A DNA stretch of 64,000 bases from Candidatus Latescibacterota bacterium. Lineage in GTDB: Bacteria; Latescibacterota; UBA2968; GCA-2709665. Position numbers and translations under genes: made by a program. Every line of letters starts with the position of its first letter. The first letter of the stretch is position 1. The stretch lies in the NCBI GenBank assembly GCA_965116875.1, contig OZ220733.1:4192001-4256000 (forward strand), in the 5' to 3' direction. Under the pieces are notes generated by a model. That model had not been told where the DNA came from and made no database searches. It saw only the letters and a program-made list of their open reading frames with translations. Positions 1 to 64,000 of this stretch are shown here, piece after piece.

Positions 1-334
1 CTCCCATCAGTACGGCGGCCTTGTTGCCCCACCTCAGATTGAGGACCTCCGCGCCCCGGCGCTTGTCGGCGAGGTCGATGACGTCATCGTGGATCAATGT
101 TGCCGTGTGGATGATTTCGATGCCGGCAGCCGCATCCACCACCCTGTCGGAACACTGCCCGACGGCCTGCGCGGTCAACAGCGAGAGGGCCGGACGAATG
201 ATCTTGCCCTTGGTCGTGAGAATGTGGCTGCCCATGGCCTGAACCAGATTGACATCGGAGGCGAGCGTCTCCGTGAATCGCCTCTCGAAACGCTCGATCT
301 GGGGCTGTACGGGCTGAAGAATCCGATCTAGCAT
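1..334 (-). CDS. polyprenyl (octaprenyl-type) diphosphate synthase, 5' part; runs off window start
   Basis: Manual translation from ATG at 334: MLDRILQPVQ...KGKIIRPAL...IEIIHTATLIHDDVIDLADKRRG...WGNKAAVLMG, containing the GKxxRP and first DDxxD(RRG) motifs. Absent from the ORF track because it is truncated. Confidence 0.9.
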   Translation of the reverse strand, partial: MLDRILQPVQPQIERFERRFTETLASDVNLVQAMGSHILTTKGKIIRPALSLLTAQAVGQCSDRVVDAAAGIEIIHTATLIHDDVIDLADKRRGAEVLNLRWGNKAAVLMG

Positions 335-412
335 TGGGATTTGGAATGGACGTGTGCGGGCCGTGGGTGTACCGCGCGAAACTGCAGTTTCCAGATTGGG
401 ATAAGACTTTCC

Positions 413-441
413 AACCTAACAAAAACAAGCGTGTTTGTCAA
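413..441 (-). promoter_or_regulatory. sigma-70 promoter for polyprenyl synthetase
   Basis: Minus strand TTGACA-17 nt-TAGGTT. Confidence 0.55.
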
Positions 442-452
442 TCACTAGCTAA

Positions 453-776
453 CAGTCCGTTGAAAAAGTCCATCCGGGCTACGGCCGGCCCTTGCGGTCG
501 AAATACTGCGTTGCGCTCCCTCGCCGAATCGCAGGATGGGACTCGGTCGCGCGCCTTGTCTTCGACCACAATGGCACGTGTTCCGCCCCGGAAATAGATC
601 GCCGAAATTCGGCCGCCGAGTCGCCCGACTGGCAAGGCGCCTGAGCAAGGCGACCTGCTTACGGTCTCCGAGCGAAGGCAACGCCGCCAGACGGGATGAA
701 TCGGCGGATGAATGGTGACATATTTCCGGGACGGGACACCAAGCCTCGCCTGCAGAGCGACTTTATCAACGGACTG
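453..776 (-). mobile_element. miniature inverted-repeat element family A, copy 1 (interrupted by a family C element)
   Basis: TIRs CAGTCCGTTGAAAAAGTC (453) and GACTTTATCAACGGACTG (ends 776). Outside 578-739 it is the near-identical reverse complement of 16486-16645. Confidence 0.85.
578..739 (+). mobile_element. miniature inverted-repeat element family C (162 bp), nested in element A1
   Basis: 19-bp TIRs GTGTTCCGCCCCGGAAATA / TATTTCCGGGACGGGACAC (17/19 match), internal palindrome, and absent from the A2 copy. Confidence 0.8.
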
Positions 777-3501
777 CTACAGGCCCGGTGTGCACGCTGA
801 AGACGATTTTCCACCGCTCGGCGGGAATGGCGTCATATCCGAGCCCGCCGCATTTGGTGTAGACGCAGGCCGACTCGCCGTCGCACTCAATATGCCGAAT
901 GGGATATCCCGTGTCATAGGCGCCACCCCGGACCAGCAGCGTGTTCCCGATCAGATTCTCATGGGAAGGCAACCCGTCGATCCTGTAGAAGCTGCTGGAA
1001 TTGTCCGTCTTCACGTCCAGGATCGATCCGCCGGCCATCGGCGTTTCCAGTTCCAGCACGTGATCGTCCAGTCTGGCCATTGCGCCGCCAAGCAGATAGG
1101 CAGACGCCGGTCGCCCGTCCGGCGCCAGGGAAAAAACGCAAACCCGGCCGTTCGTTTCAAGGGTTCCTCCGGGTGTGTCGAAAACGGCGGTTTGACCCTG
1201 GGGGGAGACCACCACGACGTCCGTGCCCGATTCCCGGGTAACGACAACGCCCGCGGCGTCTCCCGATACGGGCGCAAGCCGCTCCACTGCCGCAACGAAC
1301 GTACGGGAACGCGGACTCACGTCGAACAGGCTGAGAAAGACGCTGCAGGCGGGACTGCCGGTGCGGCGGCGGACCACATACGGAACGGTTTCACCGGTCC
1401 GGACGTTGTCGCGTGAGCCGGTGCCCCTTTCACCCCAACCCGTTCCGATCAGCACCTGCTCGCCGTCAGCCGGCAGGGCATGTGCGGTGAACCGCCGCCC
1501 GTCCAGGTCAAAGTGGATCGACCATGCACTCTCTGCGCGGGCGGCGGCCAGATCCGTCAGATCCCACCATTCGGCCCCGCTCGGGTGGAGGTCCAGGTTC
1601 CGCGGTACCCCCTCTGCCGCCGGTCCATGGAACAGATAGTCGTGAACGCGGCCGCCGGTCACCCTGAAGCAGTCGATCAGGTAGCTGCCTGTGCCGCCGT
1701 GGTCGATTACCGCGCACAGGCGGCGATACGTGTCGACGTCGTAGGCGCTGGATGATACTTCGGCGACCTTTACCCAACCGGTACTGTCGAACAGGTGGAG
1801 GCTGCCGCCGCGTCCCTCGCGTTTCTGGTCCTGCTCGTCGACGACCACGGTGTTGTGCGCGATGGTGCGAACGGTATTGTGTTTGTCCGGCCGATCCCAG
1901 AGGTAACCGAGATCGGTCAGGGCTTCATGTCCGTCTTTCCAGTAGACAAGATTCAGACTGTCTTCGTGGTGATGTCCGCCCCAGTCCGAGGCGCTGAGCA
2001 GCGCGGTACTCGTCCGTCCGTGTTCGCCGGTGCGAAGCAGGCCGATTCGCAGTGTTGGAAAGAACCGATCCGTAAGGATCAGCGGAGAAGACGGATCGGC
2101 TTTCAGGTCCGGGTCGCGATGGAAGAGGGCGTACTCTCCGCCGTGATTCTCCAGATCGAATTCGCACAGTTCGGCGAGCAGGGCGACGTGGTTCGCGTCG
2201 CCGTAGCGGGCGGCGATGATATCGGCAATGTCCGCGGACATCCTGCAGGCGGTTACGTCGTCGGCGATGACGCCATACCCGAGATCGGGCATCGGGCTCT
2301 TGACGTATCCCTCCAGTACCGCCCTGTACCGGCTGTCGCCGTAGATGTCCAGTTCCCGCGGGCCGGCTTCCGGGGCGCCCGAATCGGCTGACAGGGAGTA
2401 GCCATGCGCGGCGTCCGCGAAGTGTCGGATTCCATTGAGCGTCATGAATCCGTAACCCGGAGATTCGGAACTCATGCCGTCTTCCAGGAACCAGTTGTAG
2501 ACGAAATGATTGAACCCGTCCAGGCCGAAGCGGACCAGATTCGGATCGTCGAGACAAAGGCCGACGATGCCCGCGGCGGAGCGGTTGGTCGCGCTCTTGT
2601 TGTTGAAGTTCGGATCGGCCAGCAAAAGGATCGTGCTTTCGAGAAGCAGGTCTCGTTCGATCTTCCTGCGGGCTTCCGGGGTGTACACGGGACGGCCGGC
2701 GGCTCTTGCGCCGCGTGTGAGGTCAAAGGCGATCGTGACGTCGGAGACGAAGGTGCCCTCCATGCCCACGCCCGTGGCGCGCCCCGCCATCCAGTAACCC
2801 ACGTGCAACTTCCGGTCCGGACGGTTCGGCGGCACGACCAGTTCCGGCCTGGGCAGATCCAGGATATTTTTCGCGGCCTCCTCGGCCGGCGCGTCCGAAA
2901 ATTCGCCGTAGCCGGAGTGAACCATATACCCGGAATAGACCTCGGCGAATCGAAGGAGGATATCCCTGGTTCTTTCCGCGTGACCGATCTCCCGTGTCAG
3001 CACGTAGGCCAGCGCGCACTGGCGGGCCATGCGCCCCATATACTCGCATTTGCGGGCGCGGATGTTGGCGGTCCAGGACGAGACGAAGGGAAACCCGATG
3101 AGGTCCCAGTGTCTGCCCGTATAGTACGTGATTTCCTGTCCTCCGCCAAAGTCGGTCCTGAACACGACGTCTTCCGGGTAGTCCGAATTGGGATAGACGG
3201 TCCTGCAGGTCGTGCAGATCAGTTGATCGGGATTTTCCGGTTTCCAGCTGTAGTGCCCGTGGACGGGGGCCGCCTCGCAGGCCGGGCACATGGTGAAAAG
3301 CTCGCTGTTGGGCGTCTCGCGGGGAATCCACTGAATCAGATCGTCTCTCGTCAGACGAGGTATGACGGCGATCGACGCAAGCAGATCTTCGAGGAATCGT
3401 CGCGCCCAGACGTGGCGCTCGATGTTCAGGCGGGCGACGTCGAGGTCCTTCGGTTTGAAGAGGGTCGAGGGGGGATGGACCGGACGGGTATCACTCTCCA
3501 T
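766..3501 (-). CDS. heparinase II/III-like polysaccharide lyase family protein
   Basis: 911 aa ORF. NKSATN and ESPGY motifs in an alpha/alpha-toroid-like part; GGHHHEDSLNL, DLGY and HNTVVVD in the Hepar_II_III-like C-terminal part; N-terminal CPAC...CTTC motif. Confidence 0.75.
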   Translation of the reverse strand: MESDTRPVHPPSTLFKPKDLDVARLNIERHVWARRFLEDLLASIAVIPRLTRDDLIQWIPRETPNSELFTMCPACEAAPVHGHYSWKPENPDQLICTTCRTVYPNSDYPEDVVFRTDFGGGQEITYYTGRHWDLIGFPFVSSWTANIRARKCEYMGRMARQCALAYVLTREIGHAERTRDILLRFAEVYSGYMVHSGYGEFSDAPAEEAAKNILDLPRPELVVPPNRPDRKLHVGYWMAGRATGVGMEGTFVSDVTIAFDLTRGARAAGRPVYTPEARRKIERDLLLESTILLLADPNFNNKSATNRSAAGIVGLCLDDPNLVRFGLDGFNHFVYNWFLEDGMSSESPGYGFMTLNGIRHFADAAHGYSLSADSGAPEAGPRELDIYGDSRYRAVLEGYVKSPMPDLGYGVIADDVTACRMSADIADIIAARYGDANHVALLAELCEFDLENHGGEYALFHRDPDLKADPSSPLILTDRFFPTLRIGLLRTGEHGRTSTALLSASDWGGHHHEDSLNLVYWKDGHEALTDLGYLWDRPDKHNTVRTIAHNTVVVDEQDQKREGRGGSLHLFDSTGWVKVAEVSSSAYDVDTYRRLCAVIDHGGTGSYLIDCFRVTGGRVHDYLFHGPAAEGVPRNLDLHPSGAEWWDLTDLAAARAESAWSIHFDLDGRRFTAHALPADGEQVLIGTGWGERGTGSRDNVRTGETVPYVVRRRTGSPACSVFLSLFDVSPRSRTFVAAVERLAPVSGDAAGVVVTRESGTDVVVVSPQGQTAVFDTPGGTLETNGRVCVFSLAPDGRPASAYLLGGAMARLDDHVLELETPMAGGSILDVKTDNSSSFYRIDGLPSHENLIGNTLLVRGGAYDTGYPIRHIECDGESACVYTKCGGLGYDAIPAERWKIVFSVHTGPVAVR

Positions 3502-3631
3502 GGCGCTCTCGCTATGCGTTGGTTGTTGGACTTCTGGTGCGATTGATATCCCGAGATTTCACTCAGGACAGTCCGCCGTGGAGGCGCCGGATACCTGGCA
3601 GCGGCGGCGATGCGGCGTTGCCGGAAGTGTT

Positions 3632-4378
3632 TTACCCGTGTGCTCGTTCGAGGTAATCGGCCGCTCCCGCAGCGATCCACGGGCCGATGGTCGTCAACAG
3701 GAATCGTGCGCCGAGGTCCGTGTATTTCTCCACGTTGTCGCTGGTGGTGAGGGTTCCCGGCGTTCGTCCCGCGTCCCTGGTGCGGATCAGGGTCTCGTCG
3801 ACCGCGCGTTGAACGTCGGGGTGGTCGTTGTTGCCGATATGGCCCATCGAAGCCGCCAGATCCGACGGGGCGACGAAGAAGACGTCAATCTGATCCACCT
3901 CGAGGATCGCATCCAGGTTGCGCACCGAGACGATGTCCTCGATGAGCACGACCAACAGGGTTTCGTCGTTTGCGGTAAACAGGTAATCGGGTACATCATA
4001 ACCCTGGCGGCTGGTGAAGAGGCCGCGTTTTCCCAGCGGCGCGAACTTGCCGCCGTCGACGACGTTTCGCGCCTCTGCCGCCGTGTTGACGTGGGGGACG
4101 ACAATGCCCTGCGCGCCCCGGTCCAGCGTTCGGTAAATCAGGGCCTGATCGTTGCGGTTGACCCTGACGATCGAGGTCATCCCCCACAGGTCGCAGGCCC
4201 TCGTGAGGTTGCCGAGGTCGGCCGCGTTGACGGGTCCGTGTTCTCCTTCCAGCCAGATGCCGTCGAAACCGGTATTGCCGAAGGCGTCGACGTCGTCGGG
4301 ATGGGTGAAGCCGCTTGCGACACAGGCGATGCCGCCGTCAGCGAGTTTTCGTTTGACGCGGTTTGTCCGGATGGTCAA
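3632..4378 (-). CDS. HpcH/HpaI aldolase family protein
   Basis: FDGIWLEGEHG, LDRGAQGIVVPHV, KFAPLGKRG, VLIED and FVAPSDL motifs. Confidence 0.9.
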   Translation of the reverse strand: MTIRTNRVKRKLADGGIACVASGFTHPDDVDAFGNTGFDGIWLEGEHGPVNAADLGNLTRACDLWGMTSIVRVNRNDQALIYRTLDRGAQGIVVPHVNTAAEARNVVDGGKFAPLGKRGLFTSRQGYDVPDYLFTANDETLLVVLIEDIVSVRNLDAILEVDQIDVFFVAPSDLAASMGHIGNNDHPDVQRAVDETLIRTRDAGRTPGTLTTSDNVEKYTDLGARFLLTTIGPWIAAGAADYLERAHG

Positions 4379-4431
4379 GGGCAGTTCTCCTCTTCGTTGG
4401 GCCGCGTGGCGTGCAGAAGCCGGACACTCGT

Positions 4432-5217
4432 TCAGATCGAACGGGAGTTGCGGCTGAGGTCGATGCTTACGGGCGCATGGTCGGAAACGGTCAGTCCGGC
4501 CGCGCGGTGGACGGCTGCCTTGCGGAATCGTGCGGCGACGGCGGCGTTTCCCAGGAGGTAATCAATCCGCCAGCCACGGTCAAGTTCGCGGGCGCGACCG
4601 CGATTGGACCACCAGGAATAGGGCCCCTGCACGTCTCCGAAATGGTGACGGACAAGGTCGTTCCATCCGGTAGCCAGCAGGTCGGTCATCCACTGCCTTT
4701 CGTGGGGCAGGAATCCTGAGTTTTTCGCGTTTCCCCTGGCGTAGTAAATGTCTTTTTCGGTATGAGCAATGTTGAAGTCGCCTCCGAGGACCACGGGTTC
4801 GTCCCGCTGCGTGTATTTCTCCGCCCACGGCAGAAACCGGGCCATCCAGAGATCTTCCTTGATTTTCTGGCGATCTTCGCTGGATGAGCCCGAGGGCAGG
4901 TAAACGTTGACTACCCGGATGCCCTGTACCCGCGCCTGGAGGATCCGGCCTTCCGGATCCGACCCGTGGATACCGGCACCGAGAACCTCGAACTTATGGC
5001 GGGACCAGATCGCAACCCCGGAATACCCCTTGCGTTCCGCCGGATGCCAGTGGACGTACCAGCCGCGCGGACGGCTCCACTCAGCGGGCAGTTGTTCGGG
5101 AAGCGTCCGGATTTCCTGGAGGAGGAGTACGTCCGGAGCGATCCGTTCAACGTGACTGGCAAAGCCCTTTCTGATCGCGGCGCGCAGACCGTTGACGTTC
5201 CAGGTGGCTATTCGCAT
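4432..5217 (-). CDS. xth: exodeoxyribonuclease III
   Basis: MRIATWNVNGLRA, LQE, GYSGVA, GDFNIAH, YSWWS, GWRIDY and SDHAP motifs. Confidence 0.93.
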   Translation of the reverse strand: MRIATWNVNGLRAAIRKGFASHVERIAPDVLLLQEIRTLPEQLPAEWSRPRGWYVHWHPAERKGYSGVAIWSRHKFEVLGAGIHGSDPEGRILQARVQGIRVVNVYLPSGSSSEDRQKIKEDLWMARFLPWAEKYTQRDEPVVLGGDFNIAHTEKDIYYARGNAKNSGFLPHERQWMTDLLATGWNDLVRHHFGDVQGPYSWWSNRGRARELDRGWRIDYLLGNAAVAARFRKAAVHRAAGLTVSDHAPVSIDLSRNSRSI

Positions 5218-5270
5218 AGAGCCGGCGAGAGTGAGACCGCCTTCGGATTCCGTTGGCGGCAGTCGTTGAT

Positions 5271-7142
5271 TCAGACCGGTGCAGTGTCAATGCTGAGCGT
5301 TTGCTTCTGCCGGGAGACGGTGATGCTGCCGGTACCGGGCGTCAATTCAACGTCGGCCGGGTCGCAGTCGATACCGAATGCGACGGCGAACATGGCCGAC
5401 CTTGACTTCAGCACGGTATCGATTTTCAGGTATCCGACGTCCAGACTCTCGGCGTCGGCGTGACCCGGTTTCAGGTCCTCGTGCCGGCCCCTGTGAAACG
5501 TCGCTTCCGAAGGCGCCAACAGGCGCACATTTACATTGGTATCTCCGTCGGCGAGCGTGGCCGAAGCTCCGGAGATTTCAGCCGCGTCCGAGAAGTGAAT
5601 GCGGGATTCCATCCGGATCGCGTCCGTGACCTCGATCTCGTCTATGACGAGAAAGAGCGCAGGACGGAGAAAGAGGAAATGCCGGACGAAAACCGAGAGA
5701 CTGTCGATGCCGTAAGCGGCTGCGATGGAAGCCCTGAGGTAATCGTGGGTGTCCGTGAATTCGGTCCTTTCCACGGTTCCCACGAGCCGGCGTTCGCCCG
5801 GCTGCCCCTGTCCGTCGAAGAGCGGCAGATTGTGACCGTGGGTCGCCTTGAAGATCCATTCGCCCGGGTCTCCATAGCGGCCGATGCCGAGTTCGCGTAC
5901 GACGGTCCTCTGACCGGCGTGGATGATATAGTTCCCGACGTCCGCGTGGCCATGGGGTTCTACCGTAGCCCCGATTTTCAATGCCATGATGGGTGCGTCC
6001 GGGTCATGCCAGGAACCTCGCATCACGCACCATCCGGCATCGGGAAAGTAGGCGGATGGATGGGACGGGGCCGGCAGTTCGGGTGCGGTGTCGGACGCAT
6101 CCCAGAAGAGTTCCGCCAGCTTGATGGACGGCCGCCGGCCCGTGGTGACCCGATCGAAGTACGCGGCCGCCCGGTTGCCGTATTCCTGTGCGAATTTGCG
6201 GAAGGCCATGCCGCCCGGAAAATGCTTGCCGCAGTCCGCGAAGTTGACCACGCGGTCGGGCGGGAGAAAGCAGTTGATTGGAAATTCGACCGTATTCCTG
6301 AGTTTGGGGTGATCGTACAGGCTGATCCGTCCGCCGGTGATCCGTCTCAGCGCGTCCGAAAACGGAAAGGAAGTGACGATGCCGTAGTTCCAATACCCCG
6401 GACCCTCCTTCCAGGAACCGTCGTTCTGGATGCCATCGTAGAATTTCGTGATGCGTTCAATACATTCCCGTATGACTCCGAGCATGGCTTCGCGAGGGCG
6501 AACATCCGTTCGCAGATGCATGTGCCCCGCATCGAGCATGGCCATCGCGCACAGGCCCATGTTGGATACGCACACGGAGCACCAGTTGCTGTCGTAACGC
6601 GACGCCCAGAAGTGATGCTGCATGCCGCCGATGCAGTGCGCCAGGCCGCGCGCAAAGACCATGAACTCGAGCTCACGGCGCTGGTTGTCGGAAAGTGCGT
6701 CGTATAGAAGGTCGTAAGCGGAGGCGAAACAGGCGCAGGTATGGCTGCCGTCCAGATCCAGGAGCATGAATTCGTGCACCGGGTGGACCCACGAGGGCCA
6801 GCTCATCATTGAAGCCAGGCCCTCCCATGCTTTTTCGAAGTAGGCCTGATCCTGGTCGACCGCGTACGCCAGCACGTAGTCTTCAACGAGATTCCGCGCC
6901 TCGGCGGAAAGGCGGCTGTATGCCTCCCAGACGCCGTTCCTGTAGCTGGCCTCTCTGGGTGGCGGCGTTGGGAACGGGAGATCCAAGTGAGCGTTCAGCC
7001 GTTCGCGCGTCTGCGCGTACACGTCCGCATGGGAGCCGTCGAGGCAGAGTGCGCGCACCCGCTCGAGGTCCGCCCTCGAGAAGTGGAGATAGGGATGTTC
7101 CAGAGTCTCCGGTATGAGACGCTCGACGTCAGATACGGTCAT
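5271..7142 (-). CDS. heparinase II/III-like protein (DUF4962-like N-terminus)
   Basis: HPYLHF N-terminus, SNWCSVC, DGSWKEGPGYWNYG, NFAD, HGHADVGNY and HNLPLFDG motifs. Start placed at ATG 7142 (ORF extends to 7190). Confidence 0.78.
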   Translation of the reverse strand: MTVSDVERLIPETLEHPYLHFSRADLERVRALCLDGSHADVYAQTRERLNAHLDLPFPTPPPREASYRNGVWEAYSRLSAEARNLVEDYVLAYAVDQDQAYFEKAWEGLASMMSWPSWVHPVHEFMLLDLDGSHTCACFASAYDLLYDALSDNQRRELEFMVFARGLAHCIGGMQHHFWASRYDSNWCSVCVSNMGLCAMAMLDAGHMHLRTDVRPREAMLGVIRECIERITKFYDGIQNDGSWKEGPGYWNYGIVTSFPFSDALRRITGGRISLYDHPKLRNTVEFPINCFLPPDRVVNFADCGKHFPGGMAFRKFAQEYGNRAAAYFDRVTTGRRPSIKLAELFWDASDTAPELPAPSHPSAYFPDAGWCVMRGSWHDPDAPIMALKIGATVEPHGHADVGNYIIHAGQRTVVRELGIGRYGDPGEWIFKATHGHNLPLFDGQGQPGERRLVGTVERTEFTDTHDYLRASIAAAYGIDSLSVFVRHFLFLRPALFLVIDEIEVTDAIRMESRIHFSDAAEISGASATLADGDTNVNVRLLAPSEATFHRGRHEDLKPGHADAESLDVGYLKIDTVLKSRSAMFAVAFGIDCDPADVELTPGTGSITVSRQKQTLSIDTAPV

Positions 7143-7234
7143 GAAGAATCCTGAAGGGGTTGGCATCGGGCAGGGATAGCGGGTCGCCACCGGCGCAAGT
7201 TCCTCCGGTCCGGTCGGGCGCGTTTTCGAAAGTC

Positions 7235-7263
7235 AATATAGCGATCGGCAAATTGGGGGTCAA
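7235..7263 (-). promoter_or_regulatory. sigma-70 promoter
   Basis: Minus strand TTGACC-17-TATATT upstream of the lyase/xth/aldolase/lyase run. Confidence 0.55.
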
Positions 7264-7298
7264 GCAGATGTCATGCAGGGACAGAGCGAAGGGGTCGG

Positions 7299-8174
7299 CT
7301 ACGCGCGCTTTCTGGCAAGAAGGACGCGTTCGGTACCGGTGAGGTCGGAAACGGTCCGTTCATGGATGAACTCCGGCGATTTTTCCAGGAGCTCCAATAC
7401 GTCCGGAGCGGTACCGTCGGCGACTTCCAAAGCAAGCCACCCGCCCTTGCACAGGACGTCCGGCGCCCGGGCGATAATCAGACGGTGGAAGGCGAGCCCG
7501 TCCGGCCCGCCGTCGAGTGCGAGCGGGGGGTCGAAGCAGCGGACTTCGGGCTGAAGGGTACGCAGATCGCTGGCGGCGACATAGGGGGGATTTGAAACGA
7601 CGGCGTGGAACACGGCCCGCGACCGGAATGCGCAAAGAAGGTCCGCGCAAACGAAGGCAATCCGATGTTGTACATCGTTGCGACGGGCATTGCGAGCCGC
7701 GAGTCGGAGGGCTCTCGGGGAAACGTCGGTCGCGACCAGGCGGCTCCCGGGAAGCGTATGCGCAAGCGCTACGGCGACGGGACCGGCACCCGTACCGACG
7801 TCCAGTACAAGCGGACCGGAATGGGCATGCAGGCGGTCGACAAGCGTTTCGACGAGAATCTCGGTTTCCGGACGGGGAATGAGCGCGTCGGGGTCGACGT
7901 AAAAAGGCAGGGAGAAAAATTCGGTTTCGCCAAGCAAATGCTGAAGCGGCACACGCGCACGCCGCTTTTGTACGAAATCCCGAAGCCGTTCAACCTGCAC
8001 CGGCGTAAGTCGTCGACGCGGGTTCACGAAGATACCGGAACGGCTGGTTTCAAGGACGGCCGCAAGCAGCCACTCCGCGTCGGCACGAGGATCCGGTACG
8101 CCGGCATCCGCCAGGCTTCGCGCCAGAATGGCGAGGACGGCGGAGGTGGTGGGAAGCGAGGTGGATTCGGCCAT
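7299..8174 (-). CDS. prmC: release factor glutamine N5-methyltransferase
   Basis: LIPRPETE, LDVGTGAG, SNPPY and ALDGGPDGL motifs; lies downstream of prfA. Confidence 0.95.
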   Translation of the reverse strand: MAESTSLPTTSAVLAILARSLADAGVPDPRADAEWLLAAVLETSRSGIFVNPRRRLTPVQVERLRDFVQKRRARVPLQHLLGETEFFSLPFYVDPDALIPRPETEILVETLVDRLHAHSGPLVLDVGTGAGPVAVALAHTLPGSRLVATDVSPRALRLAARNARRNDVQHRIAFVCADLLCAFRSRAVFHAVVSNPPYVAASDLRTLQPEVRCFDPPLALDGGPDGLAFHRLIIARAPDVLCKGGWLALEVADGTAPDVLELLEKSPEFIHERTVSDLTGTERVLLARKRA

Positions 8175-8208
8175 GGCCTGCCCGTCTAACAGTCCGGGCC
8201 CGGTCGTA

Positions 8209-9297
8209 TCATGTGGGAACGCTGTGATTCCGTTCGCCGTCTCTTATCTTTTCCGTATGGTCGGCCAGGCGCAGGGCGCTGATGAAATCGTCAAGGTCGC
8301 CCTCAAGCGTCTCTTCGAGTTTGTGGAGCGTGAGTTTGATCCGGTGGTCGGTGACCCGTCCCTGGGGAAAATTGTACGTGCGTATCTTCGCGCTTCGGTC
8401 GCCCGTGCCCACCTGAGCCCTCCGGCTACGGGAGGTTGTGTCTTTCTGGTCCTGCAGGGCGCGGTCGAGGAGCCGCGCGCGAAGGACCTTCATCGCCTTG
8501 GCCTTGTTCTTGTGCTGGGACTTCTCGTCCTGGCACTGTACGATCAGCCCGGTGGGCAGATGGGTAATCCGAACGGCCGAATCGGTGGTATTGACACTCT
8601 GGCCTCCCGGTCCCGAGGACCGATAGACGTCCACCCTGATTTCTTCGGGACTGACTTCGATATCCACGTCCTCCGCTTCGGGCAGTACCGCAACCGTGGA
8701 AGTGGAGGTATGGATGCGCCCGCTGGACTCGGTCTCGGGAATGCGCTGGACGCGGTGTACGCCGCTTTCGTACTTCAGACTGCCGTAGACGTCGCTTCCG
8801 CCAACCGAGAAGATGACCTCCTTGAATCCGCCGATGCCTGTCGGATTGGCGCTGAGCAGTTCGGCCCGCCACCCCTTTGATTCGGAGTAACGGGTATACA
8901 TCCTGTACAAATCGGCGGCAAACAGCGCCGCCTCTTCGCCTCCGGCGCCGGCGCGGATCTCCACGATCGTGTTCTTGCTGTCGTTGGGATCCCGCGGGAT
9001 CAGCAGGAATTGGAGTTTCTCTCCAAGCCGGGCCTCCTCCCGTTCGAGTTCGGCATGTTCTTCACGGGCAAATTCGACCAGTTCGGCGTCACTCGAGTCC
9101 CGGATGATCTCTCCGGCCTCCTCCAGGCCGGTGACAACCTGCCGATATTCGCGGTAACGGCTTACGATTTCTTCGAGACGACGATACTCTATGGTGAGTT
9201 CTCTGAACCTGTCGGGCATTGCCGCGACGTCCGGGCGCGCCATTTCAGCACGGATCTCCTCGAACCGGTTTTCGACGTCTTTCAGTTGACCGAACAT
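8209..9297 (-). CDS. prfA: peptide chain release factor 1
   Basis: [23 protein letters not shown] (PxT), GPGGQSVN and RTYNFPQGR motifs. Confidence 0.97.
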
Positions 9298-9358
9298 ACG
9301 ACTTCCCTGTCAGTTAACCCAACGTACGGCTGCATCCGGATACCTGCCGGAAATACAA

Positions 9359-9416
9359 CAAAAAAGGTGAAGCGGTACGCACGACCACCGGCAGGCGGAC
9401 GATGCCGTTTCACCTT
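9359..9416 (-). terminator. long hairpin plus U-tract after rpmE
   Basis: AAGGTGAAACGGCA...TACCGCTTCACC-TTTTTT on the minus strand between rpmE and prfA. Confidence 0.55.
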
Positions 9417-9436
9417 ATATGCGAAACTCTGGTTGG

Positions 9437-9694
9437 CTAATCTTCGGCGACTGCCTTCACGTCAGCCTGTTCAGCGACGTCCCCGGCTTCTTCGTCACCT
9501 ATATTGTAACGGCGCCGGTACCGTTCCACCATGCCCGCGGTGTCCACCAGTCGCTGTTTGCCCGTGTAGAACGGATGGCAGTTGGAGCAGATGTCCACCC
9601 GCAGACCGGGCACGGTCCCGTGCGTTTGCAGGGAGTTTCCACAGGCGCAGGTGATCGTGGTTTCCACGTATTCGGGATGAATATTCGGTTTCAC
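9437..9694 (-). CDS. rpmE: 50S ribosomal protein L31 (Zn-binding type)
   Basis: [32 protein letters not shown]; GTG start. Confidence 0.97.
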
Positions 9695-9744
9695 GTGGCA
9701 ATTTCCCTTTCATCCGGATGAATCGACGACATAATCAATCCCCG

Positions 9745-9773
9745 AATATATACAAAACAGGTTTGCAGCGCAA
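9745..9773 (-). promoter_or_regulatory. sigma-70 promoter for rpmE
   Basis: Minus strand TTGCGC-17-TATATT. Confidence 0.55.
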
Positions 9774-9829
9774 GAATTCACCAGCCAATGGCGGCTGCCG
9801 GATCCTCACGGTTCTTACTGGAGGGAGGT

Positions 9830-11137
9830 TTACAACTGCCTGTTCATTGAATCCAGGAACGCCTCGTTGCTTTTGGTACCTGCCATCTTCTCCTTGAGGA
9901 ACTCCATGGCTTCCAGGGCAGGCATCTGATTGAGCAGCCGGCGCAGAATCCAGACCCGGTTGAGTTCCTTGTCATCGAGCAGCAGCTCCTCTTTCCGGGT
10001 TCCTGAAAGCGTTACGTCAATGGCGGGATAGATACGCCGGTTGCTCAGGCGACGGTCCAGTTTCAGTTCCATGTTGCCGGTACCCTTGAATTCTTCGAAA
10101 ATGACCTCGTCCATACGGCTTCCGGTTTCGACGAGTGCAGTGGACAGGATGGTCAGACTGCCGCCCTCTTCGATGTTTCGCGCGGCGCCGAAGAATCGCT
10201 TGGGCCACTGCATGGCGCTGGAGTCGAGGCCGCCGGTAAGGATGCGGCCGCTATGAGGCACGACGTTGTTATAGGCCCTGGCGAGGCGCGTGATGCTGTC
10301 CAGGAGGATGACGACGTCCTGTTGATGTTCCACCAGACGCTTGGCTTTTTCGATTACCATATCCGCCACCTGTACATGCCGCGACGGGGGTTCGTCGAAG
10401 GTGGAACTGATGACTTCTCCGTTGACGGACCGCAGCATGTCGGTCACTTCCTCGGGGCGTTCGTCGATCAGGAGCACGATGAGATTGATTTCAGGGTGGT
10501 TCTCGGTGATTGCATTGGCTATTTTCTGAAGCAGCATGGTTTTGCCCGTAAAGGGCGGGGCTACGATCATGCCGCGCTGGCCCTTGCCGATCGGTGTCAG
10601 CAGATTCATGATTCGAGTAGAGAAGTCATTTGAATCGTATTCCAGTTTCATGCGTTGCCGTGGATGCAACGGCGTGAGGTTATCGAAGAGGGTTTTCTGT
10701 TTGGCCAGTTCCGGATCTTCGAAGTTGACGGCCTCCACCCGAATGAGCGCAAAATACTTCTCGTCGTTCTTGGGCGGGCGAATCTGACCGGAAATGGTGT
10801 CTCCCGTGCGCAGATTGAAGCGTTTGATCTGCGAATGTGAAACATAGATGTCATCCGGCCCCGGGAGATAATTGTAATTGGGAGACCTCAGGAAACCGAA
10901 ACCGTCTTCCAGGATTTCCAGAACGCCCTTGGCCAGAATCAGGCCGTTTTTGGCGGACTGTGCCTGAATGATTGCGAAAATCAGTTCCTGTTTTCTCAGG
11001 CTTCCGTAGCTATGGATCTCGAGGGACTGGGCCAGCCTCGCGAGTTCCGAAATGTTCATGTTCTGGAGTTCCAGTATATCCACGCCACCTGCACGCGGCG
11101 GCGCTTTGGAGACTTCCCTGGTTGCCTGGGTTGCCAT
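9830..11137 (-). CDS. rho: transcription termination factor Rho
   Basis: [36 protein letters not shown] and [11 protein letters not shown] motifs. ATG at 11137 chosen; TTG at 11149 is an alternative. Confidence 0.98.
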
Positions 11138-11368
11138 TTGCGAATCCAATTTGTTGAAGTTGCTGCGTGTGGGATGCAGGCGGCTCGTCTCTCAGGGACT
11201 GCGGCCGAACCCGGACAGCCGGAGGCGACAGCGGAGAAACGGGTCGGACGTGTCTGACGAAAGGAGGCGGATCAGAGGAAGTTCGTCCAGCAAAGGATGC
11301 CTGAAGCGAGGAGCCGTCTGTATATCTGCGGTAAATAAGTGGGAAGGAGGCAGAAAAATTACACTGGA

Positions 11369-11397
11369 AAAGTAAACCAAGATCTAGGCGTTGTCAA
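11369..11397 (-). promoter_or_regulatory. sigma-70 promoter for rho
   Basis: Minus strand TTGACA-17-TACTTT, followed by a C-rich leader of about 220 nt. Confidence 0.6.
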
Positions 11398-11565
11398 GTT
11401 TTTTCTTTATTTTTCCGTAAGATAGAGAAAATGCCTCCCGCACGTATGGCAGGATTTGTACTCGAAGCGGTGCGCGAATGTCGTTTGGAAAAAGGAGAAT
11501 CGGGCTTGCCTTTTGTGGGTTCGCTGCATAGGTTAGATGGAACTGAAGTCTCGGGGGGAGACGAT

Positions 11566-12678
11566 ATGCTGAAATCCGTCTCGGAATACGCCGCGTTGCT
11601 GGAGGGCTTGAACGAAGGCGTGATTGCGTTCGACCGGAATCGCAGCGTCCTGTTGGCCAACGGGGCATCGGTTCGACTGCTGGGACTGGCCGAACAGGAG
11701 GCGGTGGGGCGCGTAGCCAACGAGCTGTTTGCCGCAACCCCTGAACTTCTGGAGATTCTGGAGGCCGGGTTTCGTGGTCGCCTCTACCCGGAACCGAGGG
11801 ATCTGGTGTTGCAGCAGGGCGACGGCGGGGTGCGTCGACTGGGTGTAACCACTTCGTACCTGAAAGCCGAATTGAAACAGGGGCTGGTTCTGGTTGTACA
11901 GGACGTTTCCTCTCTGAAGCGGATGGCGTGGGAGACGTACCAGGTTGCCAAGATGAGCGCGCTCGGTCGCCTGGCCGCCTCCGTCGCGCATGAGGTCCGG
12001 AATCCACTGGGTGCGGTGGACATCCAGTTGCAGCTCCTGGAAGACGACCTCCGGGCAGTGGATGAGGGGATGCGGAGCCGCGTTTACCGCAGGCTGAAGA
12101 TCGCCCAGATGGAGATGAAACGGCTTGACCGGATCGTGCATAATTTCCTGAGGTTTTCCAGAACGCCAAGGCTGGATCTGCGACGGATCTGCCTGAATGA
12201 CGTGGTTCAGCATGTGTTCGATCTGGTCTCGCCGGAAGCCCGGGAACGGGGTATTCGGCTGCATCTGGATTCCGGTGAAGGTCTTCCTGCGGTGAGTGGA
12301 GACGAAAGCCAGTTGGGCCAGGCCGTCCTGAACATCACGGCAAACGCTTTCCAGGCCATGGAATCCGGCGGGCACCTGCGCGCGCGAACCTGCATGGATT
12401 CCGATGCCAACCGGGTATGCCTGTCGATTTCGGATACCGGCTGCGGCATTCCGGATGAGGAGATCGATCGAGTCTTCGAGTATTACTATACAACCCGCGA
12501 CGAAGGTACCGGACTGGGTCTCTCCATCGCCCAGCAGATTGTCCATCAGCATCGAGGTCACATCGAGGTGGAGAGCGAAACGGGGAAGGGTACCGTGTTC
12601 AGGATTCATATGCCAATTGCCGGGCAGACCGGTTCGTCTGCCTGCGGATCGGTACCGGTGGTGCCACCGGCGGAGTAA
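11566..12678 (+). CDS. cytoplasmic PAS-domain sensor histidine kinase (NtrB-like)
   Basis: PAS (EGVIAFDRNRSVLLAN), H-box AHEVRNPL, N-box and G boxes (DTGCGI, GTGLGL); no TM segment; GGGGAG RBS before ATG 11566. Confidence 0.9.
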   Translation: MLKSVSEYAALLEGLNEGVIAFDRNRSVLLANGASVRLLGLAEQEAVGRVANELFAATPELLEILEAGFRGRLYPEPRDLVLQQGDGGVRRLGVTTSYLKAELKQGLVLVVQDVSSLKRMAWETYQVAKMSALGRLAASVAHEVRNPLGAVDIQLQLLEDDLRAVDEGMRSRVYRRLKIAQMEMKRLDRIVHNFLRFSRTPRLDLRRICLNDVVQHVFDLVSPEARERGIRLHLDSGEGLPAVSGDESQLGQAVLNITANAFQAMESGGHLRARTCMDSDANRVCLSISDTGCGIPDEEIDRVFEYYYTTRDEGTGLGLSIAQQIVHQHRGHIEVESETGKGTVFRIHMPIAGQTGSSACGSVPVVPPAE

Positions 12679-12679
12679 A

Positions 12680-14041
12680 ATGAAAGCGAGAGACATCAGG
12701 GTCTTCGTGGCCGACGACGAATACCACATCTGTGAGGGGCTCAAAGAGTCGTTGGCGAACGCCGGGTATTCGGTCGACGTCGCCTACGACGGCGAAGCGG
12801 CGGCCGGACGTTTGAAAGCGCGGGTTTACCACGCCGCGATACTCGATCTCAAGATGCCGGGAATCGACGGCATCACCCTGTTGAAGCGGCTGAAGAAAAC
12901 CAGCCCTGATACCGGCGTCATCATTATCACTGCTTTTGGAGAGGTCTCCACAGCTGTAGATGCCATGCGTCTTGGCGCGTATGACTACCTTGCGAAACCG
13001 GTGGACCTCAAGCGGCTTCATCTGTCCCTGCAACACCTCCTGGAACATCAGGCACTGGTTGCGGAAAACAAGGAACTCCGGGCGTGGCTGGGTTCGACGG
13101 AGGCCTTCGGTCAGATCGTGAACCGGAGCGCCGCCATGCAGCGGGTCTGCGACACGCTGGCGCAGGCGGCGATCACCGACGTTCCCGTACTGGTCATGGG
13201 CGATACGGGCACGGGCAAGGAGCTTGTCGCCAGGGCCGTCCACCAGCGCAGCAGCCGCAACAAGGGCCCGCTTGTAGCGGTCAATTGCGGAGCCGTCCCC
13301 GAGACTTTGTTCGAGCGAGAATTGTTCGGCCACGTAAGGGGTGCGTTTACAGGGGCTCACGCGGACAAGCCGGGACGTTTCGCAGCTGCCGGGGGCGGCA
13401 CGTTGTTCCTCGATGAAGTCGGCGAGATTCCACTGGCGAATCAGGTGGACCTCCTGCGGGTTCTGGAGGAAAAGGTGTATACACCCGTTGGCAGCAACGA
13501 ATCGAGAAAGGCAGACGTGCGAATCATCTTTGCCACGAACAGAAACCTGGATCTGGAGGTCAGGGAGGGTCGATTCCGCGAAGATCTCTTTTACAGGATC
13601 AACGTTGTACCCATTCGCCTGCCGCGCTTGAAAGATCGCAAGGACGATATTCCATTGCTTGTGGAGACGTTTATGGATGAACTCTGCACGGTTCATCAGA
13701 AATCCAGAAAACGATTCACACCGGACGCGATGCGGATGATACTGAATTACGCATGGCCGGGAAACGTCCGGGAACTGAAGAATACGGTGGAGCGGATCGT
13801 CGTGACCTGTACGGAAACCCGGGTCGGCCCCAAACGGCTGCCCTCGGCCATCCGCGCGACCGCCCCGGTCCGGAAGGATCTTGTTGTTCCGTTGAATTCC
13901 TCCATTGAGGAAACGGAACGCCTGCTTATCGAAAATACACTGGCCCACGTGACTTCCAACCGGAAGGAAGCAGCCCGAATCCTGGGTATCAGTGTGCGTG
14001 CGTTGCAATACAAGATCAAAAAATACAACCTGGTTTCCTGA
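12680..14041 (+). CDS. sigma-54-dependent response regulator (NtrC/AtoC family)
   Basis: Receiver domain (DD, DLKMP, KP), GDTGTGKE, GAFTGA, FLDE, WPGNVREL and a C-terminal Fis HTH. Confidence 0.95.
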   Translation: MKARDIRVFVADDEYHICEGLKESLANAGYSVDVAYDGEAAAGRLKARVYHAAILDLKMPGIDGITLLKRLKKTSPDTGVIIITAFGEVSTAVDAMRLGAYDYLAKPVDLKRLHLSLQHLLEHQALVAENKELRAWLGSTEAFGQIVNRSAAMQRVCDTLAQAAITDVPVLVMGDTGTGKELVARAVHQRSSRNKGPLVAVNCGAVPETLFERELFGHVRGAFTGAHADKPGRFAAAGGGTLFLDEVGEIPLANQVDLLRVLEEKVYTPVGSNESRKADVRIIFATNRNLDLEVREGRFREDLFYRINVVPIRLPRLKDRKDDIPLLVETFMDELCTVHQKSRKRFTPDAMRMILNYAWPGNVRELKNTVERIVVTCTETRVGPKRLPSAIRATAPVRKDLVVPLNSSIEETERLLIENTLAHVTSNRKEAARILGISVRALQYKIKKYNLVS

Positions 14042-14086
14042 GTATCGGCAGAATTGGCGGTTTCGGAGCCCCGAGCGGCCCCGGAC

Positions 14087-14132
14087 TGCAATTTTTGCGC
14101 AATTTGCGAGCACTCGAGTGCAAATATTGCGC
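14087..14132. promoter_or_regulatory. tandem bEBP upstream activator sites
   Basis: TGCAATTTTTGCGC (14087) and TGCAAATATTGCGC (14119): repeated imperfect palindromes 32 bp apart, about 100-140 bp upstream of a sigma-54 promoter. Confidence 0.6.
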
Positions 14133-14229
14133 CAACCGGTACGCGGGGATGGAAATGGTACGCCCGGCGACCGGAATCGTCGGGCGTAAGTTTATTTAAA
14201 ATAAGCACATGTACATAAACTGCAAAAAC

Positions 14230-14245
14230 TGGCATTAAAGTTGCT
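14230..14245 (+). promoter_or_regulatory. sigma-54 (-24/-12) promoter
   Basis: TGGCATTAAAGTTGCT matches GG-N10-GC; AT-rich IHF-like tract GTAAGTTTATTTAAAATAAG at about 14186-14205. Confidence 0.75.
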
Positions 14246-14465
14246 TATAAATAGAGTGACGATTTCATCGGATTCGCTGATACGCATGAAAATCGTCGTA
14301 TGGCGTCAACTTTCAGCGTTATCCAGCTACAGGACGTCATCCGGCAACGAGCGTTCAACGCGGGTATGCTGCAATAATTGCATTTTGATCGCTGACTGTT
14401 TCGGGGAAATCGCAACATCCGGTCCCGGATGCACGTCCGGCTTGTACTGAATCCCGGTTACCAAA

Positions 14466-15014
14466 ATGGCTTTGTCAAAGTTCCACTACAGCAGTGAATG
14501 GGAAACGGACCTGAGCGGTGTGGTCGGCTTTCACCCGGCGACGATGGTCCGGGACCTCGAACCGCGGGATCGGATGGGCGCAATCAAGACGCTCGTAAAC
14601 CGTTTGCACGGCTCTGGTTACGTGGCGGACAGCCTGCGTTTTCTGCAATCGGTTCTGGACAGGGAGGACCTCGAAAGTACCGCGGTCGGAAACGGGATTG
14701 CGTTTCCCCACGCGCGTTGTGGTTCTGCCAGGCATCTCGGTATGGCGTTGGGCATTTCAAATCACGGTGTGGACTTTCACTCGGATACGCATCCTGAGCC
14801 GGTTCGGCTCATTTGCCTCGTGGCCGTGCCCTCCGAGGGCGATATAAGATACCTGCCGCTTCTCGGGTATCTGTGCCGGCTTTTTCACGAGGATTTTACC
14901 GGAACTTTTCTCAGGTCCCGTTCTGCAGAGGAGATGAACCGACTGTTGCTGCGGCAGATGCGCCTGCACGGGGCTCTGCCGGAGGCGTGCATGGAGCACG
15001 TCCCGGCGACTTAA
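14466..15014 (+). CDS. PTS EIIA (fructose/nitrogen-type, PtsN-like) domain protein
   Basis: RE..ESTAVGNGIAFPHAR with the phospho-His; GVDF..D..PVRLI. Confidence 0.85.
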   Translation: MALSKFHYSSEWETDLSGVVGFHPATMVRDLEPRDRMGAIKTLVNRLHGSGYVADSLRFLQSVLDREDLESTAVGNGIAFPHARCGSARHLGMALGISNHGVDFHSDTHPEPVRLICLVAVPSEGDIRYLPLLGYLCRLFHEDFTGTFLRSRSAEEMNRLLLRQMRLHGALPEACMEHVPAT

Positions 15015-15053
15015 ACGCGCGAATCGCAAACTGATTTTCCGGAGGTTGGAAAC

Positions 15054-15905
15054 GTGGCTGGAATCATGATTCAGGACAGCGAGTCTCTCGATCTCTATCT
15101 GAGGGACATCGCTTCTTCGGAACCGCTTACCGCAGAGACCGAGATCGCACTCGCGCACCGGATACGAAAGGGAGACCAGAAGGCCAGAGACAGGCTGGTT
15201 GCTTCGAATCTCCGATTCGTCGTCAGCGTTGCCAGGGAATACCAGAACCATGGGGTGCCATTGGCCGATCTCATCAGTGCTGGAAACATGGGTCTGATGA
15301 CGGCCGCCGAACGATTTGACGGTACGCGGGGGTTCAAGTTCATTTCCTACGCGGTGTGGTGGATCCGCCAGGCGATTCATCAGAGTCTGGCGCAGGATTC
15401 CCGCGTGGTGAGGCTGCCCATCAACCGCATCGATCTGTTGCACAACATCGCCAAGGTTTCGCGGGAGATTCGACAGACGGAGGAGGCCGATCCGGATCCG
15501 GAGACGATTGCGGAAAAACTCGGCGTTTCCGTGGACATGGTACAGGATACGCTTCTCAGGGCGCGCGATGTCTGGTCGCTCGATGCGTCTTTTAAAGACG
15601 ACGATGACCACAGCCTGCTGCATATCCTGCCGGATAGTTCACAAAAGGCGCCGGACCTCGAAGTCGTCGACGAGTCGGTCAAGGACCAGGTGAAGATGGT
15701 CCTTGAAACGCTCGACGCGCGGGAGGCGGAAGTGCTGCGGCTCTATTTCGGGCTGGGCGACGAGGAAGCGATGACGCTGGAAGAAATCGGCACCCGGTTC
15801 AGCCTTACACGGGAACGGGTCCGGCAGATCAAGGAAAAAGCCCTCCGGCGACTGCGGCATCCGCGCCGGCGGCTGCAACTCGAGCCGCTGATGGAGTCGG
15901 CGTAA
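15054..15905 (+). CDS. RpoD/SigA-family sigma factor lacking region 1.1 (group 2-like)
   Basis: LDLYLRDI, SNLRFVVSVA, DLISAGNMGL, GFKFISYAVWWIRQ and TLEEIG..TRERVRQI motifs; 283 aa. Confidence 0.92.
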   Translation: MAGIMIQDSESLDLYLRDIASSEPLTAETEIALAHRIRKGDQKARDRLVASNLRFVVSVAREYQNHGVPLADLISAGNMGLMTAAERFDGTRGFKFISYAVWWIRQAIHQSLAQDSRVVRLPINRIDLLHNIAKVSREIRQTEEADPDPETIAEKLGVSVDMVQDTLLRARDVWSLDASFKDDDDHSLLHILPDSSQKAPDLEVVDESVKDQVKMVLETLDAREAEVLRLYFGLGDEEAMTLEEIGTRFSLTRERVRQIKEKALRRLRHPRRRLQLEPLMESA

Positions 15906-15988
15906 ATGACTTGCCGGCCGTTTGCCCGGACCGAAGGGTTTCCTTGACCGGGCGCGGAAGCGTGCAGATACCAACAGCGAAATCCACG

Positions 15989-16023
15989 GGGCGGGGATGA
16001 AATGTGATCTCCGCCCGTTTTTT
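15989..16023 (+). terminator. intrinsic terminator after sigma factor
   Basis: GGGCGGGGAT-loop-ATCTCCGCCC-GTTTTTT. Confidence 0.65.
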
Positions 16024-16041
16024 GCGCGTGGGTCCGGGTTT

Positions 16042-16079
16042 GGCCGGCCGTAGCCCGGATGGGCTTGTTCAACGGGCTG
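16042..16079 (+). repeat. degenerate right-end remnant of miniature element family A
   Basis: GGCCGGCCGTAGCCCGGATGGGCTTGTTCAACGGGCTG matches the end of A2 (GGCCGGCCGCAGCCCGGATGGACTTTTTCAACGGGCTG). Confidence 0.7.
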
Positions 16080-16147
16080 CCGGGAGGCAATCTGAAGGAT
16101 AATTCGACGTGAGAACCGTCTTTTTGCGTCATTCTGGATCGGCGCAC

Positions 16148-16177
16148 TTGACAAATTCCCACAATCGGCCCTATATT
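16148..16177 (+). promoter_or_regulatory. sigma-70 promoter for HU
   Basis: TTGACA-18-TATATT. Confidence 0.6.
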
Positions 16178-16209
16178 CAGGGCAAACTCCAGAAAGGGGG
16201 TGAATTGCC

Positions 16210-16485
16210 ATGTCGAACAGGGCCGATTTAGTCGATGCTATCTCAAATCAGGCCGGTCTGTCAAAAAGGAATGCCGAAGGCGCACTGCGGGTCGTTCTGA
16301 ACGAAATCGCCGATTCGCTCAAAAGCGGTGATCGCGTCGCCATTTCCGGGTTCGGGACGTTTTCGGTTGGAACCCGAGCCGCGCGTACCGGTCGAAATCC
16401 TCAGACGGGCGAGACAATTCAGATTTCCGCGGGTAAAACCGTTCGTTTCAAAGCCGGCAAGGCGCTTAAAGACGCTGTCAATTAG
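16210..16485 (+). CDS. hup: HU family DNA-binding protein
   Basis: GFGTFSV..RAARTGRNPQTGETIQI..FKAGKALKDAVN. Confidence 0.95.
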   Translation: MSNRADLVDAISNQAGLSKRNAEGALRVVLNEIADSLKSGDRVAISGFGTFSVGTRAARTGRNPQTGETIQISAGKTVRFKAGKALKDAVN

Positions 16486-16645
16486 CAGTCCGTTGATAAA
16501 GTCGCTCTGCAGGCGAGGCCGAGCCAATGTGGTCGAAGACAAGGCGCGCGACCGAGTCCCATCCTTCGATTCGGCGAGGAAGCGCAACGCAGTATTTCGA
16601 CCGCAAGGGCCGGCCGCAGCCCGGATGGACTTTTTCAACGGGCTG
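16486..16645 (+). mobile_element. miniature inverted-repeat element family A, copy 2 (160 bp, uninterrupted)
   Basis: TIRs CAGTCCGTTGATAAAGTC / GACTTTTTCAACGGGCTG; abuts the HU stop codon; homologous to 453-776. Confidence 0.85.
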
Positions 16646-16676
16646 TTCGCCGGCATATCGCCAATTCCGCATCCAG

Positions 16677-16711
16677 AGCCTCGAGAGCAACACACGATCG
16701 GGGCTTTTTTT
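16677..16711 (+). terminator. probable terminator downstream of HU and element A2
   Basis: AGCCTCGA...TCGGGGCT followed by a T run. Confidence 0.5.
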
Positions 16712-16712
16712 C

Positions 16713-16741
16713 TTGACAGCGGGAATTTCGGGAAATATACT
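16713..16741 (+). promoter_or_regulatory. sigma-70 promoter
   Basis: TTGACA-17-TATACT. Confidence 0.7.
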
Positions 16742-16815
16742 GTTTCGCGCGTCGCAGTGTGGCATCACCAGCGACGACGTGGGGACGGGCGCTGTGGTCC
16801 TTGATGGAGACTTGA

Positions 16816-17334
16816 ATGAATCGCCGATTGACGTTCGCGGTATTTGCGGTGTGTGCGGGGGTCGCACTTGGCTGTAGCGACCGCCTGGCGCACATGCAGG
16901 AGCAGCTTGCGGGCAAGTGGGAACTGGAGTCACGAACCCTGCCCGACGGAACGGTGCTTCGAAAACCCGAGGTTTCGGGCGTGTTCTCGTGGCAGCCGAT
17001 CGATTCAAGAAAAGCCCACGTGACGCTGAATATGCTGGTGGACAAGGGTGGCGAAGAGCCCAGGACGTTCGATTTTGCCGCAAGCAAATACGAGATCTCG
17101 ACCTCCGCCATTACGCGTTCAAGGTATCTGCTCATCCGTCAGGGATACCGCTCGTCATTCGACGCGCCAATTACAGTCTACCATAAGGCCAAGGTCGAAA
17201 AGGGTAAGATTACGCTGGAAGACGGGCTGATTCGCATTACACACGAGCGGGGGTACAGCGAGGAGTTCCGCGGCGATCAGATGGTCGCGTCTTTCCCCGA
17301 CGTTTTCGTGGACAGATGGAAGCGGGTGCAGTAA
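16816..17334 (+). CDS. hypothetical lipoprotein (lipocalin-like GxW start)
   Basis: Signal peptide with lipobox VALG-C; LAGKWELES; GGAG RBS. Confidence 0.7.
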   Translation: MNRRLTFAVFAVCAGVALGCSDRLAHMQEQLAGKWELESRTLPDGTVLRKPEVSGVFSWQPIDSRKAHVTLNMLVDKGGEEPRTFDFAASKYEISTSAITRSRYLLIRQGYRSSFDAPITVYHKAKVEKGKITLEDGLIRITHERGYSEEFRGDQMVASFPDVFVDRWKRVQ

Positions 17335-17526
17335 CGCGCGGGCGGCGACGGCTGCACGGACCGTTCTTCACGGCCAGGTGGTGCTCCGGTTCATTGTCAT
17401 TCGGTTTTCCGGACGCATTCGGCGCAGTCGCGTCGCCATCCCGCAGCGAACTGTCCGGAAATCCTGAAAGGGGAGCAGGCTTCCCATAAAACCAACGTTT
17501 TCCAACTCGCAGGCCGACTTCGACAC

Positions 17527-17561
17527 AAAAAGGGCCGGACTAGTCTCCGAGCCTTTTTTTT
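17527..17561. terminator. possible bidirectional terminator
   Basis: AAAAAGGGCCGGA-CTAGTC-TCCGAGCCTTTTTTTT. Confidence 0.5.
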
Positions 17562-17743
17562 GTTCTCAGCCTCAATTCCGCAAGAGCCGCAACGCGGCGC
17601 CGCGACGAACTTGTGGAAGTTGGATGACTTTCCTTCCCTTCGAATCATGTGATTTCGGTTCGGCCGGCCGGTTTCCGGGTATTCCGTCGCAGTATTGACT
17701 GGCGTGAACCGGACGGAAGGCGAGCCGCGGCGAACAATTCGAC

Positions 17744-19192
17744 ATGGACGGAGCAGCAAGGAGACAGCGTATGGCCAGGTATTTTGAGCCGCTGGAAGAC
17801 TTCGAAATCAGGAAGATGCCGGAGCGGAAGGCGTCCTTCTGGAAACTGGCCGGCCCCGGCGCGGTTCTGGTGGGGCTTTCCATCGGTGCGGGCGAGATCG
17901 TTATCTGGCCGCGTATCGTAGCGGAATACGGAGCCAGTATGGTGTGGGCGGCCTGCGTCGGCATCTTTCTACAGCTATGGATCAACTTCGAAGTGGGACG
18001 GTGGACGATTGCAACCGGTGAAACGGTATATACGGGGTACAGCCGGGTGTGGCGCGGGTTTGCTCCCGTGTTTATCCTGTTGACGATATTCAGCTGGATT
18101 GCGCCTGGGTGGGGGCGGGCATCCGGGCTGGCCTTGAAGGCGCTGCTGGCCGGGCCGCATGGCTGGGGTTCGGATACGTTCTGGACGATCATCACCTTCG
18201 CGGGCGTGGCGATGATTCTCTTCGGTCCGAAGTTGATATACCAGTCCGTCGAGCGGAGTATCGAATTGCTCGTTGTGGTGGTAACCGCAGGCCTGATCGC
18301 GGTCGCGTACGCCGTAGGCTCGGCGGAGACCTGGGCATCGCTGGGGAGCGGGATTGCCAATATCGGTTACATCGATCCGGGCATGAGTGTCAAGGCCATG
18401 TTCATCGCGCTTGTATTTGCCGGCGCCGGAGGTACGGCCAATCTCTTCTACACGTTCTACCTCCGCGACAAGCACGCCGGTATGGGCGCGCATCTGCCCC
18501 AGATGCGGAATCCGCTTCGAGGTCGGACCGAGGCGATGCCCTCTACGGGATTCCGGTTTGAGGAGACGGAAGAGAACATCGGTCGTTTCAGGAGCTGGTT
18601 CAATTACGTAAAGAAAGATCAGATGCTGTTTTTCTGGGCATTGAATTCCGTAACCATTCTGCTTTTCATCTTCGGTGCGCTTGCGGTGTTGCATCCCGCT
18701 GGAATCGTACCTGCCAGGGGCACGCTGATCTGGGACGAAGCGGCAGTCCTGGCAACGGTCTGGGGCGAGACGGGCAGGTATGTCTTTCTGATTGTGGGCC
18801 TGGCCACGCTGTTCAGTACGCAGCTTGCTCTGGTTGACGGGGTGTCGCGATCCATCGCCGATATCATCTACACCAACTTCAAAGCGGCGCGAAAACGGGA
18901 TCTGAGCTGGTGGTATCTTGTCGTTGCGGCTACATGGATTGTCGCCGGGTGCGGTATCACCTATGTGATGGAAGCCCGTGGTGTGAGTGAATTGGGATTC
19001 CTGTTCAACGCGGCGTATATCGGCGGGTTTGCGATGGCGCTGTATACCCCCCTGACGCTGTATATCAATCATCGTCATCTGCCTGCGCCCGCCCGCCCGG
19101 GATGGCTATGCACCGGAATGATGTCGGTTGCATCGGTCGTATATATCGCATTTGCCGTGGCGTGTGTGATCTGGGAGTTGGGGCGGGTGTGA
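17744..19192 (+). CDS. Nramp-like (YcsG/APC-fold) membrane transporter
   Basis: GPGAVLVGLSIGAGEIVIWP, Q..IN.EVGRWTIATGE and FAGAGGTANL motifs; about 11 TM segments; start may be ATG 17771. Confidence 0.75.
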   Translation: MDGAARRQRMARYFEPLEDFEIRKMPERKASFWKLAGPGAVLVGLSIGAGEIVIWPRIVAEYGASMVWAACVGIFLQLWINFEVGRWTIATGETVYTGYSRVWRGFAPVFILLTIFSWIAPGWGRASGLALKALLAGPHGWGSDTFWTIITFAGVAMILFGPKLIYQSVERSIELLVVVVTAGLIAVAYAVGSAETWASLGSGIANIGYIDPGMSVKAMFIALVFAGAGGTANLFYTFYLRDKHAGMGAHLPQMRNPLRGRTEAMPSTGFRFEETEENIGRFRSWFNYVKKDQMLFFWALNSVTILLFIFGALAVLHPAGIVPARGTLIWDEAAVLATVWGETGRYVFLIVGLATLFSTQLALVDGVSRSIADIIYTNFKAARKRDLSWWYLVVAATWIVAGCGITYVMEARGVSELGFLFNAAYIGGFAMALYTPLTLYINHRHLPAPARPGWLCTGMMSVASVVYIAFAVACVIWELGRV

Positions 19193-19216
19193 TTGACCTC
19201 GCTTGAGAAGGCTTAA

Positions 19217-20302
19217 ATGATGTCCTCTGACGGCAAGGTCTTCCGCGTGGCGCTGACCGCCGATTTTTACGATTCGGAGGGGACGTGCAAGTTCCAGGAT
19301 ATGGGCCTGGCGTTGTTTGACGGCCATGCCCATATTCGAACGTCGGTATTCGAGGCGCATCGCCCGGAGATCGCCTCTGAGCAGGTGGCGGACGTACAGG
19401 GCGTGGTCGTACTGACGCCCTCGGTGACTGCCGAGACCGTCTCGGCATCGGAGGACCTGCTGGCCATCGGGCGCTTTGGCGTGGGGTACGACTCGGTTGA
19501 CGTCGGCGCCTGTACTGCGGCCGACGTCGTCGTATTCATCACGGCCGGCGCCGTCGACCGTTCCGTTGCCGAGGCGACGGTGGGCTGGATGATTGCGCTG
19601 ACGCACCATATGCGCGTCAAAGACCGCCTGGTGCGTACCGGGACGTGGGATGCACGGACCCGATTCATGGGCAGCGAGTTGAGAGACCGTACGTTCGGGG
19701 CGGTGGGGCTGGGCGGAATCGCGCGGGAGACGGTCCGGCTGCTGGGTACGTTCGGGATGAATCCGCCCCTTGCATTCGACCCGTACGTCGATCCCGCGGA
19801 AGCCCGTAAGCTGGGCGTGGCCCTGGCGCCGCTTCAGGAGTTGATGGCGGCGTCGGATTTTGTTTCCATCCACTGTCCGCTGACCCCGGAAACGGAGGGA
19901 CTGATCGGCAGGCGCGAACTGTCCGCGATGAAACGGGGCGCCTATCTGATCAACACGGCCAGGGGCGGCATCGTGGATGAGGATGCACTGTTCGACGCCC
20001 TGGAAGCCGGCGCCATAGCCGGCGCGGCGCTGGATTGTTTCGAGTTGGAACCCGTCGTGGAACCGCAACGGTTCGGCAGGTTCGACAACGTTCTGCTTGC
20101 GCCGCATTCGGTGGCCTGGACGGATGAATTGTTCCGTGACATCGGACGGGCGGCCTGCGGAGGTATGCTGGACCTGTCGCTCGGGACGCGCCCACGGGGT
20201 GTGGTAAATCCGGGAGTATTCCAGCGCCGTGGATTTCAGGAGAAGTGGTCGCGGCTTCAATGCGGGCAAAGCGGCGGCGGGTCAGGCGACCGCACGGCTT
20301 GA
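19217..20302 (+). CDS. D-isomer-specific 2-hydroxyacid dehydrogenase
   Basis: RFGVGYDSVD, GLGGIA, HCPLTPET, INTARGGIVDE and LDCFELEP..PH motifs. Confidence 0.92.
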   Translation: MMSSDGKVFRVALTADFYDSEGTCKFQDMGLALFDGHAHIRTSVFEAHRPEIASEQVADVQGVVVLTPSVTAETVSASEDLLAIGRFGVGYDSVDVGACTAADVVVFITAGAVDRSVAEATVGWMIALTHHMRVKDRLVRTGTWDARTRFMGSELRDRTFGAVGLGGIARETVRLLGTFGMNPPLAFDPYVDPAEARKLGVALAPLQELMAASDFVSIHCPLTPETEGLIGRRELSAMKRGAYLINTARGGIVDEDALFDALEAGAIAGAALDCFELEPVVEPQRFGRFDNVLLAPHSVAWTDELFRDIGRAACGGMLDLSLGTRPRGVVNPGVFQRRGFQEKWSRLQCGQSGGGSGDRTA

Positions 20303-20349
20303 AGCGGGTCGATCAAGCCGAAAGCACAGACCGGAAAAGGGGGTGGCCA

Positions 20350-21825
20350 TTGGCTGACGTCATCAGGATTCATCCGGACAACAGGAAGGTCTTCGACTAC
20401 AGAGGCCGCCCTCTGGCGCTGATTTGTGCGACCGAGCATTATGGGGCGGTGATCAACCGGCCGTTTCGATTCGAACGGTATCTGAAGGATGCGGCCGAAC
20501 GGGGGCAGACGCTGACCCGATTGTTTACTCTGTTCAGAGAGTTGCAGACGCCGGTTAACCCATACTCGACCTGCAAGCCCGAATCGCCTGATTTTGTCGC
20601 GCCGTTCGAACGGACCGGGCCGGGAAACGCGCTGGACGGGCAGCCGCGGTACGATCTCTCGCGCCGGAACGCCGAGTATTTCGAACGGTTGCACGGATTT
20701 CTGTCCCTGGCGGAGTCGTACGGCATCATCGTGGAGGTGGTTCTCTTCAGCAACACCTACAAAGACGAGGTCTGGGCGCTCAATCCGCTGAATCCGGCCA
20801 ACAATATAACGATGGAACGCCCGGATCAGCCGGTACCCTGGCAGGAGTATATGACGTGCCGACGAAAGGACCTGCTGGCATGGCAGCGCGCGCACGTGCG
20901 TCGTATCGTGGAGGAAACCAACCGGTACGGAAACGTGATCTACGAGATCTGCAACGAGCCGTGTTATTTTCCCGATACCGGCGACCTGCCCGGATCGGAA
21001 GAGGTGAACGGCTGGCAGTCGCAGTTCATTGCGCAGATCCGCGAAATGGAGGACGCGATGCCGCACCGGCACCTGATCGCCGGTCAGGAAGCAATGACGA
21101 TCAGGCCGTTCGATCAGCCCTCCGACGGATCGTTCAAGGCAATGGATTTCGACGTTGTAAATATCCACCCGCTGCCAAATACGCTTTGCGACGGTCAGAG
21201 TTATGATCTCGGCGACTTCATGTCCAAGCAACTCAAACTGCGGCCGCTGCGTGACTTCACCCTCGCTACGTACGGACAACCCAAGCCGCTGAATCACGAC
21301 GAGGACAATATTGCAACCCAGTACAAGGAAGTTGAAGGATGGACGGTGCATCGCAAGCGGGCGTGGACCGCGCTGTTTTCCGGGGCCCATTACGACATGA
21401 TCGACTTTTCCATCCTGCCGTACCTCGAGACGGGAACGCCCGACTCGCGAAACGGGATTCGACGGTGGATGGGCAATCTGTCGGTTTTTATCCATTCGAT
21501 CGATCTTGTCCGGGCGCGCCCGGTCCTGCCGGGCTGGCTTAAAGAACGACCCGAGCATACACTGGAATCGGTGTACGCGGTAGCCGGCGAAGACTATTGC
21601 GTCTATCTTGCCGACGCCCGCGAACGGGAGGAGGCCGGGTGCGGCGATCCAATTGCGGGAAGGCTGTGCTTCGACTTGCCGCCGGGAGCGTTCGAAGTGT
21701 CCTGTTTTTCTCCATCAAACGGCGTTTATTCTCCTCGTATCCCTCTTGTCGGAGGTGAGTCTCGACAGGTGGTTTTGCACGCGTTTCGGCACGATGTTGT
21801 CGTACGCGTAACGAGAGTGGAATAA
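20350..21825 (+). CDS. GH5/cellulase-like TIM-barrel glycoside hydrolase
   Basis: YFERL..F...A..YGIIVEV, YEICNEP (acid/base motif) and a C-terminal beta domain; TTG start after AAAAGGGGG. Confidence 0.65.
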   Translation: MADVIRIHPDNRKVFDYRGRPLALICATEHYGAVINRPFRFERYLKDAAERGQTLTRLFTLFRELQTPVNPYSTCKPESPDFVAPFERTGPGNALDGQPRYDLSRRNAEYFERLHGFLSLAESYGIIVEVVLFSNTYKDEVWALNPLNPANNITMERPDQPVPWQEYMTCRRKDLLAWQRAHVRRIVEETNRYGNVIYEICNEPCYFPDTGDLPGSEEVNGWQSQFIAQIREMEDAMPHRHLIAGQEAMTIRPFDQPSDGSFKAMDFDVVNIHPLPNTLCDGQSYDLGDFMSKQLKLRPLRDFTLATYGQPKPLNHDEDNIATQYKEVEGWTVHRKRAWTALFSGAHYDMIDFSILPYLETGTPDSRNGIRRWMGNLSVFIHSIDLVRARPVLPGWLKERPEHTLESVYAVAGEDYCVYLADAREREEAGCGDPIAGRLCFDLPPGAFEVSCFSPSNGVYSPRIPLVGGESRQVVLHAFRHDVVVRVTRVE

Positions 21826-21828
21826 CCC

Positions 21829-22638
21829 ATGGGACGCATGGACGGACAGGTCGCCTGGGTAAGCGGCGGCGCATCCGGAATGGGGGAAGCCACGGCCGGG
21901 CTGTTCGCCGTCGAGGGCGCACGGGTGGCCGTCGTCGACGTGCAGGAAGAACGGGGTCGACAGGTGGTGCACCGCATCGAAGAACGGGGCGGGGTCGCGA
22001 TCTTTCTGAAGTGCGACGTGGCGCAGGAAGAACAGGTGCGGGGTTCGATCGAAGCGACCGTGGGGCGTTTCGGGAAGCTGCAGACCGTTGTCAATTGCGC
22101 GGGAATCGTACACGTAGGGGGTCTCCACGAATATTCCGGGAAGGATTGGGACCGGCTGATGGGGGTAAATCTCAAGTCGATTTTCTTTTCCCTCAAGTAC
22201 GCCATCTCTCACCTCAGGGAACATTCCAGAAGTTATATGGCGAACATCGGATCCGTGGGCAGCTATATCGGTCAGGCCGACACGCCCGCGTATACCGCGT
22301 CCAAGCACGCTGTGCTGGGATTGAGCCGTTCGATCGCGCTTGACTACGCCAGGGACGGACTGCGCTGCAACTGCATTTGCCCGGGTATCACGGACACACC
22401 CATGCTGAGGTACCATCTGAATACGACGCCGGACCCGGAGGCTACGCTGGCGCAGCGTCTGCGGCGCGTCCCGACCGGAGCAGTCATCCAACCCGAGGAC
22501 GTCGCACGGGCAGCGGTTTACTTCTGCTCAGAGGCGTCAGCGGGGGTTACCGGCACGTCACTCGTGATCGATGGCGGGTATATCGCCGCGGCCGAGTGGG
22601 AGACGTCGGGTCCGACACGTTTTGCGGAGGAACCGTGA
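21829..22638 (+). CDS. short-chain dehydrogenase/reductase
   Basis: SGGASGMG, NCAGI, YTASK and CPGITDT motifs. Confidence 0.93.
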   Translation: MGRMDGQVAWVSGGASGMGEATAGLFAVEGARVAVVDVQEERGRQVVHRIEERGGVAIFLKCDVAQEEQVRGSIEATVGRFGKLQTVVNCAGIVHVGGLHEYSGKDWDRLMGVNLKSIFFSLKYAISHLREHSRSYMANIGSVGSYIGQADTPAYTASKHAVLGLSRSIALDYARDGLRCNCICPGITDTPMLRYHLNTTPDPEATLAQRLRRVPTGAVIQPEDVARAAVYFCSEASAGVTGTSLVIDGGYIAAAEWETSGPTRFAEEP

Positions 22639-23471
22639 ACACAAGACTGGCATGCTCGGATTTTACCTTTCCCCTGCTTCCGCACGAAGACGCGCTTCAA
22701 CTGATCTCCATGCTGGGTTTTGAGGGCGTGGATATCGGACTCTTCGAAGAGAGGTCCCATCTGTGGCCGTCGCGTGAGTTTGAAGATGCGCCGCGCTCCG
22801 CCCGAATGCTGAAGAAAAAACTGGATGACGTTGGACTCGAGCCGGCCGACGTGTTTTTGCAGATGGCAATGGATTTCGTGCCGTATGCCATCAATCATCC
22901 GCAGCGCACCCGGCGTCGGAAAGCGCGGGACTGGTTTTTGAAGGCGCTGGAGTACGCCGCCGAGTGCGGGTGCGCGCACGTAACGGCGCTACCGGGGGTT
23001 CACTTCCGGGACGAGACGCGCGCCGACTCGTTCAGCCGCGCCGTCGAAGAATTGAACTGGCGTGTGGCGCGGGCGAAGGAATGCGGCATCGTATTCGGCG
23101 TTGAGGCGCACGTCGGTTCCCTGGTTCCGCGGCCGAAATCTGCCGAACGCCTTGTACAGGCTGTTCCCGGCCTGACGTTGACACTGGATTACACGCACTT
23201 CACGAAAATCGGCCTGCCGGATTCGGACGTGGAACCCCTGATGAAGTATGCCAGTCACTTCCACGCACGTGGTGCGCGGCGGGGGCGGTTGCAGACGTCT
23301 TTCGACCACAATGTCATCGACTACCGGCGGGTCGTTGAAGTGATGAGGGACAGTGGATATCGCGGATGGCTCGGCGTCGAATACATCTGGATCGACTGGG
23401 AGCATTGCAACGAATGCGACACCGTTTCGGAAACCGTGAGGTATCGGGATTTCTTCAGATCGATGGGATGA
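22635..23471 (+). CDS. sugar phosphate isomerase/epimerase (xylose isomerase-like TIM barrel)
   Basis: [22 protein letters not shown] and [10 protein letters not shown] motifs; GTG start overlaps the SDR stop. Confidence 0.85.
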
Positions 23472-23519
23472 AAATCGGGGCGGATTCACCGAGCCGAACG
23501 CGGGTCGAATCGGGCCCTG

Positions 23520-23548
23520 TTGACAAGCCCGGCAGTCACGAGTATATT
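23520..23548 (+). promoter_or_regulatory. sigma-70 promoter for ssb
   Basis: TTGACA-17-TATATT. Confidence 0.7.
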
Positions 23549-23626
23549 CGATTGAACACGATTTCGGTAAGGATCGTGCCATCGTCCATATCAGATTGGT
23601 TTTGTATTTTTAAAAGGAGACCGGTA

Positions 23627-24133
23627 ATGGCACGCGGTGGTGTAAACAAGGTGATTCTGATCGGCAACGTCGGAGCGGATCCGGAACTGCGATATACGGC
23701 CGGCGGGACCGCAGTCACGAATTTCAATATTGCCACGAATGAAAGCTGGACGGACAGTTCCGGCGAACGCCAGGAGCGAACGGAATGGCATCGCATTGTG
23801 GTGTGGGGCAGGCTGGCGGAGATCTGCAATCAGTATCTGCGGAAGGGAAGCAAGGTCTTCATCGAGGGACGCCTGCAGACCCGAAGCTGGGAAACACAGG
23901 ATGGGCAGAAGCGGTATACCACCGAGGTCGTCGCCCGAGATATGCAGATGCTGGACTCCCGGGGTGATTTCGATTCCGGGGGGGGTGCCTCGCAGGGTCC
24001 GGGTCAACCGAACGAAGGGACGCGTGACGCGCGATCGGGGCCCCCGGACAACGGAGCCGGCACGGATACGGGGTCCGGCGGATCGGGCTCGCCGTCCTTC
24101 GGCGGCGACGACGACGACGATCTCCCGTTCTGA
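23627..24133 (+). CDS. ssb: single-stranded DNA-binding protein
   Basis: [25 protein letters not shown] and the acidic tail DDDDDLPF; AAGGAG RBS. Confidence 0.97.
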
Positions 24134-24336
24134 TCGCGGAGGTGATCGCAAACGGGAGTCGATTGGATGGTTGGATATTTTCGGGACAGAACACCAGGGC
24201 CGCGGGGCTGCGAATTCTTTTTGCAGCCCCGTGTGCTATATGTACATTGAGGTGATCGGGCGGCCGGGATGAGGTGCGCACGCGGCCGCCGGGCGGATAC
24301 CCGCTGGTCTTGCGTGGATTTACATCTGGTACCGGC

Positions 24337-24987
24337 ATGTTGAGGTCAATAGCGTTTGTTTCCGGCGCGGCGCTCATGGCATTGGAAATCGTGGGCAGCC
24401 GGGTACTTGCGCCGTATTTCGGCAGTTCCGTTTTCGTGTGGGGCAGCCTGATTGCGGTGGTCCTGGCCGCACTGTGCCTTGGCGCGTACACGGGCGGCAG
24501 ACTGGCGGACCGCATGCCGACGGGACGGCCCCTTGCCGCATTGATGGGAATGGCCGGGCTGATGGCGCTTTTCATGCCTTGGGTAGCGGCGGCGGTCAAC
24601 AGGGCGGTTTTCATGATGAATCTGGGCCCCCGGGGCGGCCCTCTGCTGGCTTCGATCGCTCTGTTTACGATTCCGGGGGTGGCGTTGGGCGCCGTCACGC
24701 CCTTTGTTGTCCGGCTGCTGGCTGACCGCGTCGACAGGGTTGGGGGCGTTGCCGGGACAGTATCGGCATTGTCCGCCGCGGGCAGCATCGTGGGGACGCT
24801 GGGAACGGCGTTCTACCTGATACCCGCTATGGGCGTGAGGCATATTCTGCATCTGATCGGCGCGGTGCTTCTGGTCCTGTCGGCGATGGCGCTGTGGTGT
24901 GCGTACAACGCCACGGCGCCGGGCGGGGACGCGCAGCGCTACGGCATCCGGCGGACGGGACCGGGAAAGGATGAGAATCGTCACTGA
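24337..24987 (+). CDS. membrane domain of fused MFS/spermidine synthase family, encoded separately
   Basis: FVSGAALMALEIVGSRVLAPYFGSSVFVW, GGRLADR and GSIVGTLG..FYLIP motifs. Confidence 0.8.
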   Translation: MLRSIAFVSGAALMALEIVGSRVLAPYFGSSVFVWGSLIAVVLAALCLGAYTGGRLADRMPTGRPLAALMGMAGLMALFMPWVAAAVNRAVFMMNLGPRGGPLLASIALFTIPGVALGAVTPFVVRLLADRVDRVGGVAGTVSALSAAGSIVGTLGTAFYLIPAMGVRHILHLIGAVLLVLSAMALWCAYNATAPGGDAQRYGIRRTGPGKDENRH

Positions 24988-25057
24988 ATCGGGGTGACCG
25001 GCAGCGGCTCATCAGCGGGCGGGACACGCTGCCGGCGGCACTCCGTCAGGGCTTGCT

Positions 25058-25999
25058 TTGAAAGGGCTTGCTGTCAAGCGCTTTTCGTACAACTTTTCAA
25101 CGTCGATCCTCCTGTTTCTGGTTCTCGCGGCCTGCGAAGTCCGGCCGGAGATACCGAAGAACGAGAGACTGGTCTATGTCCACGACTCCCTGTACAATCA
25201 TATCGTGGTTTCCGAAGACGACGAAGCCCGTTACCTCCGGTTCGGGTACGGAGCAAAACAAAGCGCGTTGACCCTTGGAAATCCCGCTTCGCTGCGTGTG
25301 CCCTACACGGCGTACCTTACGCTGGGGATGGCCTTCACGGATCCGGAGCGCGCGCTGATGATCGGACTCGCCGGCGGGTCGGTGGCCCGGTTCATACGGT
25401 CCGCGCGCCCGGACGTCGCACTGGACGTGGTCGAACTCGACCCCGACGTGGTTCGTGTGGCAAACCGGTATTTCGGCGTCGAAGAGGACGGCGGTCTGAG
25501 GATTCACGTTGAAGACGGCCGGATGTTCGTTAAACGAACGACCGATCGTTACGACTGGGTTGTTCTGGATGCGTTTCATTCCGACTCCATGCCGCACCAT
25601 CTGGCAACGGCGGAATTCTTCGATGAAGTGAAGGGAGTACTCACGCCCCGCGGAGTCGTTACGGTAAACGTGGCGCCGCTCGGGCCCGGCGTTTTGTACC
25701 TGTCGATTATTCGCACATTGACGCGGGTGTTTCCACAGGTGTACCTGTTCCAGGTACCGGAGCGCAGCAATATTGTGGCCGTTGCCACACTGGATGAGTC
25801 CCGGCTCGAAGGCGACCGGATCGCACGGTCGATTCATGAGTTGAAGGCGAGGACGGGCGTCGCGCTGGAATTGCTGATCCCCGCGCCGCCTTATGGAAAC
25901 CAGAAGCCCCGGGTCCGCGGCGTTCCGGAGTTGACCGACGACTATGCGCCGGTGGACTGGCTGCGATTCTGGCAGACGCCCGAGGCGGGGATCAGATAG
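25058..25999 (+). CDS. spermidine-synthase-like SAM methyltransferase with lipoprotein signal
   Basis: LAA-C lipobox; SLYNHIVV, IGLAGGS, VELDPDVV, DGR.F, LDAF, HLAT.EF and LTDDYAPV motifs. Confidence 0.8.
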   Translation: MKGLAVKRFSYNFSTSILLFLVLAACEVRPEIPKNERLVYVHDSLYNHIVVSEDDEARYLRFGYGAKQSALTLGNPASLRVPYTAYLTLGMAFTDPERALMIGLAGGSVARFIRSARPDVALDVVELDPDVVRVANRYFGVEEDGGLRIHVEDGRMFVKRTTDRYDWVVLDAFHSDSMPHHLATAEFFDEVKGVLTPRGVVTVNVAPLGPGVLYLSIIRTLTRVFPQVYLFQVPERSNIVAVATLDESRLEGDRIARSIHELKARTGVALELLIPAPPYGNQKPRVRGVPELTDDYAPVDWLRFWQTPEAGIR

Positions 26000-26060
26000 A
26001 CCTGGTATCGGGCGCTAACGCGGCACGAGGTTCGATGCCTTAAATGTAAGGAGAGACTCG

Positions 26061-27716
26061 ATGGCGGAGATCTGGAAACCGGAACCGGAGTTGCTGGAGT
26101 CGCTGGATACCGCTGTACCGGGAATTCTGGCGTCCCAGAAGGAGAACGGGCAGTTTGGCACAGAGCCGTGGATCTGCGGAGACCAGAACGTCATCTTTTC
26201 TCTCGCCGCGGCGTGGCACCTGGAGGAGAGCCGGTACCACGGCAACGAAGAGGTCCTCGCCGCAATCGTACGCGGAGGGGACGCGCTGATCCACGCCCAG
26301 GATGAACAGGGGAAATGGACGTTTCTGAAAAAGGACTACTCGGAGTGGGGTCAGATCTATATGCCCTGGACCTACAGCCGCTGGATTCGCGCCTATCAAT
26401 TGGTCAGGGAAGCGATGTGCGGCCACGCGCGGGCCGCATGGGACGAGGCGCTGCTGTTGGGGTTCGACGGTATATCGAGGACCTGCCTGGCCCATGTACA
26501 TAACATCCCGGCGCATCACGCGATGGCCCTGTTCTGCGCGGGCACGGTGTTCGGACGCGACGACTGGCGTGCGCAGTCGCGAGCGTTCATGGCGAAGGTT
26601 GCGGAGGCGCAGTCGCCGCAGGGCTGGTGGCCGGAGCACAACGGACCTGTCGTGGCCTACAACTTCGTCTATTCGGATTCACTGGGGATTTACTACGGGA
26701 TGTCGGGCGATCCGGCGGTGCTGCCCGCGCTCGAACGCGCGGCCGCCTACCACGCGAGTCTGACCTATCCTGACGGCAGCACCGTTGAAACCGTGGATGG
26801 CCGCAACCCCTATCATGGCGGCATTCACGATGGCAATCCGGGGTTCAGCCATACGCCCGCGGGCAGAGGGTATCTGGCGCAGCAGCACCGGCTCCTGCTG
26901 GCGGAGGGTACAGGGTTCGCCGCGGATTACGCGGCCAGTCTGCTGCTGTATGGCGGCCACGGAGAGGCGGTTGAGACGGCCGCGGGAAAGGAACGGCACG
27001 TCTTTCGTATGGCGGACGAGGCGACCGCGGTCAGGAACGGTCCGTGGTTCATCTGTCTGTCGGCCTTCATTGTGGATTTCCCGCAGAATCGTTGGGGCCA
27101 GGATCGCCAGAACTTCGTCAGCGTGTTTCACGACAGGACGGGGCTGGTCGTGGGCGGCGGCAACACAAAGCTGCAGCCGCTCTGGAGCTGCTTCACGGTG
27201 GGGGACAAGACGCTTCTGTCGCACACGCCCGGGGACGAAGACCCGGACTTCGACGTCCCCGAGGGATTGATCCACGTGCCGGACGAGCTTTCGTACGACT
27301 CAGGCGAGGACGGCGGCCGGCTCCGGATGCGCTACGGTGAGGAGAACTGCAGCATAGACGCGAAGGTCGAGTCGGAAACCGAATTGACGCTCGCGTACAC
27401 CGCAACGGGGAATTCAGGTTTGCCGGTGGACGGACACGTGACGCTGATACCGCACCTGGACCGTGAGGTGCGTTTCGCGTCGGGAGAGACCGCAAGGCTG
27501 GGCGAATCGAAGGCGGAGTGGGCCGGCGAGGCCTGGTTGCAGCACGCCGGCTGGCGCCTGCACCTGCCGCCGGGAAGCCGCGTGGTCTGGCCGGCATTGC
27601 CACACAATCCCTATCGGAAAGCGGGTGACTCAACCATCGAGGAAGCGCGCCTGGTCGTGGTGCTGCCGTTCTCGGCCGAAGTGGAACGGCATGAGTTGAG
27701 ATTGGCGGTCGCATAG
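26061..27716 (+). CDS. hypothetical protein (alpha/alpha-toroid plus beta-sandwich, lyase/hydrolase-like)
   Basis: 551 aa ORF with AAGGAG RBS; HNIPAH, Q..QGWWPEH.GP..YN and YPDGS motifs. Confidence 0.7.
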   Translation: MAEIWKPEPELLESLDTAVPGILASQKENGQFGTEPWICGDQNVIFSLAAAWHLEESRYHGNEEVLAAIVRGGDALIHAQDEQGKWTFLKKDYSEWGQIYMPWTYSRWIRAYQLVREAMCGHARAAWDEALLLGFDGISRTCLAHVHNIPAHHAMALFCAGTVFGRDDWRAQSRAFMAKVAEAQSPQGWWPEHNGPVVAYNFVYSDSLGIYYGMSGDPAVLPALERAAAYHASLTYPDGSTVETVDGRNPYHGGIHDGNPGFSHTPAGRGYLAQQHRLLLAEGTGFAADYAASLLLYGGHGEAVETAAGKERHVFRMADEATAVRNGPWFICLSAFIVDFPQNRWGQDRQNFVSVFHDRTGLVVGGGNTKLQPLWSCFTVGDKTLLSHTPGDEDPDFDVPEGLIHVPDELSYDSGEDGGRLRMRYGEENCSIDAKVESETELTLAYTATGNSGLPVDGHVTLIPHLDREVRFASGETARLGESKAEWAGEAWLQHAGWRLHLPPGSRVVWPALPHNPYRKAGDSTIEEARLVVVLPFSAEVERHELRLAVA

Positions 27717-27751
27717 GTACCACCCGGGCCCGATTCGAGTGGGTACCGTGA

Positions 27752-28669
27752 ATGTTCCGCAGCGTTGAAGCCGAGTGGTTCAGGGTACGTGTCGACCTGC
27801 CGTGCCACGCATCGGAAACGGCGTCCGAATTGCTGTTTGGTCTGGGGAGCTGCGGGGTGCATGTGCACAGTGGTTCGGCTTCCGGCACGACAGGGCTCAC
27901 GGCGTACTTTCCGGTCGAGAGAGACAGCGGCCGCGTGGTATCCGGCTTTTGGAGCGGACTGAATGCGTTTACAGGTGATCTGAGAACCGTACGCGTGGAC
28001 GTGGCCGAGGTCCCACCGGAGGATTGGGCCTCGTCCTGGAAGTCCCGTTTCAGGCCCGTCTACCCGATTCCCGCCATTGCGGTCTGCCCGCCGTGGGAAC
28101 GCGTCGACGATCCTGAAGGCGGATTCAGTCTGGTCATTGAGCCCAGGACGGCCTTCGGAACCGGTCAGCATGAGACCACCCGGTTGGCCCTGAAGATGAT
28201 GCATGCCGTCGTAAAACCGGGCGACGTCGTGCTGGACGTGGGCACCGGATCGGGGATCCTGAGCTTCGCGGCCGCCAGGCTCGGCGCCGCGAGCGTGACG
28301 GGTATCGATTCCGATGTGCTGGCCATCGAGAATGCCCGGGCGAACATGCGCCTGAACGGGAACCCCGGCAACGTGGTCTTTCGCAGGGAAACGGCAGCGT
28401 GCGTAACCGGAGAATACGACGTCGTGGTCGCCAATATCGACGGAAGCACACTCGTCTCCATGCTGCCTGCGCTTGCGTCACGTGTGGCGGCGACGGGGAA
28501 CCTGATCCTTGGAGGCGTGCTGGTTCAGGAGCAGGCCACGCTCTTCGAGGCGGTCCGCGCAGCCGGACTCCGTGCGGCGGAGGTCGTCGAGCAGGACGGG
28601 TGGCTGGGTATTCGGGCCCGGTGGAGAATCAAGGCTGAGGACGGCGAAGCGAACGTGGCGACGGCTTGA
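27752..28669 (+). CDS. prmA: ribosomal protein L11 methyltransferase
   Basis: EDWASSWK..F, IEPRTAFGTGQHETT, LDVGTGSGIL and VVANI motifs. Confidence 0.9.
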   Translation: MFRSVEAEWFRVRVDLPCHASETASELLFGLGSCGVHVHSGSASGTTGLTAYFPVERDSGRVVSGFWSGLNAFTGDLRTVRVDVAEVPPEDWASSWKSRFRPVYPIPAIAVCPPWERVDDPEGGFSLVIEPRTAFGTGQHETTRLALKMMHAVVKPGDVVLDVGTGSGILSFAAARLGAASVTGIDSDVLAIENARANMRLNGNPGNVVFRRETAACVTGEYDVVVANIDGSTLVSMLPALASRVAATGNLILGGVLVQEQATLFEAVRAAGLRAAEVVEQDGWLGIRARWRIKAEDGEANVATA

Positions 28670-28710
28670 AATCCGCCCCGCGACTCGCGTGTGGGGGTGG
28701 GACGGAGGGT

Positions 28711-29829
28711 CTATCCGCCGCTCAGCTTGAGCAATTTTTCAGTCGACTTGAGTCCGTGTCCGGTCAGGGGCGCCACAACGCACTCGTCCCCGCCCGCAGG
28801 GATCTTCCTGAATGCCGCAATCGCGGTTGCGGACGTGGGTTCGGCGTACAGACCCTGTCTGCAGATATCCAGCAGGGCTTCTTCGATTTCGCCGTCGGTA
28901 ACGGCGATCATCCGGCCGCCGGTTTCGCGAATGATATCCAGGATCTGCGACGCACGCGTGGGTTCCGCGATGGCAATCCCTTCGGCAATCGTATTGCCTG
29001 AGGACGCCGGGGGAGGCTCCGCGAGCCGGTCGCGCCACATCCGGTAGAGAGGCGCGCAGTTCGCGGCCTGCACGGCGATCATCCTGGGCAGACGGTCGAT
29101 CAGCCCGTTTTCCAGAAGGTCCCGGAATCCGAGGAAGGCGCCGATCAGCATTGTGCCGTGACCCGTGGGGACGATCAATGCATCGGGTGCATGGAAGCCG
29201 AGTTGCTCCCAGATCTCAAACGAATAGGTCTTTGTGCCCTGGAAGAAGAACGGATTCCAGACGTGGCTCGCGTAGAAGTGGTGTTCGGCCGCTGCCATGG
29301 CCGCACGCGCCGTGGCTTCCCTGGAACCGGGTACACGGATCAGTTTCGCGCCGTAGAGGCGGATCTGCGCGAGCTTCCCTGGAGACGTGGACTCGGGCAC
29401 GTAGATTTCGCATTCGATGCCGGCCTTTGCCGCATACGCCGCAACCGCGGCGCCCGCGTTGCCTGACGAGTCCTCCACGACCCTCTCAACACCCAGTTCG
29501 GCGGCGCGGCTGATCAGGACGGAAGCGCCGCGATCCTTGAAGGACCCCGTGGGAAAGAGGTTCTCCTGTTTGACGGTGAGGGGTCTGCCGTCGATCTGCA
29601 TTCGAACGATTGGCGTAAACCCTTCGTTGAACGAAACGACGTGGGTATCCGCACCGATCGGCAGCGCTTCCCGATAGCGCCACATTCCCGGCGATCGGCG
29701 CTTGATCTTGCCCGCGTCGATGGCGCCCCGGAAGCCCACGTCCAGAAGCCCGCCACAGCCGCACCGCCAGAGGCGGGTGTCCTGGGGGTGGACCGTGTCG
29801 CAGGCCCTGCAGACGATCCGCAGCGTCAT
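28711..29829 (-). CDS. thrC: threonine synthase-like PLP enzyme
   Basis: MWRY, EGFTP, PTGSFKDRG, DSSGNAG and EPTSA motifs; N-terminal Zn ribbon. Confidence 0.8.
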   Translation of the reverse strand: MTLRIVCRACDTVHPQDTRLWRCGCGGLLDVGFRGAIDAGKIKRRSPGMWRYREALPIGADTHVVSFNEGFTPIVRMQIDGRPLTVKQENLFPTGSFKDRGASVLISRAAELGVERVVEDSSGNAGAAVAAYAAKAGIECEIYVPESTSPGKLAQIRLYGAKLIRVPGSREATARAAMAAAEHHFYASHVWNPFFFQGTKTYSFEIWEQLGFHAPDALIVPTGHGTMLIGAFLGFRDLLENGLIDRLPRMIAVQAANCAPLYRMWRDRLAEPPPASSGNTIAEGIAIAEPTRASQILDIIRETGGRMIAVTDGEIEEALLDICRQGLYAEPTSATAIAAFRKIPAGGDECVVAPLTGHGLKSTEKLLKLSGG

Positions 29830-30614
29830 GACCGGACTCTTCCTTTCAACATGGCCGAGGTGACGGCGATCGCCGCGCGGCGAGGGATAAGCCGTCCCGT
29901 GAAGTTCAGCAGCCGGTTTACGAGGCCATGAATCACAGAGGGTTTTCTTCCGAGTTTATTGAGCGCCAGGGCCACGACGGCGCCGGGCGCGGCCTCTCTC
30001 AGGCCGCTGGCGTCCGTCATGCGCGCCACGCTTGTGAATTCCGTTTTTGTGAATCCGGGAGAGAGCGCCAGAGAGTCGATGCCTCTTGTCCTGTATTCTT
30101 CCCAGAGGGATTCTCCCATCAGCAGATTGAAGGCCTTGGTGGCGCCGTAGACGCCGAGGTACGGGGTCGCCTGGTATGCGGCCGTAGACGCCAGAAAGAT
30201 CAGGCCGCCGTGACCTCGATCGAGCATCAGCGGCAGGTAGTGGTTGGTGAGCAGAACCGGGACGACGCAGTTCAATACGGTCATGTTCACCATGCGATCG
30301 GGGTCAAGGTCCGCGTATGCGCCGGAAAGTCCGAATCCGGCATTGTTTACGAGCAGCCCGATTTCCAGGTCGCTCGTCTGATCTCCAACGTGGCTGCAGG
30401 CGTCGCTACCGGTAAGGTCCGCGGGAACGATGCGCGTCTTTACGCCGTGGTTCCGCCGGACTCCGTCGGCAAGCGTCGCCATCTGTTGTTCCCTGCGGGC
30501 TACGAGGACCACGTTCAAACCCCTGGCGGCCAACTGCGTAACGAACTCCGCTCCGAGACCGGATGACGCGCCGGTTACCAGGGCCCACGGGCCATATTTC
30601 TCGTGCCATTGCAT
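29826..30614 (-). CDS. short-chain dehydrogenase/reductase
   Basis: YGPWALVTGASSGLG, NNAGFG and YGATK motifs. Confidence 0.92.
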   Translation of the reverse strand: MQWHEKYGPWALVTGASSGLGAEFVTQLAARGLNVVLVARREQQMATLADGVRRNHGVKTRIVPADLTGSDACSHVGDQTSDLEIGLLVNNAGFGLSGAYADLDPDRMVNMTVLNCVVPVLLTNHYLPLMLDRGHGGLIFLASTAAYQATPYLGVYGATKAFNLLMGESLWEEYRTRGIDSLALSPGFTKTEFTSVARMTDASGLREAAPGAVVALALNKLGRKPSVIHGLVNRLLNFTGRLIPRRAAIAVTSAMLKGRVRS

Positions 30615-30638
30615 ACCTGACGGTTCCTTTCCGATCCG

Positions 30639-31490
30639 CTAGTCCCTCAGCGCGGATTCAGCCAGAGCTTCGGTATCGGCCACCATCCTTTTCCAAGCGT
30701 GATCGGTATAATCGGGGCCGAAGTCAAACGGCTGGGTTTCGATGCACATTGTGCGCCTGTAGCCAATGTGCGCCGCATGCCGGAAAAATCTGCACCAGTT
30801 CACCCGCCCGTGGCCGGGGGCGAGGTGGGAATCGCGGTCGCCCGCGTTGTCAGCCAGATGAAATGCGACCATGCACGGTCCCATGACCTCAAAGAACCTG
30901 TGCGCATCGCCGCGTCCGGCCACCAGGGCGTGGCCCGTGTCGAGGCAGAAGCCCAGGTTGGGATGGGCGAAGTCCCGCACGATCCGTTCGAAATGCGCGG
31001 GTCTGGACGTAAACCGTCCGCCGCCGGACGGAAGCATATTTTCAAGAGCGATCGTAAAGTTGAGGTCTTCCGCCTCCCTCAGGAGGGTGTCGAGGCTCCT
31101 GCCGATCTGGATGAAATAGGTTTCGAGGCCCTCCACGTCGGCGTCCGATCGGTTCGTGGTCGGATGCTGGATGCCCACCGTTGCCCCGGCAAGCGATGCC
31201 CTTCCCATCCAGAGGCGCATCTTGTCCACGGCCCGACGCCGCACGGTTTCATAGAAGGAAGCGATGTCATCTTCAGGAGAAAAGGGGAGGTGAAACGTCT
31301 CGATGCACAGTCCCGCCGATCGATATCTGTCGCCAATTGCCTGAAGTTCGGATTCGGCGATTCCTTCGAACAGGGGGGGTGAACCTTCGATGCCTGCCAG
31401 GCCGGCGAAGCGACAGGTTTCGATGATTTCATCGTGAGACTTTTCGGCAAGTCCGTAACCGGTCGTGGTCCACGTCCAGCGTTTCTGCAT
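30639..31490 (-). CDS. sugar phosphate isomerase/epimerase family protein
   Basis: ALENM, CLDTGH, FHLADN, DSHLAPGHG and CIE motifs; start ATG 31490. Confidence 0.85.
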   Translation of the reverse strand: MQKRWTWTTTGYGLAEKSHDEIIETCRFAGLAGIEGSPPLFEGIAESELQAIGDRYRSAGLCIETFHLPFSPEDDIASFYETVRRRAVDKMRLWMGRASLAGATVGIQHPTTNRSDADVEGLETYFIQIGRSLDTLLREAEDLNFTIALENMLPSGGGRFTSRPAHFERIVRDFAHPNLGFCLDTGHALVAGRGDAHRFFEVMGPCMVAFHLADNAGDRDSHLAPGHGRVNWCRFFRHAAHIGYRRTMCIETQPFDFGPDYTDHAWKRMVADTEALAESALRD

Positions 31491-31503
31491 GATGGCTTCC
31501 TTT

Positions 31504-32283
31504 CTACTCGTCCCCTTTTTGCAGAGACCGACTGCGCTCCCAGCGATCGTACCAGTCCAGCAGTTGGGGGGTTGGCGCAAAATCGTGAATGGTCACCCGT
31601 CTGCGTCCGGGCAGATAGTTGCCGAGGTGCCAGCCGTTTGGATGGTAGAGCGCGAAGTCTCCCGCATCCATGAACAGTCGCTCCGCCTGCGGCATCGATC
31701 GGGCATAGTCCAGACATGCACGCTCTTTTTCTTCATGCGGTAGTTCCTCAGGAGGCAGCGGAACCCCCGCGGCGTCGATCTCGTCCGGGAGATCGTCTCT
31801 CAGGTGACTGCCTGGCACAACCCACGTACAGTTGTCCTCGTAAAGAGGACAGTTGACCTGGTTGAACCAGAGCGGGTCGCGGTTCACACGGCGAAACTCG
31901 TCCAGGTCGGGTACACCGGATGTTTCCCGGATGTCCCGGTGCCAGGCTGTACACCATGGTTGATCCTTCGGCTCCAGCAACAGTCCCAACCGCGCAAGTC
32001 CGCTGTTGGCAATTCTGTGATCGGGGGTGAGCACCTTGCTGATCGCATCCACCAGCGGCGGAAGTTTCGCATAGTCCTGGAAGGGTCTGATATCAATGTC
32101 GTAATTTACGATGGGCTGAAGGCGCTGTGCCTGGGGACCACGCACTTCTCGTGCAAAACAGTGTGCCCGGGCCGTGGCTCGACGAAGGTCGCGAATGAGC
32201 GCCGGCGGGAGGATTTGCCGGAAAATCACGCACCCTCGTGTACGGTAGTCCCGGATCATGGAATCGCAGAATCTGAATCCCAT
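31504..32283 (-). CDS. phytanoyl-CoA dioxygenase (PhyH) family protein
   Basis: WHRD, VVPGSH, AGD...WHLG.Y..R motifs. Confidence 0.85.
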   Translation of the reverse strand: MGFRFCDSMIRDYRTRGCVIFRQILPPALIRDLRRATARAHCFAREVRGPQAQRLQPIVNYDIDIRPFQDYAKLPPLVDAISKVLTPDHRIANSGLARLGLLLEPKDQPWCTAWHRDIRETSGVPDLDEFRRVNRDPLWFNQVNCPLYEDNCTWVVPGSHLRDDLPDEIDAAGVPLPPEELPHEEKERACLDYARSMPQAERLFMDAGDFALYHPNGWHLGNYLPGRRRVTIHDFAPTPQLLDWYDRWERSRSLQKGDE

Positions 32284-32320
32284 TTGCGCCTCCGCCTGTT
32301 CGGACCGCCCGTTGCGGCCA

Positions 32321-32884
32321 TCACGCCTTTCTGACGATATCGCCCACCCGAACGGTGCCTGGTTGAATCACGCGCGCGTTGAGACCGCGGAGCCGGAGCC
32401 GCTTGCCCTGGCGCGAATTGACGAATTTCATGGCATCCACACCGAAACGGGACACGAACTTCCGGCAACCCGTATGGGGCTGCTCGGACACCCTGATCAC
32501 GGCGGTGCCGAGCGACAATCGGGTACCGGCCGGCAGGTTGTCTTCGCTCAGGTCCAGGTCCACGTACAACTGGTCGCCGGCGAACTGCCAACGGCTGTTG
32601 TCCTGTGCAACCAGTGCGGCGCACCGGGCGTTCATGACGGTGAGCTGTGTATAGGGATCGGCCGAGCCGTCCGGGGTTCGGGAACTGCCCCGGGACTTCC
32701 AATTGTCTCCCACGAGGCCATCCGACGGGTGAAGTTCGCCCTCGGCGATCACTTCGCGCTGTTCGACGTCCGGCCGGCGCACGATCATCTTCAAAACGCC
32801 TTCGTCTTCCGGTGAGTTTCGGACGTCGTCCAGACCCTGTTCGAGTTCCTTCGTTGTCAAGTGCCTTACATCGTCCATATTCAC
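32321..32884 (-). CDS. MOSC domain protein
   Basis: GLVGDNW, GDQLYVDLDLS, PHTGCRKF and RGLNARVIQPG motifs. Confidence 0.88.
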   Translation of the reverse strand: MNMDDVRHLTTKELEQGLDDVRNSPEDEGVLKMIVRRPDVEQREVIAEGELHPSDGLVGDNWKSRGSSRTPDGSADPYTQLTVMNARCAALVAQDNSRWQFAGDQLYVDLDLSEDNLPAGTRLSLGTAVIRVSEQPHTGCRKFVSRFGVDAMKFVNSRQGKRLRLRGLNARVIQPGTVRVGDIVRKA

Positions 32885-32951
32885 CCTCCGTCGTCGCGGT
32901 TGCCGGGTTTGACAACCTGTTGCCGGGACTTTGCTCTGCCCGGATGAAGAA

Positions 32952-33665
32952 TCAGGTTCGGTCTGAAGGCCAGTCGAATCCGTACCCGACGCCTCTTACC
33001 GTGGAAATCGTACCATTGAAGTCGGCCAGTTTCGCTCTGAGTCGCGCGACGTGTACGTCGACGGTGCGCATTCCGCCGTGATAGTCGTACCCCCAGATGC
33101 GGTCGAGCAGATCCGAACGGGTAAAGACGCGACCCCGGTGTACGATCAGATATTTCAGCAGTTCGTATTCTTTCAACGTAAGGTCCAGGAGGGCGCCATT
33201 GACGCGGACTTCGTAACGGACCGGATTGATGACCAGTTCGTCCAGGCGGATCACGTCGCCACGCTCCGTCCGTCCCAGGTTCAGTCGCAAGCGGGTTTCC
33301 AACTGCTCCAGGGAGTACGGCTGCGTGATGAAGTCTGTGACTCCGGCAGAGAAGTCGATGGTTGAGACGCGGTCTTCGTCAGTGATCAGCAATACTGGCG
33401 TATTGCGCGAGGCGGGGGGCCGCAGCAGGCGTTGAACGCGTTTGGGCAGGTGGCCCGGGAACGTGTGGTCGACAACGAGGAGATCGGCCGGATTGCCCGG
33501 GAGACCGCCGGTGTCGGGCAAGGCAACACGGTCCTGGTTCCAGGCAAGGCGTGAAACGGAATGACCGATCGATTCCAAGTCTGCCTTCAGGCGCAACCCC
33601 TGTGTTTCACTGGCAAGCAGCAGGATGTGGGACATAAAATGGGCGTGGCGTCTTGCAGCGGACAT
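32952..33665 (-). CDS. orphan OmpR/PhoB-family (GlnR-like) response regulator
   Basis: Degenerate receiver plus wHTH LTLKEYELL, IWGYDY.GGMRTVDVHVARLR and TVRGVGY; start may be ATG 33635. Confidence 0.88.
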   Translation of the reverse strand: MSAARRHAHFMSHILLLASETQGLRLKADLESIGHSVSRLAWNQDRVALPDTGGLPGNPADLLVVDHTFPGHLPKRVQRLLRPPASRNTPVLLITDEDRVSTIDFSAGVTDFITQPYSLEQLETRLRLNLGRTERGDVIRLDELVINPVRYEVRVNGALLDLTLKEYELLKYLIVHRGRVFTRSDLLDRIWGYDYHGGMRTVDVHVARLRAKLADFNGTISTVRGVGYGFDWPSDRT

Positions 33666-33744
33666 GCGGCGGAGCTCGATCCGGACGGCGATCTGTCCGG
33701 TCTGTCCCGTACCGGTTGGACAGGGGCCTGGTTGCGGACGGCGG

Positions 33745-33774
33745 AAATTACAGAGCGCAGGTCAATTCTGTCAA
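33745..33774 (-). promoter_or_regulatory. sigma-70 promoter for the response regulator
   Basis: Minus strand TTGACA-18-TAATTT. Confidence 0.5.
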
Positions 33775-33790
33775 GGGATATCTAAATCTG

Positions 33791-33916
33791 CCAAAACCCC
33801 CGCACTACGGGCTCTTTGTGATGAATGGCGGGTCGTTCTTGCGTTGCAGCGGCATTCCGGATGCCTTTTACAACCCGAAAAAGGCCGAAACGCACGGCAG
33901 GCTCGGCCCATTCAAC
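33791..33916 (-). ncRNA. candidate structured small RNA (about 100-125 nt)
   Basis: Own promoter at 33923-33951; closing stem TGAATGG/CCATTCA; inner helices whose G-U pairs work only on the minus strand; weak hairpin plus U-tract at the 3' end. Confidence 0.4.
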
Positions 33917-33922
33917 GGTATA

Positions 33923-33951
33923 AATATAGCAAATTGCCAACACAAAGTCAA
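33923..33951 (-). promoter_or_regulatory. sigma-70 promoter (divergent pair, leftward)
   Basis: Minus strand TTGACT-17-TATATT in an AT-rich island. Confidence 0.65.
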
Positions 33952-33984
33952 TAAATTTAAATCCTTTAAAAACAGAATTTTATA

Positions 33985-34013
33985 TTGACTTTTCCGTCTG
34001 TGTGCCGTAATTT
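33985..34013 (+). promoter_or_regulatory. sigma-70 promoter (divergent pair, rightward)
   Basis: TTGACT-17-TAATTT with an AT-rich UP-like tract. Confidence 0.6.
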
Positions 34014-34100
34014 TATCCTCAGACGGCTCATTCATTTTCCCGTTCAATCTCTACCAGCGGTTGCTGGAGAGACCTTTCCGCGTTCACGGGAAGGGTTACC

Positions 34101-35117
34101 ATGAAACGGAAACCGGTCATTCGCCGCCGGGATTCCTGTGCGGTCTGCGGGGTGAAGATTCCCGCGGAACGCAGGTCGGAAATGCCCGGCGTGTCGACCT
34201 GCCTGCAGTGCCAGCAACAGCAGGAATTGCGGCGTCCGCCTGTGGATGATCGTAACGAAGCACAACGCGGCGCCCCTGAGCCGGCCGTCCGCGATTCAGT
34301 GGAGGTGAAGGGAAATCTGGTATTGGCCGGGGATTGGTCCGGACGCCTCATCGACCTGGTCGGTCGCGAAAGCGAGGTACGGGGGCTCCTGGCGAAAGGT
34401 GAAGCCGATCAGGCTCGAACGCTGGTGCAGGCGCTTCCCGTGGAGGAGCAGGCCGCGCTCGTGGCGATGAGCGATGCGCCGGAGGAGATGCTCTCGATGA
34501 CGGGCGCCGACAGCTCCGGCGTTCCGGGCTACAGCCCCGGGGTTGTGGCGCTGCTGCCCGCCGAGACACTGGGAAACATGATTTCAATAGACCCCGACGA
34601 ACGGAAGTTCAATACGGAACTGATCCGGGCGATGTCCCCAGCCGTTCTGCAAAGCACGATGGCAGAAACACTGGACAGGGTGGACAATCCTGGCTTGCGA
34701 ACGCGTGTCTCCTGGGAGTGGCTTCAGGCACTGGCGACGCTCAAGGAGTCCGACCGCAGGGCGGAGTTTCTGCGCGCCGTGGATCCGTCCTATCTGGAAG
34801 ACGCGCTGCTGGACAGGCTGGAACATCTGAATCTGAATGAGGTCGTCGGTTTTGGTGGCTTTCAGGTATACCGCTTTCGGCTTTTTTCCTCCGAGGGTCT
34901 CGGCGGGACCCGGCCCAGCGCGTTTATCGACGATCCGGAGACCGGCAAGGTGCTCGATGCGCTCTATGAAGCGGCGCCGGCCCTGCTTTCAAATGCGATT
35001 CGCGGGGCGTGGGAGCGGTCTGACGCCGAAGATGAAGAAGCCAATGCGGGGCGGGAAGCGGAGTCGAATCAGGCAGGCACGGTGGAGCGGTCGAATGAAC
35101 CTTCTGACGGGCGTTGA
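34101..35117 (+). CDS. TraR/DksA C4 zinc finger fused to an unknown helical domain
   Basis: CAVCGVKIPAERRSEMPGVSTCLQCQ; the remainder is helical (SWEWLQAL, AEFLRAVDP). Confidence 0.75.
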   Translation: MKRKPVIRRRDSCAVCGVKIPAERRSEMPGVSTCLQCQQQQELRRPPVDDRNEAQRGAPEPAVRDSVEVKGNLVLAGDWSGRLIDLVGRESEVRGLLAKGEADQARTLVQALPVEEQAALVAMSDAPEEMLSMTGADSSGVPGYSPGVVALLPAETLGNMISIDPDERKFNTELIRAMSPAVLQSTMAETLDRVDNPGLRTRVSWEWLQALATLKESDRRAEFLRAVDPSYLEDALLDRLEHLNLNEVVGFGGFQVYRFRLFSSEGLGGTRPSAFIDDPETGKVLDALYEAAPALLSNAIRGAWERSDAEDEEANAGREAESNQAGTVERSNEPSDGR

Positions 35118-35997
35118 CTTCGACAGACTCAGGGTCGAATCTGAGGGGTTCCTGGGACAGGCCATCACCCTGGGGATCCGGTACGGAAGACTGTCCGAAC
35201 ATACGCCTGACGTTCTGCTGGCCTTTCTGCGCACAGCGGGGATGAGATTCGGCCAACGGTACCGTACCGGGCTCGCCGTTTCACGGGATGTACTGGAGGC
35301 GGGTGTCGGCAAGACGCTGGTCAGCCTTGAACTGGGCCTGAAAGTCATGTCGGAGCAGGATCTCAACCGTGGCGTGGACCTGCTTGCCGAAGGCGATTTC
35401 GAGAAAATTCGCAAACGGGGCTGGGAGGAAGCATACGTGCGTATTGAGGAGATGAACCGCGTATGCCGTTCGATCCAGGGAAGGCCGGAGTCGCGCCTGT
35501 TGCGCGACTACGCGTCTCAAATCGACTGCTGGTCCCGCGTGGTCCCGGAGACCTGGATGGTTTCAGCGGTGGAGGATGAAGACGAACACTTCGTGGACCC
35601 TTTGAAAGACTACGCCGGGTTTCGCGAACTGCACGCACGCCTGTGCTTCATCCGGCTTCTTCCGTCGTCTGTTCTGCAGCCCTTCGCCGAGGCCGTGAAC
35701 GAGTGCGGGTTCAGCGATTTCGTTCGACACCTTATTCTGGCGCTGGCGTTGGACCAGGAGACACTGGTCCCCGGCTCACGTGAAATATCCGTCTTTGAGT
35801 CGGACTGTCTCGGATCGGAAGGCTTCGCGTCCTGGGCGCGCGACAAGGTCCTGGCAAAGGCGAACGAGATGGCGCGCAAGGCGGTGGATGACTCGCAACT
35901 GCGGATGTTGTTGACGCAGGAGGTGGAAGACGAGATGGCCTGCCTGACCGGGCTCAAGGCCGACTCGCTTGCGGGCGCATTCGTAATCGATTCCTGA
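35095..35997 (+). CDS. hypothetical helical protein (DUF6178/DUF6179-like motif)
   Basis: 300 aa from ATG 35095, overlapping the upstream stop; SLELGLKVMSEQDLNRGVDLLAEGDFEKIRKRGW. Confidence 0.7.
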   Translation: MNLLTGVDFDRLRVESEGFLGQAITLGIRYGRLSEHTPDVLLAFLRTAGMRFGQRYRTGLAVSRDVLEAGVGKTLVSLELGLKVMSEQDLNRGVDLLAEGDFEKIRKRGWEEAYVRIEEMNRVCRSIQGRPESRLLRDYASQIDCWSRVVPETWMVSAVEDEDEHFVDPLKDYAGFRELHARLCFIRLLPSSVLQPFAEAVNECGFSDFVRHLILALALDQETLVPGSREISVFESDCLGSEGFASWARDKVLAKANEMARKAVDDSQLRMLLTQEVEDEMACLTGLKADSLAGAFVIDS

Positions 35998-36043
35998 TCC
36001 GGTTCCGCCAGGGACCTGGTTCGGGGCACATCCCTTCCGGCCT

Positions 36044-36454
36044 TCAGGTCCCGGACTCTTTCTCGGCGGCGCGGCGGCGTGATTCCCGGCCCTTGTCAGG
36101 CGTGGGATCCTTTACGAGACCGTATGACTCCCGGCCTTCGTGACCCTCCGGCAGGTATTCGGTAACGGGCAGGCCATCGGGGGTGACGAAGAGCAGGCAG
36201 TGGCAATATTTGTAGATCTTCATCTCGTCGCAGGCGCAGATCCATTCCCTGCTGCGTTCGAGTTCGGCTTTCTTGTCGGGATAGAAGTTGCACGGGCACA
36301 ATGGACGACCGAGTTCGTCGACGTTGGCCGCCAGGCCGTTGACAACGGCTTCCGTGATTCCCCGGTCGGGATGACCGTTCGTGCCGGTTTTCTCGCAGTA
36401 TTTCTCAAAGTAGACCCACATACGCTTCAGGCTTTTTTCCGATGGCTGGTCCAT
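36044..36454 (-). CDS. ferredoxin-thioredoxin reductase catalytic (beta) subunit-like protein
   Basis: GRPLCPC, WICAC and YCHCLLF cluster/disulfide motifs. Confidence 0.9.
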   Translation of the reverse strand: MDQPSEKSLKRMWVYFEKYCEKTGTNGHPDRGITEAVVNGLAANVDELGRPLCPCNFYPDKKAELERSREWICACDEMKIYKYCHCLLFVTPDGLPVTEYLPEGHEGRESYGLVKDPTPDKGRESRRRAAEKESGT

Positions 36455-36505
36455 TGGTGGTTTCCCGTGTGACGGGGGTTGTCCGTGTAAAGGAAACAGG
36501 ATATT

Positions 36506-37321
36506 CTAACGGAGACCGTCGAGATAGTCCATGGATTTTCTGAGTTCGGCTTTGGGGTCGCTTCCCGGAGGGATGGCGCATTCAAAACCGCTGAAATATT
36601 CGTAACCGATATCGTCCAGGGCCTTCAGGGCCGGCCTGAAGTCGGTGTGCCCGTAGCCCGGTAGGACCCGGTTGCTGTCGGCAAGATGCACGTTCGTGAT
36701 CCGATCTCCGCAGTTGCGGATCGCCGTTGCCATATCGGACTCTTCAATGCTCATGTGAAAGAAGTCCGCCATCAGACTGACCCCGGGGCTGTCTGCGGCA
36801 TCGCAGATCTCGAGCCCGTCCGAGAGGGTACACGGCCACCATTGTTCGTAGCGGTTGAGCGGTTCGATGATGACGCTGCATCCGCAGGCTTCGGCGTGCG
36901 GTCCGATATCGTGTTTCAGGATTTCGGTGAGCAACCTCGATTCCAGGTGCGCGGTGGTCGCAAACGGAGACAGATCCGGAATACGGTGGCCATGCTGGAG
37001 TTTGATCGCGATCAGCGGAGGGAAAATGACCCCGACACCGCCCAGATCGCCGCAAAGTGTGAGCGCGTCCCTGAGGTCTTGCGCAGCCCGCGTGCGTTCC
37101 TCGGGCCTGGCATCCAGGAGGCCCATCGATCCCCTGATCGAAAAAACGTTGGGGATGACGCCGGTCTGTGCGGATGCCCTGCGGATCTCGCCGGCGTGCG
37201 ACGCTGAACTGCTGGTGGTGATTTCGATGCCCTGGATGCCGATATCCGCGAGATTGCGGAATTTCTCCAGAATGGTGTTCCCCGGCGCCATATTTTCGCG
37301 AATGGAGTATTTCAGCGGCAT
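36506..37321 (-). CDS. sugar phosphate isomerase/epimerase family protein
   Basis: IEPLNRYE, ADFFHMSIEE, HLADSNR..PGYGHTDF and FEC motifs; start ATG 37321. Confidence 0.88.
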   Translation of the reverse strand: MPLKYSIRENMAPGNTILEKFRNLADIGIQGIEITTSSSASHAGEIRRASAQTGVIPNVFSIRGSMGLLDARPEERTRAAQDLRDALTLCGDLGGVGVIFPPLIAIKLQHGHRIPDLSPFATTAHLESRLLTEILKHDIGPHAEACGCSVIIEPLNRYEQWWPCTLSDGLEICDAADSPGVSLMADFFHMSIEESDMATAIRNCGDRITNVHLADSNRVLPGYGHTDFRPALKALDDIGYEYFSGFECAIPPGSDPKAELRKSMDYLDGLR

Positions 37322-37411
37322 TTCGGGTTTCCTGACGGTTTGGGGCAAGGCTGCCCGATCCACGTTCGTTGGCGGGCATCGGAACAATGCTGACAGGCGC
37401 GTTGAGCGCGC

Positions 37412-37440
37412 AATATAGTGTCTGCTGCAAGGCGTGTCAA
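37412..37440 (-). promoter_or_regulatory. sigma-70 promoter
   Basis: Minus strand TTGACA-17-TATATT. Confidence 0.7.
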
Positions 37441-37510
37441 GTGGCGCACCTTCCGTTATTGCGGCGCGGTACGACACCGCCGTGGCCCCGGGGTGGAAGC
37501 CCCCACCGCG

Positions 37511-40063
37511 TCACTCCGATGTTGAAAGCGTCAATCTGGCGCTTTCAATCCTGTCGATCCGGAACGGACGTTCGCCTTTGCGGTGCCTGCAGAAGCCATA
37601 CAGTACCCCGTCATCCACAAGAATCGGCTCAATCGAACGGGACGTGGTTTTGGCGCTGCGTTCGGCCGTGAAGACAATCACAAGGCAGAGGCGATGTTCC
37701 ATGGCGTAGTCGATCAACCGACCGATGTCACCCTCGCCGGTGGCGGGGTTCGCGCCCTTGTATTGGGAGAGCGCCTGGACGTCGTCGCGGTACGGCCCGC
37801 CTCTGAAGAGCGACTCAAAGGACCGGCAACAGTCGTTCAAAACGCTTCTGCATTCGCTGTCAGGTATGCCCTGGAGGCTCCTTCGTACACGTTTCCGGAG
37901 GCTTTCCAGATCCTCCGGAAGCGGAATCGAACGCGCGCTGAAAGACTGAACGGCGGTCTCCAGGAATCCCGCCAGTTGCAGCAGTTCCGACCGCTTCAGT
38001 GAAAGACTGTGCTGTTCATCGTCCGGTTTTCCGCTGGCCACGGTCGGCATATAGCCGCGCCCGTTCAGGGCATCCACGAGTTCGTCGATGCGCGTCGACG
38101 GGTTGAGTGCGGCCGTCGTCGGCGAGAGTCGAACGCCGAGCAGGGAAGCCACCTTGTTCTGTACCAGGAGTTCGTCCAGCAGTTCGGGTCGTTCGCTGAC
38201 CAGATAGCCGGAAGCCGGCGCGATTTCAATCTCACCGTGTTTGCGTTCGCACTCCTGGATCAGGGCGTCCACCATCTCCGGCAAACCGGTGGCGCTGTGG
38301 GTCCGAAAAAACTCCCTGAGAGAAGCTCCATCCCATCCCCTGCTCATTGCCTTGTGGACAGTCTGCGGCGAGACCCGGAATCTTGCCAGTACGTCGACTT
38401 CCCTGAGTTCCGCAATGGAAAACAGCCGGATGTACAGGGCGAAGGACAGGTCCGGCGGAGAGAGGATTTCAAGATTGGGCTGCAGGATAAACCGTCCGTT
38501 GCGACGGGAGGAGGACTCTCCGTTGGTTCTCGCCGGCTCCCGGCCCTGGATGAGCGCCGCGCCGGATCCGGTGAGCTTGAAGACGCCACGGTGATCCGGC
38601 TCGAGGGGTTCGGCGAAAGCGTCAGGGTTTCCGATAACGACAATGCCCATCCATGTCAGCGAGGAAACGAGAATGCGTCTGAGCAGTTCGTCTCCGCCGC
38701 CGCGGACAGGATCTCGCGCCGCCCTTGGACGTCCGTCGAGGCGGGCGAAAGATTCGGATCGGCGCGTGAGCAACGTGTAGAACCGGGGATAGGATATCCA
38801 GCTGTCTTCGGGACAGTTGGCAAGGCAGTCCAGCAGGTCGCGGCGAAGCGCTCTGAGCGTGTCCGTCCTGTTGCGTACCCGCGTGCCGGACCGTTCCGTG
38901 GTCCATTCATTCCAGCGGTCGGTCTCCCGCCAGAGCGCGAAGAGCGCGTTTCGGACGTCGAACGCATGGTTGAGCCGGTCGGCAACGTCAGCGGCCAGAC
39001 GCCATGTACCGGCATCCCGCCGGATGAATCCGGTCGTTTCGGCAAACAGCAACAGGAATTCGGTATAACCCGGATCGATATCGCCCCGGTAATATTTGTT
39101 CACGTCCCTGAGACGTGCCCTGGAAACCCCGCCCTGTTTCAGTACCCGCGGCCTGCGCTGCTCGACGAATCCGAGAAGGGTGCACAGATTGGGTACCAGG
39201 AAGGACGTATGCTCCCGGGTCAGCGAGGGGTCCGGCCCGGTGTTCACCACGTTCTTCTCGAACGTGTCATCGATCTGGTCGCCCAGGGCCTGAATAGCGG
39301 GTTTCAGATCCGTAGCCAGGTGCATCTGCGTATCTGTCAGGAGTCGATCCGTCGAATGGAAAAACAGGGGCGTCTTCCATACCATCTCGTCGAGCGCACG
39401 CAGTCCTTCTTCGCCCATGGCGCTGAGGATTTCACCCTGCGTGACGGCATCTCCGGCCACGGCGAGGTCCAGAATGGCTCTCTTCGTTTCCGGCAGGCTG
39501 TTCATGTAGGCCTTCAGATGCTCCGGATCCAGTAGCCGGATGCGGATGGCGCGCGCCAGTAAAACGCGCCGGGAGTCTTCATACGGGCAGCTCAGTTCCC
39601 TCGCGAATGCGCGAAGGAGCCCGATCGACTGCGACTGCATCAGGCTGCGGAGCCTCCCCCGATCCCCGGCCGGCAGGGGAATGGCCTTCAGGATCGGTTC
39701 CGGAATACCCACGAGATGGACGCCAGTCCCGAGGGTTTCGGCATCTTCGAAGACCAGGCCGATTTCGGAGACCGCGTCCTGCATGGTCTGGAATCGGTGG
39801 GTAAATCCCGCCCCCAACTCGTCTACGGCGTCTTCCTTGAGAAGTTCGCCTCCCTCTGCGGCCAGAGCGACCACATATTCCCTGTGCTGGGGCTTGAGCC
39901 CATCCATGTGTTTGCCCACCAGCGACGGGTTGGAAAGGTGGCTGCACAGCATATCGATCAGCACCGTCTTGTTGGCGCCGGGTTGAATCGGCAGGTCGGT
40001 TGCGTCGGCGATCCGGCGGAGCCTGCTGGTGGTCTGGAGGCTGAGTACGGCTCGCAGCTTCAT
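37511..40063 (-). CDS. helicase-associated (XPB-binding, Helicase_C_3-like) domain protein with C-terminal WYL domain
   Basis: ILQPNLEIL..P...FRVSPQTVHKAMSRG...FFRTHS..GLPEMV...ECERKHG; C-terminus RSIEP...LYGFCRHRKGERPFRIDRI. Confidence 0.85.
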   Translation of the reverse strand: MKLRAVLSLQTTSRLRRIADATDLPIQPGANKTVLIDMLCSHLSNPSLVGKHMDGLKPQHREYVVALAAEGGELLKEDAVDELGAGFTHRFQTMQDAVSEIGLVFEDAETLGTGVHLVGIPEPILKAIPLPAGDRGRLRSLMQSQSIGLLRAFARELSCPYEDSRRVLLARAIRIRLLDPEHLKAYMNSLPETKRAILDLAVAGDAVTQGEILSAMGEEGLRALDEMVWKTPLFFHSTDRLLTDTQMHLATDLKPAIQALGDQIDDTFEKNVVNTGPDPSLTREHTSFLVPNLCTLLGFVEQRRPRVLKQGGVSRARLRDVNKYYRGDIDPGYTEFLLLFAETTGFIRRDAGTWRLAADVADRLNHAFDVRNALFALWRETDRWNEWTTERSGTRVRNRTDTLRALRRDLLDCLANCPEDSWISYPRFYTLLTRRSESFARLDGRPRAARDPVRGGGDELLRRILVSSLTWMGIVVIGNPDAFAEPLEPDHRGVFKLTGSGAALIQGREPARTNGESSSRRNGRFILQPNLEILSPPDLSFALYIRLFSIAELREVDVLARFRVSPQTVHKAMSRGWDGASLREFFRTHSATGLPEMVDALIQECERKHGEIEIAPASGYLVSERPELLDELLVQNKVASLLGVRLSPTTAALNPSTRIDELVDALNGRGYMPTVASGKPDDEQHSLSLKRSELLQLAGFLETAVQSFSARSIPLPEDLESLRKRVRRSLQGIPDSECRSVLNDCCRSFESLFRGGPYRDDVQALSQYKGANPATGEGDIGRLIDYAMEHRLCLVIVFTAERSAKTTSRSIEPILVDDGVLYGFCRHRKGERPFRIDRIESARLTLSTSE

Positions 40064-40152
40064 CGTTCACCCTGAGTTCTGCGTTTTGAAGGCTTGTATG
40101 GTGCGCAGACACGAAAATACCGACTCTCCACGTCGGTTATCCTGCCTGAACC

Positions 40153-40181
40153 AGTATAGAAAAAACAACAGGTTGTGTCAA
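40153..40181 (-). promoter_or_regulatory. sigma-70 promoter for the WYL gene
   Basis: Minus strand TTGACA-17-TATACT. Confidence 0.7.
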
Positions 40182-40311
40182 GCCGCAATACCCGCTTCCG
40201 GTCGGAAGAGAAAAAGCGGGATCTTGAGCATTCAATCCATATATTGTCGCGGCGCCTGCCGGCACTTCGAGCGGGGTCTTCCCCGCATGACGTGAATCTC
40301 TCTGAGTCCCA

Positions 40312-40911
40312 ATGACCCTATTCTACGCTCAACGGGCTGTTGCCAGGGCAATATCGGCGATTCTCAGCCCCCCGCTCACGGCGGGCTGTATGTCGATCCT
40401 GCTGATTTCAGGGATGCAGGCGCCGCCGAATCACCGCGTATTGTGGCTGAGTATCTGTTTGACATTTGCAACCTGTCTCCCGATGCTGTTCGTGGGCTTC
40501 CTGGTGGCGCGCAAGAAGGTGGACGGATGGTATATCGCGGTTCGATCCCGCCGGCTGATTCCGCTACTGGTGAGTTCAACGAGTTGTTTTGCCGGATTCA
40601 TACTGCTGCGCGCCGCATGCGCGCCGCCGCCGATGTGCGCGTTTTTGCTCGGTTACGGCGTATTGGGACTGCTGGCCGCCGCGGTGAACACGCGGTGGAA
40701 GATCAGCCTTCACTGTGCGGGCGTGTTCGGTCCGTTGGCGATGCTCCATCATCTGATCGGTCCTTCGGTCCTGTACTGGCTGCCCGTTCCGCTTGCGGTT
40801 TCGTGGGCGCGCCTGGTTCTTGGCGCGCACTCTGTTACCGAGGTCGTGGCGGGCTGCGGGACAGGCTTTCTCGTTATGTGGGGCGTCGTCGCCCTGTACC
40901 TGGCAGCTTGA
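40312..40911 (+). CDS. PAP2-like integral membrane protein
   Basis: About 6 TM segments; WKISLH and RLVLGAHSVTEV motifs. Confidence 0.75.
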   Translation: MTLFYAQRAVARAISAILSPPLTAGCMSILLISGMQAPPNHRVLWLSICLTFATCLPMLFVGFLVARKKVDGWYIAVRSRRLIPLLVSSTSCFAGFILLRAACAPPPMCAFLLGYGVLGLLAAAVNTRWKISLHCAGVFGPLAMLHHLIGPSVLYWLPVPLAVSWARLVLGAHSVTEVVAGCGTGFLVMWGVVALYLAA

Positions 40912-40912
40912 A

Positions 40913-42142
40913 TTAATCGCTATACACTTCCGTGTCCTGCCAGAAGGTGATCCAGGCGAACCAGAACGCGCTGTGCCCGGGGACCTGCTGCAGAACGCTG
41001 TCCTTGAGGGGACCCGCAATCGCACGGCCCTTCAAGTCCCAGGTGGTGAGTGTCTCCCGGTCCCGCAGCATAAAGGGATACGTCTGGGAGAGCGACGAAG
41101 TCCTGTCGAAGACCAGTGTCTGCTGCCCGTAGTCCCGGCTGAAGGCGACAGCCATCTGCTCGACGCCATACCAGACCACAACGATGTTTCTCCCTGCCAG
41201 GGTATCGTTGATCACCGCTTCGTCACCCAGCGCCGACGCGGGATATGCTTTTGGTTTTTCGATAAACCGAACGCCGAACGTCATCTCCTTTGGTGAAAAG
41301 AGACCTGCGAGCGGATTGTCTTCAAGACGCGGGAACACCTGGAACTTTGGCGCGGATTCGGGATCCCGGTACATTCCGTAAGGGTATACGTTATACTCGC
41401 TTGCGTCGTATGCGCCCGGCGTGTTGCTGCTGATGACAAACGTATCGGGATGGAGCTGTTTCCAGTATCGCCAGGTGGTTTCGACGAAGGGTGGGGTATT
41501 CAATACCCATCCCGCCCGTACGCCCGAGATGCCCGTATGGGTCATCTGGGGATAGCGAATCTGGTCGTCGTTCAGATCGTACATGATCAGGTTGTTGTTG
41601 AAGAGTTCTCCGGACGCGCCGAACTTCAGGCGGTTGATTGCGCCCCCGCTCCATGCCGAGAAAACGATGCCGCTGCCGGTTAACGGTGAAAACGTGACCA
41701 CAATGGGTTGCCCGCCAATCCGGTCGTTGACGATGAGATGGTACCACGCCATCTTCTGTGGGTAGGCCTTGGAAACGCCGTTGAGGCGCACGCCGATGAC
41801 CATGTCGTTATCCGACAGATAGCGAGCCTCAGCGGAAGCAGCCGGAACGAATCGCGGGTCGATCAGGGCGCGCGTTGCGTCCTTTTCGTAAACGCTCTCG
41901 ATCCTGTCGTGCGGAAACGTCAGGGGGTTCAGGAAATTGCGCCCGGTGAATTCAACCGCCGCGACACGGCTCGAGTCGGCGCCGCCCCCTGTGTTGTCCT
42001 GAAGTACGGTCCTGAACGTCCGGCCGCCGGAGCCTTCGGATTCGTCCTCTGAGTCCACGGGCGTCTCTTCGCCGCAATTGGAAACGCACAGGAGAAGCAG
42101 GGCGAGTTGCAGGCTGAATGACAATCGTGCGATCCACCGCAT
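40913..42142 (-). CDS. DUF3179 family lipoprotein (Cys-to-Ser variant)
   Basis: Lipobox; KAYP...WYHLIVND, FSPLTGSG, FGASGELFNNNLIMYD and AFWFAW motifs. Confidence 0.85.
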   Translation of the reverse strand: MRWIARLSFSLQLALLLLCVSNCGEETPVDSEDESEGSGGRTFRTVLQDNTGGGADSSRVAAVEFTGRNFLNPLTFPHDRIESVYEKDATRALIDPRFVPAASAEARYLSDNDMVIGVRLNGVSKAYPQKMAWYHLIVNDRIGGQPIVVTFSPLTGSGIVFSAWSGGAINRLKFGASGELFNNNLIMYDLNDDQIRYPQMTHTGISGVRAGWVLNTPPFVETTWRYWKQLHPDTFVISSNTPGAYDASEYNVYPYGMYRDPESAPKFQVFPRLEDNPLAGLFSPKEMTFGVRFIEKPKAYPASALGDEAVINDTLAGRNIVVVWYGVEQMAVAFSRDYGQQTLVFDRTSSLSQTYPFMLRDRETLTTWDLKGRAIAGPLKDSVLQQVPGHSAFWFAWITFWQDTEVYSD

Positions 42143-42299
42143 TGTCTCGGTCTGTCCCGGGCGCGGATGTCAGGTGGCTCCTGCCGAAAGAGTTCAGCCG
42201 GCCGGCGAAACCGCCGGCCTCGGGAGTCCTCTTCACGCCGCAAATTGCCCGGCCCCGTAGTGACGGGACCGGGCGATGTGTATTTCACTCTGCCGGGGC

Positions 42300-42926
42300 C
42301 TACCTGAAGAACATCGAGACCCCGACCGTGGCGACGTGGCGGTTCAGGCGCTTGCCTTCGTTAAACAGCGCAACGTAAGCGTAGCGTGTGGTGAGTGCCG
42401 TCCGGTTGGATATGGATCTCCTGAACCCGATGCCGCCGCCCACTTCGCTGACGCCGGCCCATCCCCAGTAGTCTCTGGCGGCGAATGCCTCGAGGAACGG
42501 CGACGTGCGCCTGTCCACTTTCAGCGGGATGTTGAGCCTGTAGAAGCCGGACAGCGAGGAGCCGAATCCGTCTTCGGCCGAAACGGGATATCCTGCCGCG
42601 GTCTGCACGGGCGGGACCGGCGTTTCGATCACTTCCGTCCGGTCTCCAAATCGATCGTATGCCCGGTTGCCAACCACGAAGGAACCGCCGATCTGGTGCA
42701 GGCGGCTCAATGCATACCCTACCGACACACCGCCCCGATAGAACACTTCACCACCGTCGTTAACGCCTGCCGACAGTATCGGGATAATCTCCAGACGCCC
42801 CGCCCGAACGGGACTCAGCGCCACTCCCTTTTCTTCTTCCGGTTCTTCTCCAGGAAAAACTTCGGCATGCGCCGGGGTGATCCAGGACAGCATGCCAACT
42901 GCCAGAACGACGATTGCAAATCTCAT
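42300..42926 (-). CDS. outer-membrane beta-barrel protein
   Basis: Signal peptide (AHA), alternating beta strands, C-terminal VGVSMFFR. Confidence 0.7.
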   Translation of the reverse strand: MRFAIVVLAVGMLSWITPAHAEVFPGEEPEEEKGVALSPVRAGRLEIIPILSAGVNDGGEVFYRGGVSVGYALSRLHQIGGSFVVGNRAYDRFGDRTEVIETPVPPVQTAAGYPVSAEDGFGSSLSGFYRLNIPLKVDRRTSPFLEAFAARDYWGWAGVSEVGGGIGFRRSISNRTALTTRYAYVALFNEGKRLNRHVATVGVSMFFR

Positions 42927-43032
42927 GGTGCGGTTCCTTTCGTTAAGAGCACCCCCGGTGGACCGGCCACATGACGCTCAGAATGGTATGTCGGCGATCA
43001 GGCGCTGTTGTCGTCGCCCAACGCCCGCTACT

Positions 43033-43797
43033 TCAGATACAACCTGGAATGGACTCGCCTCTGACCAGCATGGCGTCGTTATTTTCAGCCGGGCCCGTGT
43101 AGCGGCATCTTGCGCTGACATAGTGCGTGGCATAGCCCCGTCGGCGCAGATCGGATCTGTTCGGCCGGCTGCAGTGCAGGATCAGCCCGTGGTGAAAGCT
43201 GCAACTGCCTGCTTTCAATTCTATGGGTCGTTCTTCCGGCAGCCTGCCGTCCAGTGACATTTCTTCATAGTCCGCCCATTTCTCACCGGGTATGATCCCG
43301 AACCGGTGGGTGCCAGGCAGCATCCAGAGGCATCCGTTCTCGATCGTCGCATCATTCAACGCCGCCCAACAGGTGACCATGTCGGGCGGGTCGATGTGGA
43401 ATCCGAGCGGCATATCCTGGTGGTACGGTTGCCGTGACCCAATTCTGGGCGGCTTCATAAACCACTGGTCCTGATAGAGCTTGAGGTCGGGACCGAGCAG
43501 GGACTCGATCACGTCCAGTATCTTCGGATTGCGTGCGTGGAACTCGAATACGTCGTCGAAGAACGCGAGATGACTCATCTTCCTCAGGGTGTCCGCGAAG
43601 GCGCCGGCCGCCGCCTTTCCCGCATTCACATCGGGCTCCTGCTGCAACAGTCGCACGGGGATGTGCCGGGCCCGGCCGCTGGCAACCCATTCGGCCCTGG
43701 CGAGAAGAGCCTCGACTTCATCGGCGTCGAGCAGATCCTCAATCACCAGCACACCGTCTTCGCCAAATTGCGCCACCTGCGCCTCGGACAGCTTCAT
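43033..43797 (-). CDS. phytanoyl-CoA dioxygenase (PhyH) family protein
   Basis: MKPP..GS...YHQD, ENGCLWMLPGTH and HHGLILHCS.PNRS..RR motifs. Confidence 0.92.
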   Translation of the reverse strand: MKLSEAQVAQFGEDGVLVIEDLLDADEVEALLARAEWVASGRARHIPVRLLQQEPDVNAGKAAAGAFADTLRKMSHLAFFDDVFEFHARNPKILDVIESLLGPDLKLYQDQWFMKPPRIGSRQPYHQDMPLGFHIDPPDMVTCWAALNDATIENGCLWMLPGTHRFGIIPGEKWADYEEMSLDGRLPEERPIELKAGSCSFHHGLILHCSRPNRSDLRRRGYATHYVSARCRYTGPAENNDAMLVRGESIPGCI

Positions 43798-44768
43798 CTC
43801 GCACCTCTCAACCGAACCGATGATCCCACGCCGGATTCGAAGCCCCTTGGAAATACTTTACCCTGATAGGAAAGGCCGACCGCGGCCATCCATCCGGCGG
43901 GATAGTTGCGGCCGTGGATCGAAATATTCACTGCCGTTTCCAGCGTCAATCGGCGGAACGGTCCCAGGCTGATCACGGGCGAAACATAGGTAATTTTCTT
44001 GACGTCCGACTGAATTCTGGCGCCGAAGACGGTAGCGGCTTTGCCCCTGATTCCGTGGACTTTTACGCCGACCAGCGCAAACCGGCGTACCCGAATGCCG
44101 GTTTCCGCGAGGAAGGTCCACTCGTTACCGGGATCCCGATCGGTCTCCGCGTTCCTCAGGCGAAGCCTGTAACCGACGTCGGCATTGGCATAGACGGGCA
44201 TGGGCCAGAAGGAGCGGCCCAGTTGAACGGCGGCATCGAAGTCCCACTGCCCTTCCCCAACCGGAATCAGACCGTCTTCGTTGACAAATTCGCCGGATGG
44301 GGCCTTGAAACCCAACTTCAACGTGCCCACCGTGCCACGGTTGAACAGGTTGACCTTAAGGAGTCCGCGAATGTCTCCGAATCCGGTCGCCCTCCGCGGT
44401 TCTCCAAAACCGGTGAGGAGCGGCGTGTCCTGATACTCCTGCCGGAAGAAGGGCAACTGAAGGCCGAGGTCGATTCTGTCGGTCGCGCCGTAGAACAGAT
44501 CAAAAAAGACCGCGCGGGAACGGTACCTGCCGTTAAATCGAAACGGGGCGCGGTTTCCGACGTCGTAGATCCTTGTGGGATCCGGCCCTCTTCCCGATCC
44601 CGGCGCGCCGACGTATTCCTCGTGTGTCGTCTGCCCCAGGACGGCAACCTTGCACCAGACGTGATTCCTGGGAAGCGTCCATGCGCCTGCATAAACGTCT
44701 TCAGGAATCTGGCAGGCGGAGGCCGCGAGCAGTGTGAACGCGCAGGACCGGAGAAGCATGTTCTTCAT
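43794..44768 (-). CDS. putative outer-membrane barrel/transporter (MetA-phenol-like)
   Basis: Signal peptide plus AGAWTLP; YGATDRIDLGLQLPF, TGFGDI and KAPSG..GEGQWD motifs; start uncertain (44759-44819). Confidence 0.7.
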   Translation of the reverse strand: MKNMLLRSCAFTLLAASACQIPEDVYAGAWTLPRNHVWCKVAVLGQTTHEEYVGAPGSGRGPDPTRIYDVGNRAPFRFNGRYRSRAVFFDLFYGATDRIDLGLQLPFFRQEYQDTPLLTGFGEPRRATGFGDIRGLLKVNLFNRGTVGTLKLGFKAPSGEFVNEDGLIPVGEGQWDFDAAVQLGRSFWPMPVYANADVGYRLRLRNAETDRDPGNEWTFLAETGIRVRRFALVGVKVHGIRGKAATVFGARIQSDVKKITYVSPVISLGPFRRLTLETAVNISIHGRNYPAGWMAAVGLSYQGKVFPRGFESGVGSSVRLRGAR

Positions 44769-44887
44769 TTTCCGTACCGCGGGTCGGATTCGGGATACGT
44801 GAACTGCGTCATCGATCACGGCGCTGTCGGATCATCCTGTCCCGCTTCCATTCGGAGCCGGCGTGTCGGGGTTTCCACGCGTTTCGA

Positions 44888-46057
44888 TCAGGGCTCGTAA
44901 ACCGAGGTGTCCTGCCAGAACGTCGCCCAGGCGAACCAGAATGCGTTGTGAGCGGGGATCTGATAGAGTTGGCTGTCCCTGAGTTCGCCCGCAAGCGCCT
45001 GGCCAAGCAGGTTCCAGCGGCTACCGGTTTCCCGGTCCTTCAACATAAACGAAAACCGCCGATCCGTAGAGGGTACGCGCTCGAACGTCAGTGTCCGATT
45101 GCCGAGGTCCCGAATAAAGGGCATCGCCATCCGCGCTGCGGCGTCGTAAACGACGAGGATGTTCCGGTCCGCGATCCTGTCGTTGATAACGGCCCGGTCG
45201 TCGCCCATTTGCGAAAAGGGATATGCCCTGGCAACGTTCCCGAATCGAACGCCAAGCACGATTTCCTTCGGAGGGTGATCGAAGAGGATTGGATTGTCGT
45301 CCGGATCCGGAAACAGGGGAAACATGGGCGCCGACGCCGGTTCGCGGTAGCCCGTGTAGGGGTACGTTGAGTAACGCTCCGGGCGGTACATACCCATGGA
45401 ACCCGAACTGACGACCAGCGTGCCGGGGTGGAGTTTTTTCCAGTTGCCCCATGTGGTTTCGACCACGGGCATCAACGTGAGTTCCTGTTCGGTTCCGAAG
45501 CCCTTGATGCCTATATGGGTCATCTGGGGGTAAAGGGTGTCCTCAAAGCGACGGTCGTACATTACGAGATTGTTGTTGAACAGCAGGCCGGAGACGCCGA
45601 GTTCCAGCCGTCCGTTGCCCTCGCCCTGCCCGTCGAAGACCATCCCGGTGCCGGTCAGCGGGCACAAAGTGACAACGAGGTGGCGGTCGCTCGCGGCGTC
45701 GTTGACGATTTCATGGTGCCAGCCGATATTGTGCGGGTAGGCCTTGGCGATGCCGTTGAGGTATACTCCGAGTACGAGATCCTCATCCAGAAGGTAGGCG
45801 GCGCCGGCCGAACCCGCGCGGACAAAATCCGGATCCGTCAGCGCCGGGATGCCGTCTTTGGCAACGCCGCCGCTGATCAGACGGTTCATGGGAAAGCGCG
45901 AAACGTCCAGAAAATTCCTGGAAGGCAGCTGCGTCGTGCCGCCCGCTTCGCTTCCGGATTCCGGGGGAGACTCCCCTGCGGGGGACGCGTTGCCGCCGCA
46001 GGCGGCGAAGGCGCCGGCAATAACGAACAGAAATGCCAGGTGAAGGAGGGGCTTCAT
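44888..46057 (-). CDS. DUF3179 family lipoprotein
   Basis: Lipobox FAA-C; SGGVAKDGIPALTDP, WHHEIVND, LCPLTGTG, GVSGLLFNNNLVMYD and AFWFAW motifs. Confidence 0.88.
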   Translation of the reverse strand: MKPLLHLAFLFVIAGAFAACGGNASPAGESPPESGSEAGGTTQLPSRNFLDVSRFPMNRLISGGVAKDGIPALTDPDFVRAGSAGAAYLLDEDLVLGVYLNGIAKAYPHNIGWHHEIVNDAASDRHLVVTLCPLTGTGMVFDGQGEGNGRLELGVSGLLFNNNLVMYDRRFEDTLYPQMTHIGIKGFGTEQELTLMPVVETTWGNWKKLHPGTLVVSSGSMGMYRPERYSTYPYTGYREPASAPMFPLFPDPDDNPILFDHPPKEIVLGVRFGNVARAYPFSQMGDDRAVINDRIADRNILVVYDAAARMAMPFIRDLGNRTLTFERVPSTDRRFSFMLKDRETGSRWNLLGQALAGELRDSQLYQIPAHNAFWFAWATFWQDTSVYEP

Positions 46058-46073
46058 ATGCGTCGTGTCCTAG

Positions 46074-47939
46074 TCTCTAATTAAGCGAGTTATTTCAGAT
46101 TTAAATGTATAAAAGTACCGGAAAGACTTATCTTTGTTGAAGTTAGCAGTCTCGGACGGGAAATTGCTACTCCAACGAAGGGGGCCTTTCCGGTGAAAAG
46201 AATATCGGTAAGAGAAAGCCGCAGGAACAGTACAAAATGTGGGCGCAAGGTACATGTACGGCAGAAGCGCGCGAGTCGCTTTTGTGCGCAAGGCAAGCCG
46301 ATGTTTGGCAGCACGCGTGTACATTACGAGGTCAGCGCAGATGGGCACGCGATGAGCTACGGTGGCATCACGGCGGTGCATCGCCTGGTGACGAAGTTGG
46401 GCTTGGTCAAGGAAATCGACGCGAGGTTGCAGTTGTTGAAGGTGCATCTGCCGTATCACGAGTCGGATCATGTGTTGAACCTTTCCTACAACATCATGTG
46501 CGGCGGCACGCGTCTGGAAGATATCGAGCGTTTGCGACATGACGTGGCCTACATGAATGCCTTGAACGCGGATCTGATCCCGGATCCGACGACCACGGGT
46601 GACTTCACACGTCGCTTCACCGAGGCCGACGTGATCGAGCTGATGGATTGCATTAACGCGGTACGCGCCAAGTTGTGGCGCACACGCGCTACCCGAGACC
46701 TGGCAGGGGTGGCATACATCGACGTGGATGGCACCAGTGCGCCAACGTATGGGCAGAAGAAAGCCGGTATGGACATTTCCTACAAGGGCGTGTGGGGATA
46801 TGCGCCTTTGATCGTGTCGTTGGCCAATACCAAAGAGGTGCTGTATGTGGTCAACCGTCCGGGCAACGCGTCTTCTCACCAGGGCGCCGCATCCTGGATC
46901 GATGCGGCCATCTCCTTGGTGAAGCCCCACGCAGGGCGCGTATGCCTGCGCGGCGACACGGATTTTTCGCTCACCGGTCACTTCGATCGCTGGGCCAAAA
47001 ACGTCGATTTCATCTTCGGCATGGACGCCAACGAGGCCTTGCGAACACGGGCCGAGGCGCTTGACGAAGCGGCCTGGCATCGCCTGCACCGGCCTGTCGC
47101 GCCACAGAAAAGGCACCGACGGGACAATGAGAAGCAGCGCATCGTCAAGGCGCGGGGCTACCTCACCCTGGCGCTCAAGTTCGAAGACGTGGCACAGTTT
47201 GACTATCAGCCCGGCAAGTGCGAACGGACCTACCGCGTCGTGGCCGTGAGAAAAAACATCTCCAAGACGAAAGGCGAGCAGACCCTCTTCGACAATATCC
47301 GGTATTTCTTCTACATCACCACGCGCCACGACCTCACACCTGCCGAAGTCGTCTTTGCGGCCAACAAACGTTGCGACCAGGAAAACGTCATCGAACAACT
47401 CAAAAACGGTGTCAACGCCCTGCGCGTGCCCATGTATGACCTGATCAGTAACTGGGCTTACATGGTCATCGCCGCACTGGCCTGGAACATCAAGTCGTGG
47501 TTTGCCATGATGATGCATCGCATCAAACACCGCCGGCACTATATCCGGATGGACTTTCGCACCTTCCTCAACCACATCATCCTGTTTCCCTGTCGTGTGG
47601 TGAGAAACGCGCGAAGCACCACCGTGCGCATCATCGGCTATCAGCCGTCCCTGAGCAGACTCCTAAGCGCCTGGGCCACCATCGAACGCACCGGCTTCAC
47701 CTGACACCAACTCGAAGGATGACCGCAGATCACCACAGCGTTCGCGTCCATCATCACGCAACGGACCCTTACGCCCAAATCACACACAACCGGTCGCTTT
47801 ACACAGCAAACTCACCTCGACAGACCTCTGTACGACCTCACGCCATCACCATTTGCCAGGCACCATTGCTCTCATCAACCCAAACGCACCAAAATGCGCC
47901 CTTCGGCTCAACAAACAACAATACTCGCTTATTTAAGGC
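46074..47939 (+). mobile_element. IS1380-family insertion sequence (about 1.87 kb)
   Basis: Imperfect TIRs TCTCTAATTAAGCGAGT / ACTCGCTTATTTAAGGC (13/17), flanked by the direct repeat CTAG (46070-73 and 47940-43); lower GC than the flanks. Confidence 0.88.
46193..47704 (+). CDS. IS1380-family DDE transposase
   Basis: LPYHESDHV, PDPTT.GDF.RRF, IDVDGT, LRGDTDFS, RCDQENVIEQLK and NWAYMVIAALAWN motifs. Confidence 0.92.
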   Translation: MKRISVRESRRNSTKCGRKVHVRQKRASRFCAQGKPMFGSTRVHYEVSADGHAMSYGGITAVHRLVTKLGLVKEIDARLQLLKVHLPYHESDHVLNLSYNIMCGGTRLEDIERLRHDVAYMNALNADLIPDPTTTGDFTRRFTEADVIELMDCINAVRAKLWRTRATRDLAGVAYIDVDGTSAPTYGQKKAGMDISYKGVWGYAPLIVSLANTKEVLYVVNRPGNASSHQGAASWIDAAISLVKPHAGRVCLRGDTDFSLTGHFDRWAKNVDFIFGMDANEALRTRAEALDEAAWHRLHRPVAPQKRHRRDNEKQRIVKARGYLTLALKFEDVAQFDYQPGKCERTYRVVAVRKNISKTKGEQTLFDNIRYFFYITTRHDLTPAEVVFAANKRCDQENVIEQLKNGVNALRVPMYDLISNWAYMVIAALAWNIKSWFAMMMHRIKHRRHYIRMDFRTFLNHIILFPCRVVRNARSTTVRIIGYQPSLSRLLSAWATIERTGFT

Positions 47940-48164
47940 CTAGTGAAGGAAACCCGCAAACGCGCTGCCCGGTTGAGCGTGTTCGATGCGCGGGGGATCG
48001 CGGCTGTCGTATCAAATCTAACCAGTTTGAACACGAAAAAAAAGTACAATAAGAGCCAGTTCCACGTATTTTCATGGCAGGTTCCGGGATTATCGTGTCA
48101 ACCCGGCTCGCAGTACAGGCAGAAAATATCAATTCCGGCGGGAATGGGATTCACACCATAGTTC

Positions 48165-48193
48165 TTGCTTTTGCGACGAACCATGTCTACATT
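48165..48193 (+). promoter_or_regulatory. sigma-70 promoter upstream of element B1 and uvrB
   Basis: TTGCTT-17-TACATT. Confidence 0.5.
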
Positions 48194-48199
48194 ATCTGT

Positions 48200-48361
48200 G
48201 AAGCTGTCTTAATATTACCGGTGAGTTCCCGAGCGCGAGCGAAAACGTGTCGGTCAAGGCGGGAGAATCCGCCCATATCTGTCTATACGGGCGGGTTTGA
48301 CCAACGCCGGCCGGCGCTATTGCAGCCGCGCGAAGACCGCCGGGGATTTTAAGACAGCTTC
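48200..48361 (+). mobile_element. miniature inverted-repeat element family B, copy 1 (162 bp)
   Basis: Perfect 13-bp TIR GAAGCTGTCTTAA / TTAAGACAGCTTC; homologous to the reverse complement of 54163-54324. Confidence 0.85.
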
Positions 48362-48411
48362 TATACATTTGGTCACTGTATTCTGGCTGCGAACGTGTCA
48401 TGAGGTTGATG

Positions 48412-50421
48412 ATGAATGGATTTAGGGTCCAGGCGCCGTTTGAGCCGGCGGGCGACCAGCCGGAGGCAATTGCTGAGTTGAGCGACGGCATCCGGCGGGG
48501 CGACCGGTTCCAGACCCTCCTGGGGGCGACGGGAACGGGCAAGACGTATACGATCTCGAAAGTCATCGAGGCGATACAGATGCCTACCCTCGTTATCTCG
48601 CACAACAAGACGCTGGCGGCTCAGCTGTATGGCGAATTCAAGACGTTTTTCCCGGACAACGCGGTGGAGTATTTCATTTCCTATTACGACTACTATCAGC
48701 CCGAGGCGTATAAGCCGGTGACGGACACCTTCATCGAAAAGGAAGCCGACATCAACGATGAGATCAACCGGCTGCGCCTGCGAGCGACGAGCGCGCTCAT
48801 GGAGCGCCAGGACGTGATCATCGTGGCCAGCGTGTCCTGCATCTACGGGATCGGCAATCCGGAAGAGTACGAGGGCATGCACGTCATGATCGACCGGGGG
48901 GACAGGGTGGACCGGGACGAACTGCTTCGCCGGCTGGTGGACATACACTACACGCGGAATGACGTGGATTTCGGACCGGGGACATTTCGCGTGCGCGGCG
49001 ACGTGGTGGAGATCTATCGACCCGAGAGGGACGATCCGGTTCGCGTGGAATTCTTCGGAGACGAAGTGGACGCCATCAGTCTGGTGCAACCCGTGACCGG
49101 GGAGGTGCTGGATTCACGGGAACGGGCCGCGATTTATCCCGCGCGGCACTTCGTGACCAGCGGACAGCGGATCGAGCAGGCCATCTGGCAGATCGAGAAT
49201 GACATGGCTGCGCAACTGGAGGCGTTCAAGAGCCAGGGAAAACTGCTGGAGGCCCAGCGGCTGGAGACCCGGACGCGTTACGATATCGAGATGATGCGGG
49301 AGATCGGCTACTGCGCCGGAATCGAGAATTACTCCAGGTACATCGACGGCAGGGAGCCCGGCCAGCCGCCCCACGTGCTGCTGGACTATTTCCCGGAGGA
49401 ATTTCTGATCGTCATCGACGAGTCGCACGTGACGTTGCCGCAGATCCGGGGAATGTGGAATGCCGACCGGTCGCGGAAGACGACACTGGTGGAACACGGG
49501 TTCCGGCTGCCCGCCGCTCTGGACAACCGTCCGCTCTATTTTGATGAATTCGAAGGCAAGGTGAACAGGGCGATATTCATGTCCGCCACACCCGCGGACT
49601 ATGAACTGGAGATGACAAAGGGAATTGTGGTCGAACAGATCATCCGTCCAACCGGGATTCTGGATCCGGAGATGCTGGTGCGTCCCGTGCGCGGTCAGGT
49701 GGACGATCTGATCGATGAGGTCCGCGAGAGGGTGGGCCGCCGGGAACGCGTGCTGGTCACCGCGCTGACCAAGAGAATGTCCGAGGACCTCGCCGAATAC
49801 ATGCGGGACCTGGGTATCCGCGCCCGCTATATGCATTCGGAAATCGACTCGTTGGAACGGGTCGATATCATCAGGGCGCTGCGCCTGGGCGAGTTCGACG
49901 TTCTTGTGGGCGTGAATCTGCTGCGGGAAGGATTGGATCTGCCTGAAGTGTCCCTCGTTGCGATCCTGGATGCGGATAAGGAGGGCTTCCTGCGCTCCAC
50001 GCGTTCGCTGATTCAGACGGCGGGGCGCGCGGCGAGGAATCTGGCCGGCCAGGTCATCCTGTACGCGGACCAGGTAACGGACTCCATCCGACGGGCAATC
50101 GACGAGACCGACCGCAGGCGTCAGGTGCAGCAGGCATACAACGAAAGGCTGGGTGTTGTGCCCGAGACGGTCTACAAGAGCCGGGACGAGATCCTGCAGG
50201 CGACGGCCGTTGCCGATGCCAGGCAGGAGGAGATGCCGGCTGCGGCGGAGGAAACGTCCGGGTACGAGGCCGGCGCCAGTATTACCGACATGATTGCGGA
50301 TCTCGAAGACAAGATGGCCAGGGCTGCGGCGGAACTGGCGTTCGAGCAGGCGGCCGAATACCGGGACCGGATCAACCGGCTGAAATCGGGCGCGCAGGGG
50401 GTCTCCGACGACGCTGCGTAG
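48412..50421 (+). CDS. uvrB: excinuclease ABC subunit B
   Basis: [51 protein letters not shown] and a C-terminal UVR coil; start 48400-48412. Confidence 0.98.
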
Positions 50422-50436
50422 GCGGAAAGAGCGACT

Positions 50437-51303
50437 GTGATGTCGGACCTGACGGAATGGCATGGCCTCGACCGCGTGGTCGACGCCGCGATCATGGAAG
50501 ACGTGGGCGACGGCGATATTTCAACCGCCTGGACCGTGCGCCCGGATGCGCGGGCGCGAGCCGTGCTCGTCGCCAGGGAGTCAGGTGTGATTGCGGGTCT
50601 GGCGGTGGCCGGACGGGTGTTTCACCGGGTGGATTCTCGAATTCGGATGACGCCGGGAACGGAGGATGGCGAGCGCGTCGAAGAGGAGGACGTGGTGGCG
50701 GAAGTCGCGGGCCCTGCGCGCGGCATCCTGACGGCGGAGCGGACGGCATTGAATTTCCTGCAGCGCATGTCCGGAATCGCAACACTGGCGGCGGCCTACG
50801 TGGCGGCCGTTGACGGAACGGGCGTCAGGATTCTCGACACACGGAAAACCTCGCCCGGGCTGCGGATACTGGACAAATACGCGGTAGCCGCCGGGGGAGG
50901 AACGAACCACCGCTCCGGCCTGCACGACATGGTGCTTCTCAAGGAAAACCACATCGAAGCGGCGGACGGCATCGGACCGGCGGTCGCGGCGGTGAAATCG
51001 GCGATGGCCAGAGACCGCAGGCGGGTGATGATCGAAGTGGAGGTGAAGACCCTTCGCGAACTGGACGACGCGCTTGCGGTGGGCGTAGACCGGGTGATGC
51101 TGGACAATATGGATCTGAACACGATTCGACTCGCGGTGGCGCGGGTGAGGGCCGCAGGACCCGAAGGCCCGCTGCTCGAAGCATCCGGAAACGTCACCCT
51201 TGAAACCGTTCGAGCCGTTGCCGAGACCGGCGTGGACCTGATTTCGGTTGGCGCACTGACGCATTCGGCGCAGGCCATGGATGTGAGCCTGCTGTTCCAA
51301 TGA
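50437..51303 (+). CDS. nadC: nicotinate-nucleotide diphosphorylase (carboxylating)
   Basis: EDVGDGDIST, ERTALNFLQRMSGIAT, DTRKT, KENH, MLDNM and ISVGALTHS motifs. Confidence 0.96.
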   Translation: MMSDLTEWHGLDRVVDAAIMEDVGDGDISTAWTVRPDARARAVLVARESGVIAGLAVAGRVFHRVDSRIRMTPGTEDGERVEEEDVVAEVAGPARGILTAERTALNFLQRMSGIATLAAAYVAAVDGTGVRILDTRKTSPGLRILDKYAVAAGGGTNHRSGLHDMVLLKENHIEAADGIGPAVAAVKSAMARDRRRVMIEVEVKTLRELDDALAVGVDRVMLDNMDLNTIRLAVARVRAAGPEGPLLEASGNVTLETVRAVAETGVDLISVGALTHSAQAMDVSLLFQ

Positions 51304-52322
51304 GCGCGAAACGGGCGTATGGTTTGAAGGGACCTTCAGCCTTCGCGGGTGGCGCCGAAACGCCGGATTCCTATCGGGTTCTCGAGGCGCTTGGCAAACA
51401 ACGGGCAATGCACGTTCCCGTTTCGGAAATTGCCGTCGCGCTTTCGTGCAGACCCGACGACGTGCGCTGCTCGGTTGAAGCGATGCGTCGTCTCGGTTAT
51501 TCTGTTTCGGAACGACCTGGAGAGGGCATTCGCCTGGCCACCGAAACCGACGTGATCGTCCGGAGCCGACTTCGGGAAGGACTCGGTTCCCGTGTTCTGG
51601 GCCGTTCCCTCGCCTGCTTTCTGGAGCTGGATTCGACCAATGCCCTGGCAACCCGGGCCGCGCTGACCGGTGCGGCGCACGGCACGGTTGTGCTTGCGGA
51701 ACATCAGAAGGCCGGTCGCGGTCGCCTGGGCAGAAACTGGTTTTCGCCGCCCGGCGTGGGGCTCTGGTTCTCCCTGATACTCCGTTACGATTTGGAAGTC
51801 GCACGCGCCTGGATGCTTACCCTCGGCGCGGCCGTTGCGCTCGCCGACGCCGTTGAGGCTTCAACCGGTGTATGCCCGGACGTCAGGTGGCCGAACGACC
51901 TGTACCTGAACGATCGCAAGCTGGCGGGCATCCTTACCGAGGTGCGCGGCGGCGACCGCGGTCTGGACTTCGCCGTTCTCGGCATCGGGATAAACGTCAA
52001 TCAGGAGGAGGCTGACTTTCCTCCGGGCCTGCAGAATACCGCGACGTCCCTTCGGTGTGGCACGGGTCGGACACACGACCGGACGGCGATGCTGGTGGAA
52101 GCGTTGCGGGCGTTGGAACAGGTTTACGCCGGGCTCGATGCCGAACGGATCCGGAAACTGTGGACGGGCAAAGCCCGGATGCTGGGCAACCCGGTTTGCA
52201 TCAGGACGGGTTCCGGCCCGGTCCGGGGTGTGGCGGAGGATCTCGGGACCGATGGCGCGCTGCTGGTTCGGGGCGGGGACGGCAGGGTCCGGAGGGTCCT
52301 GGCCGGCGACGTGGGAGTGTAG
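51300..52322 (+). CDS. birA: biotin--[acetyl-CoA-carboxylase] ligase with N-terminal HTH
   Basis: DSTN, QKAGRGRLGRNW, RWPNDL, KLAGILTE and GIGINVN motifs. Confidence 0.93.
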   Translation: MSAKRAYGLKGPSAFAGGAETPDSYRVLEALGKQRAMHVPVSEIAVALSCRPDDVRCSVEAMRRLGYSVSERPGEGIRLATETDVIVRSRLREGLGSRVLGRSLACFLELDSTNALATRAALTGAAHGTVVLAEHQKAGRGRLGRNWFSPPGVGLWFSLILRYDLEVARAWMLTLGAAVALADAVEASTGVCPDVRWPNDLYLNDRKLAGILTEVRGGDRGLDFAVLGIGINVNQEEADFPPGLQNTATSLRCGTGRTHDRTAMLVEALRALEQVYAGLDAERIRKLWTGKARMLGNPVCIRTGSGPVRGVAEDLGTDGALLVRGGDGRVRRVLAGDVGV

Positions 52323-52393
52323 AGTTTCTTCACGTTGGGACCTTAATCAACGGTTCGCGGTCTTCGGACAGCATGCCGGATTTGCTGACCTGA

Positions 52394-53161
52394 ATGTTTC
52401 TTGCATTCGACATCGGAAATTCCAGTATCGGCTGCGCCGTGTTCGACGGCGAAGAACTGCGGACTCGCTGGCGCATGGACACGGGGCTTGCCAGCACTGC
52501 GTACGCAACGCGCCTTGGCCGCGTACTGGAACGCGCGGGCATAGGGGCCCCGGGGTTGGAAGGCGCCATTGCGTCGTCGGTGGTCAGAGGGTTGACGGAA
52601 GTGATGGGCAGGGCCGTCCGGTCGGTGGCGGGGTGTGATCTGATGGAGGCAAATCCCCATGCCGATCCCGGCATCGACGTCGCCGCCGAGAAGCCCGAGG
52701 CCGTTGGCGTCGACCGGCTTCTGGCTGCCGGGGCCGCGTTCAGACAGGTCGGCGGTTCCGTCATCGTAGTTGACGTTGGCACAGCCCTTACAGTCGATCT
52801 GGTTTCCGCCGCGGGGTGTTTCATGGGCGGAACGATCTCGCCGGGCCTCAAGGCCATGGCAGAAGCGCTTGCGACGGGGGCCAGTTTGCTGCCTCATGTG
52901 GACATCACAGCGCCTGCATCGGCGTTGGGGCGGGACACGCCGGAGTGTATTCGGGCGGGTGTGGTGTTTGGGGCGGCCGGAGCCGTGGATCGGCTGGTCG
53001 AAGAGTTGAAAGACGCAACGGACGGAGCGCCGAGGGTCGTTCTCACCGGCGGCGACGCGCCGATCCTGTCCCCCTATCTCAAATCTCCGCACGATTCCCA
53101 ACCCGACCTGGTTCTGCGAGGGTTGGCTTACGCATTCATGAAACGACAGCTGAAAACGTAG
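52394..53161 (+). CDS. coaX: type III pantothenate kinase
   Basis: DIGNS, ASSVV, GVDR, VDVGTALTVD, GGTISPG and TGGDA motifs. Confidence 0.94.
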   Translation: MFLAFDIGNSSIGCAVFDGEELRTRWRMDTGLASTAYATRLGRVLERAGIGAPGLEGAIASSVVRGLTEVMGRAVRSVAGCDLMEANPHADPGIDVAAEKPEAVGVDRLLAAGAAFRQVGGSVIVVDVGTALTVDLVSAAGCFMGGTISPGLKAMAEALATGASLLPHVDITAPASALGRDTPECIRAGVVFGAAGAVDRLVEELKDATDGAPRVVLTGGDAPILSPYLKSPHDSQPDLVLRGLAYAFMKRQLKT

Positions 53162-53205
53162 ACGAGCGGAAGAAGAATTCCCGCGGGCTGAATTCCGGAG
53201 TGGGT

Positions 53206-54045
53206 TTACGAAACCGCGTTACCGTTCGGTTCCCTGGCGGCCGATTCGACGAGCGATTTCAGCGTTCTCAGGTTACGTTCCGCGGTTGACAGCGCGTCTT
53301 CCATGGGAGGCGTCTCAAACACGAGCGGGCCGGCGTAGTCCACGTCAACCAGCGCTTTCAGACAGCCCTCCAGGTCGATTTCGCCCTCGCCCACGTAACA
53401 GGGAGTCCGGTCTGTTCGCGGGTCTTTGATATGGACCTGTACAATCCGGTCTCCAAGGCAGCGGATATCCGCGACAGAGTTGCTGCCCAGCATCTGGGCG
53501 TTGCCGACGTCGAAGTAGGCCCCAACGTTCGGATTGTCCACCGCATCGATCAGCTCCATCATTTGCTCACCGGTCACGACGTGGCTGCGCCCCACGTTCT
53601 CCAGGCCGATGCGGACGCCCTGGCCGGCCGCGTGTGTGGCCACGGCGCGGGTTTCGTACGCCCAGCGATGGGCGGCCTCGTGCGGGGGCAATCCCAGCGG
53701 ATTCGTGACCGGAATGAGTATGGTCCCGATGCCCAGGACTCTGCAGGCGTGAATGGCCTGGAAGACGATCTGTTTGGCCATGAAGCGGTTCGCCACGTCC
53801 GGGTCGGCAAAGGTGAAATGCCAGAACGTGTGAAGACATACGGAGAAGACAGGAACGCCGGCCGATTCAGCGCGCCGTCCCAGCGCGTCGATGCCCTCAT
53901 CGTTCCAGAGGTCGGAGGCGCGGTAGGTGCCTGCCCGAACGCCCAGCTCAACGCCGTCGTAACCGAGCGCTTTCGCTCTGGGGAACACATCCACCCAGTC
54001 TGATTTCAGTACGTCTTCCAGGATACCGAATTGAAAACGGTTCAT
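53206..54045 (-). CDS. sugar phosphate isomerase/epimerase family protein
   Basis: GYDGVEL, GLENV, YFDVGN, VHIKD, GEGEID and FET motifs; start ATG 54045. Confidence 0.88.
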   Translation of the reverse strand: MNRFQFGILEDVLKSDWVDVFPRAKALGYDGVELGVRAGTYRASDLWNDEGIDALGRRAESAGVPVFSVCLHTFWHFTFADPDVANRFMAKQIVFQAIHACRVLGIGTILIPVTNPLGLPPHEAAHRWAYETRAVATHAAGQGVRIGLENVGRSHVVTGEQMMELIDAVDNPNVGAYFDVGNAQMLGSNSVADIRCLGDRIVQVHIKDPRTDRTPCYVGEGEIDLEGCLKALVDVDYAGPLVFETPPMEDALSTAERNLRTLKSLVESAAREPNGNAVS

Positions 54046-54162
54046 TGCCTTCCTTCCCGAAATCGATGGTTCCGCTTGAACAGGAAGCCCATCTCGCCGC
54101 AATCATAGCGAAAAAGAGAATGGATCGGGTCCGGGCTCCGGGATTCCGCTGTTTCCGGCCAA

Positions 54163-54324
54163 GAAGCTGCCTTAAAATTCCCAGCGGTCTTCGCACGGCT
54201 GCAAAAGCGCCGGTCGGCGTTGGTCAATTCCACCCGTATAGGCAAATATGGGCGGATTTTCCCGCCTTGACCGCCGCTTTTTCGCACGTGCTCGGGAACT
54301 CACCGGTAATTTTAATACAACTTT
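54163..54324 (-). mobile_element. miniature inverted-repeat element family B, copy 2 (162 bp)
   Basis: GAAGCTGCCTTAA ... TTAATACAACTTT (decayed TIR); colinear reverse-complement homolog of 48200-48361. Confidence 0.82.
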
Positions 54325-54325
54325 C

Positions 54326-54354
54326 AAAGTAAAAAAGGTACGGGGCGATGTCAA
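54326..54354 (-). promoter_or_regulatory. sigma-70 promoter reading into element B2
   Basis: Minus strand TTGACA-17-TACTTT. Confidence 0.6.
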
Positions 54355-54445
54355 CCGGATCGTTGAATCACGCAAGCGCGGTTTACCGGGTTTCAGTTCT
54401 CGACACTGCGGTCGATCGAATCGCATCGGGATGCCGTCATTCGGA

Positions 54446-54474
54446 TTGACATCGGATCGCGGTCGGGGTATTAT
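54446..54474 (+). promoter_or_regulatory. sigma-70 promoter
   Basis: TTGACA-17-TATTAT. Confidence 0.7.
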
Positions 54475-54499
54475 GGGTCCATTTCGGAGGAGGCGGGCG

Positions 54500-55276
54500 A
54501 TGAAGACCGCGCTGTGCACGATCGCGTTTAAAGACAGGCCGTTCGAGGACGTCCTGGATCTTGCCGTCAGGGCCGGTTTCGACGGTGTCGAGCCATGGGG
54601 AAAACCGGATCATATGCCCGCTGAGTACAACCCGGATGAAAACCGGCGGATCGCACGGGCCATCCGGGAGCGAGGACTGGAAGTATCGCAGTACGGATCG
54701 TACATCAATCCGGTCTCGGGCGGATTCGAAAGGGAGATGGCGGAAGGTCTGGATACCGCATCCGAACTGGGTACGGACAGAATCCGGGTCTGGGCGGGGT
54801 CCTGCGGTTCGGGCGAAGCCACAGACGAGGACTGGCGAAGGGCGATTTCCGGATTCCGCCGGTTCGCCGACCGCGCGGGTGACCGGGGCGTGAGCCTTGT
54901 CCTGGAGATGCACCTGGGATACTTGTGCGATACGCCCGGGGGCAGTATTAGACTCGTGGAGGGCGTGGACCGGCCCAATTTTCTCCTGAATTTCCAGCCG
55001 ATGTACACGGACGGCGCCTCAAGGGTCATTGCAGTGGCGCGGCAGGTGGCGCCGCACGTGGCAACTGTCCACGCTCAGAACTATACCGCGCCAGGGCGGA
55101 ACGCGCGGAGCCTGATATCGGCCGGTTACGTGGACTACCGTGCGGTCGTCCGGGAGCTTTCCGCGGCGGGTTTCGACGGTTATCTGGAAGTCGAGTTCGT
55201 CACGGAGGACGATCCGGAGGCCGCGCTGAAGGCGGATGCCGCGTTTCTGCGCACGTTGTGCGAGGCAACAGACTGA
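54500..55276 (+). CDS. sugar phosphate isomerase/epimerase family protein
   Basis: GFDGVEPWG, RIRVWAG, LEMH and GFDGYLEVEF motifs; GGAGGAGG RBS. Confidence 0.88.
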   Translation: MKTALCTIAFKDRPFEDVLDLAVRAGFDGVEPWGKPDHMPAEYNPDENRRIARAIRERGLEVSQYGSYINPVSGGFEREMAEGLDTASELGTDRIRVWAGSCGSGEATDEDWRRAISGFRRFADRAGDRGVSLVLEMHLGYLCDTPGGSIRLVEGVDRPNFLLNFQPMYTDGASRVIAVARQVAPHVATVHAQNYTAPGRNARSLISAGYVDYRAVVRELSAAGFDGYLEVEFVTEDDPEAALKADAAFLRTLCEATD

Positions 55277-55306
55277 CCTCGAAACCCGCGAAAAGGAGGC
55301 CGGAAG

Positions 55307-56062
55307 ATGGAATTTCTGCTGGCGTGTCTTGTTATCGCTGTGGTATTGACGGCGGTGGATTCAGCGCATGCCGAGGGTCGGCCGAGCTACACGATCTATC
55401 GCGCCGGAACGCCGATTACGGTTGACGGACGGCTGGACGAACCGGCGTGGGTCGCCGCGCCCGACGTCGGCGCGTTCGTTTTCCCGTGGTACATCGACGG
55501 CAAAAAGGAGCAGACCGTGGCCAAGATGCTCTGGGACGATACCCATTTGTACGTGTCGTACATTTGTGAAGACGCCCATATCTGGGCGGACCACACCCGT
55601 CGCAACAGCGAGGTGTACGATGACGACTGTGTGGAGGTGTTCGCCGCGCCGGACCCCGACCGACCGCACGTTTATTTCAATATCGAGATGAATGTACTGA
55701 GCATTTTTCTGGACCGGTACAATCCGAAGGGTGCGGGTGAAGTCGTGGACACCGGGTGGCGGGCAAAGGGCGTCCAGGTTTCAACGTGTATCTCGGGTAC
55801 GTTGAACGACGACGAGGATACCGACTCGTATTGGGTCCTCGAGGCTGCCGTACCTTTCGATAATTTCGCCGCCGTTGCGAAGAATACGCCGCCGTCGCCG
55901 GGCGACGTGTGGAACCTGAACCTGAACCGGCTCGGCGGCAAGACCAACGCCCAGTTCAGCCAGTGGCGCCCCAGCCGGACGCCGGAGCCGCAGTTTCACG
56001 CTCCCGATGACTTCGGCCAGGTCAGGTTTTCGGACGCGGCGAGTCCATTCTGGAAGCGGTAA
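55307..56062 (+). CDS. secreted CBM9-like sugar-binding domain protein
   Basis: Signal peptide AHA; ITVDGRLDEPAW, KMLWDD..LY, DDCVEVF, W..EAAVPF and FHAPD.FG motifs. Confidence 0.85.
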   Translation: MEFLLACLVIAVVLTAVDSAHAEGRPSYTIYRAGTPITVDGRLDEPAWVAAPDVGAFVFPWYIDGKKEQTVAKMLWDDTHLYVSYICEDAHIWADHTRRNSEVYDDDCVEVFAAPDPDRPHVYFNIEMNVLSIFLDRYNPKGAGEVVDTGWRAKGVQVSTCISGTLNDDEDTDSYWVLEAAVPFDNFAAVAKNTPPSPGDVWNLNLNRLGGKTNAQFSQWRPSRTPEPQFHAPDDFGQVRFSDAASPFWKR

Positions 56063-56128
56063 CGACGTGAAGAGAGACTTCAGCGGTCCGGCACGGCCGG
56101 CTGAATCCGCTCGCAGAGGACGTCCTTG

Positions 56129-56881
56129 ATGCCTGGCACGCGTACACTGGCACTGGCCGGGCTTATTCTGGCCGGCGCAGACGGCTCTCCCGCAGAAGAG
56201 ATCCGCGATATTCAGGTGCTCGTGGATCGCATGGACCGCCTGTACCGAAGCGAAACCAGTTACGCCGAACTGGAGATGGAAATCCGGACGCCCCACTGGC
56301 GGCGGACGCTTCGGATGAAGATGTGGACGGAAGGGTTGCGCAAGACCTTTGTCACCATTCTGGCGCCGAAGAAAGAAGCCGGTACGTCAACACTGCGCGT
56401 GGGCACGGAAATGTGGAACTATTTTCCCAGAATCAATAAAGTCATCAAGGTTCCGCCTTCGATGATGATGGGATCGTGGATGGGATCGGATTTTACAAAT
56501 GACGACCTGGTGAAAGAAACTTCGCTCGCGGTGGACTACCGGCCCGCCTTCGGGACGCCAGAGAACGACTCCGTGTACGAAGTCGTGTTGATTCCCAGGG
56601 AGGAGACACCCACGGTATGGGGCAAGATCGTACTCACGATACGGAAATCCGACCTGATCCCCGTATCGTACGTATACTTCGACGAGCGCGGCGATCCGAT
56701 GCGGGAAATGACGTTTTCAGGTCCAAGGGACTTCGGTGGACGAACCTTGCCCGCGGTGCTGGAAATGAAGCCCTTGAAGAAGGACGGCCACAATACGGTG
56801 ATACGATACCTGGATGCGCATTTCGACAGACGCCAGGCAAAGGACACGTATACCCATCGGAATCTGCGGCGCCGCAGATGA
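56129..56881 (+). CDS. outer-membrane lipoprotein-sorting (LolA-like) protein
   Basis: APKKEAG..TL, MWNYFP..KVIKVPPSMMMGSWMGSDFTNDDL. Confidence 0.88.
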   Translation: MPGTRTLALAGLILAGADGSPAEEIRDIQVLVDRMDRLYRSETSYAELEMEIRTPHWRRTLRMKMWTEGLRKTFVTILAPKKEAGTSTLRVGTEMWNYFPRINKVIKVPPSMMMGSWMGSDFTNDDLVKETSLAVDYRPAFGTPENDSVYEVVLIPREETPTVWGKIVLTIRKSDLIPVSYVYFDERGDPMREMTFSGPRDFGGRTLPAVLEMKPLKKDGHNTVIRYLDAHFDRRQAKDTYTHRNLRRRR

Positions 56882-56921
56882 TCCGGCTACATCGGAACCC
56901 CCCACGGATTTTTCGCATCGT

Positions 56922-57164
56922 TCGCAGTCTCGTCGTCTCGCCGTTTCGTCTTTTCGTAGTCTCGTATTCTCGTATTCTCGTATTCTCGCAGTCTCGCCGT
57001 TCGCAGTTTCGTATTCTCGTCTTTTCGCAGTTTCGCCTTTCGTAGTCTCGTATTCTCGCAGTTTCGCCGTTCGCAGTCTCGTAGTTTCGTAGTCTCGTTC
57101 CTTCGCCGTTTCGTCGTTCGCAGTTTCGCCGTTTCGTATTCTCGAATTCTCGTATTCTCGTAGG
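56922..57164. repeat. degenerate tandem array of about 31 x 8-bp (a few 7-bp) units, consensus TCGYMKTY
   Basis: Units such as tcgcagtc, tcgtattc, tcgccgtt, tcgtcttt, tcgtagtc and tcgcagtt; intergenic within the ABC operon. Confidence 0.95.
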
Positions 57165-57188
57165 CCGTTGCAGGCTGGAAGGCTGTCG

Positions 57189-58403
57189 ATGGTGCTCAGA
57201 ATCTCGTTTCGGAATTGCTTTCGCCAGCGACGGCGGTCGGTATTGACCCTGGCGGCGATGGCGGGGGGGTTTGCGCTGTGCTCGCTCTCCATCGGGATTT
57301 CGGATGGTACCTATCTCGGGCTGATCGAGGCGTTTACCAGGAACCGGACAGGCCACATTCAGATTCATGGTGCGGGGTACCTCGACAAACCCACCCTTTA
57401 CAATACCATCGACGAACCGGATCGGGTGGGGGAGACCATCGAATCATTGGACGTTGTCGCGGCATGGACGCCGCGGGTGTACTCTCCGGTACTGGCTGCT
57501 GCAGGAAACAGGACCGCCGGGGCGCGGATCGTTGGCGTGTTGCCCGGCCGCGAAGCACGTACAACCCGTCTCAAATTGCAAGTGTCCGCGGGTCGGTATC
57601 TGACGAACCGCTCCGTTGCGGAGGTTATGCTTGGCCATGGACTGGCAGAGGCGCTGGGTGCAACCACTGGCGGTGAGGTGATCCTGATCGGGCAGGCCGC
57701 GGACGGATCCATTGCCAACGACGTCTACCGCGTAGTGGGAATCGTGGGCGACGCCAGGGACCCGTACCAGCGCGCAGCCCTGTATATGCACCTCACGGAG
57801 GCGCAGCGTTTCCTGGAGTTGGGACGTCGTGTCCACGAAGTTGCGGTCGTGATTGCGGACGCATCGGCGTCGAAGCGTATCGCCGGTCAACTGGATGGCA
57901 TCCTGGCCGGCAACCCGGTGGAGGTCTCGCCGTGGCAGGTGGTAGAGAGGGCGTTCTACCGGGCGATGCAGGCCGACCTCCAGGGGATGTGGATATCGCT
58001 CGGTATCATCAACCTGATCGTGGCCATCGGCGTGTTGAATACCGTACTCATGGCCATTATGGAGCGTACCCGGGAATTCGGCGTGCTGCGGGCGCTGGGC
58101 ACGCGACCGGCTACCGTGTTTGTCCTGATTCTGGGCGAGACCGCCCTGCTATCGGTTTTCGGCGTACTGTTCGGCGGTGCGTTGGGCGTAATCTTCAACA
58201 CCGTCCTGGCGAAACACGGCATCGTCTACCCGACGCCCGTGGAATACGGCGGCTATGTTTTCGATCGGCTGGTCAGTATGGTTTCGTTCCGGTCGGTCTG
58301 GATACCGGCGGTGCTGACCTTTGGCACCGCCATTCTTGTGAGTCTGATCCCCGCGACACGCGCGGCCAGAGTCGCCCCCGCGAGGGCGATGCGGACGCAT
58401 TGA
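57189..58403 (+). CDS. ABC transporter permease, FtsX/LolE-like
   Basis: RN..R..RRS.LT, GHIQI, NTVLMAIMERTREFGVLRALG and PATRAARVAP motifs. Confidence 0.92.
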   Translation: MVLRISFRNCFRQRRRSVLTLAAMAGGFALCSLSIGISDGTYLGLIEAFTRNRTGHIQIHGAGYLDKPTLYNTIDEPDRVGETIESLDVVAAWTPRVYSPVLAAAGNRTAGARIVGVLPGREARTTRLKLQVSAGRYLTNRSVAEVMLGHGLAEALGATTGGEVILIGQAADGSIANDVYRVVGIVGDARDPYQRAALYMHLTEAQRFLELGRRVHEVAVVIADASASKRIAGQLDGILAGNPVEVSPWQVVERAFYRAMQADLQGMWISLGIINLIVAIGVLNTVLMAIMERTREFGVLRALGTRPATVFVLILGETALLSVFGVLFGGALGVIFNTVLAKHGIVYPTPVEYGGYVFDRLVSMVSFRSVWIPAVLTFGTAILVSLIPATRAARVAPARAMRTH

Positions 58404-58491
58404 GGAGACCCTGCACGCGTCCGAAACCGGGAGTCCCCGGTGCGCCGGGGCGGGCGCAGGCAATCCGGGTCGCACGCTGGAAGAACCCAAC

Positions 58492-59718
58492 ATGCTGTTT
58501 TTTATAAAAATGGCCTGGATGAATTCCTTTCGAAACGCACGACGGACGTTGCTTGCCGGGCTCGCCATCGGAATCGGACTGGCGGCTTTGATCTTTACGG
58601 ACGGTCTGATGATCGGGATGTCCGGCTCCATTGTACGAATTGCGACGGACACCTTCATGGGGCACGGCCAGGTACACGCGGAGGGATTCAGGAGCACGCG
58701 CGACGTGGCGCGGGTCGTGAGGGGGCTGCCCGGCGTCCTGGAACGCCTGAGGACCGACCCGCAAGTGGAACGCATTGCACTGCGGGTGCAGACGCCCGGA
58801 ATGCTGGCTTCGCCGGCCACGTCCGCTACGGTGCTGCTTTACGGGGTCGACCCTGGCCTGGAAAAGGCGTTCTCCAGGGTGGACGAGGCCATCGTAGAGG
58901 GCTCGTTCCTCGAGCGGAGCGACCGGCGAAAGATCCTGCTGGGATCGAAACTGGCGGAAGCGCTGGAGATTGGCCCGGGCGACCGGGTTGTGGTGACCGC
59001 GGCTGAGGCGCAGTCCGGTGAATTGGCCCAGGAGATGTTCCGCGTGGGGGGGATATTTCACTTTGATGTCCGCGAACTGGATGGCGGAGTGGGTTTCGCG
59101 CATATCGAGACCGTGCAGGGGCTGCTGGGACTTCCGGGTGAGGTGCACGAGATCGCCCTCCATTTCAAGTCGTTTTCGGGAAACGAGGCAGCGGATGCCG
59201 GTTTCCGGTCGCGATTCTCGCGGGACGGAAACGAAGCCAGAAGCTGGCGGGAACTGATGCCCCAGCTCAGCGCGGTTCTGGATATGTCCGGGTTCTCATC
59301 GTTGATTGTCGGCGTCATCCTGTTTGCGGTGGTTTCACTGGGCATTGTCAACACCCTGTTCATGTCGCTGCACGAACGGATGTTCGAGTACGGGGTGCTC
59401 AGGGCCGTGGGCACGCGTCCGGGGCGCATGGCGATGATGATCCTGTTCGAAGCCGGCGCACTCTCGTTGTTCAGCATCCTGATCGGATGCTGTATCGGAT
59501 TCGCTGTGACTCTTCTGTTTTCCATTCATGGAATCGACTACGCGGGCATCGAGTTTGCCGGCGTGACCATGAAGGAGATGATCTATCCGGTGCTTCGGCT
59601 GGAGCAGTTCGTCCTGTTTCCGGTGTGTGTTTTTCTCTTTACACTTGTCGCCGGAATCTATCCTGCCGTCTACGCTGCGCGGCTGAAACCAGCACAGGCG
59701 ATGAAGACGTACGAGTGA
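58492..59718 (+). CDS. ABC transporter permease, FtsX/LolE-like
   Basis: RNARRTLL, NTLFMSLHERMFEYGVLRAVG and YPAVYAARLKP motifs. Confidence 0.92.
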   Translation: MLFFIKMAWMNSFRNARRTLLAGLAIGIGLAALIFTDGLMIGMSGSIVRIATDTFMGHGQVHAEGFRSTRDVARVVRGLPGVLERLRTDPQVERIALRVQTPGMLASPATSATVLLYGVDPGLEKAFSRVDEAIVEGSFLERSDRRKILLGSKLAEALEIGPGDRVVVTAAEAQSGELAQEMFRVGGIFHFDVRELDGGVGFAHIETVQGLLGLPGEVHEIALHFKSFSGNEAADAGFRSRFSRDGNEARSWRELMPQLSAVLDMSGFSSLIVGVILFAVVSLGIVNTLFMSLHERMFEYGVLRAVGTRPGRMAMMILFEAGALSLFSILIGCCIGFAVTLLFSIHGIDYAGIEFAGVTMKEMIYPVLRLEQFVLFPVCVFLFTLVAGIYPAVYAARLKPAQAMKTYE

Positions 59719-59746
59719 ACGTAAACCGGGGAAATCGGAGTGTTGC

Positions 59747-60451
59747 ATGCCCGGAGATTCCGTGTTAATTGAAGCGGAAGGCGTGAGCAAGACCTACCGC
59801 GTGGGGGAGGTGAGCGTATCCGCGTTGAAGACCGTAGACCTCAAGATTGGACGGGGTGAGTTCACCGCGATTGCAGGCCCCTCGGGATCCGGGAAATCCA
59901 CGTTGTTGAATATTCTGAGTGGACTGGATTCGCCCACCACCGGCCGGGTGAGCCTGGCCGGTACGCCGATCAGTGAAATGGGTGGACGCGCGCTTTCGGA
60001 TTTTCGACGCGACCATATCGGGTTCATTTTTCAGGCTTTCAATTTGATCCCGGTACTCACGGTGCTCGAGAACATCGAGTACGTTCTGCTGCTGCAGGGC
60101 GTGTCGCGCCACGACCGCCGCGAACGCGTGCGGGAAATGTTGTCTACCGTTGGTCTGGAGGGGATGGAAGACAGGCGTCCTCCCCAGCTTTCGGGCGGGC
60201 AGCAGCAACGGGTGGCGGTCGCCCGGGCTATGGTATCGCGGCCGGACCTGATTCTGGCGGACGAGCCCACGGCCAATCTGGATTCCGCCACCGGCGGCGC
60301 GCTGCTGGATCTGATGAGGGAGTTGAACGAGCGCCGCCGGATGACCTTCCTGTTTTCTTCGCACGATCGAATGATCATGGATCGGGCCAAACGGCTGGTG
60401 GTGTTGAAGGATGGAAGCCTTGTACAGGATATTACCCGGAGCGGGGCGTAG
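59747..60451 (+). CDS. ABC transporter ATP-binding protein (LolD-like)
   Basis: [18 protein letters not shown] and [10 protein letters not shown] motifs. Confidence 0.95.
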
Positions 60452-61691
60452 AAGCTCACGCACGCCTGCGCATGGGTTGTACCTGTGTTTACCGGTTCTC
60501 CTGGTTTTGATTCCGACGAGGGGGTCAACGGAAGAAGACCGATTCAGGCTGAGCGGATACGCGAAGACCTTCGCCATGTACCAACAGCCGGCATCCGTCC
60601 CTGAATTCCGGAATGAGGAATCCCCGCGGATATGGTTGAACCGTGTTCGCGCAAAGTTGCTCTGGCGTCCGGCGCACGTCGTTTCCGGAGAGTTCGCGTA
60701 CGAATTGTCCGTTCGAGTGACGGGGGCGTCTTCCTCAGGCGCGGCGTGGCTGGCGGCGCCCTCGCTGTTCGATTACCGGGTGAGAGACCTCGAAACCAGA
60801 CTGTTTCCCCGCGGCGACGCCACGGCCCGCGGATTTACCGCAAGTCAAAATCTGGACCGTGCGGTGGTGACGGTATCACTGCCGCGCGCGGATATCTACG
60901 TTGGCCGGCAGGTCGTCGCCTTCGGTTCGGCGCGTACAGTGAATCCGACCGACGTCGTTGCGCCTTATTCTCCGGAAGTGCTGGACAAGGAAGAACGCGT
61001 TGGGGTGGATGCCATCCGGTTGCGGGTGCCGGTTGGAACCATGGGGGAGTTGGACGCCGGTGTGGTTCCAGGGTGGGATGTTTCGACACGAAGCGGGGCC
61101 GGCTTCGTTCGCGGCGGGTTCATTTCGCACGGCGTCGACGTCTATATGATGGCAATGGGGTTCAGGGATCATCTGCTCCTCGGCCTGGATCTCGCGGGAT
61201 CGCTGGGGGACGCGGGGGCCTGGCTGGAGGCTGCGTGGACCAGGCGCCCGGACGGCCGGTCGTTTCTGCGGATTTCGACAGGACTCGATCATCAATTCCC
61301 GAACGGAATCTACGGAACCCTTGAGTATCACCTGAACGGCGCAGGTGTTTCCCGCGCACGCGACTATGCCACGCTTCGTGACGACCGGACCTATACAGCC
61401 GGAGGCGTGTTCCTGTTGGGAAGGCATTATGTGGCGCCAGGTCTGGCGTGGCAACTTACACCGCTCTGGTCGGTTCATCTGCCGGTTCTGTGGAACCTGA
61501 CGGACCGGTCCGCGTTTCTGTCGCCCGCGTTTGAGTACGGAATTCTTCAGAATGGATCCGTCTCCGGCGGCGTGCTTTTCGGGCTTGGCAGGAGTACCGG
61601 CGCGTCTCCAATGTCGGATTCAAGGGACGCTCGGTCGGAGTTCGGACCGTTTCCGACGCTGGGTTTCGTGTCCATGAGCTATTATTTCTGA
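60411..61691 (+). CDS. hypothetical outer-membrane beta-barrel protein of the ABC operon
   Basis: LDRA...GRQVVAFG...NPTD..P...[10 protein letters not shown]; aromatic C-terminus SYYF; exact start uncertain. Confidence 0.75.
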
Positions 61692-61831
61692 AAACCGCAG
61701 CGCGAAATGCGGCGTGAATTGCGGCGCGAATTACCAATTCGCGTTACGGGATCCGGCGCTATTGTGCGGCCGTAGCGCGAAATGGCATTTCGCGCCAAAT
61801 GATCACGTCGAACCTTGAACTGGAGAGATTC

Positions 61832-62875
61832 ATGACTGACCGGAGCGACGCTGCACACGTTCACCGGGATGCGCTGGTGATCGATTCGCACAACGATTCG
61901 ATCGTCAACCACATTCGCCGCGGGAATCTGGGGTTTTCCGGGCGTCCCCCAACCGACGGAGACCGCAGGAACGCCAGCGTGGCCGGATTGCGAGGGCTCC
62001 TGGACCGGCCGGCCCTCGAGGCCCCGGTGCAGATCGATTTTCCGAAAATGCGAGAGGGAGGCCTGGACGCCGCTTTCTTCGCCGTTGACGTCACACTTGC
62101 CTTGAAGAACCATCTGACGTACGCGCTGGATGCAATCGGGTATTTCGACTCGGAAATGGAGATGCACAGTGACGACGTCGTGTTGGCGAAGTCCCCGGTC
62201 GATATCATTCGCGCAAAGCAGGACGGCAAACTGGCCGTGATTCTGGCGATCGAGAACAGCGACGGAGTGGAGGGAAGCATAAATGTGCTTCGCATGCTGC
62301 ACAGGGTGGGCGTGCGTTCGATCGGACTGACGCACGATGTGAGCAGCCTTGCCGCGGATGGAAATGCCGAGGCGCGCAGCCGGGGCGGACTCACGCGGTT
62401 CGGCGTGCGGCTTGTGGAGGAGATGAACAGCCTGGGGATGCTGGTGGACGTTTCTCACATCAGCGAAACAGGCTTCTGGGACGTGATGGACGTTTCACAA
62501 AAACCGGTGATCGCTTCGCACAGCAACTGCAAGGCGCTCTGCGACCACCCGAGAAACCTGAGCAACGAGCAGATCAGAGCGCTGGCGAAGAACGGCGGGT
62601 CGATGGGCGTAACGTTCGTGCCCCGATTCGTGGATTCGACTGCGCCCACGTTCGCCCGTCTTCTCGACCACGTCGATCACATCGTGCAACTTGTGGGCGC
62701 GGACCATGCAGGCATCGGATCGGACTTCGACGGCGGGGGAACGCTGCTGGAGGATGCGACCTCGTTTCCGCGGATTACCGACGGATTGCTTGCCAGGGGA
62801 TATTCGGATGCCGACGTGAGAAAGATTCTCGGCGAGAACCACCTCAGGGTCTTTTCCGAGGCGACCGGGGATTGA
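61832..62875 (+). CDS. membrane dipeptidase (peptidase M19)
   Basis: IDSHND, AIEN, GLTH, DVSH, ASHSN, HPRNL and GSDFDG motifs. Confidence 0.93.
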   Translation: MTDRSDAAHVHRDALVIDSHNDSIVNHIRRGNLGFSGRPPTDGDRRNASVAGLRGLLDRPALEAPVQIDFPKMREGGLDAAFFAVDVTLALKNHLTYALDAIGYFDSEMEMHSDDVVLAKSPVDIIRAKQDGKLAVILAIENSDGVEGSINVLRMLHRVGVRSIGLTHDVSSLAADGNAEARSRGGLTRFGVRLVEEMNSLGMLVDVSHISETGFWDVMDVSQKPVIASHSNCKALCDHPRNLSNEQIRALAKNGGSMGVTFVPRFVDSTAPTFARLLDHVDHIVQLVGADHAGIGSDFDGGGTLLEDATSFPRITDGLLARGYSDADVRKILGENHLRVFSEATGD

Positions 62876-62952
62876 ATCCGGCCTGCGGATTTCAATTGAC
62901 CGGATCGCGCGGCTATCCCGTGCCCAGGCGAGTCACTTCCGTTGAGTTCCGC

Positions 62953-63822
62953 CTATCCGACAGACGGGACCTCGATTTTCTTTTTCTCGTCGATTGATTT
63001 TTCCAGCGCTTCCAGCACGGCGACCGGTTTCAGCATGGACTCCCGGGTTTCATCCGTCTTGCCGGTCTTGAACATGTCACAAAAGGCCCTCGCGCCGCCC
63101 AGATAAGGATTCTCGTCGTAGCCGATGGTGCGGTCGACGCGTCCTTTTTCGCAGATGACCGACACGTGGAATGCGCTGTGCCCTTCCGTGAAGAGATTGA
63201 GGGTGGAAACGGCGCCGCTCGACGAGTAGAGCGTGCCGGTATGGTTCTTTCCGCCCAGATTGACCTGCGCGTGAGTAACGTCGTTATCGAGCAGTCGCAC
63301 GGCCATGTCCACCTGGTGGATTCCATAGAAGAAGACGCCGCCCCACTCGGATTCGACGTCGCAGGGCCCGGTTGTAACCACCGAGACAACCCGCCCCAGA
63401 TCGGCGATGTCTTCCTTGAGCCGGCTGAAGGACTCCTGTCTGGGTAACACCGAGAAGGAGCAGACGGGGACTCCGAGTTCCGACGCGCGATCCAGGAAGC
63501 GCCTGCCCTCCTCGACCCGGTAACAGAACGGCTTGTCCACGAATACCGGGATTCCGGCCTCGATCAGCGGCCAGACCGCCGGCAGGTGATATTTCGCATC
63601 GCGATGATCCACGCAGGCGGCGTCAACCTGACCGATCATATCTTCGGGGCGCTCGACGACATTCGGAATCTGTCCCCGGTCCTGGGCGTCTTCGGCGTAT
63701 TGGGCGGCTTCGCCCCATACGTGGGTGACGCGGCAGCCCGGTACTTTTTTGTCGATGTTCAGCGTTTTCGAAATGGCGACGGTGTGGCTGTTTTCCGCTC
63801 CCACGATTCCAATGTCAATCAT
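62953..63822 (-). CDS. Gfo/Idh/MocA family oxidoreductase
   Basis: IGIVGAENSH, H..., PVFVDKPF and FFYGIH motifs. Confidence 0.85.
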   Translation of the reverse strand: MIDIGIVGAENSHTVAISKTLNIDKKVPGCRVTHVWGEAAQYAEDAQDRGQIPNVVERPEDMIGQVDAACVDHRDAKYHLPAVWPLIEAGIPVFVDKPFCYRVEEGRRFLDRASELGVPVCSFSVLPRQESFSRLKEDIADLGRVVSVVTTGPCDVESEWGGVFFYGIHQVDMAVRLLDNDVTHAQVNLGGKNHTGTLYSSSGAVSTLNLFTEGHSAFHVSVICEKGRVDRTIGYDENPYLGGARAFCDMFKTGKTDETRESMLKPVAVLEALEKSIDEKKKIEVPSVG

Positions 63823-63855
63823 CCTGCTCCTCCTTGGCTGGGTTCACGTCTGCGG

Positions 63856-64000
63856 TCAGGGTCGGGCAGGCGAGCCGTCGGGCAGGCGGGCCTGGGTCCA
63901 GTCGATGATTTCATCCTGACAGGGATACTTCGAGGCGAGATCTTCGTTGATATCGATTCCGAGGCCGGGCCGGCTGTTGGGAACCATGTAACCGCGTTTG
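63856..64000 (-). CDS. C-terminus of mandelate racemase/enolase-superfamily (RspA/mannonate dehydratase-like) protein; partial
   Basis: Manual translation ...GYMVPNSRPGLGIDINEDLASKYPCQDEIIDWTQARLPDGSPARP*. Confidence 0.75.
   Translation of the reverse strand, partial: KRGYMVPNSRPGLGIDINEDLASKYPCQDEIIDWTQARLPDGSPARP

Follow-up and report, generated by a model that had tools for sequence, protein, structure and literature searches.

Three families of hairpin mobile elements in a Latescibacterota genome share a central double-bulge module that recurs in other phyla

The window, the whole 64-kb stretch of a Candidatus Latescibacterota genome analysed here, contains members of three families of miniature elements, termed A, B and C, one of which abuts a gene for an HU-family protein. 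The features are given below; E values for the elements refer to model R1, which was built without ERIC repeats and without this genome.

453..776, minus strand: composite of a family A copy (453-577 and 740-776) split by a family C element
578..739, plus strand: family C element nested in A, 162 nt, with CAAGGCG at 633-639 and CAACGCCG at 679-686 (E 3.6e-16)
16042..16079, plus strand: family A remnant, the 3' terminal 38 nt, 92% identical to 16608-16645
16210..16485, plus strand: gene for an HU-family DNA-binding protein (PF00216, E 2.1e-33)
16486..16645, plus strand: family A element, 160 nt, with CAAGGCG at 16540-16546 and CAACGCAG at 16585-16592 (E 1.4e-12)
48200..48361, plus strand: family B element, 162 nt, with CAAGGCG at 48255-48261 and CAACGCCG at 48302-48309 (E 1.6e-4)
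54163..54324, minus strand: family B element, reversed, 162 nt, with the module at 54217-54269 on the minus strand

The elements and the remnant lie exactly where the original prediction had placed them. R1 finds C, A and B in the window, with no report of the reversed B copy (54163..54324) at E values up to 1; the arms of the window B elements are 88% complementary. The family A element beside the HU gene sits at its TAG stop codon (16483-16485), which falls within the target duplication of the element. Matches to CAAGGCG-N36-42-CAACGC number five in the window against 0.02 expected, and none of 100 shuffles reached five. Family C has an additional CAAGGCG 13 nt past the first, and the one chosen originally is the one that fits the arrangement.

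Genome-wide there are 37 full copies of A, 71 of B and 15 of C, all with short non-coding bodies (160 nt in A, 162 nt in B and C). Their terminal inverted repeats begin with CAGTCCGTTGA in A, GAAGCTGT in B and GTGTTCCG in C, the complement lying at the opposite end of each. Perfect target duplications of 4 bp flank 16 of the 37 A copies, and perfect 3-bp duplications, mostly TAA, TTA or TGA, flank 31 of the 71 B copies. Copies of C and of its diverged subfamily C' are flanked by TA or CA, the duplication of C being 2 bp at a CTAG-like target. At the HU gene, a contig of a relative joins 16484 directly to 16649 and so omits exactly 164 nt, the 160 nt of the element plus 4. Family A was found in all 14 species of the genus examined. 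Five composites of C within A occur at five loci, and each has its own A-type 4-bp flanks, indicating that the composite moved as a unit. Elements with A ends that lack the core have also multiplied, in forms of 58 nt (17 copies) and 84 nt (about 20 copies), all with target duplications. The proposal that these are miniature elements is therefore borne out by terminal repeats, target duplications, copy number and an empty site: A, B and C are real multi-copy hairpin MITEs.

The same arrangement of CAAGGCG and CAACGC had been claimed for all three families, and the consensus sequences agree. The lengths of 5' arm, interior and remainder after CAACGC are 54/38/55 in A, 55/40/54 in B and 55/39/55 in C. 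Start-to-start spacings of the two motifs across the genome peak at 45 (46 occurrences), 46 (5), 47 (52) and 71 (7), corresponding to families A, C and B and to a 186-nt variant of B; the remaining spacings, from 8 to 70, occur one to five times each. This distance had been called ruler-like, which overstates its constancy: spacing runs from 45 to 71, and arms from about 25 nt in ERIC to about 95 nt in a Myxococcota copy.

The arms of the three families cannot be aligned, as first reported: their alignments are no better than those of shuffled sequences (z at most 1.8, with 25 to 413 of 500 shuffles reaching the score). To call the families unrelated was nevertheless too strong. The interiors of A and C align (z 2.05), and that of A aligns better still with C' (z 4.7, 0/500 shuffles), a subfamily that has GAACGTAG instead of CAACGCNG. 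Intermediates exist in relatives: some combine an A-type core with arms of C type, and others have inner arms resembling those of A but different ends. In B and several Streptomyces types, only the two motifs are kept and the interior between them differs. There is one superfamily defined by the central module, whose end-classes differ in having 2-, 3- or 4-bp duplications and unalignable ends, and its rods measure roughly 125-240 nt, mostly about 160 nt. That A, B and C are three of these end-classes, with ends that can be exchanged, we regard as highly probable.

Which transposases supply the ends is clearest for C. The relative G103 contains a 1168-bp IS630-family element with the same 19-nt ends as C-type elements and a 362-aa DDE_3 transposase (E 3.1e-21). 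On this basis C is assigned to an IS630-type transposase with TA duplication, the element in G103 being its candidate autonomous partner. A search for autonomous elements with A, B or C ends found none in the genome of the window, G000, whose one IS5-like gene (324 aa) lacks A or B ends. Duplications of the IS5 family are 3-bp TNA or 4-bp YTAR in ISfinder descriptions, and those of A (4 bp, YTAR-like) and B (3 bp, TNA) fit; from the duplications alone, we infer an IS5-like transposase for both. The part held in common with a transposon is about 19 terminal bases, and the body of the rod is not a transposon deletion product. In two further genomes, G104 and G106, C-type ends give 81 and 192 matches against 44 and 104 for the core, and nearly all of these elements carry the core.

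Each element forms a long imperfect rod, and ViennaRNA gives or permits the fold originally described. The module consists of C-AA-GGCG on the 5' strand and CAA-CGCN-G on the 3' strand, which fold into an AA bulge, a GGCG:CGCC helix and a CAA bulge; two A-rich bulges thereby lie on opposite strands with a 4-bp G/C helix between them. Beyond the module, most families have tandem G.A pairs (GA-nn-GA on both strands) and then an apical hairpin. The covariation analysis proposed for the rod gave strong support. In 59 non-redundant cores, 82.0% of cells are paired (57.1% when shuffled), 364 cells have changed on both sides (141.5 shuffled), and the covariation score is 0.602, compared with 0.188 for shuffles, none of 500 reaching the observed value, and at most 0.152 with partners slid.

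The two strands of these elements are not equivalent. When only the arms are folded, stability is greater on the motif strand in 106/111 (cross-phylum), 31/32 and 107/113 elements, and in the cross-phylum set this strand contains 523 G.U pairs against 132. Variants common to several copies of family B comprise 17 G.T and 5 A.C events, whereas single-copy variants are evenly divided (13 and 14). A Psychrobium family shows no such excess among its shared variants (16 versus 14). A strand-specific fold under selection is a probable reading of these data.

Gene context gives no matching asymmetry. With crude gene calls (GC3 or longest ORF), copies in tandem gene contexts of G000 lie 42 in the same and 40 in the opposite orientation, and the 33 of 123 copies that adjoin a called stop codon divide into 18 sense and 15 antisense; the Psychrobium family, also from crude calls, is likewise unbiased (16 versus 19). 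An element that worked only as sense RNA would predict an orientation bias, and its lack counts against a reading at the level of RNA. A contig from an RNA library spans 16184 to 16526, from the HU gene into the A element, although as an assembled contig it is not proof of transcription. With respect to replication, the motif strand is the leading-strand sequence in 69/123 copies in G000 and 42/105 in Psychrobium, opposite trends that amount to no consistent bias.

The module extends well beyond this genome, in line with the cross-phylum class of mobile hairpins with interchangeable ends that had been envisaged. Five further genomes of the class, from related genera, carry it with yet other ends. 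A strict 21-base core pattern matches at least 122 loci, which include, among the matches listed, records of Streptomyces, Nocardioides, Lachnospiraceae, Syntrophomonas, Colwellia, Psychrobium, Gemmatimonas, Myxococcota and Latescibacterota; rods surround 99 of the 123 matches listed. The module occurs in multi-copy rods in Actinomycetota, Bacillota, Gammaproteobacteria, Gemmatimonas and a Myxococcota MAG, and so in at least five other phyla. Copies per genome, set against a reversed-pattern control, are 244 versus 2, 69 versus 13, 44 versus 18, 32 versus 8 and 18 versus 2. The distribution is patchy, and the absence of strict-pattern matches from 400 other genomes of one phylum makes chance matches negligible. 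Across phyla, 13-21 core bases are identical, whereas arms and ends are unalignable and have the base composition of the host; the Psychrobium family (41% GC), for example, retains the GC-rich module within AT-rich arms. No described family was recovered from Rfam 15 at gathering score, the window giving no match and 12 cross-phylum loci only two chance-level ones.

ERIC repeats have been used in strain typing for more than 30 years, and enterobacterial ERIC is the only described member of the superfamily that we could identify. As originally stated, ERIC contains the module, which is present in some Escherichia coli copies. R1 finds L183 (4.7e-6), L186 (4.5e-5) and L179 (0.01), which are 3 of 12 ERIC loci in E. 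coli K-12, the other nine not being reported; most of the E. coli copies inspected lack the 3' motif. ERIC/IRU (MITEEc1 in ISfinder, MITEPlu5 in Photorhabdus) are hairpin MITEs like A, B and C, and some E. coli copies have facing CAAGGCG and CAACGC(A/C)G with, further in, GA-GT-GA opposite GA-AC-GA. They differ in being about 127 nt long with arms of about 25 nt, and in having an extra internal loop and a longer apical hairpin, which is the ERIC inverted repeat of classical description. Only within the module do their sequences resemble those of A, B and C. The TA duplication of ERIC is a likeness to C and distinguishes it from A (4 bp) and B (3 bp). With apical hairpins unlike the ERIC apex, and TA duplication in C only, the three families are not ERIC/IRU in the strict sense. 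We propose instead an ERIC-like superfamily recognized by the module within a rod whose motif strand is the more stable, as is found in the families here. The mobilizer of ERIC had been called unknown, which is not wholly so, since ERIC ends resemble those of a subset of IS630-type elements according to a Photorhabdus study (PMC6267812). A review gives the terminal repeats as the sole motif found in ERIC, and reports co-transcription with orientation-dependent effects (PMC2229807).

Several other systems invite comparison. Stowaway-type (Tc1/mariner/IS630) and Tourist-type (PIF/Harbinger/IS5) MITEs are likewise short and non-autonomous, produce TA or TNA duplications and have only their terminal repeats in common with a transposase-bearing partner. 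They are, however, defined by their ends, whereas here a single internal module recurs in different end-classes and phyla, in a fold specific to one strand. Integron attC sites are an analogy, as structure-defined sites in which unpaired bases mark one strand; they have neither target duplications nor terminal repeats, conserve other bases and are recombined by an integron integrase. The archaeal bulge-helix-bulge is similar in shape alone, with two short bulges on opposite strands, a 4-bp helix and pseudo-two-fold symmetry; the bulges here are of 2-3 nt and sequence-specific, and the hosts are bacterial. Correia/NEMIS elements of Neisseria are hairpin MITEs with TA duplication that are co-transcribed, and their RNA hairpins are reported in the same review to be RNase III substrates, some with a central protein site (PMC2229807). 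Pairing in Correia elements, unlike that in the rods, is confined to the terminal repeats.

Our best explanation combines an end-exchanging hairpin superfamily, a strand-specific fold and a protein site at the level of RNA, and we consider it, as a whole, an evenly balanced proposition. The termini of a rod are inverted repeats by construction and have been fitted to any DDE transposase available, and the module is retained through changes of arms, ends, base composition and host. Greater stability of the rod on the module-bearing strand implies that the element acts as a single-stranded form of that strand, which, as a best guess, would be RNA from an element transcribed together with neighbouring genes. 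The RNA-library contig at the HU gene and the 33 copies that adjoin a called stop codon bear on this reading. The pseudo-symmetric double bulge may be where a conserved host RNA-binding enzyme docks or cuts, one that is dimeric and specific for double strands like RNase III, for which the Correia hairpins offer a reported parallel; the fate of the transcript would then be defined, and insertions would stay tolerable. The same core in A, B, C, ERIC and at least five other phyla points to a conserved function on these repeats, plausibly through recognition by a protein; that the module is an RNA-level protein site is, taken singly, a tentative proposal to which we give slightly less than even weight. 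Against the explanation stand the spread of core-less elements with A ends, the altered module in C' and in most inspected E. coli ERIC copies, and the shared-variant G.T excess seen in B and absent from the Psychrobium family.

If instead the module works in single-stranded DNA, it would be a cis-acting aid to propagation. By analogy with attC and single-strand replication origins, the motif strand would fold into a rod when unwound, and the double bulge would be read by a host DNA enzyme or by the transposition machinery. This alternative, which we hold to be possible and a good deal less probable, accommodates a strand-specific fold for which the direction of neighbouring genes is irrelevant. 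The G.T preference in multi-copy but not single-copy B variants fits selection at propagation, G.T and sheared G.A pairs being stable in DNA too, and in G104 and G106 the core is missing from very few of the elements that have C-type ends. The replication trends are opposite in G000 and Psychrobium, however; core-less A elements spread, the variant bias is missing from the Psychrobium family, and DDE transposases act on duplex ends.

A functionless, slowly decaying relic of a common ancestor, spread by horizontal transfer, would explain the patchy distribution with no match in 400 other genomes of one phylum, the alignable interiors of A and C, and the decay of the module in C' and most inspected ERIC copies. 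It is nonetheless improbable given the identity of 13-21 core bases amid unalignable, host-like arms and ends, the covariation of the helices that flank invariant bases, and the retention of just two motifs around different interiors in B and several Streptomyces types. About equally improbable is that the motifs form a direct repeat recognized in the DNA duplex, perhaps by a protein that bends DNA or assists in joining the ends of a short element. One strand does have two copies of CAA-G/C-GC in the same orientation near the element centre, and a central IHF site is reported for Correia elements in the review (PMC2229807). The motifs nevertheless oppose each other in every fold although their spacing ranges from 45 to 71, and a duplex reading gives no sense to the strand asymmetry of the arms. 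We know of no single duplex-binding factor common to all these phyla.

A structured module common to ERIC and to high-copy hairpin repeats of several phyla, whatever their transposase, suggests that some partner is conserved or that the module has a function in itself. The families also show that hairpin repeats can exchange ends between transposon families. The shared module makes the question of the role of ERIC testable, and the pattern and covariance model together provide a search key for annotating thousands of unlabelled repeats.

Least probable is a bacterial counterpart of the bulge-helix-bulge, in which both bulges of a transcribed rod would be cleaved by a putative dimeric endonuclease and RtcB would reseal the arms, setting free the apical hairpin, possibly in circular form. 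Repeats that partly removed themselves from host messages would account for one portable module recurring in many phyla among elements whose ends are unrelated. The splicing endonuclease (PF01974) has no match in G000, while four archaeal controls were positive; RtcB itself is present in this genome.

Families A, B and C of the Candidatus Latescibacterota genome belong, together with the enterobacterial repeat ERIC, to one superfamily of hairpin MITEs that spans phyla; its ends are exchangeable, and its core is conserved, covarying and strand-specific. Within the window, reading of the sequence bore out every position originally given for the elements:

16486-16645: family A, a 160-nt imperfect palindrome
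453-776, minus strand: second family A copy, split by a family C element
578-739: family C, 162 nt, inside the second A copy
48200-48361: family B, 162 nt
54163-54324: family B, inverted copy
16042-16079: family A end, 38 nt

A pattern search of the window for CAAGGCG-N36-42-CAACGC returned 5 matches, against 0.02 expected. The family consensuses have 54-55 nt before the first motif, an interior of 38-40 nt, and 54-55 nt after CAACGC. Genome-wide, the exact motif pair is restricted to families A, B, and C and is absent from the other abundant short repeat families. Its spacings concentrate at 45, 46, 47, and 71 nt, the last of these corresponding to a 186-nt B variant in which the apex has been replaced and both motifs retained. 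A diverged C subfamily, C', retains CAAGGCG and has GAACGTAG at the second site. Other short repeats of the genome include a group of ~200-220 nt with ends TAACCTTGATTCG...CGAATTGAGGTTA (57 and 20 copies), one family of ~93 intervals, and a 116-nt palindrome in 9 copies. The window also holds a 1.87-kb insertion sequence (46070-47942), of which the genome has 6 copies and whose 539-aa open frame matches DDE_Tnp_1 (PF01609); the B element at 48200 begins 260 bp after it. Elsewhere, degenerate 8-nt units (TCTCGTAT / TTTCGCAG and similar) form a run at 56937-57160, with spacings of 8, 23, and 31 nt and an 83-nt register in 11 overlapping copies, and 40932-41632 is 72-85% identical over several blocks to 44907-45610 (offset 3975-3978 bp), the two being probably paralogous neighboring genes.

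Each family consensus is predicted to fold into a single rod (-89 to -98 kcal/mol) in which the CAAGGCG and CAACGC motifs lie opposite one another. On the 5' strand, C is paired, AA is bulged, and GGCG pairs with CGCC, or in family A with CGCA, giving one G.A; on the 3' strand, a CAA (or AA) bulge lies directly past the GGCG:CGCC helix. Both strands thus read CAA-(G/C)GC-(G/C) with the same polarity, so that the palindrome contains a direct repeat. Further inward, A and C have three pairs, GA/GA, two pairs, GA/GA, and an apical hairpin. The rod was examined for covariation in 59 non-redundant cores against 500 shuffles, the motif positions being fixed by the search pattern, and hence uninformative, and the surrounding helices being free. 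The observed score of 0.602 compares with 0.188 for shuffled alignments and at most 0.152 when the partners were slid, so that the predicted rod has the covariation support on which the original proposal depended. Standard pairs occupy 82.0% of cells in these cores versus 57.1% after shuffling, and 364 cells are changed on both sides versus 141.5; none of the 500 shuffles attained the observed value in any of these measures. No known RNA family of the Rfam type was matched in the window or in 12 cross-phylum loci, and likenesses to the hammerhead, K-turn, SRP, and loop E are improbable on grounds of order or polarity.

Strand specificity was assessed by removing the core, joining the two 52-nt arms, and comparing stability with that of the complement. 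The strand carrying both motifs was the more stable in 106 of 111 cross-phylum elements, 31 of 32 from other genomes of the class, and 107 of 113 from the genome under study, and its G.U pairs outnumbered those of the complement by 523 to 132, 147 to 41, and 513 to 200, respectively; copies within a family are not independent, and the cross-phylum set covers many families.

The genome (5.45 Mb, 59.6% GC) is rich in repeats, with 898 intervals covered at least four times by self-matches, and BLAST located 37 full copies of A, 71 of B, and 15 of C. Five of the C copies lie inside A, the remainder being C' at ~80% identity. Direct repeats of 4 bp flank A (CTAA, TTAG, ATAA, etc.; perfect in 16 of 37) and of 3 bp flank B (for the most part TAA, TTA, or TGA, with 31 of 71 copies perfect). 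At C' the flank is TA or CA, frequently in CTAG-like surroundings. The TAG stop of the HU gene is the site of the A copy at 16486, and here a relative's contig from a public run joins 16484 to 16649; the 164 nt skipped equal the element plus one duplication, and the relative therefore has an empty site. Among the RNA-library contigs, stretches of the window without cover are uninformative, and the small share in X2 represents a relative and not this organism. The A::C composites occupy five loci with distinct A-type flanks of their own at each, and a single insertion of C into A was therefore later moved as a 324-nt unit. Short elements with A ends and no core also bear proper duplications (58 nt, n = 17; 84 nt, n = ~20; 53 nt, n = 5; 99 nt, n = 5). 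That they have multiplied indicates that the module is not required by the transposase of A. All of the 58- and 84-nt forms have 4-bp duplications (e.g. C1:488231-488288 and C1:132906-132989), and the 84-nt forms hold a different small hairpin.

The original description of the three families as unrelated stands for their arms, which align no better than shuffles (z ≤1.8), but not for the interiors of A and C, which are alignable (A versus C, z 2.05; A versus C', z 4.7, 0 of 500 shuffles). The possibility that A, B, and C are plain diverged copies of one MITE is thus ruled out for the arms and ends, and the duplication lengths also differ between families. By BLAST, every one of the 14 species of the genus has family A, and none of 26 genomes from elsewhere in the family and order does. 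Across 168 genomes searched, matches to a loose form of the motif pattern far exceed those to the reversed control in each genome of the genus; there is also enrichment in a single sister-genus genome and in many genomes from another family of the same class (for example, 104 versus 2, 44 versus 1, and 29 versus 0). Example elements from relatives are of A, B, and C type, with further end types, and include mosaics: an A-type core within C-type arms, and a family with inner arms as in A and different termini.

A match between terminal repeats and an autonomous insertion sequence was found for the C-type ends, in a relative (G103). There, an intact IS630-family element of 1168 bp (L216 1501-2668, on G103:C1), with TA flanks within CTAG, codes for a 362-aa product containing an HTH and a DDE_3 domain (E 3.1e-21), and its 19-nt ends are those of C-type rods in two further relatives, G104 and G106. 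Past these ends, it has nothing in common with the rods, which are therefore not deletion products of it. The transposase frame stops at a TAG to which the duplicated target TA contributes. The genome under study yielded no partner for A or B. Ordinary genes lie between pairs of A ends spaced 1.7-5.4 kb apart (one pair, at 1765 bp, holds a 486-aa ORF for a putative membrane protein), the only IS630-like element (L044) has different ends and lacks the module, and the ends of the IS5-like gene (L045) do not match. From their 4- and 3-bp duplications, set against the ISfinder descriptions of IS5-like duplications, A and B are putatively assigned to IS5-like transposases.

A strict pattern of 21 fixed bases, searched across Bacteria and Archaea with each species represented by one genome, matched at least 122 loci, the phyla represented being a lower bound. 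Titles among the matches listed include Actinomycetota (Streptomyces, Kitasatospora, Nocardioides, Actinoallomurus, and Gordonia), Lachnospiraceae, Blautia, Syntrophomonas, Acetivibrio, and Sarcina, as well as Colwellia, Psychrobium, Alteromonadaceae, Gemmatimonas, a Myxococcota MAG, and Latescibacterota MAGs. Rods with mutually pairing flanks account for 99 of the 123 matches listed and 98 of the 115 with full flanks, and the cross-phylum examples have either TA within CTAG or TNA at their borders. In complete genomes, copies versus control number 244 versus 2 in the Psychrobium record, 69 versus 13 and 32 versus 8 in two Streptomyces, 44 versus 18 in Actinoallomurus, and 18 versus 2 in Nocardioides. 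The strict pattern has no match in 400 further genomes drawn from the Psychrobium phylum, so matches by chance are negligible and its distribution is patchy, in the manner of mobile DNA spread by transfer. Together with the piling of spacings and the excess in the window, this rules out a chance origin of the motif pair. Association with phage was likewise rejected, with 2 loci in 2.9 million viral contigs. The Psychrobium family (G170) comprises 232 strict-pattern copies with TNA duplications, lying between convergent genes in 27 cases and divergent genes in 5 (2.0 Mb examined). In the record titled Myxococcota MAG, a near-perfect palindrome of ~240 nt (L174) has C-like ends (GTGTCCTGTTCCGGAA) and the same module, so the arms are of no fixed length.

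ERIC copies in E. coli K-12 were located with the published ERIC2 primer. Two of them (L183 and L186) carry CAAGGCG ... CAACGC(A/C)G. Between these motifs the apical hairpin is the classical ERIC inverted repeat, with GA-GT-GA facing GA-AC-GA; in most K-12 copies examined, the sequence is GGAAGGCG and the second motif is missing. A covariance model was built from the 59 cross-phylum cores, to which neither E. coli nor the genome under study contributed. It matched C (3.6e-16), both A copies (4.2e-14 and 1.4e-12), and B at 48241 (1.6e-4) in the window, and the ERIC loci L183 (4.7e-6), L186 (4.5e-5), and L179 (0.01); it missed the other nine E. coli ERIC loci and the B copy at 54163. The arrangement given for ERIC/IRU in the original prediction was correct. 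ERIC is described as a TA-flanked MITE of Enterobacteriaceae in reviews that report no motif found beyond the terminal repeats (PMC2229807, PMC3184786), and a Photorhabdus study relates ERIC ends to IS630-type elements (PMC6267812). Our literature search found no description of a cross-phylum core; earlier ERIC papers may note the ERIC motif.

We infer that the module acts in single-stranded form and is read by something conserved. Action at the RNA level is favored, with somewhat less than even confidence, because the elements adjoin stop codons and, from assembled RNA-library contigs, appear to be transcribed with genes, because an excess of G.U pairs typically marks an RNA fold, and because RNA-level effects have been reported for ERIC and Correia. 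A role as single-stranded DNA, which we regard as rather unlikely, is nevertheless kept well alive by the missing orientation bias. Relative to neighboring genes in the Latescibacterota genome, the motif strand is the same in 42 tandem contexts and opposite in 40, with 18 versus 15 at stop-abutting copies, and in 2.0 Mb of the Psychrobium genome the counts are 16 versus 19. Relative to replication, there is no consistent preference (69 of 123 in the Latescibacterota genome, 42 of 105 in Psychrobium, with opposite trends), the test being a weak one since the Latescibacterota origin was placed from GC skew alone and the two skew extremes lie 1.9 Mb apart in 5.45 Mb. Shared variants of family B favor G.T over A.C (17 versus 5 events; single-copy variants, 13 versus 14), which had hinted at selection during propagation; the Psychrobium family has no such excess (16 versus 14 shared, 9 versus 8 single).

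Beyond the RNA-level action that we favor, the boldest reading, a highly improbable one drawn by analogy, is that the double bulge might be treated like the archaeal bulge-helix-bulge, which has a similar shape, with a double bulge around a 4-bp helix. A splicing endonuclease domain was not found in the Latescibacterota genome, and RtcB is present. Its only RtcB gene (C1:4741256-4742630) has a 58-nt family A mini-element adjoining the stop, a placement that probably reflects merely a stop-codon-like target.
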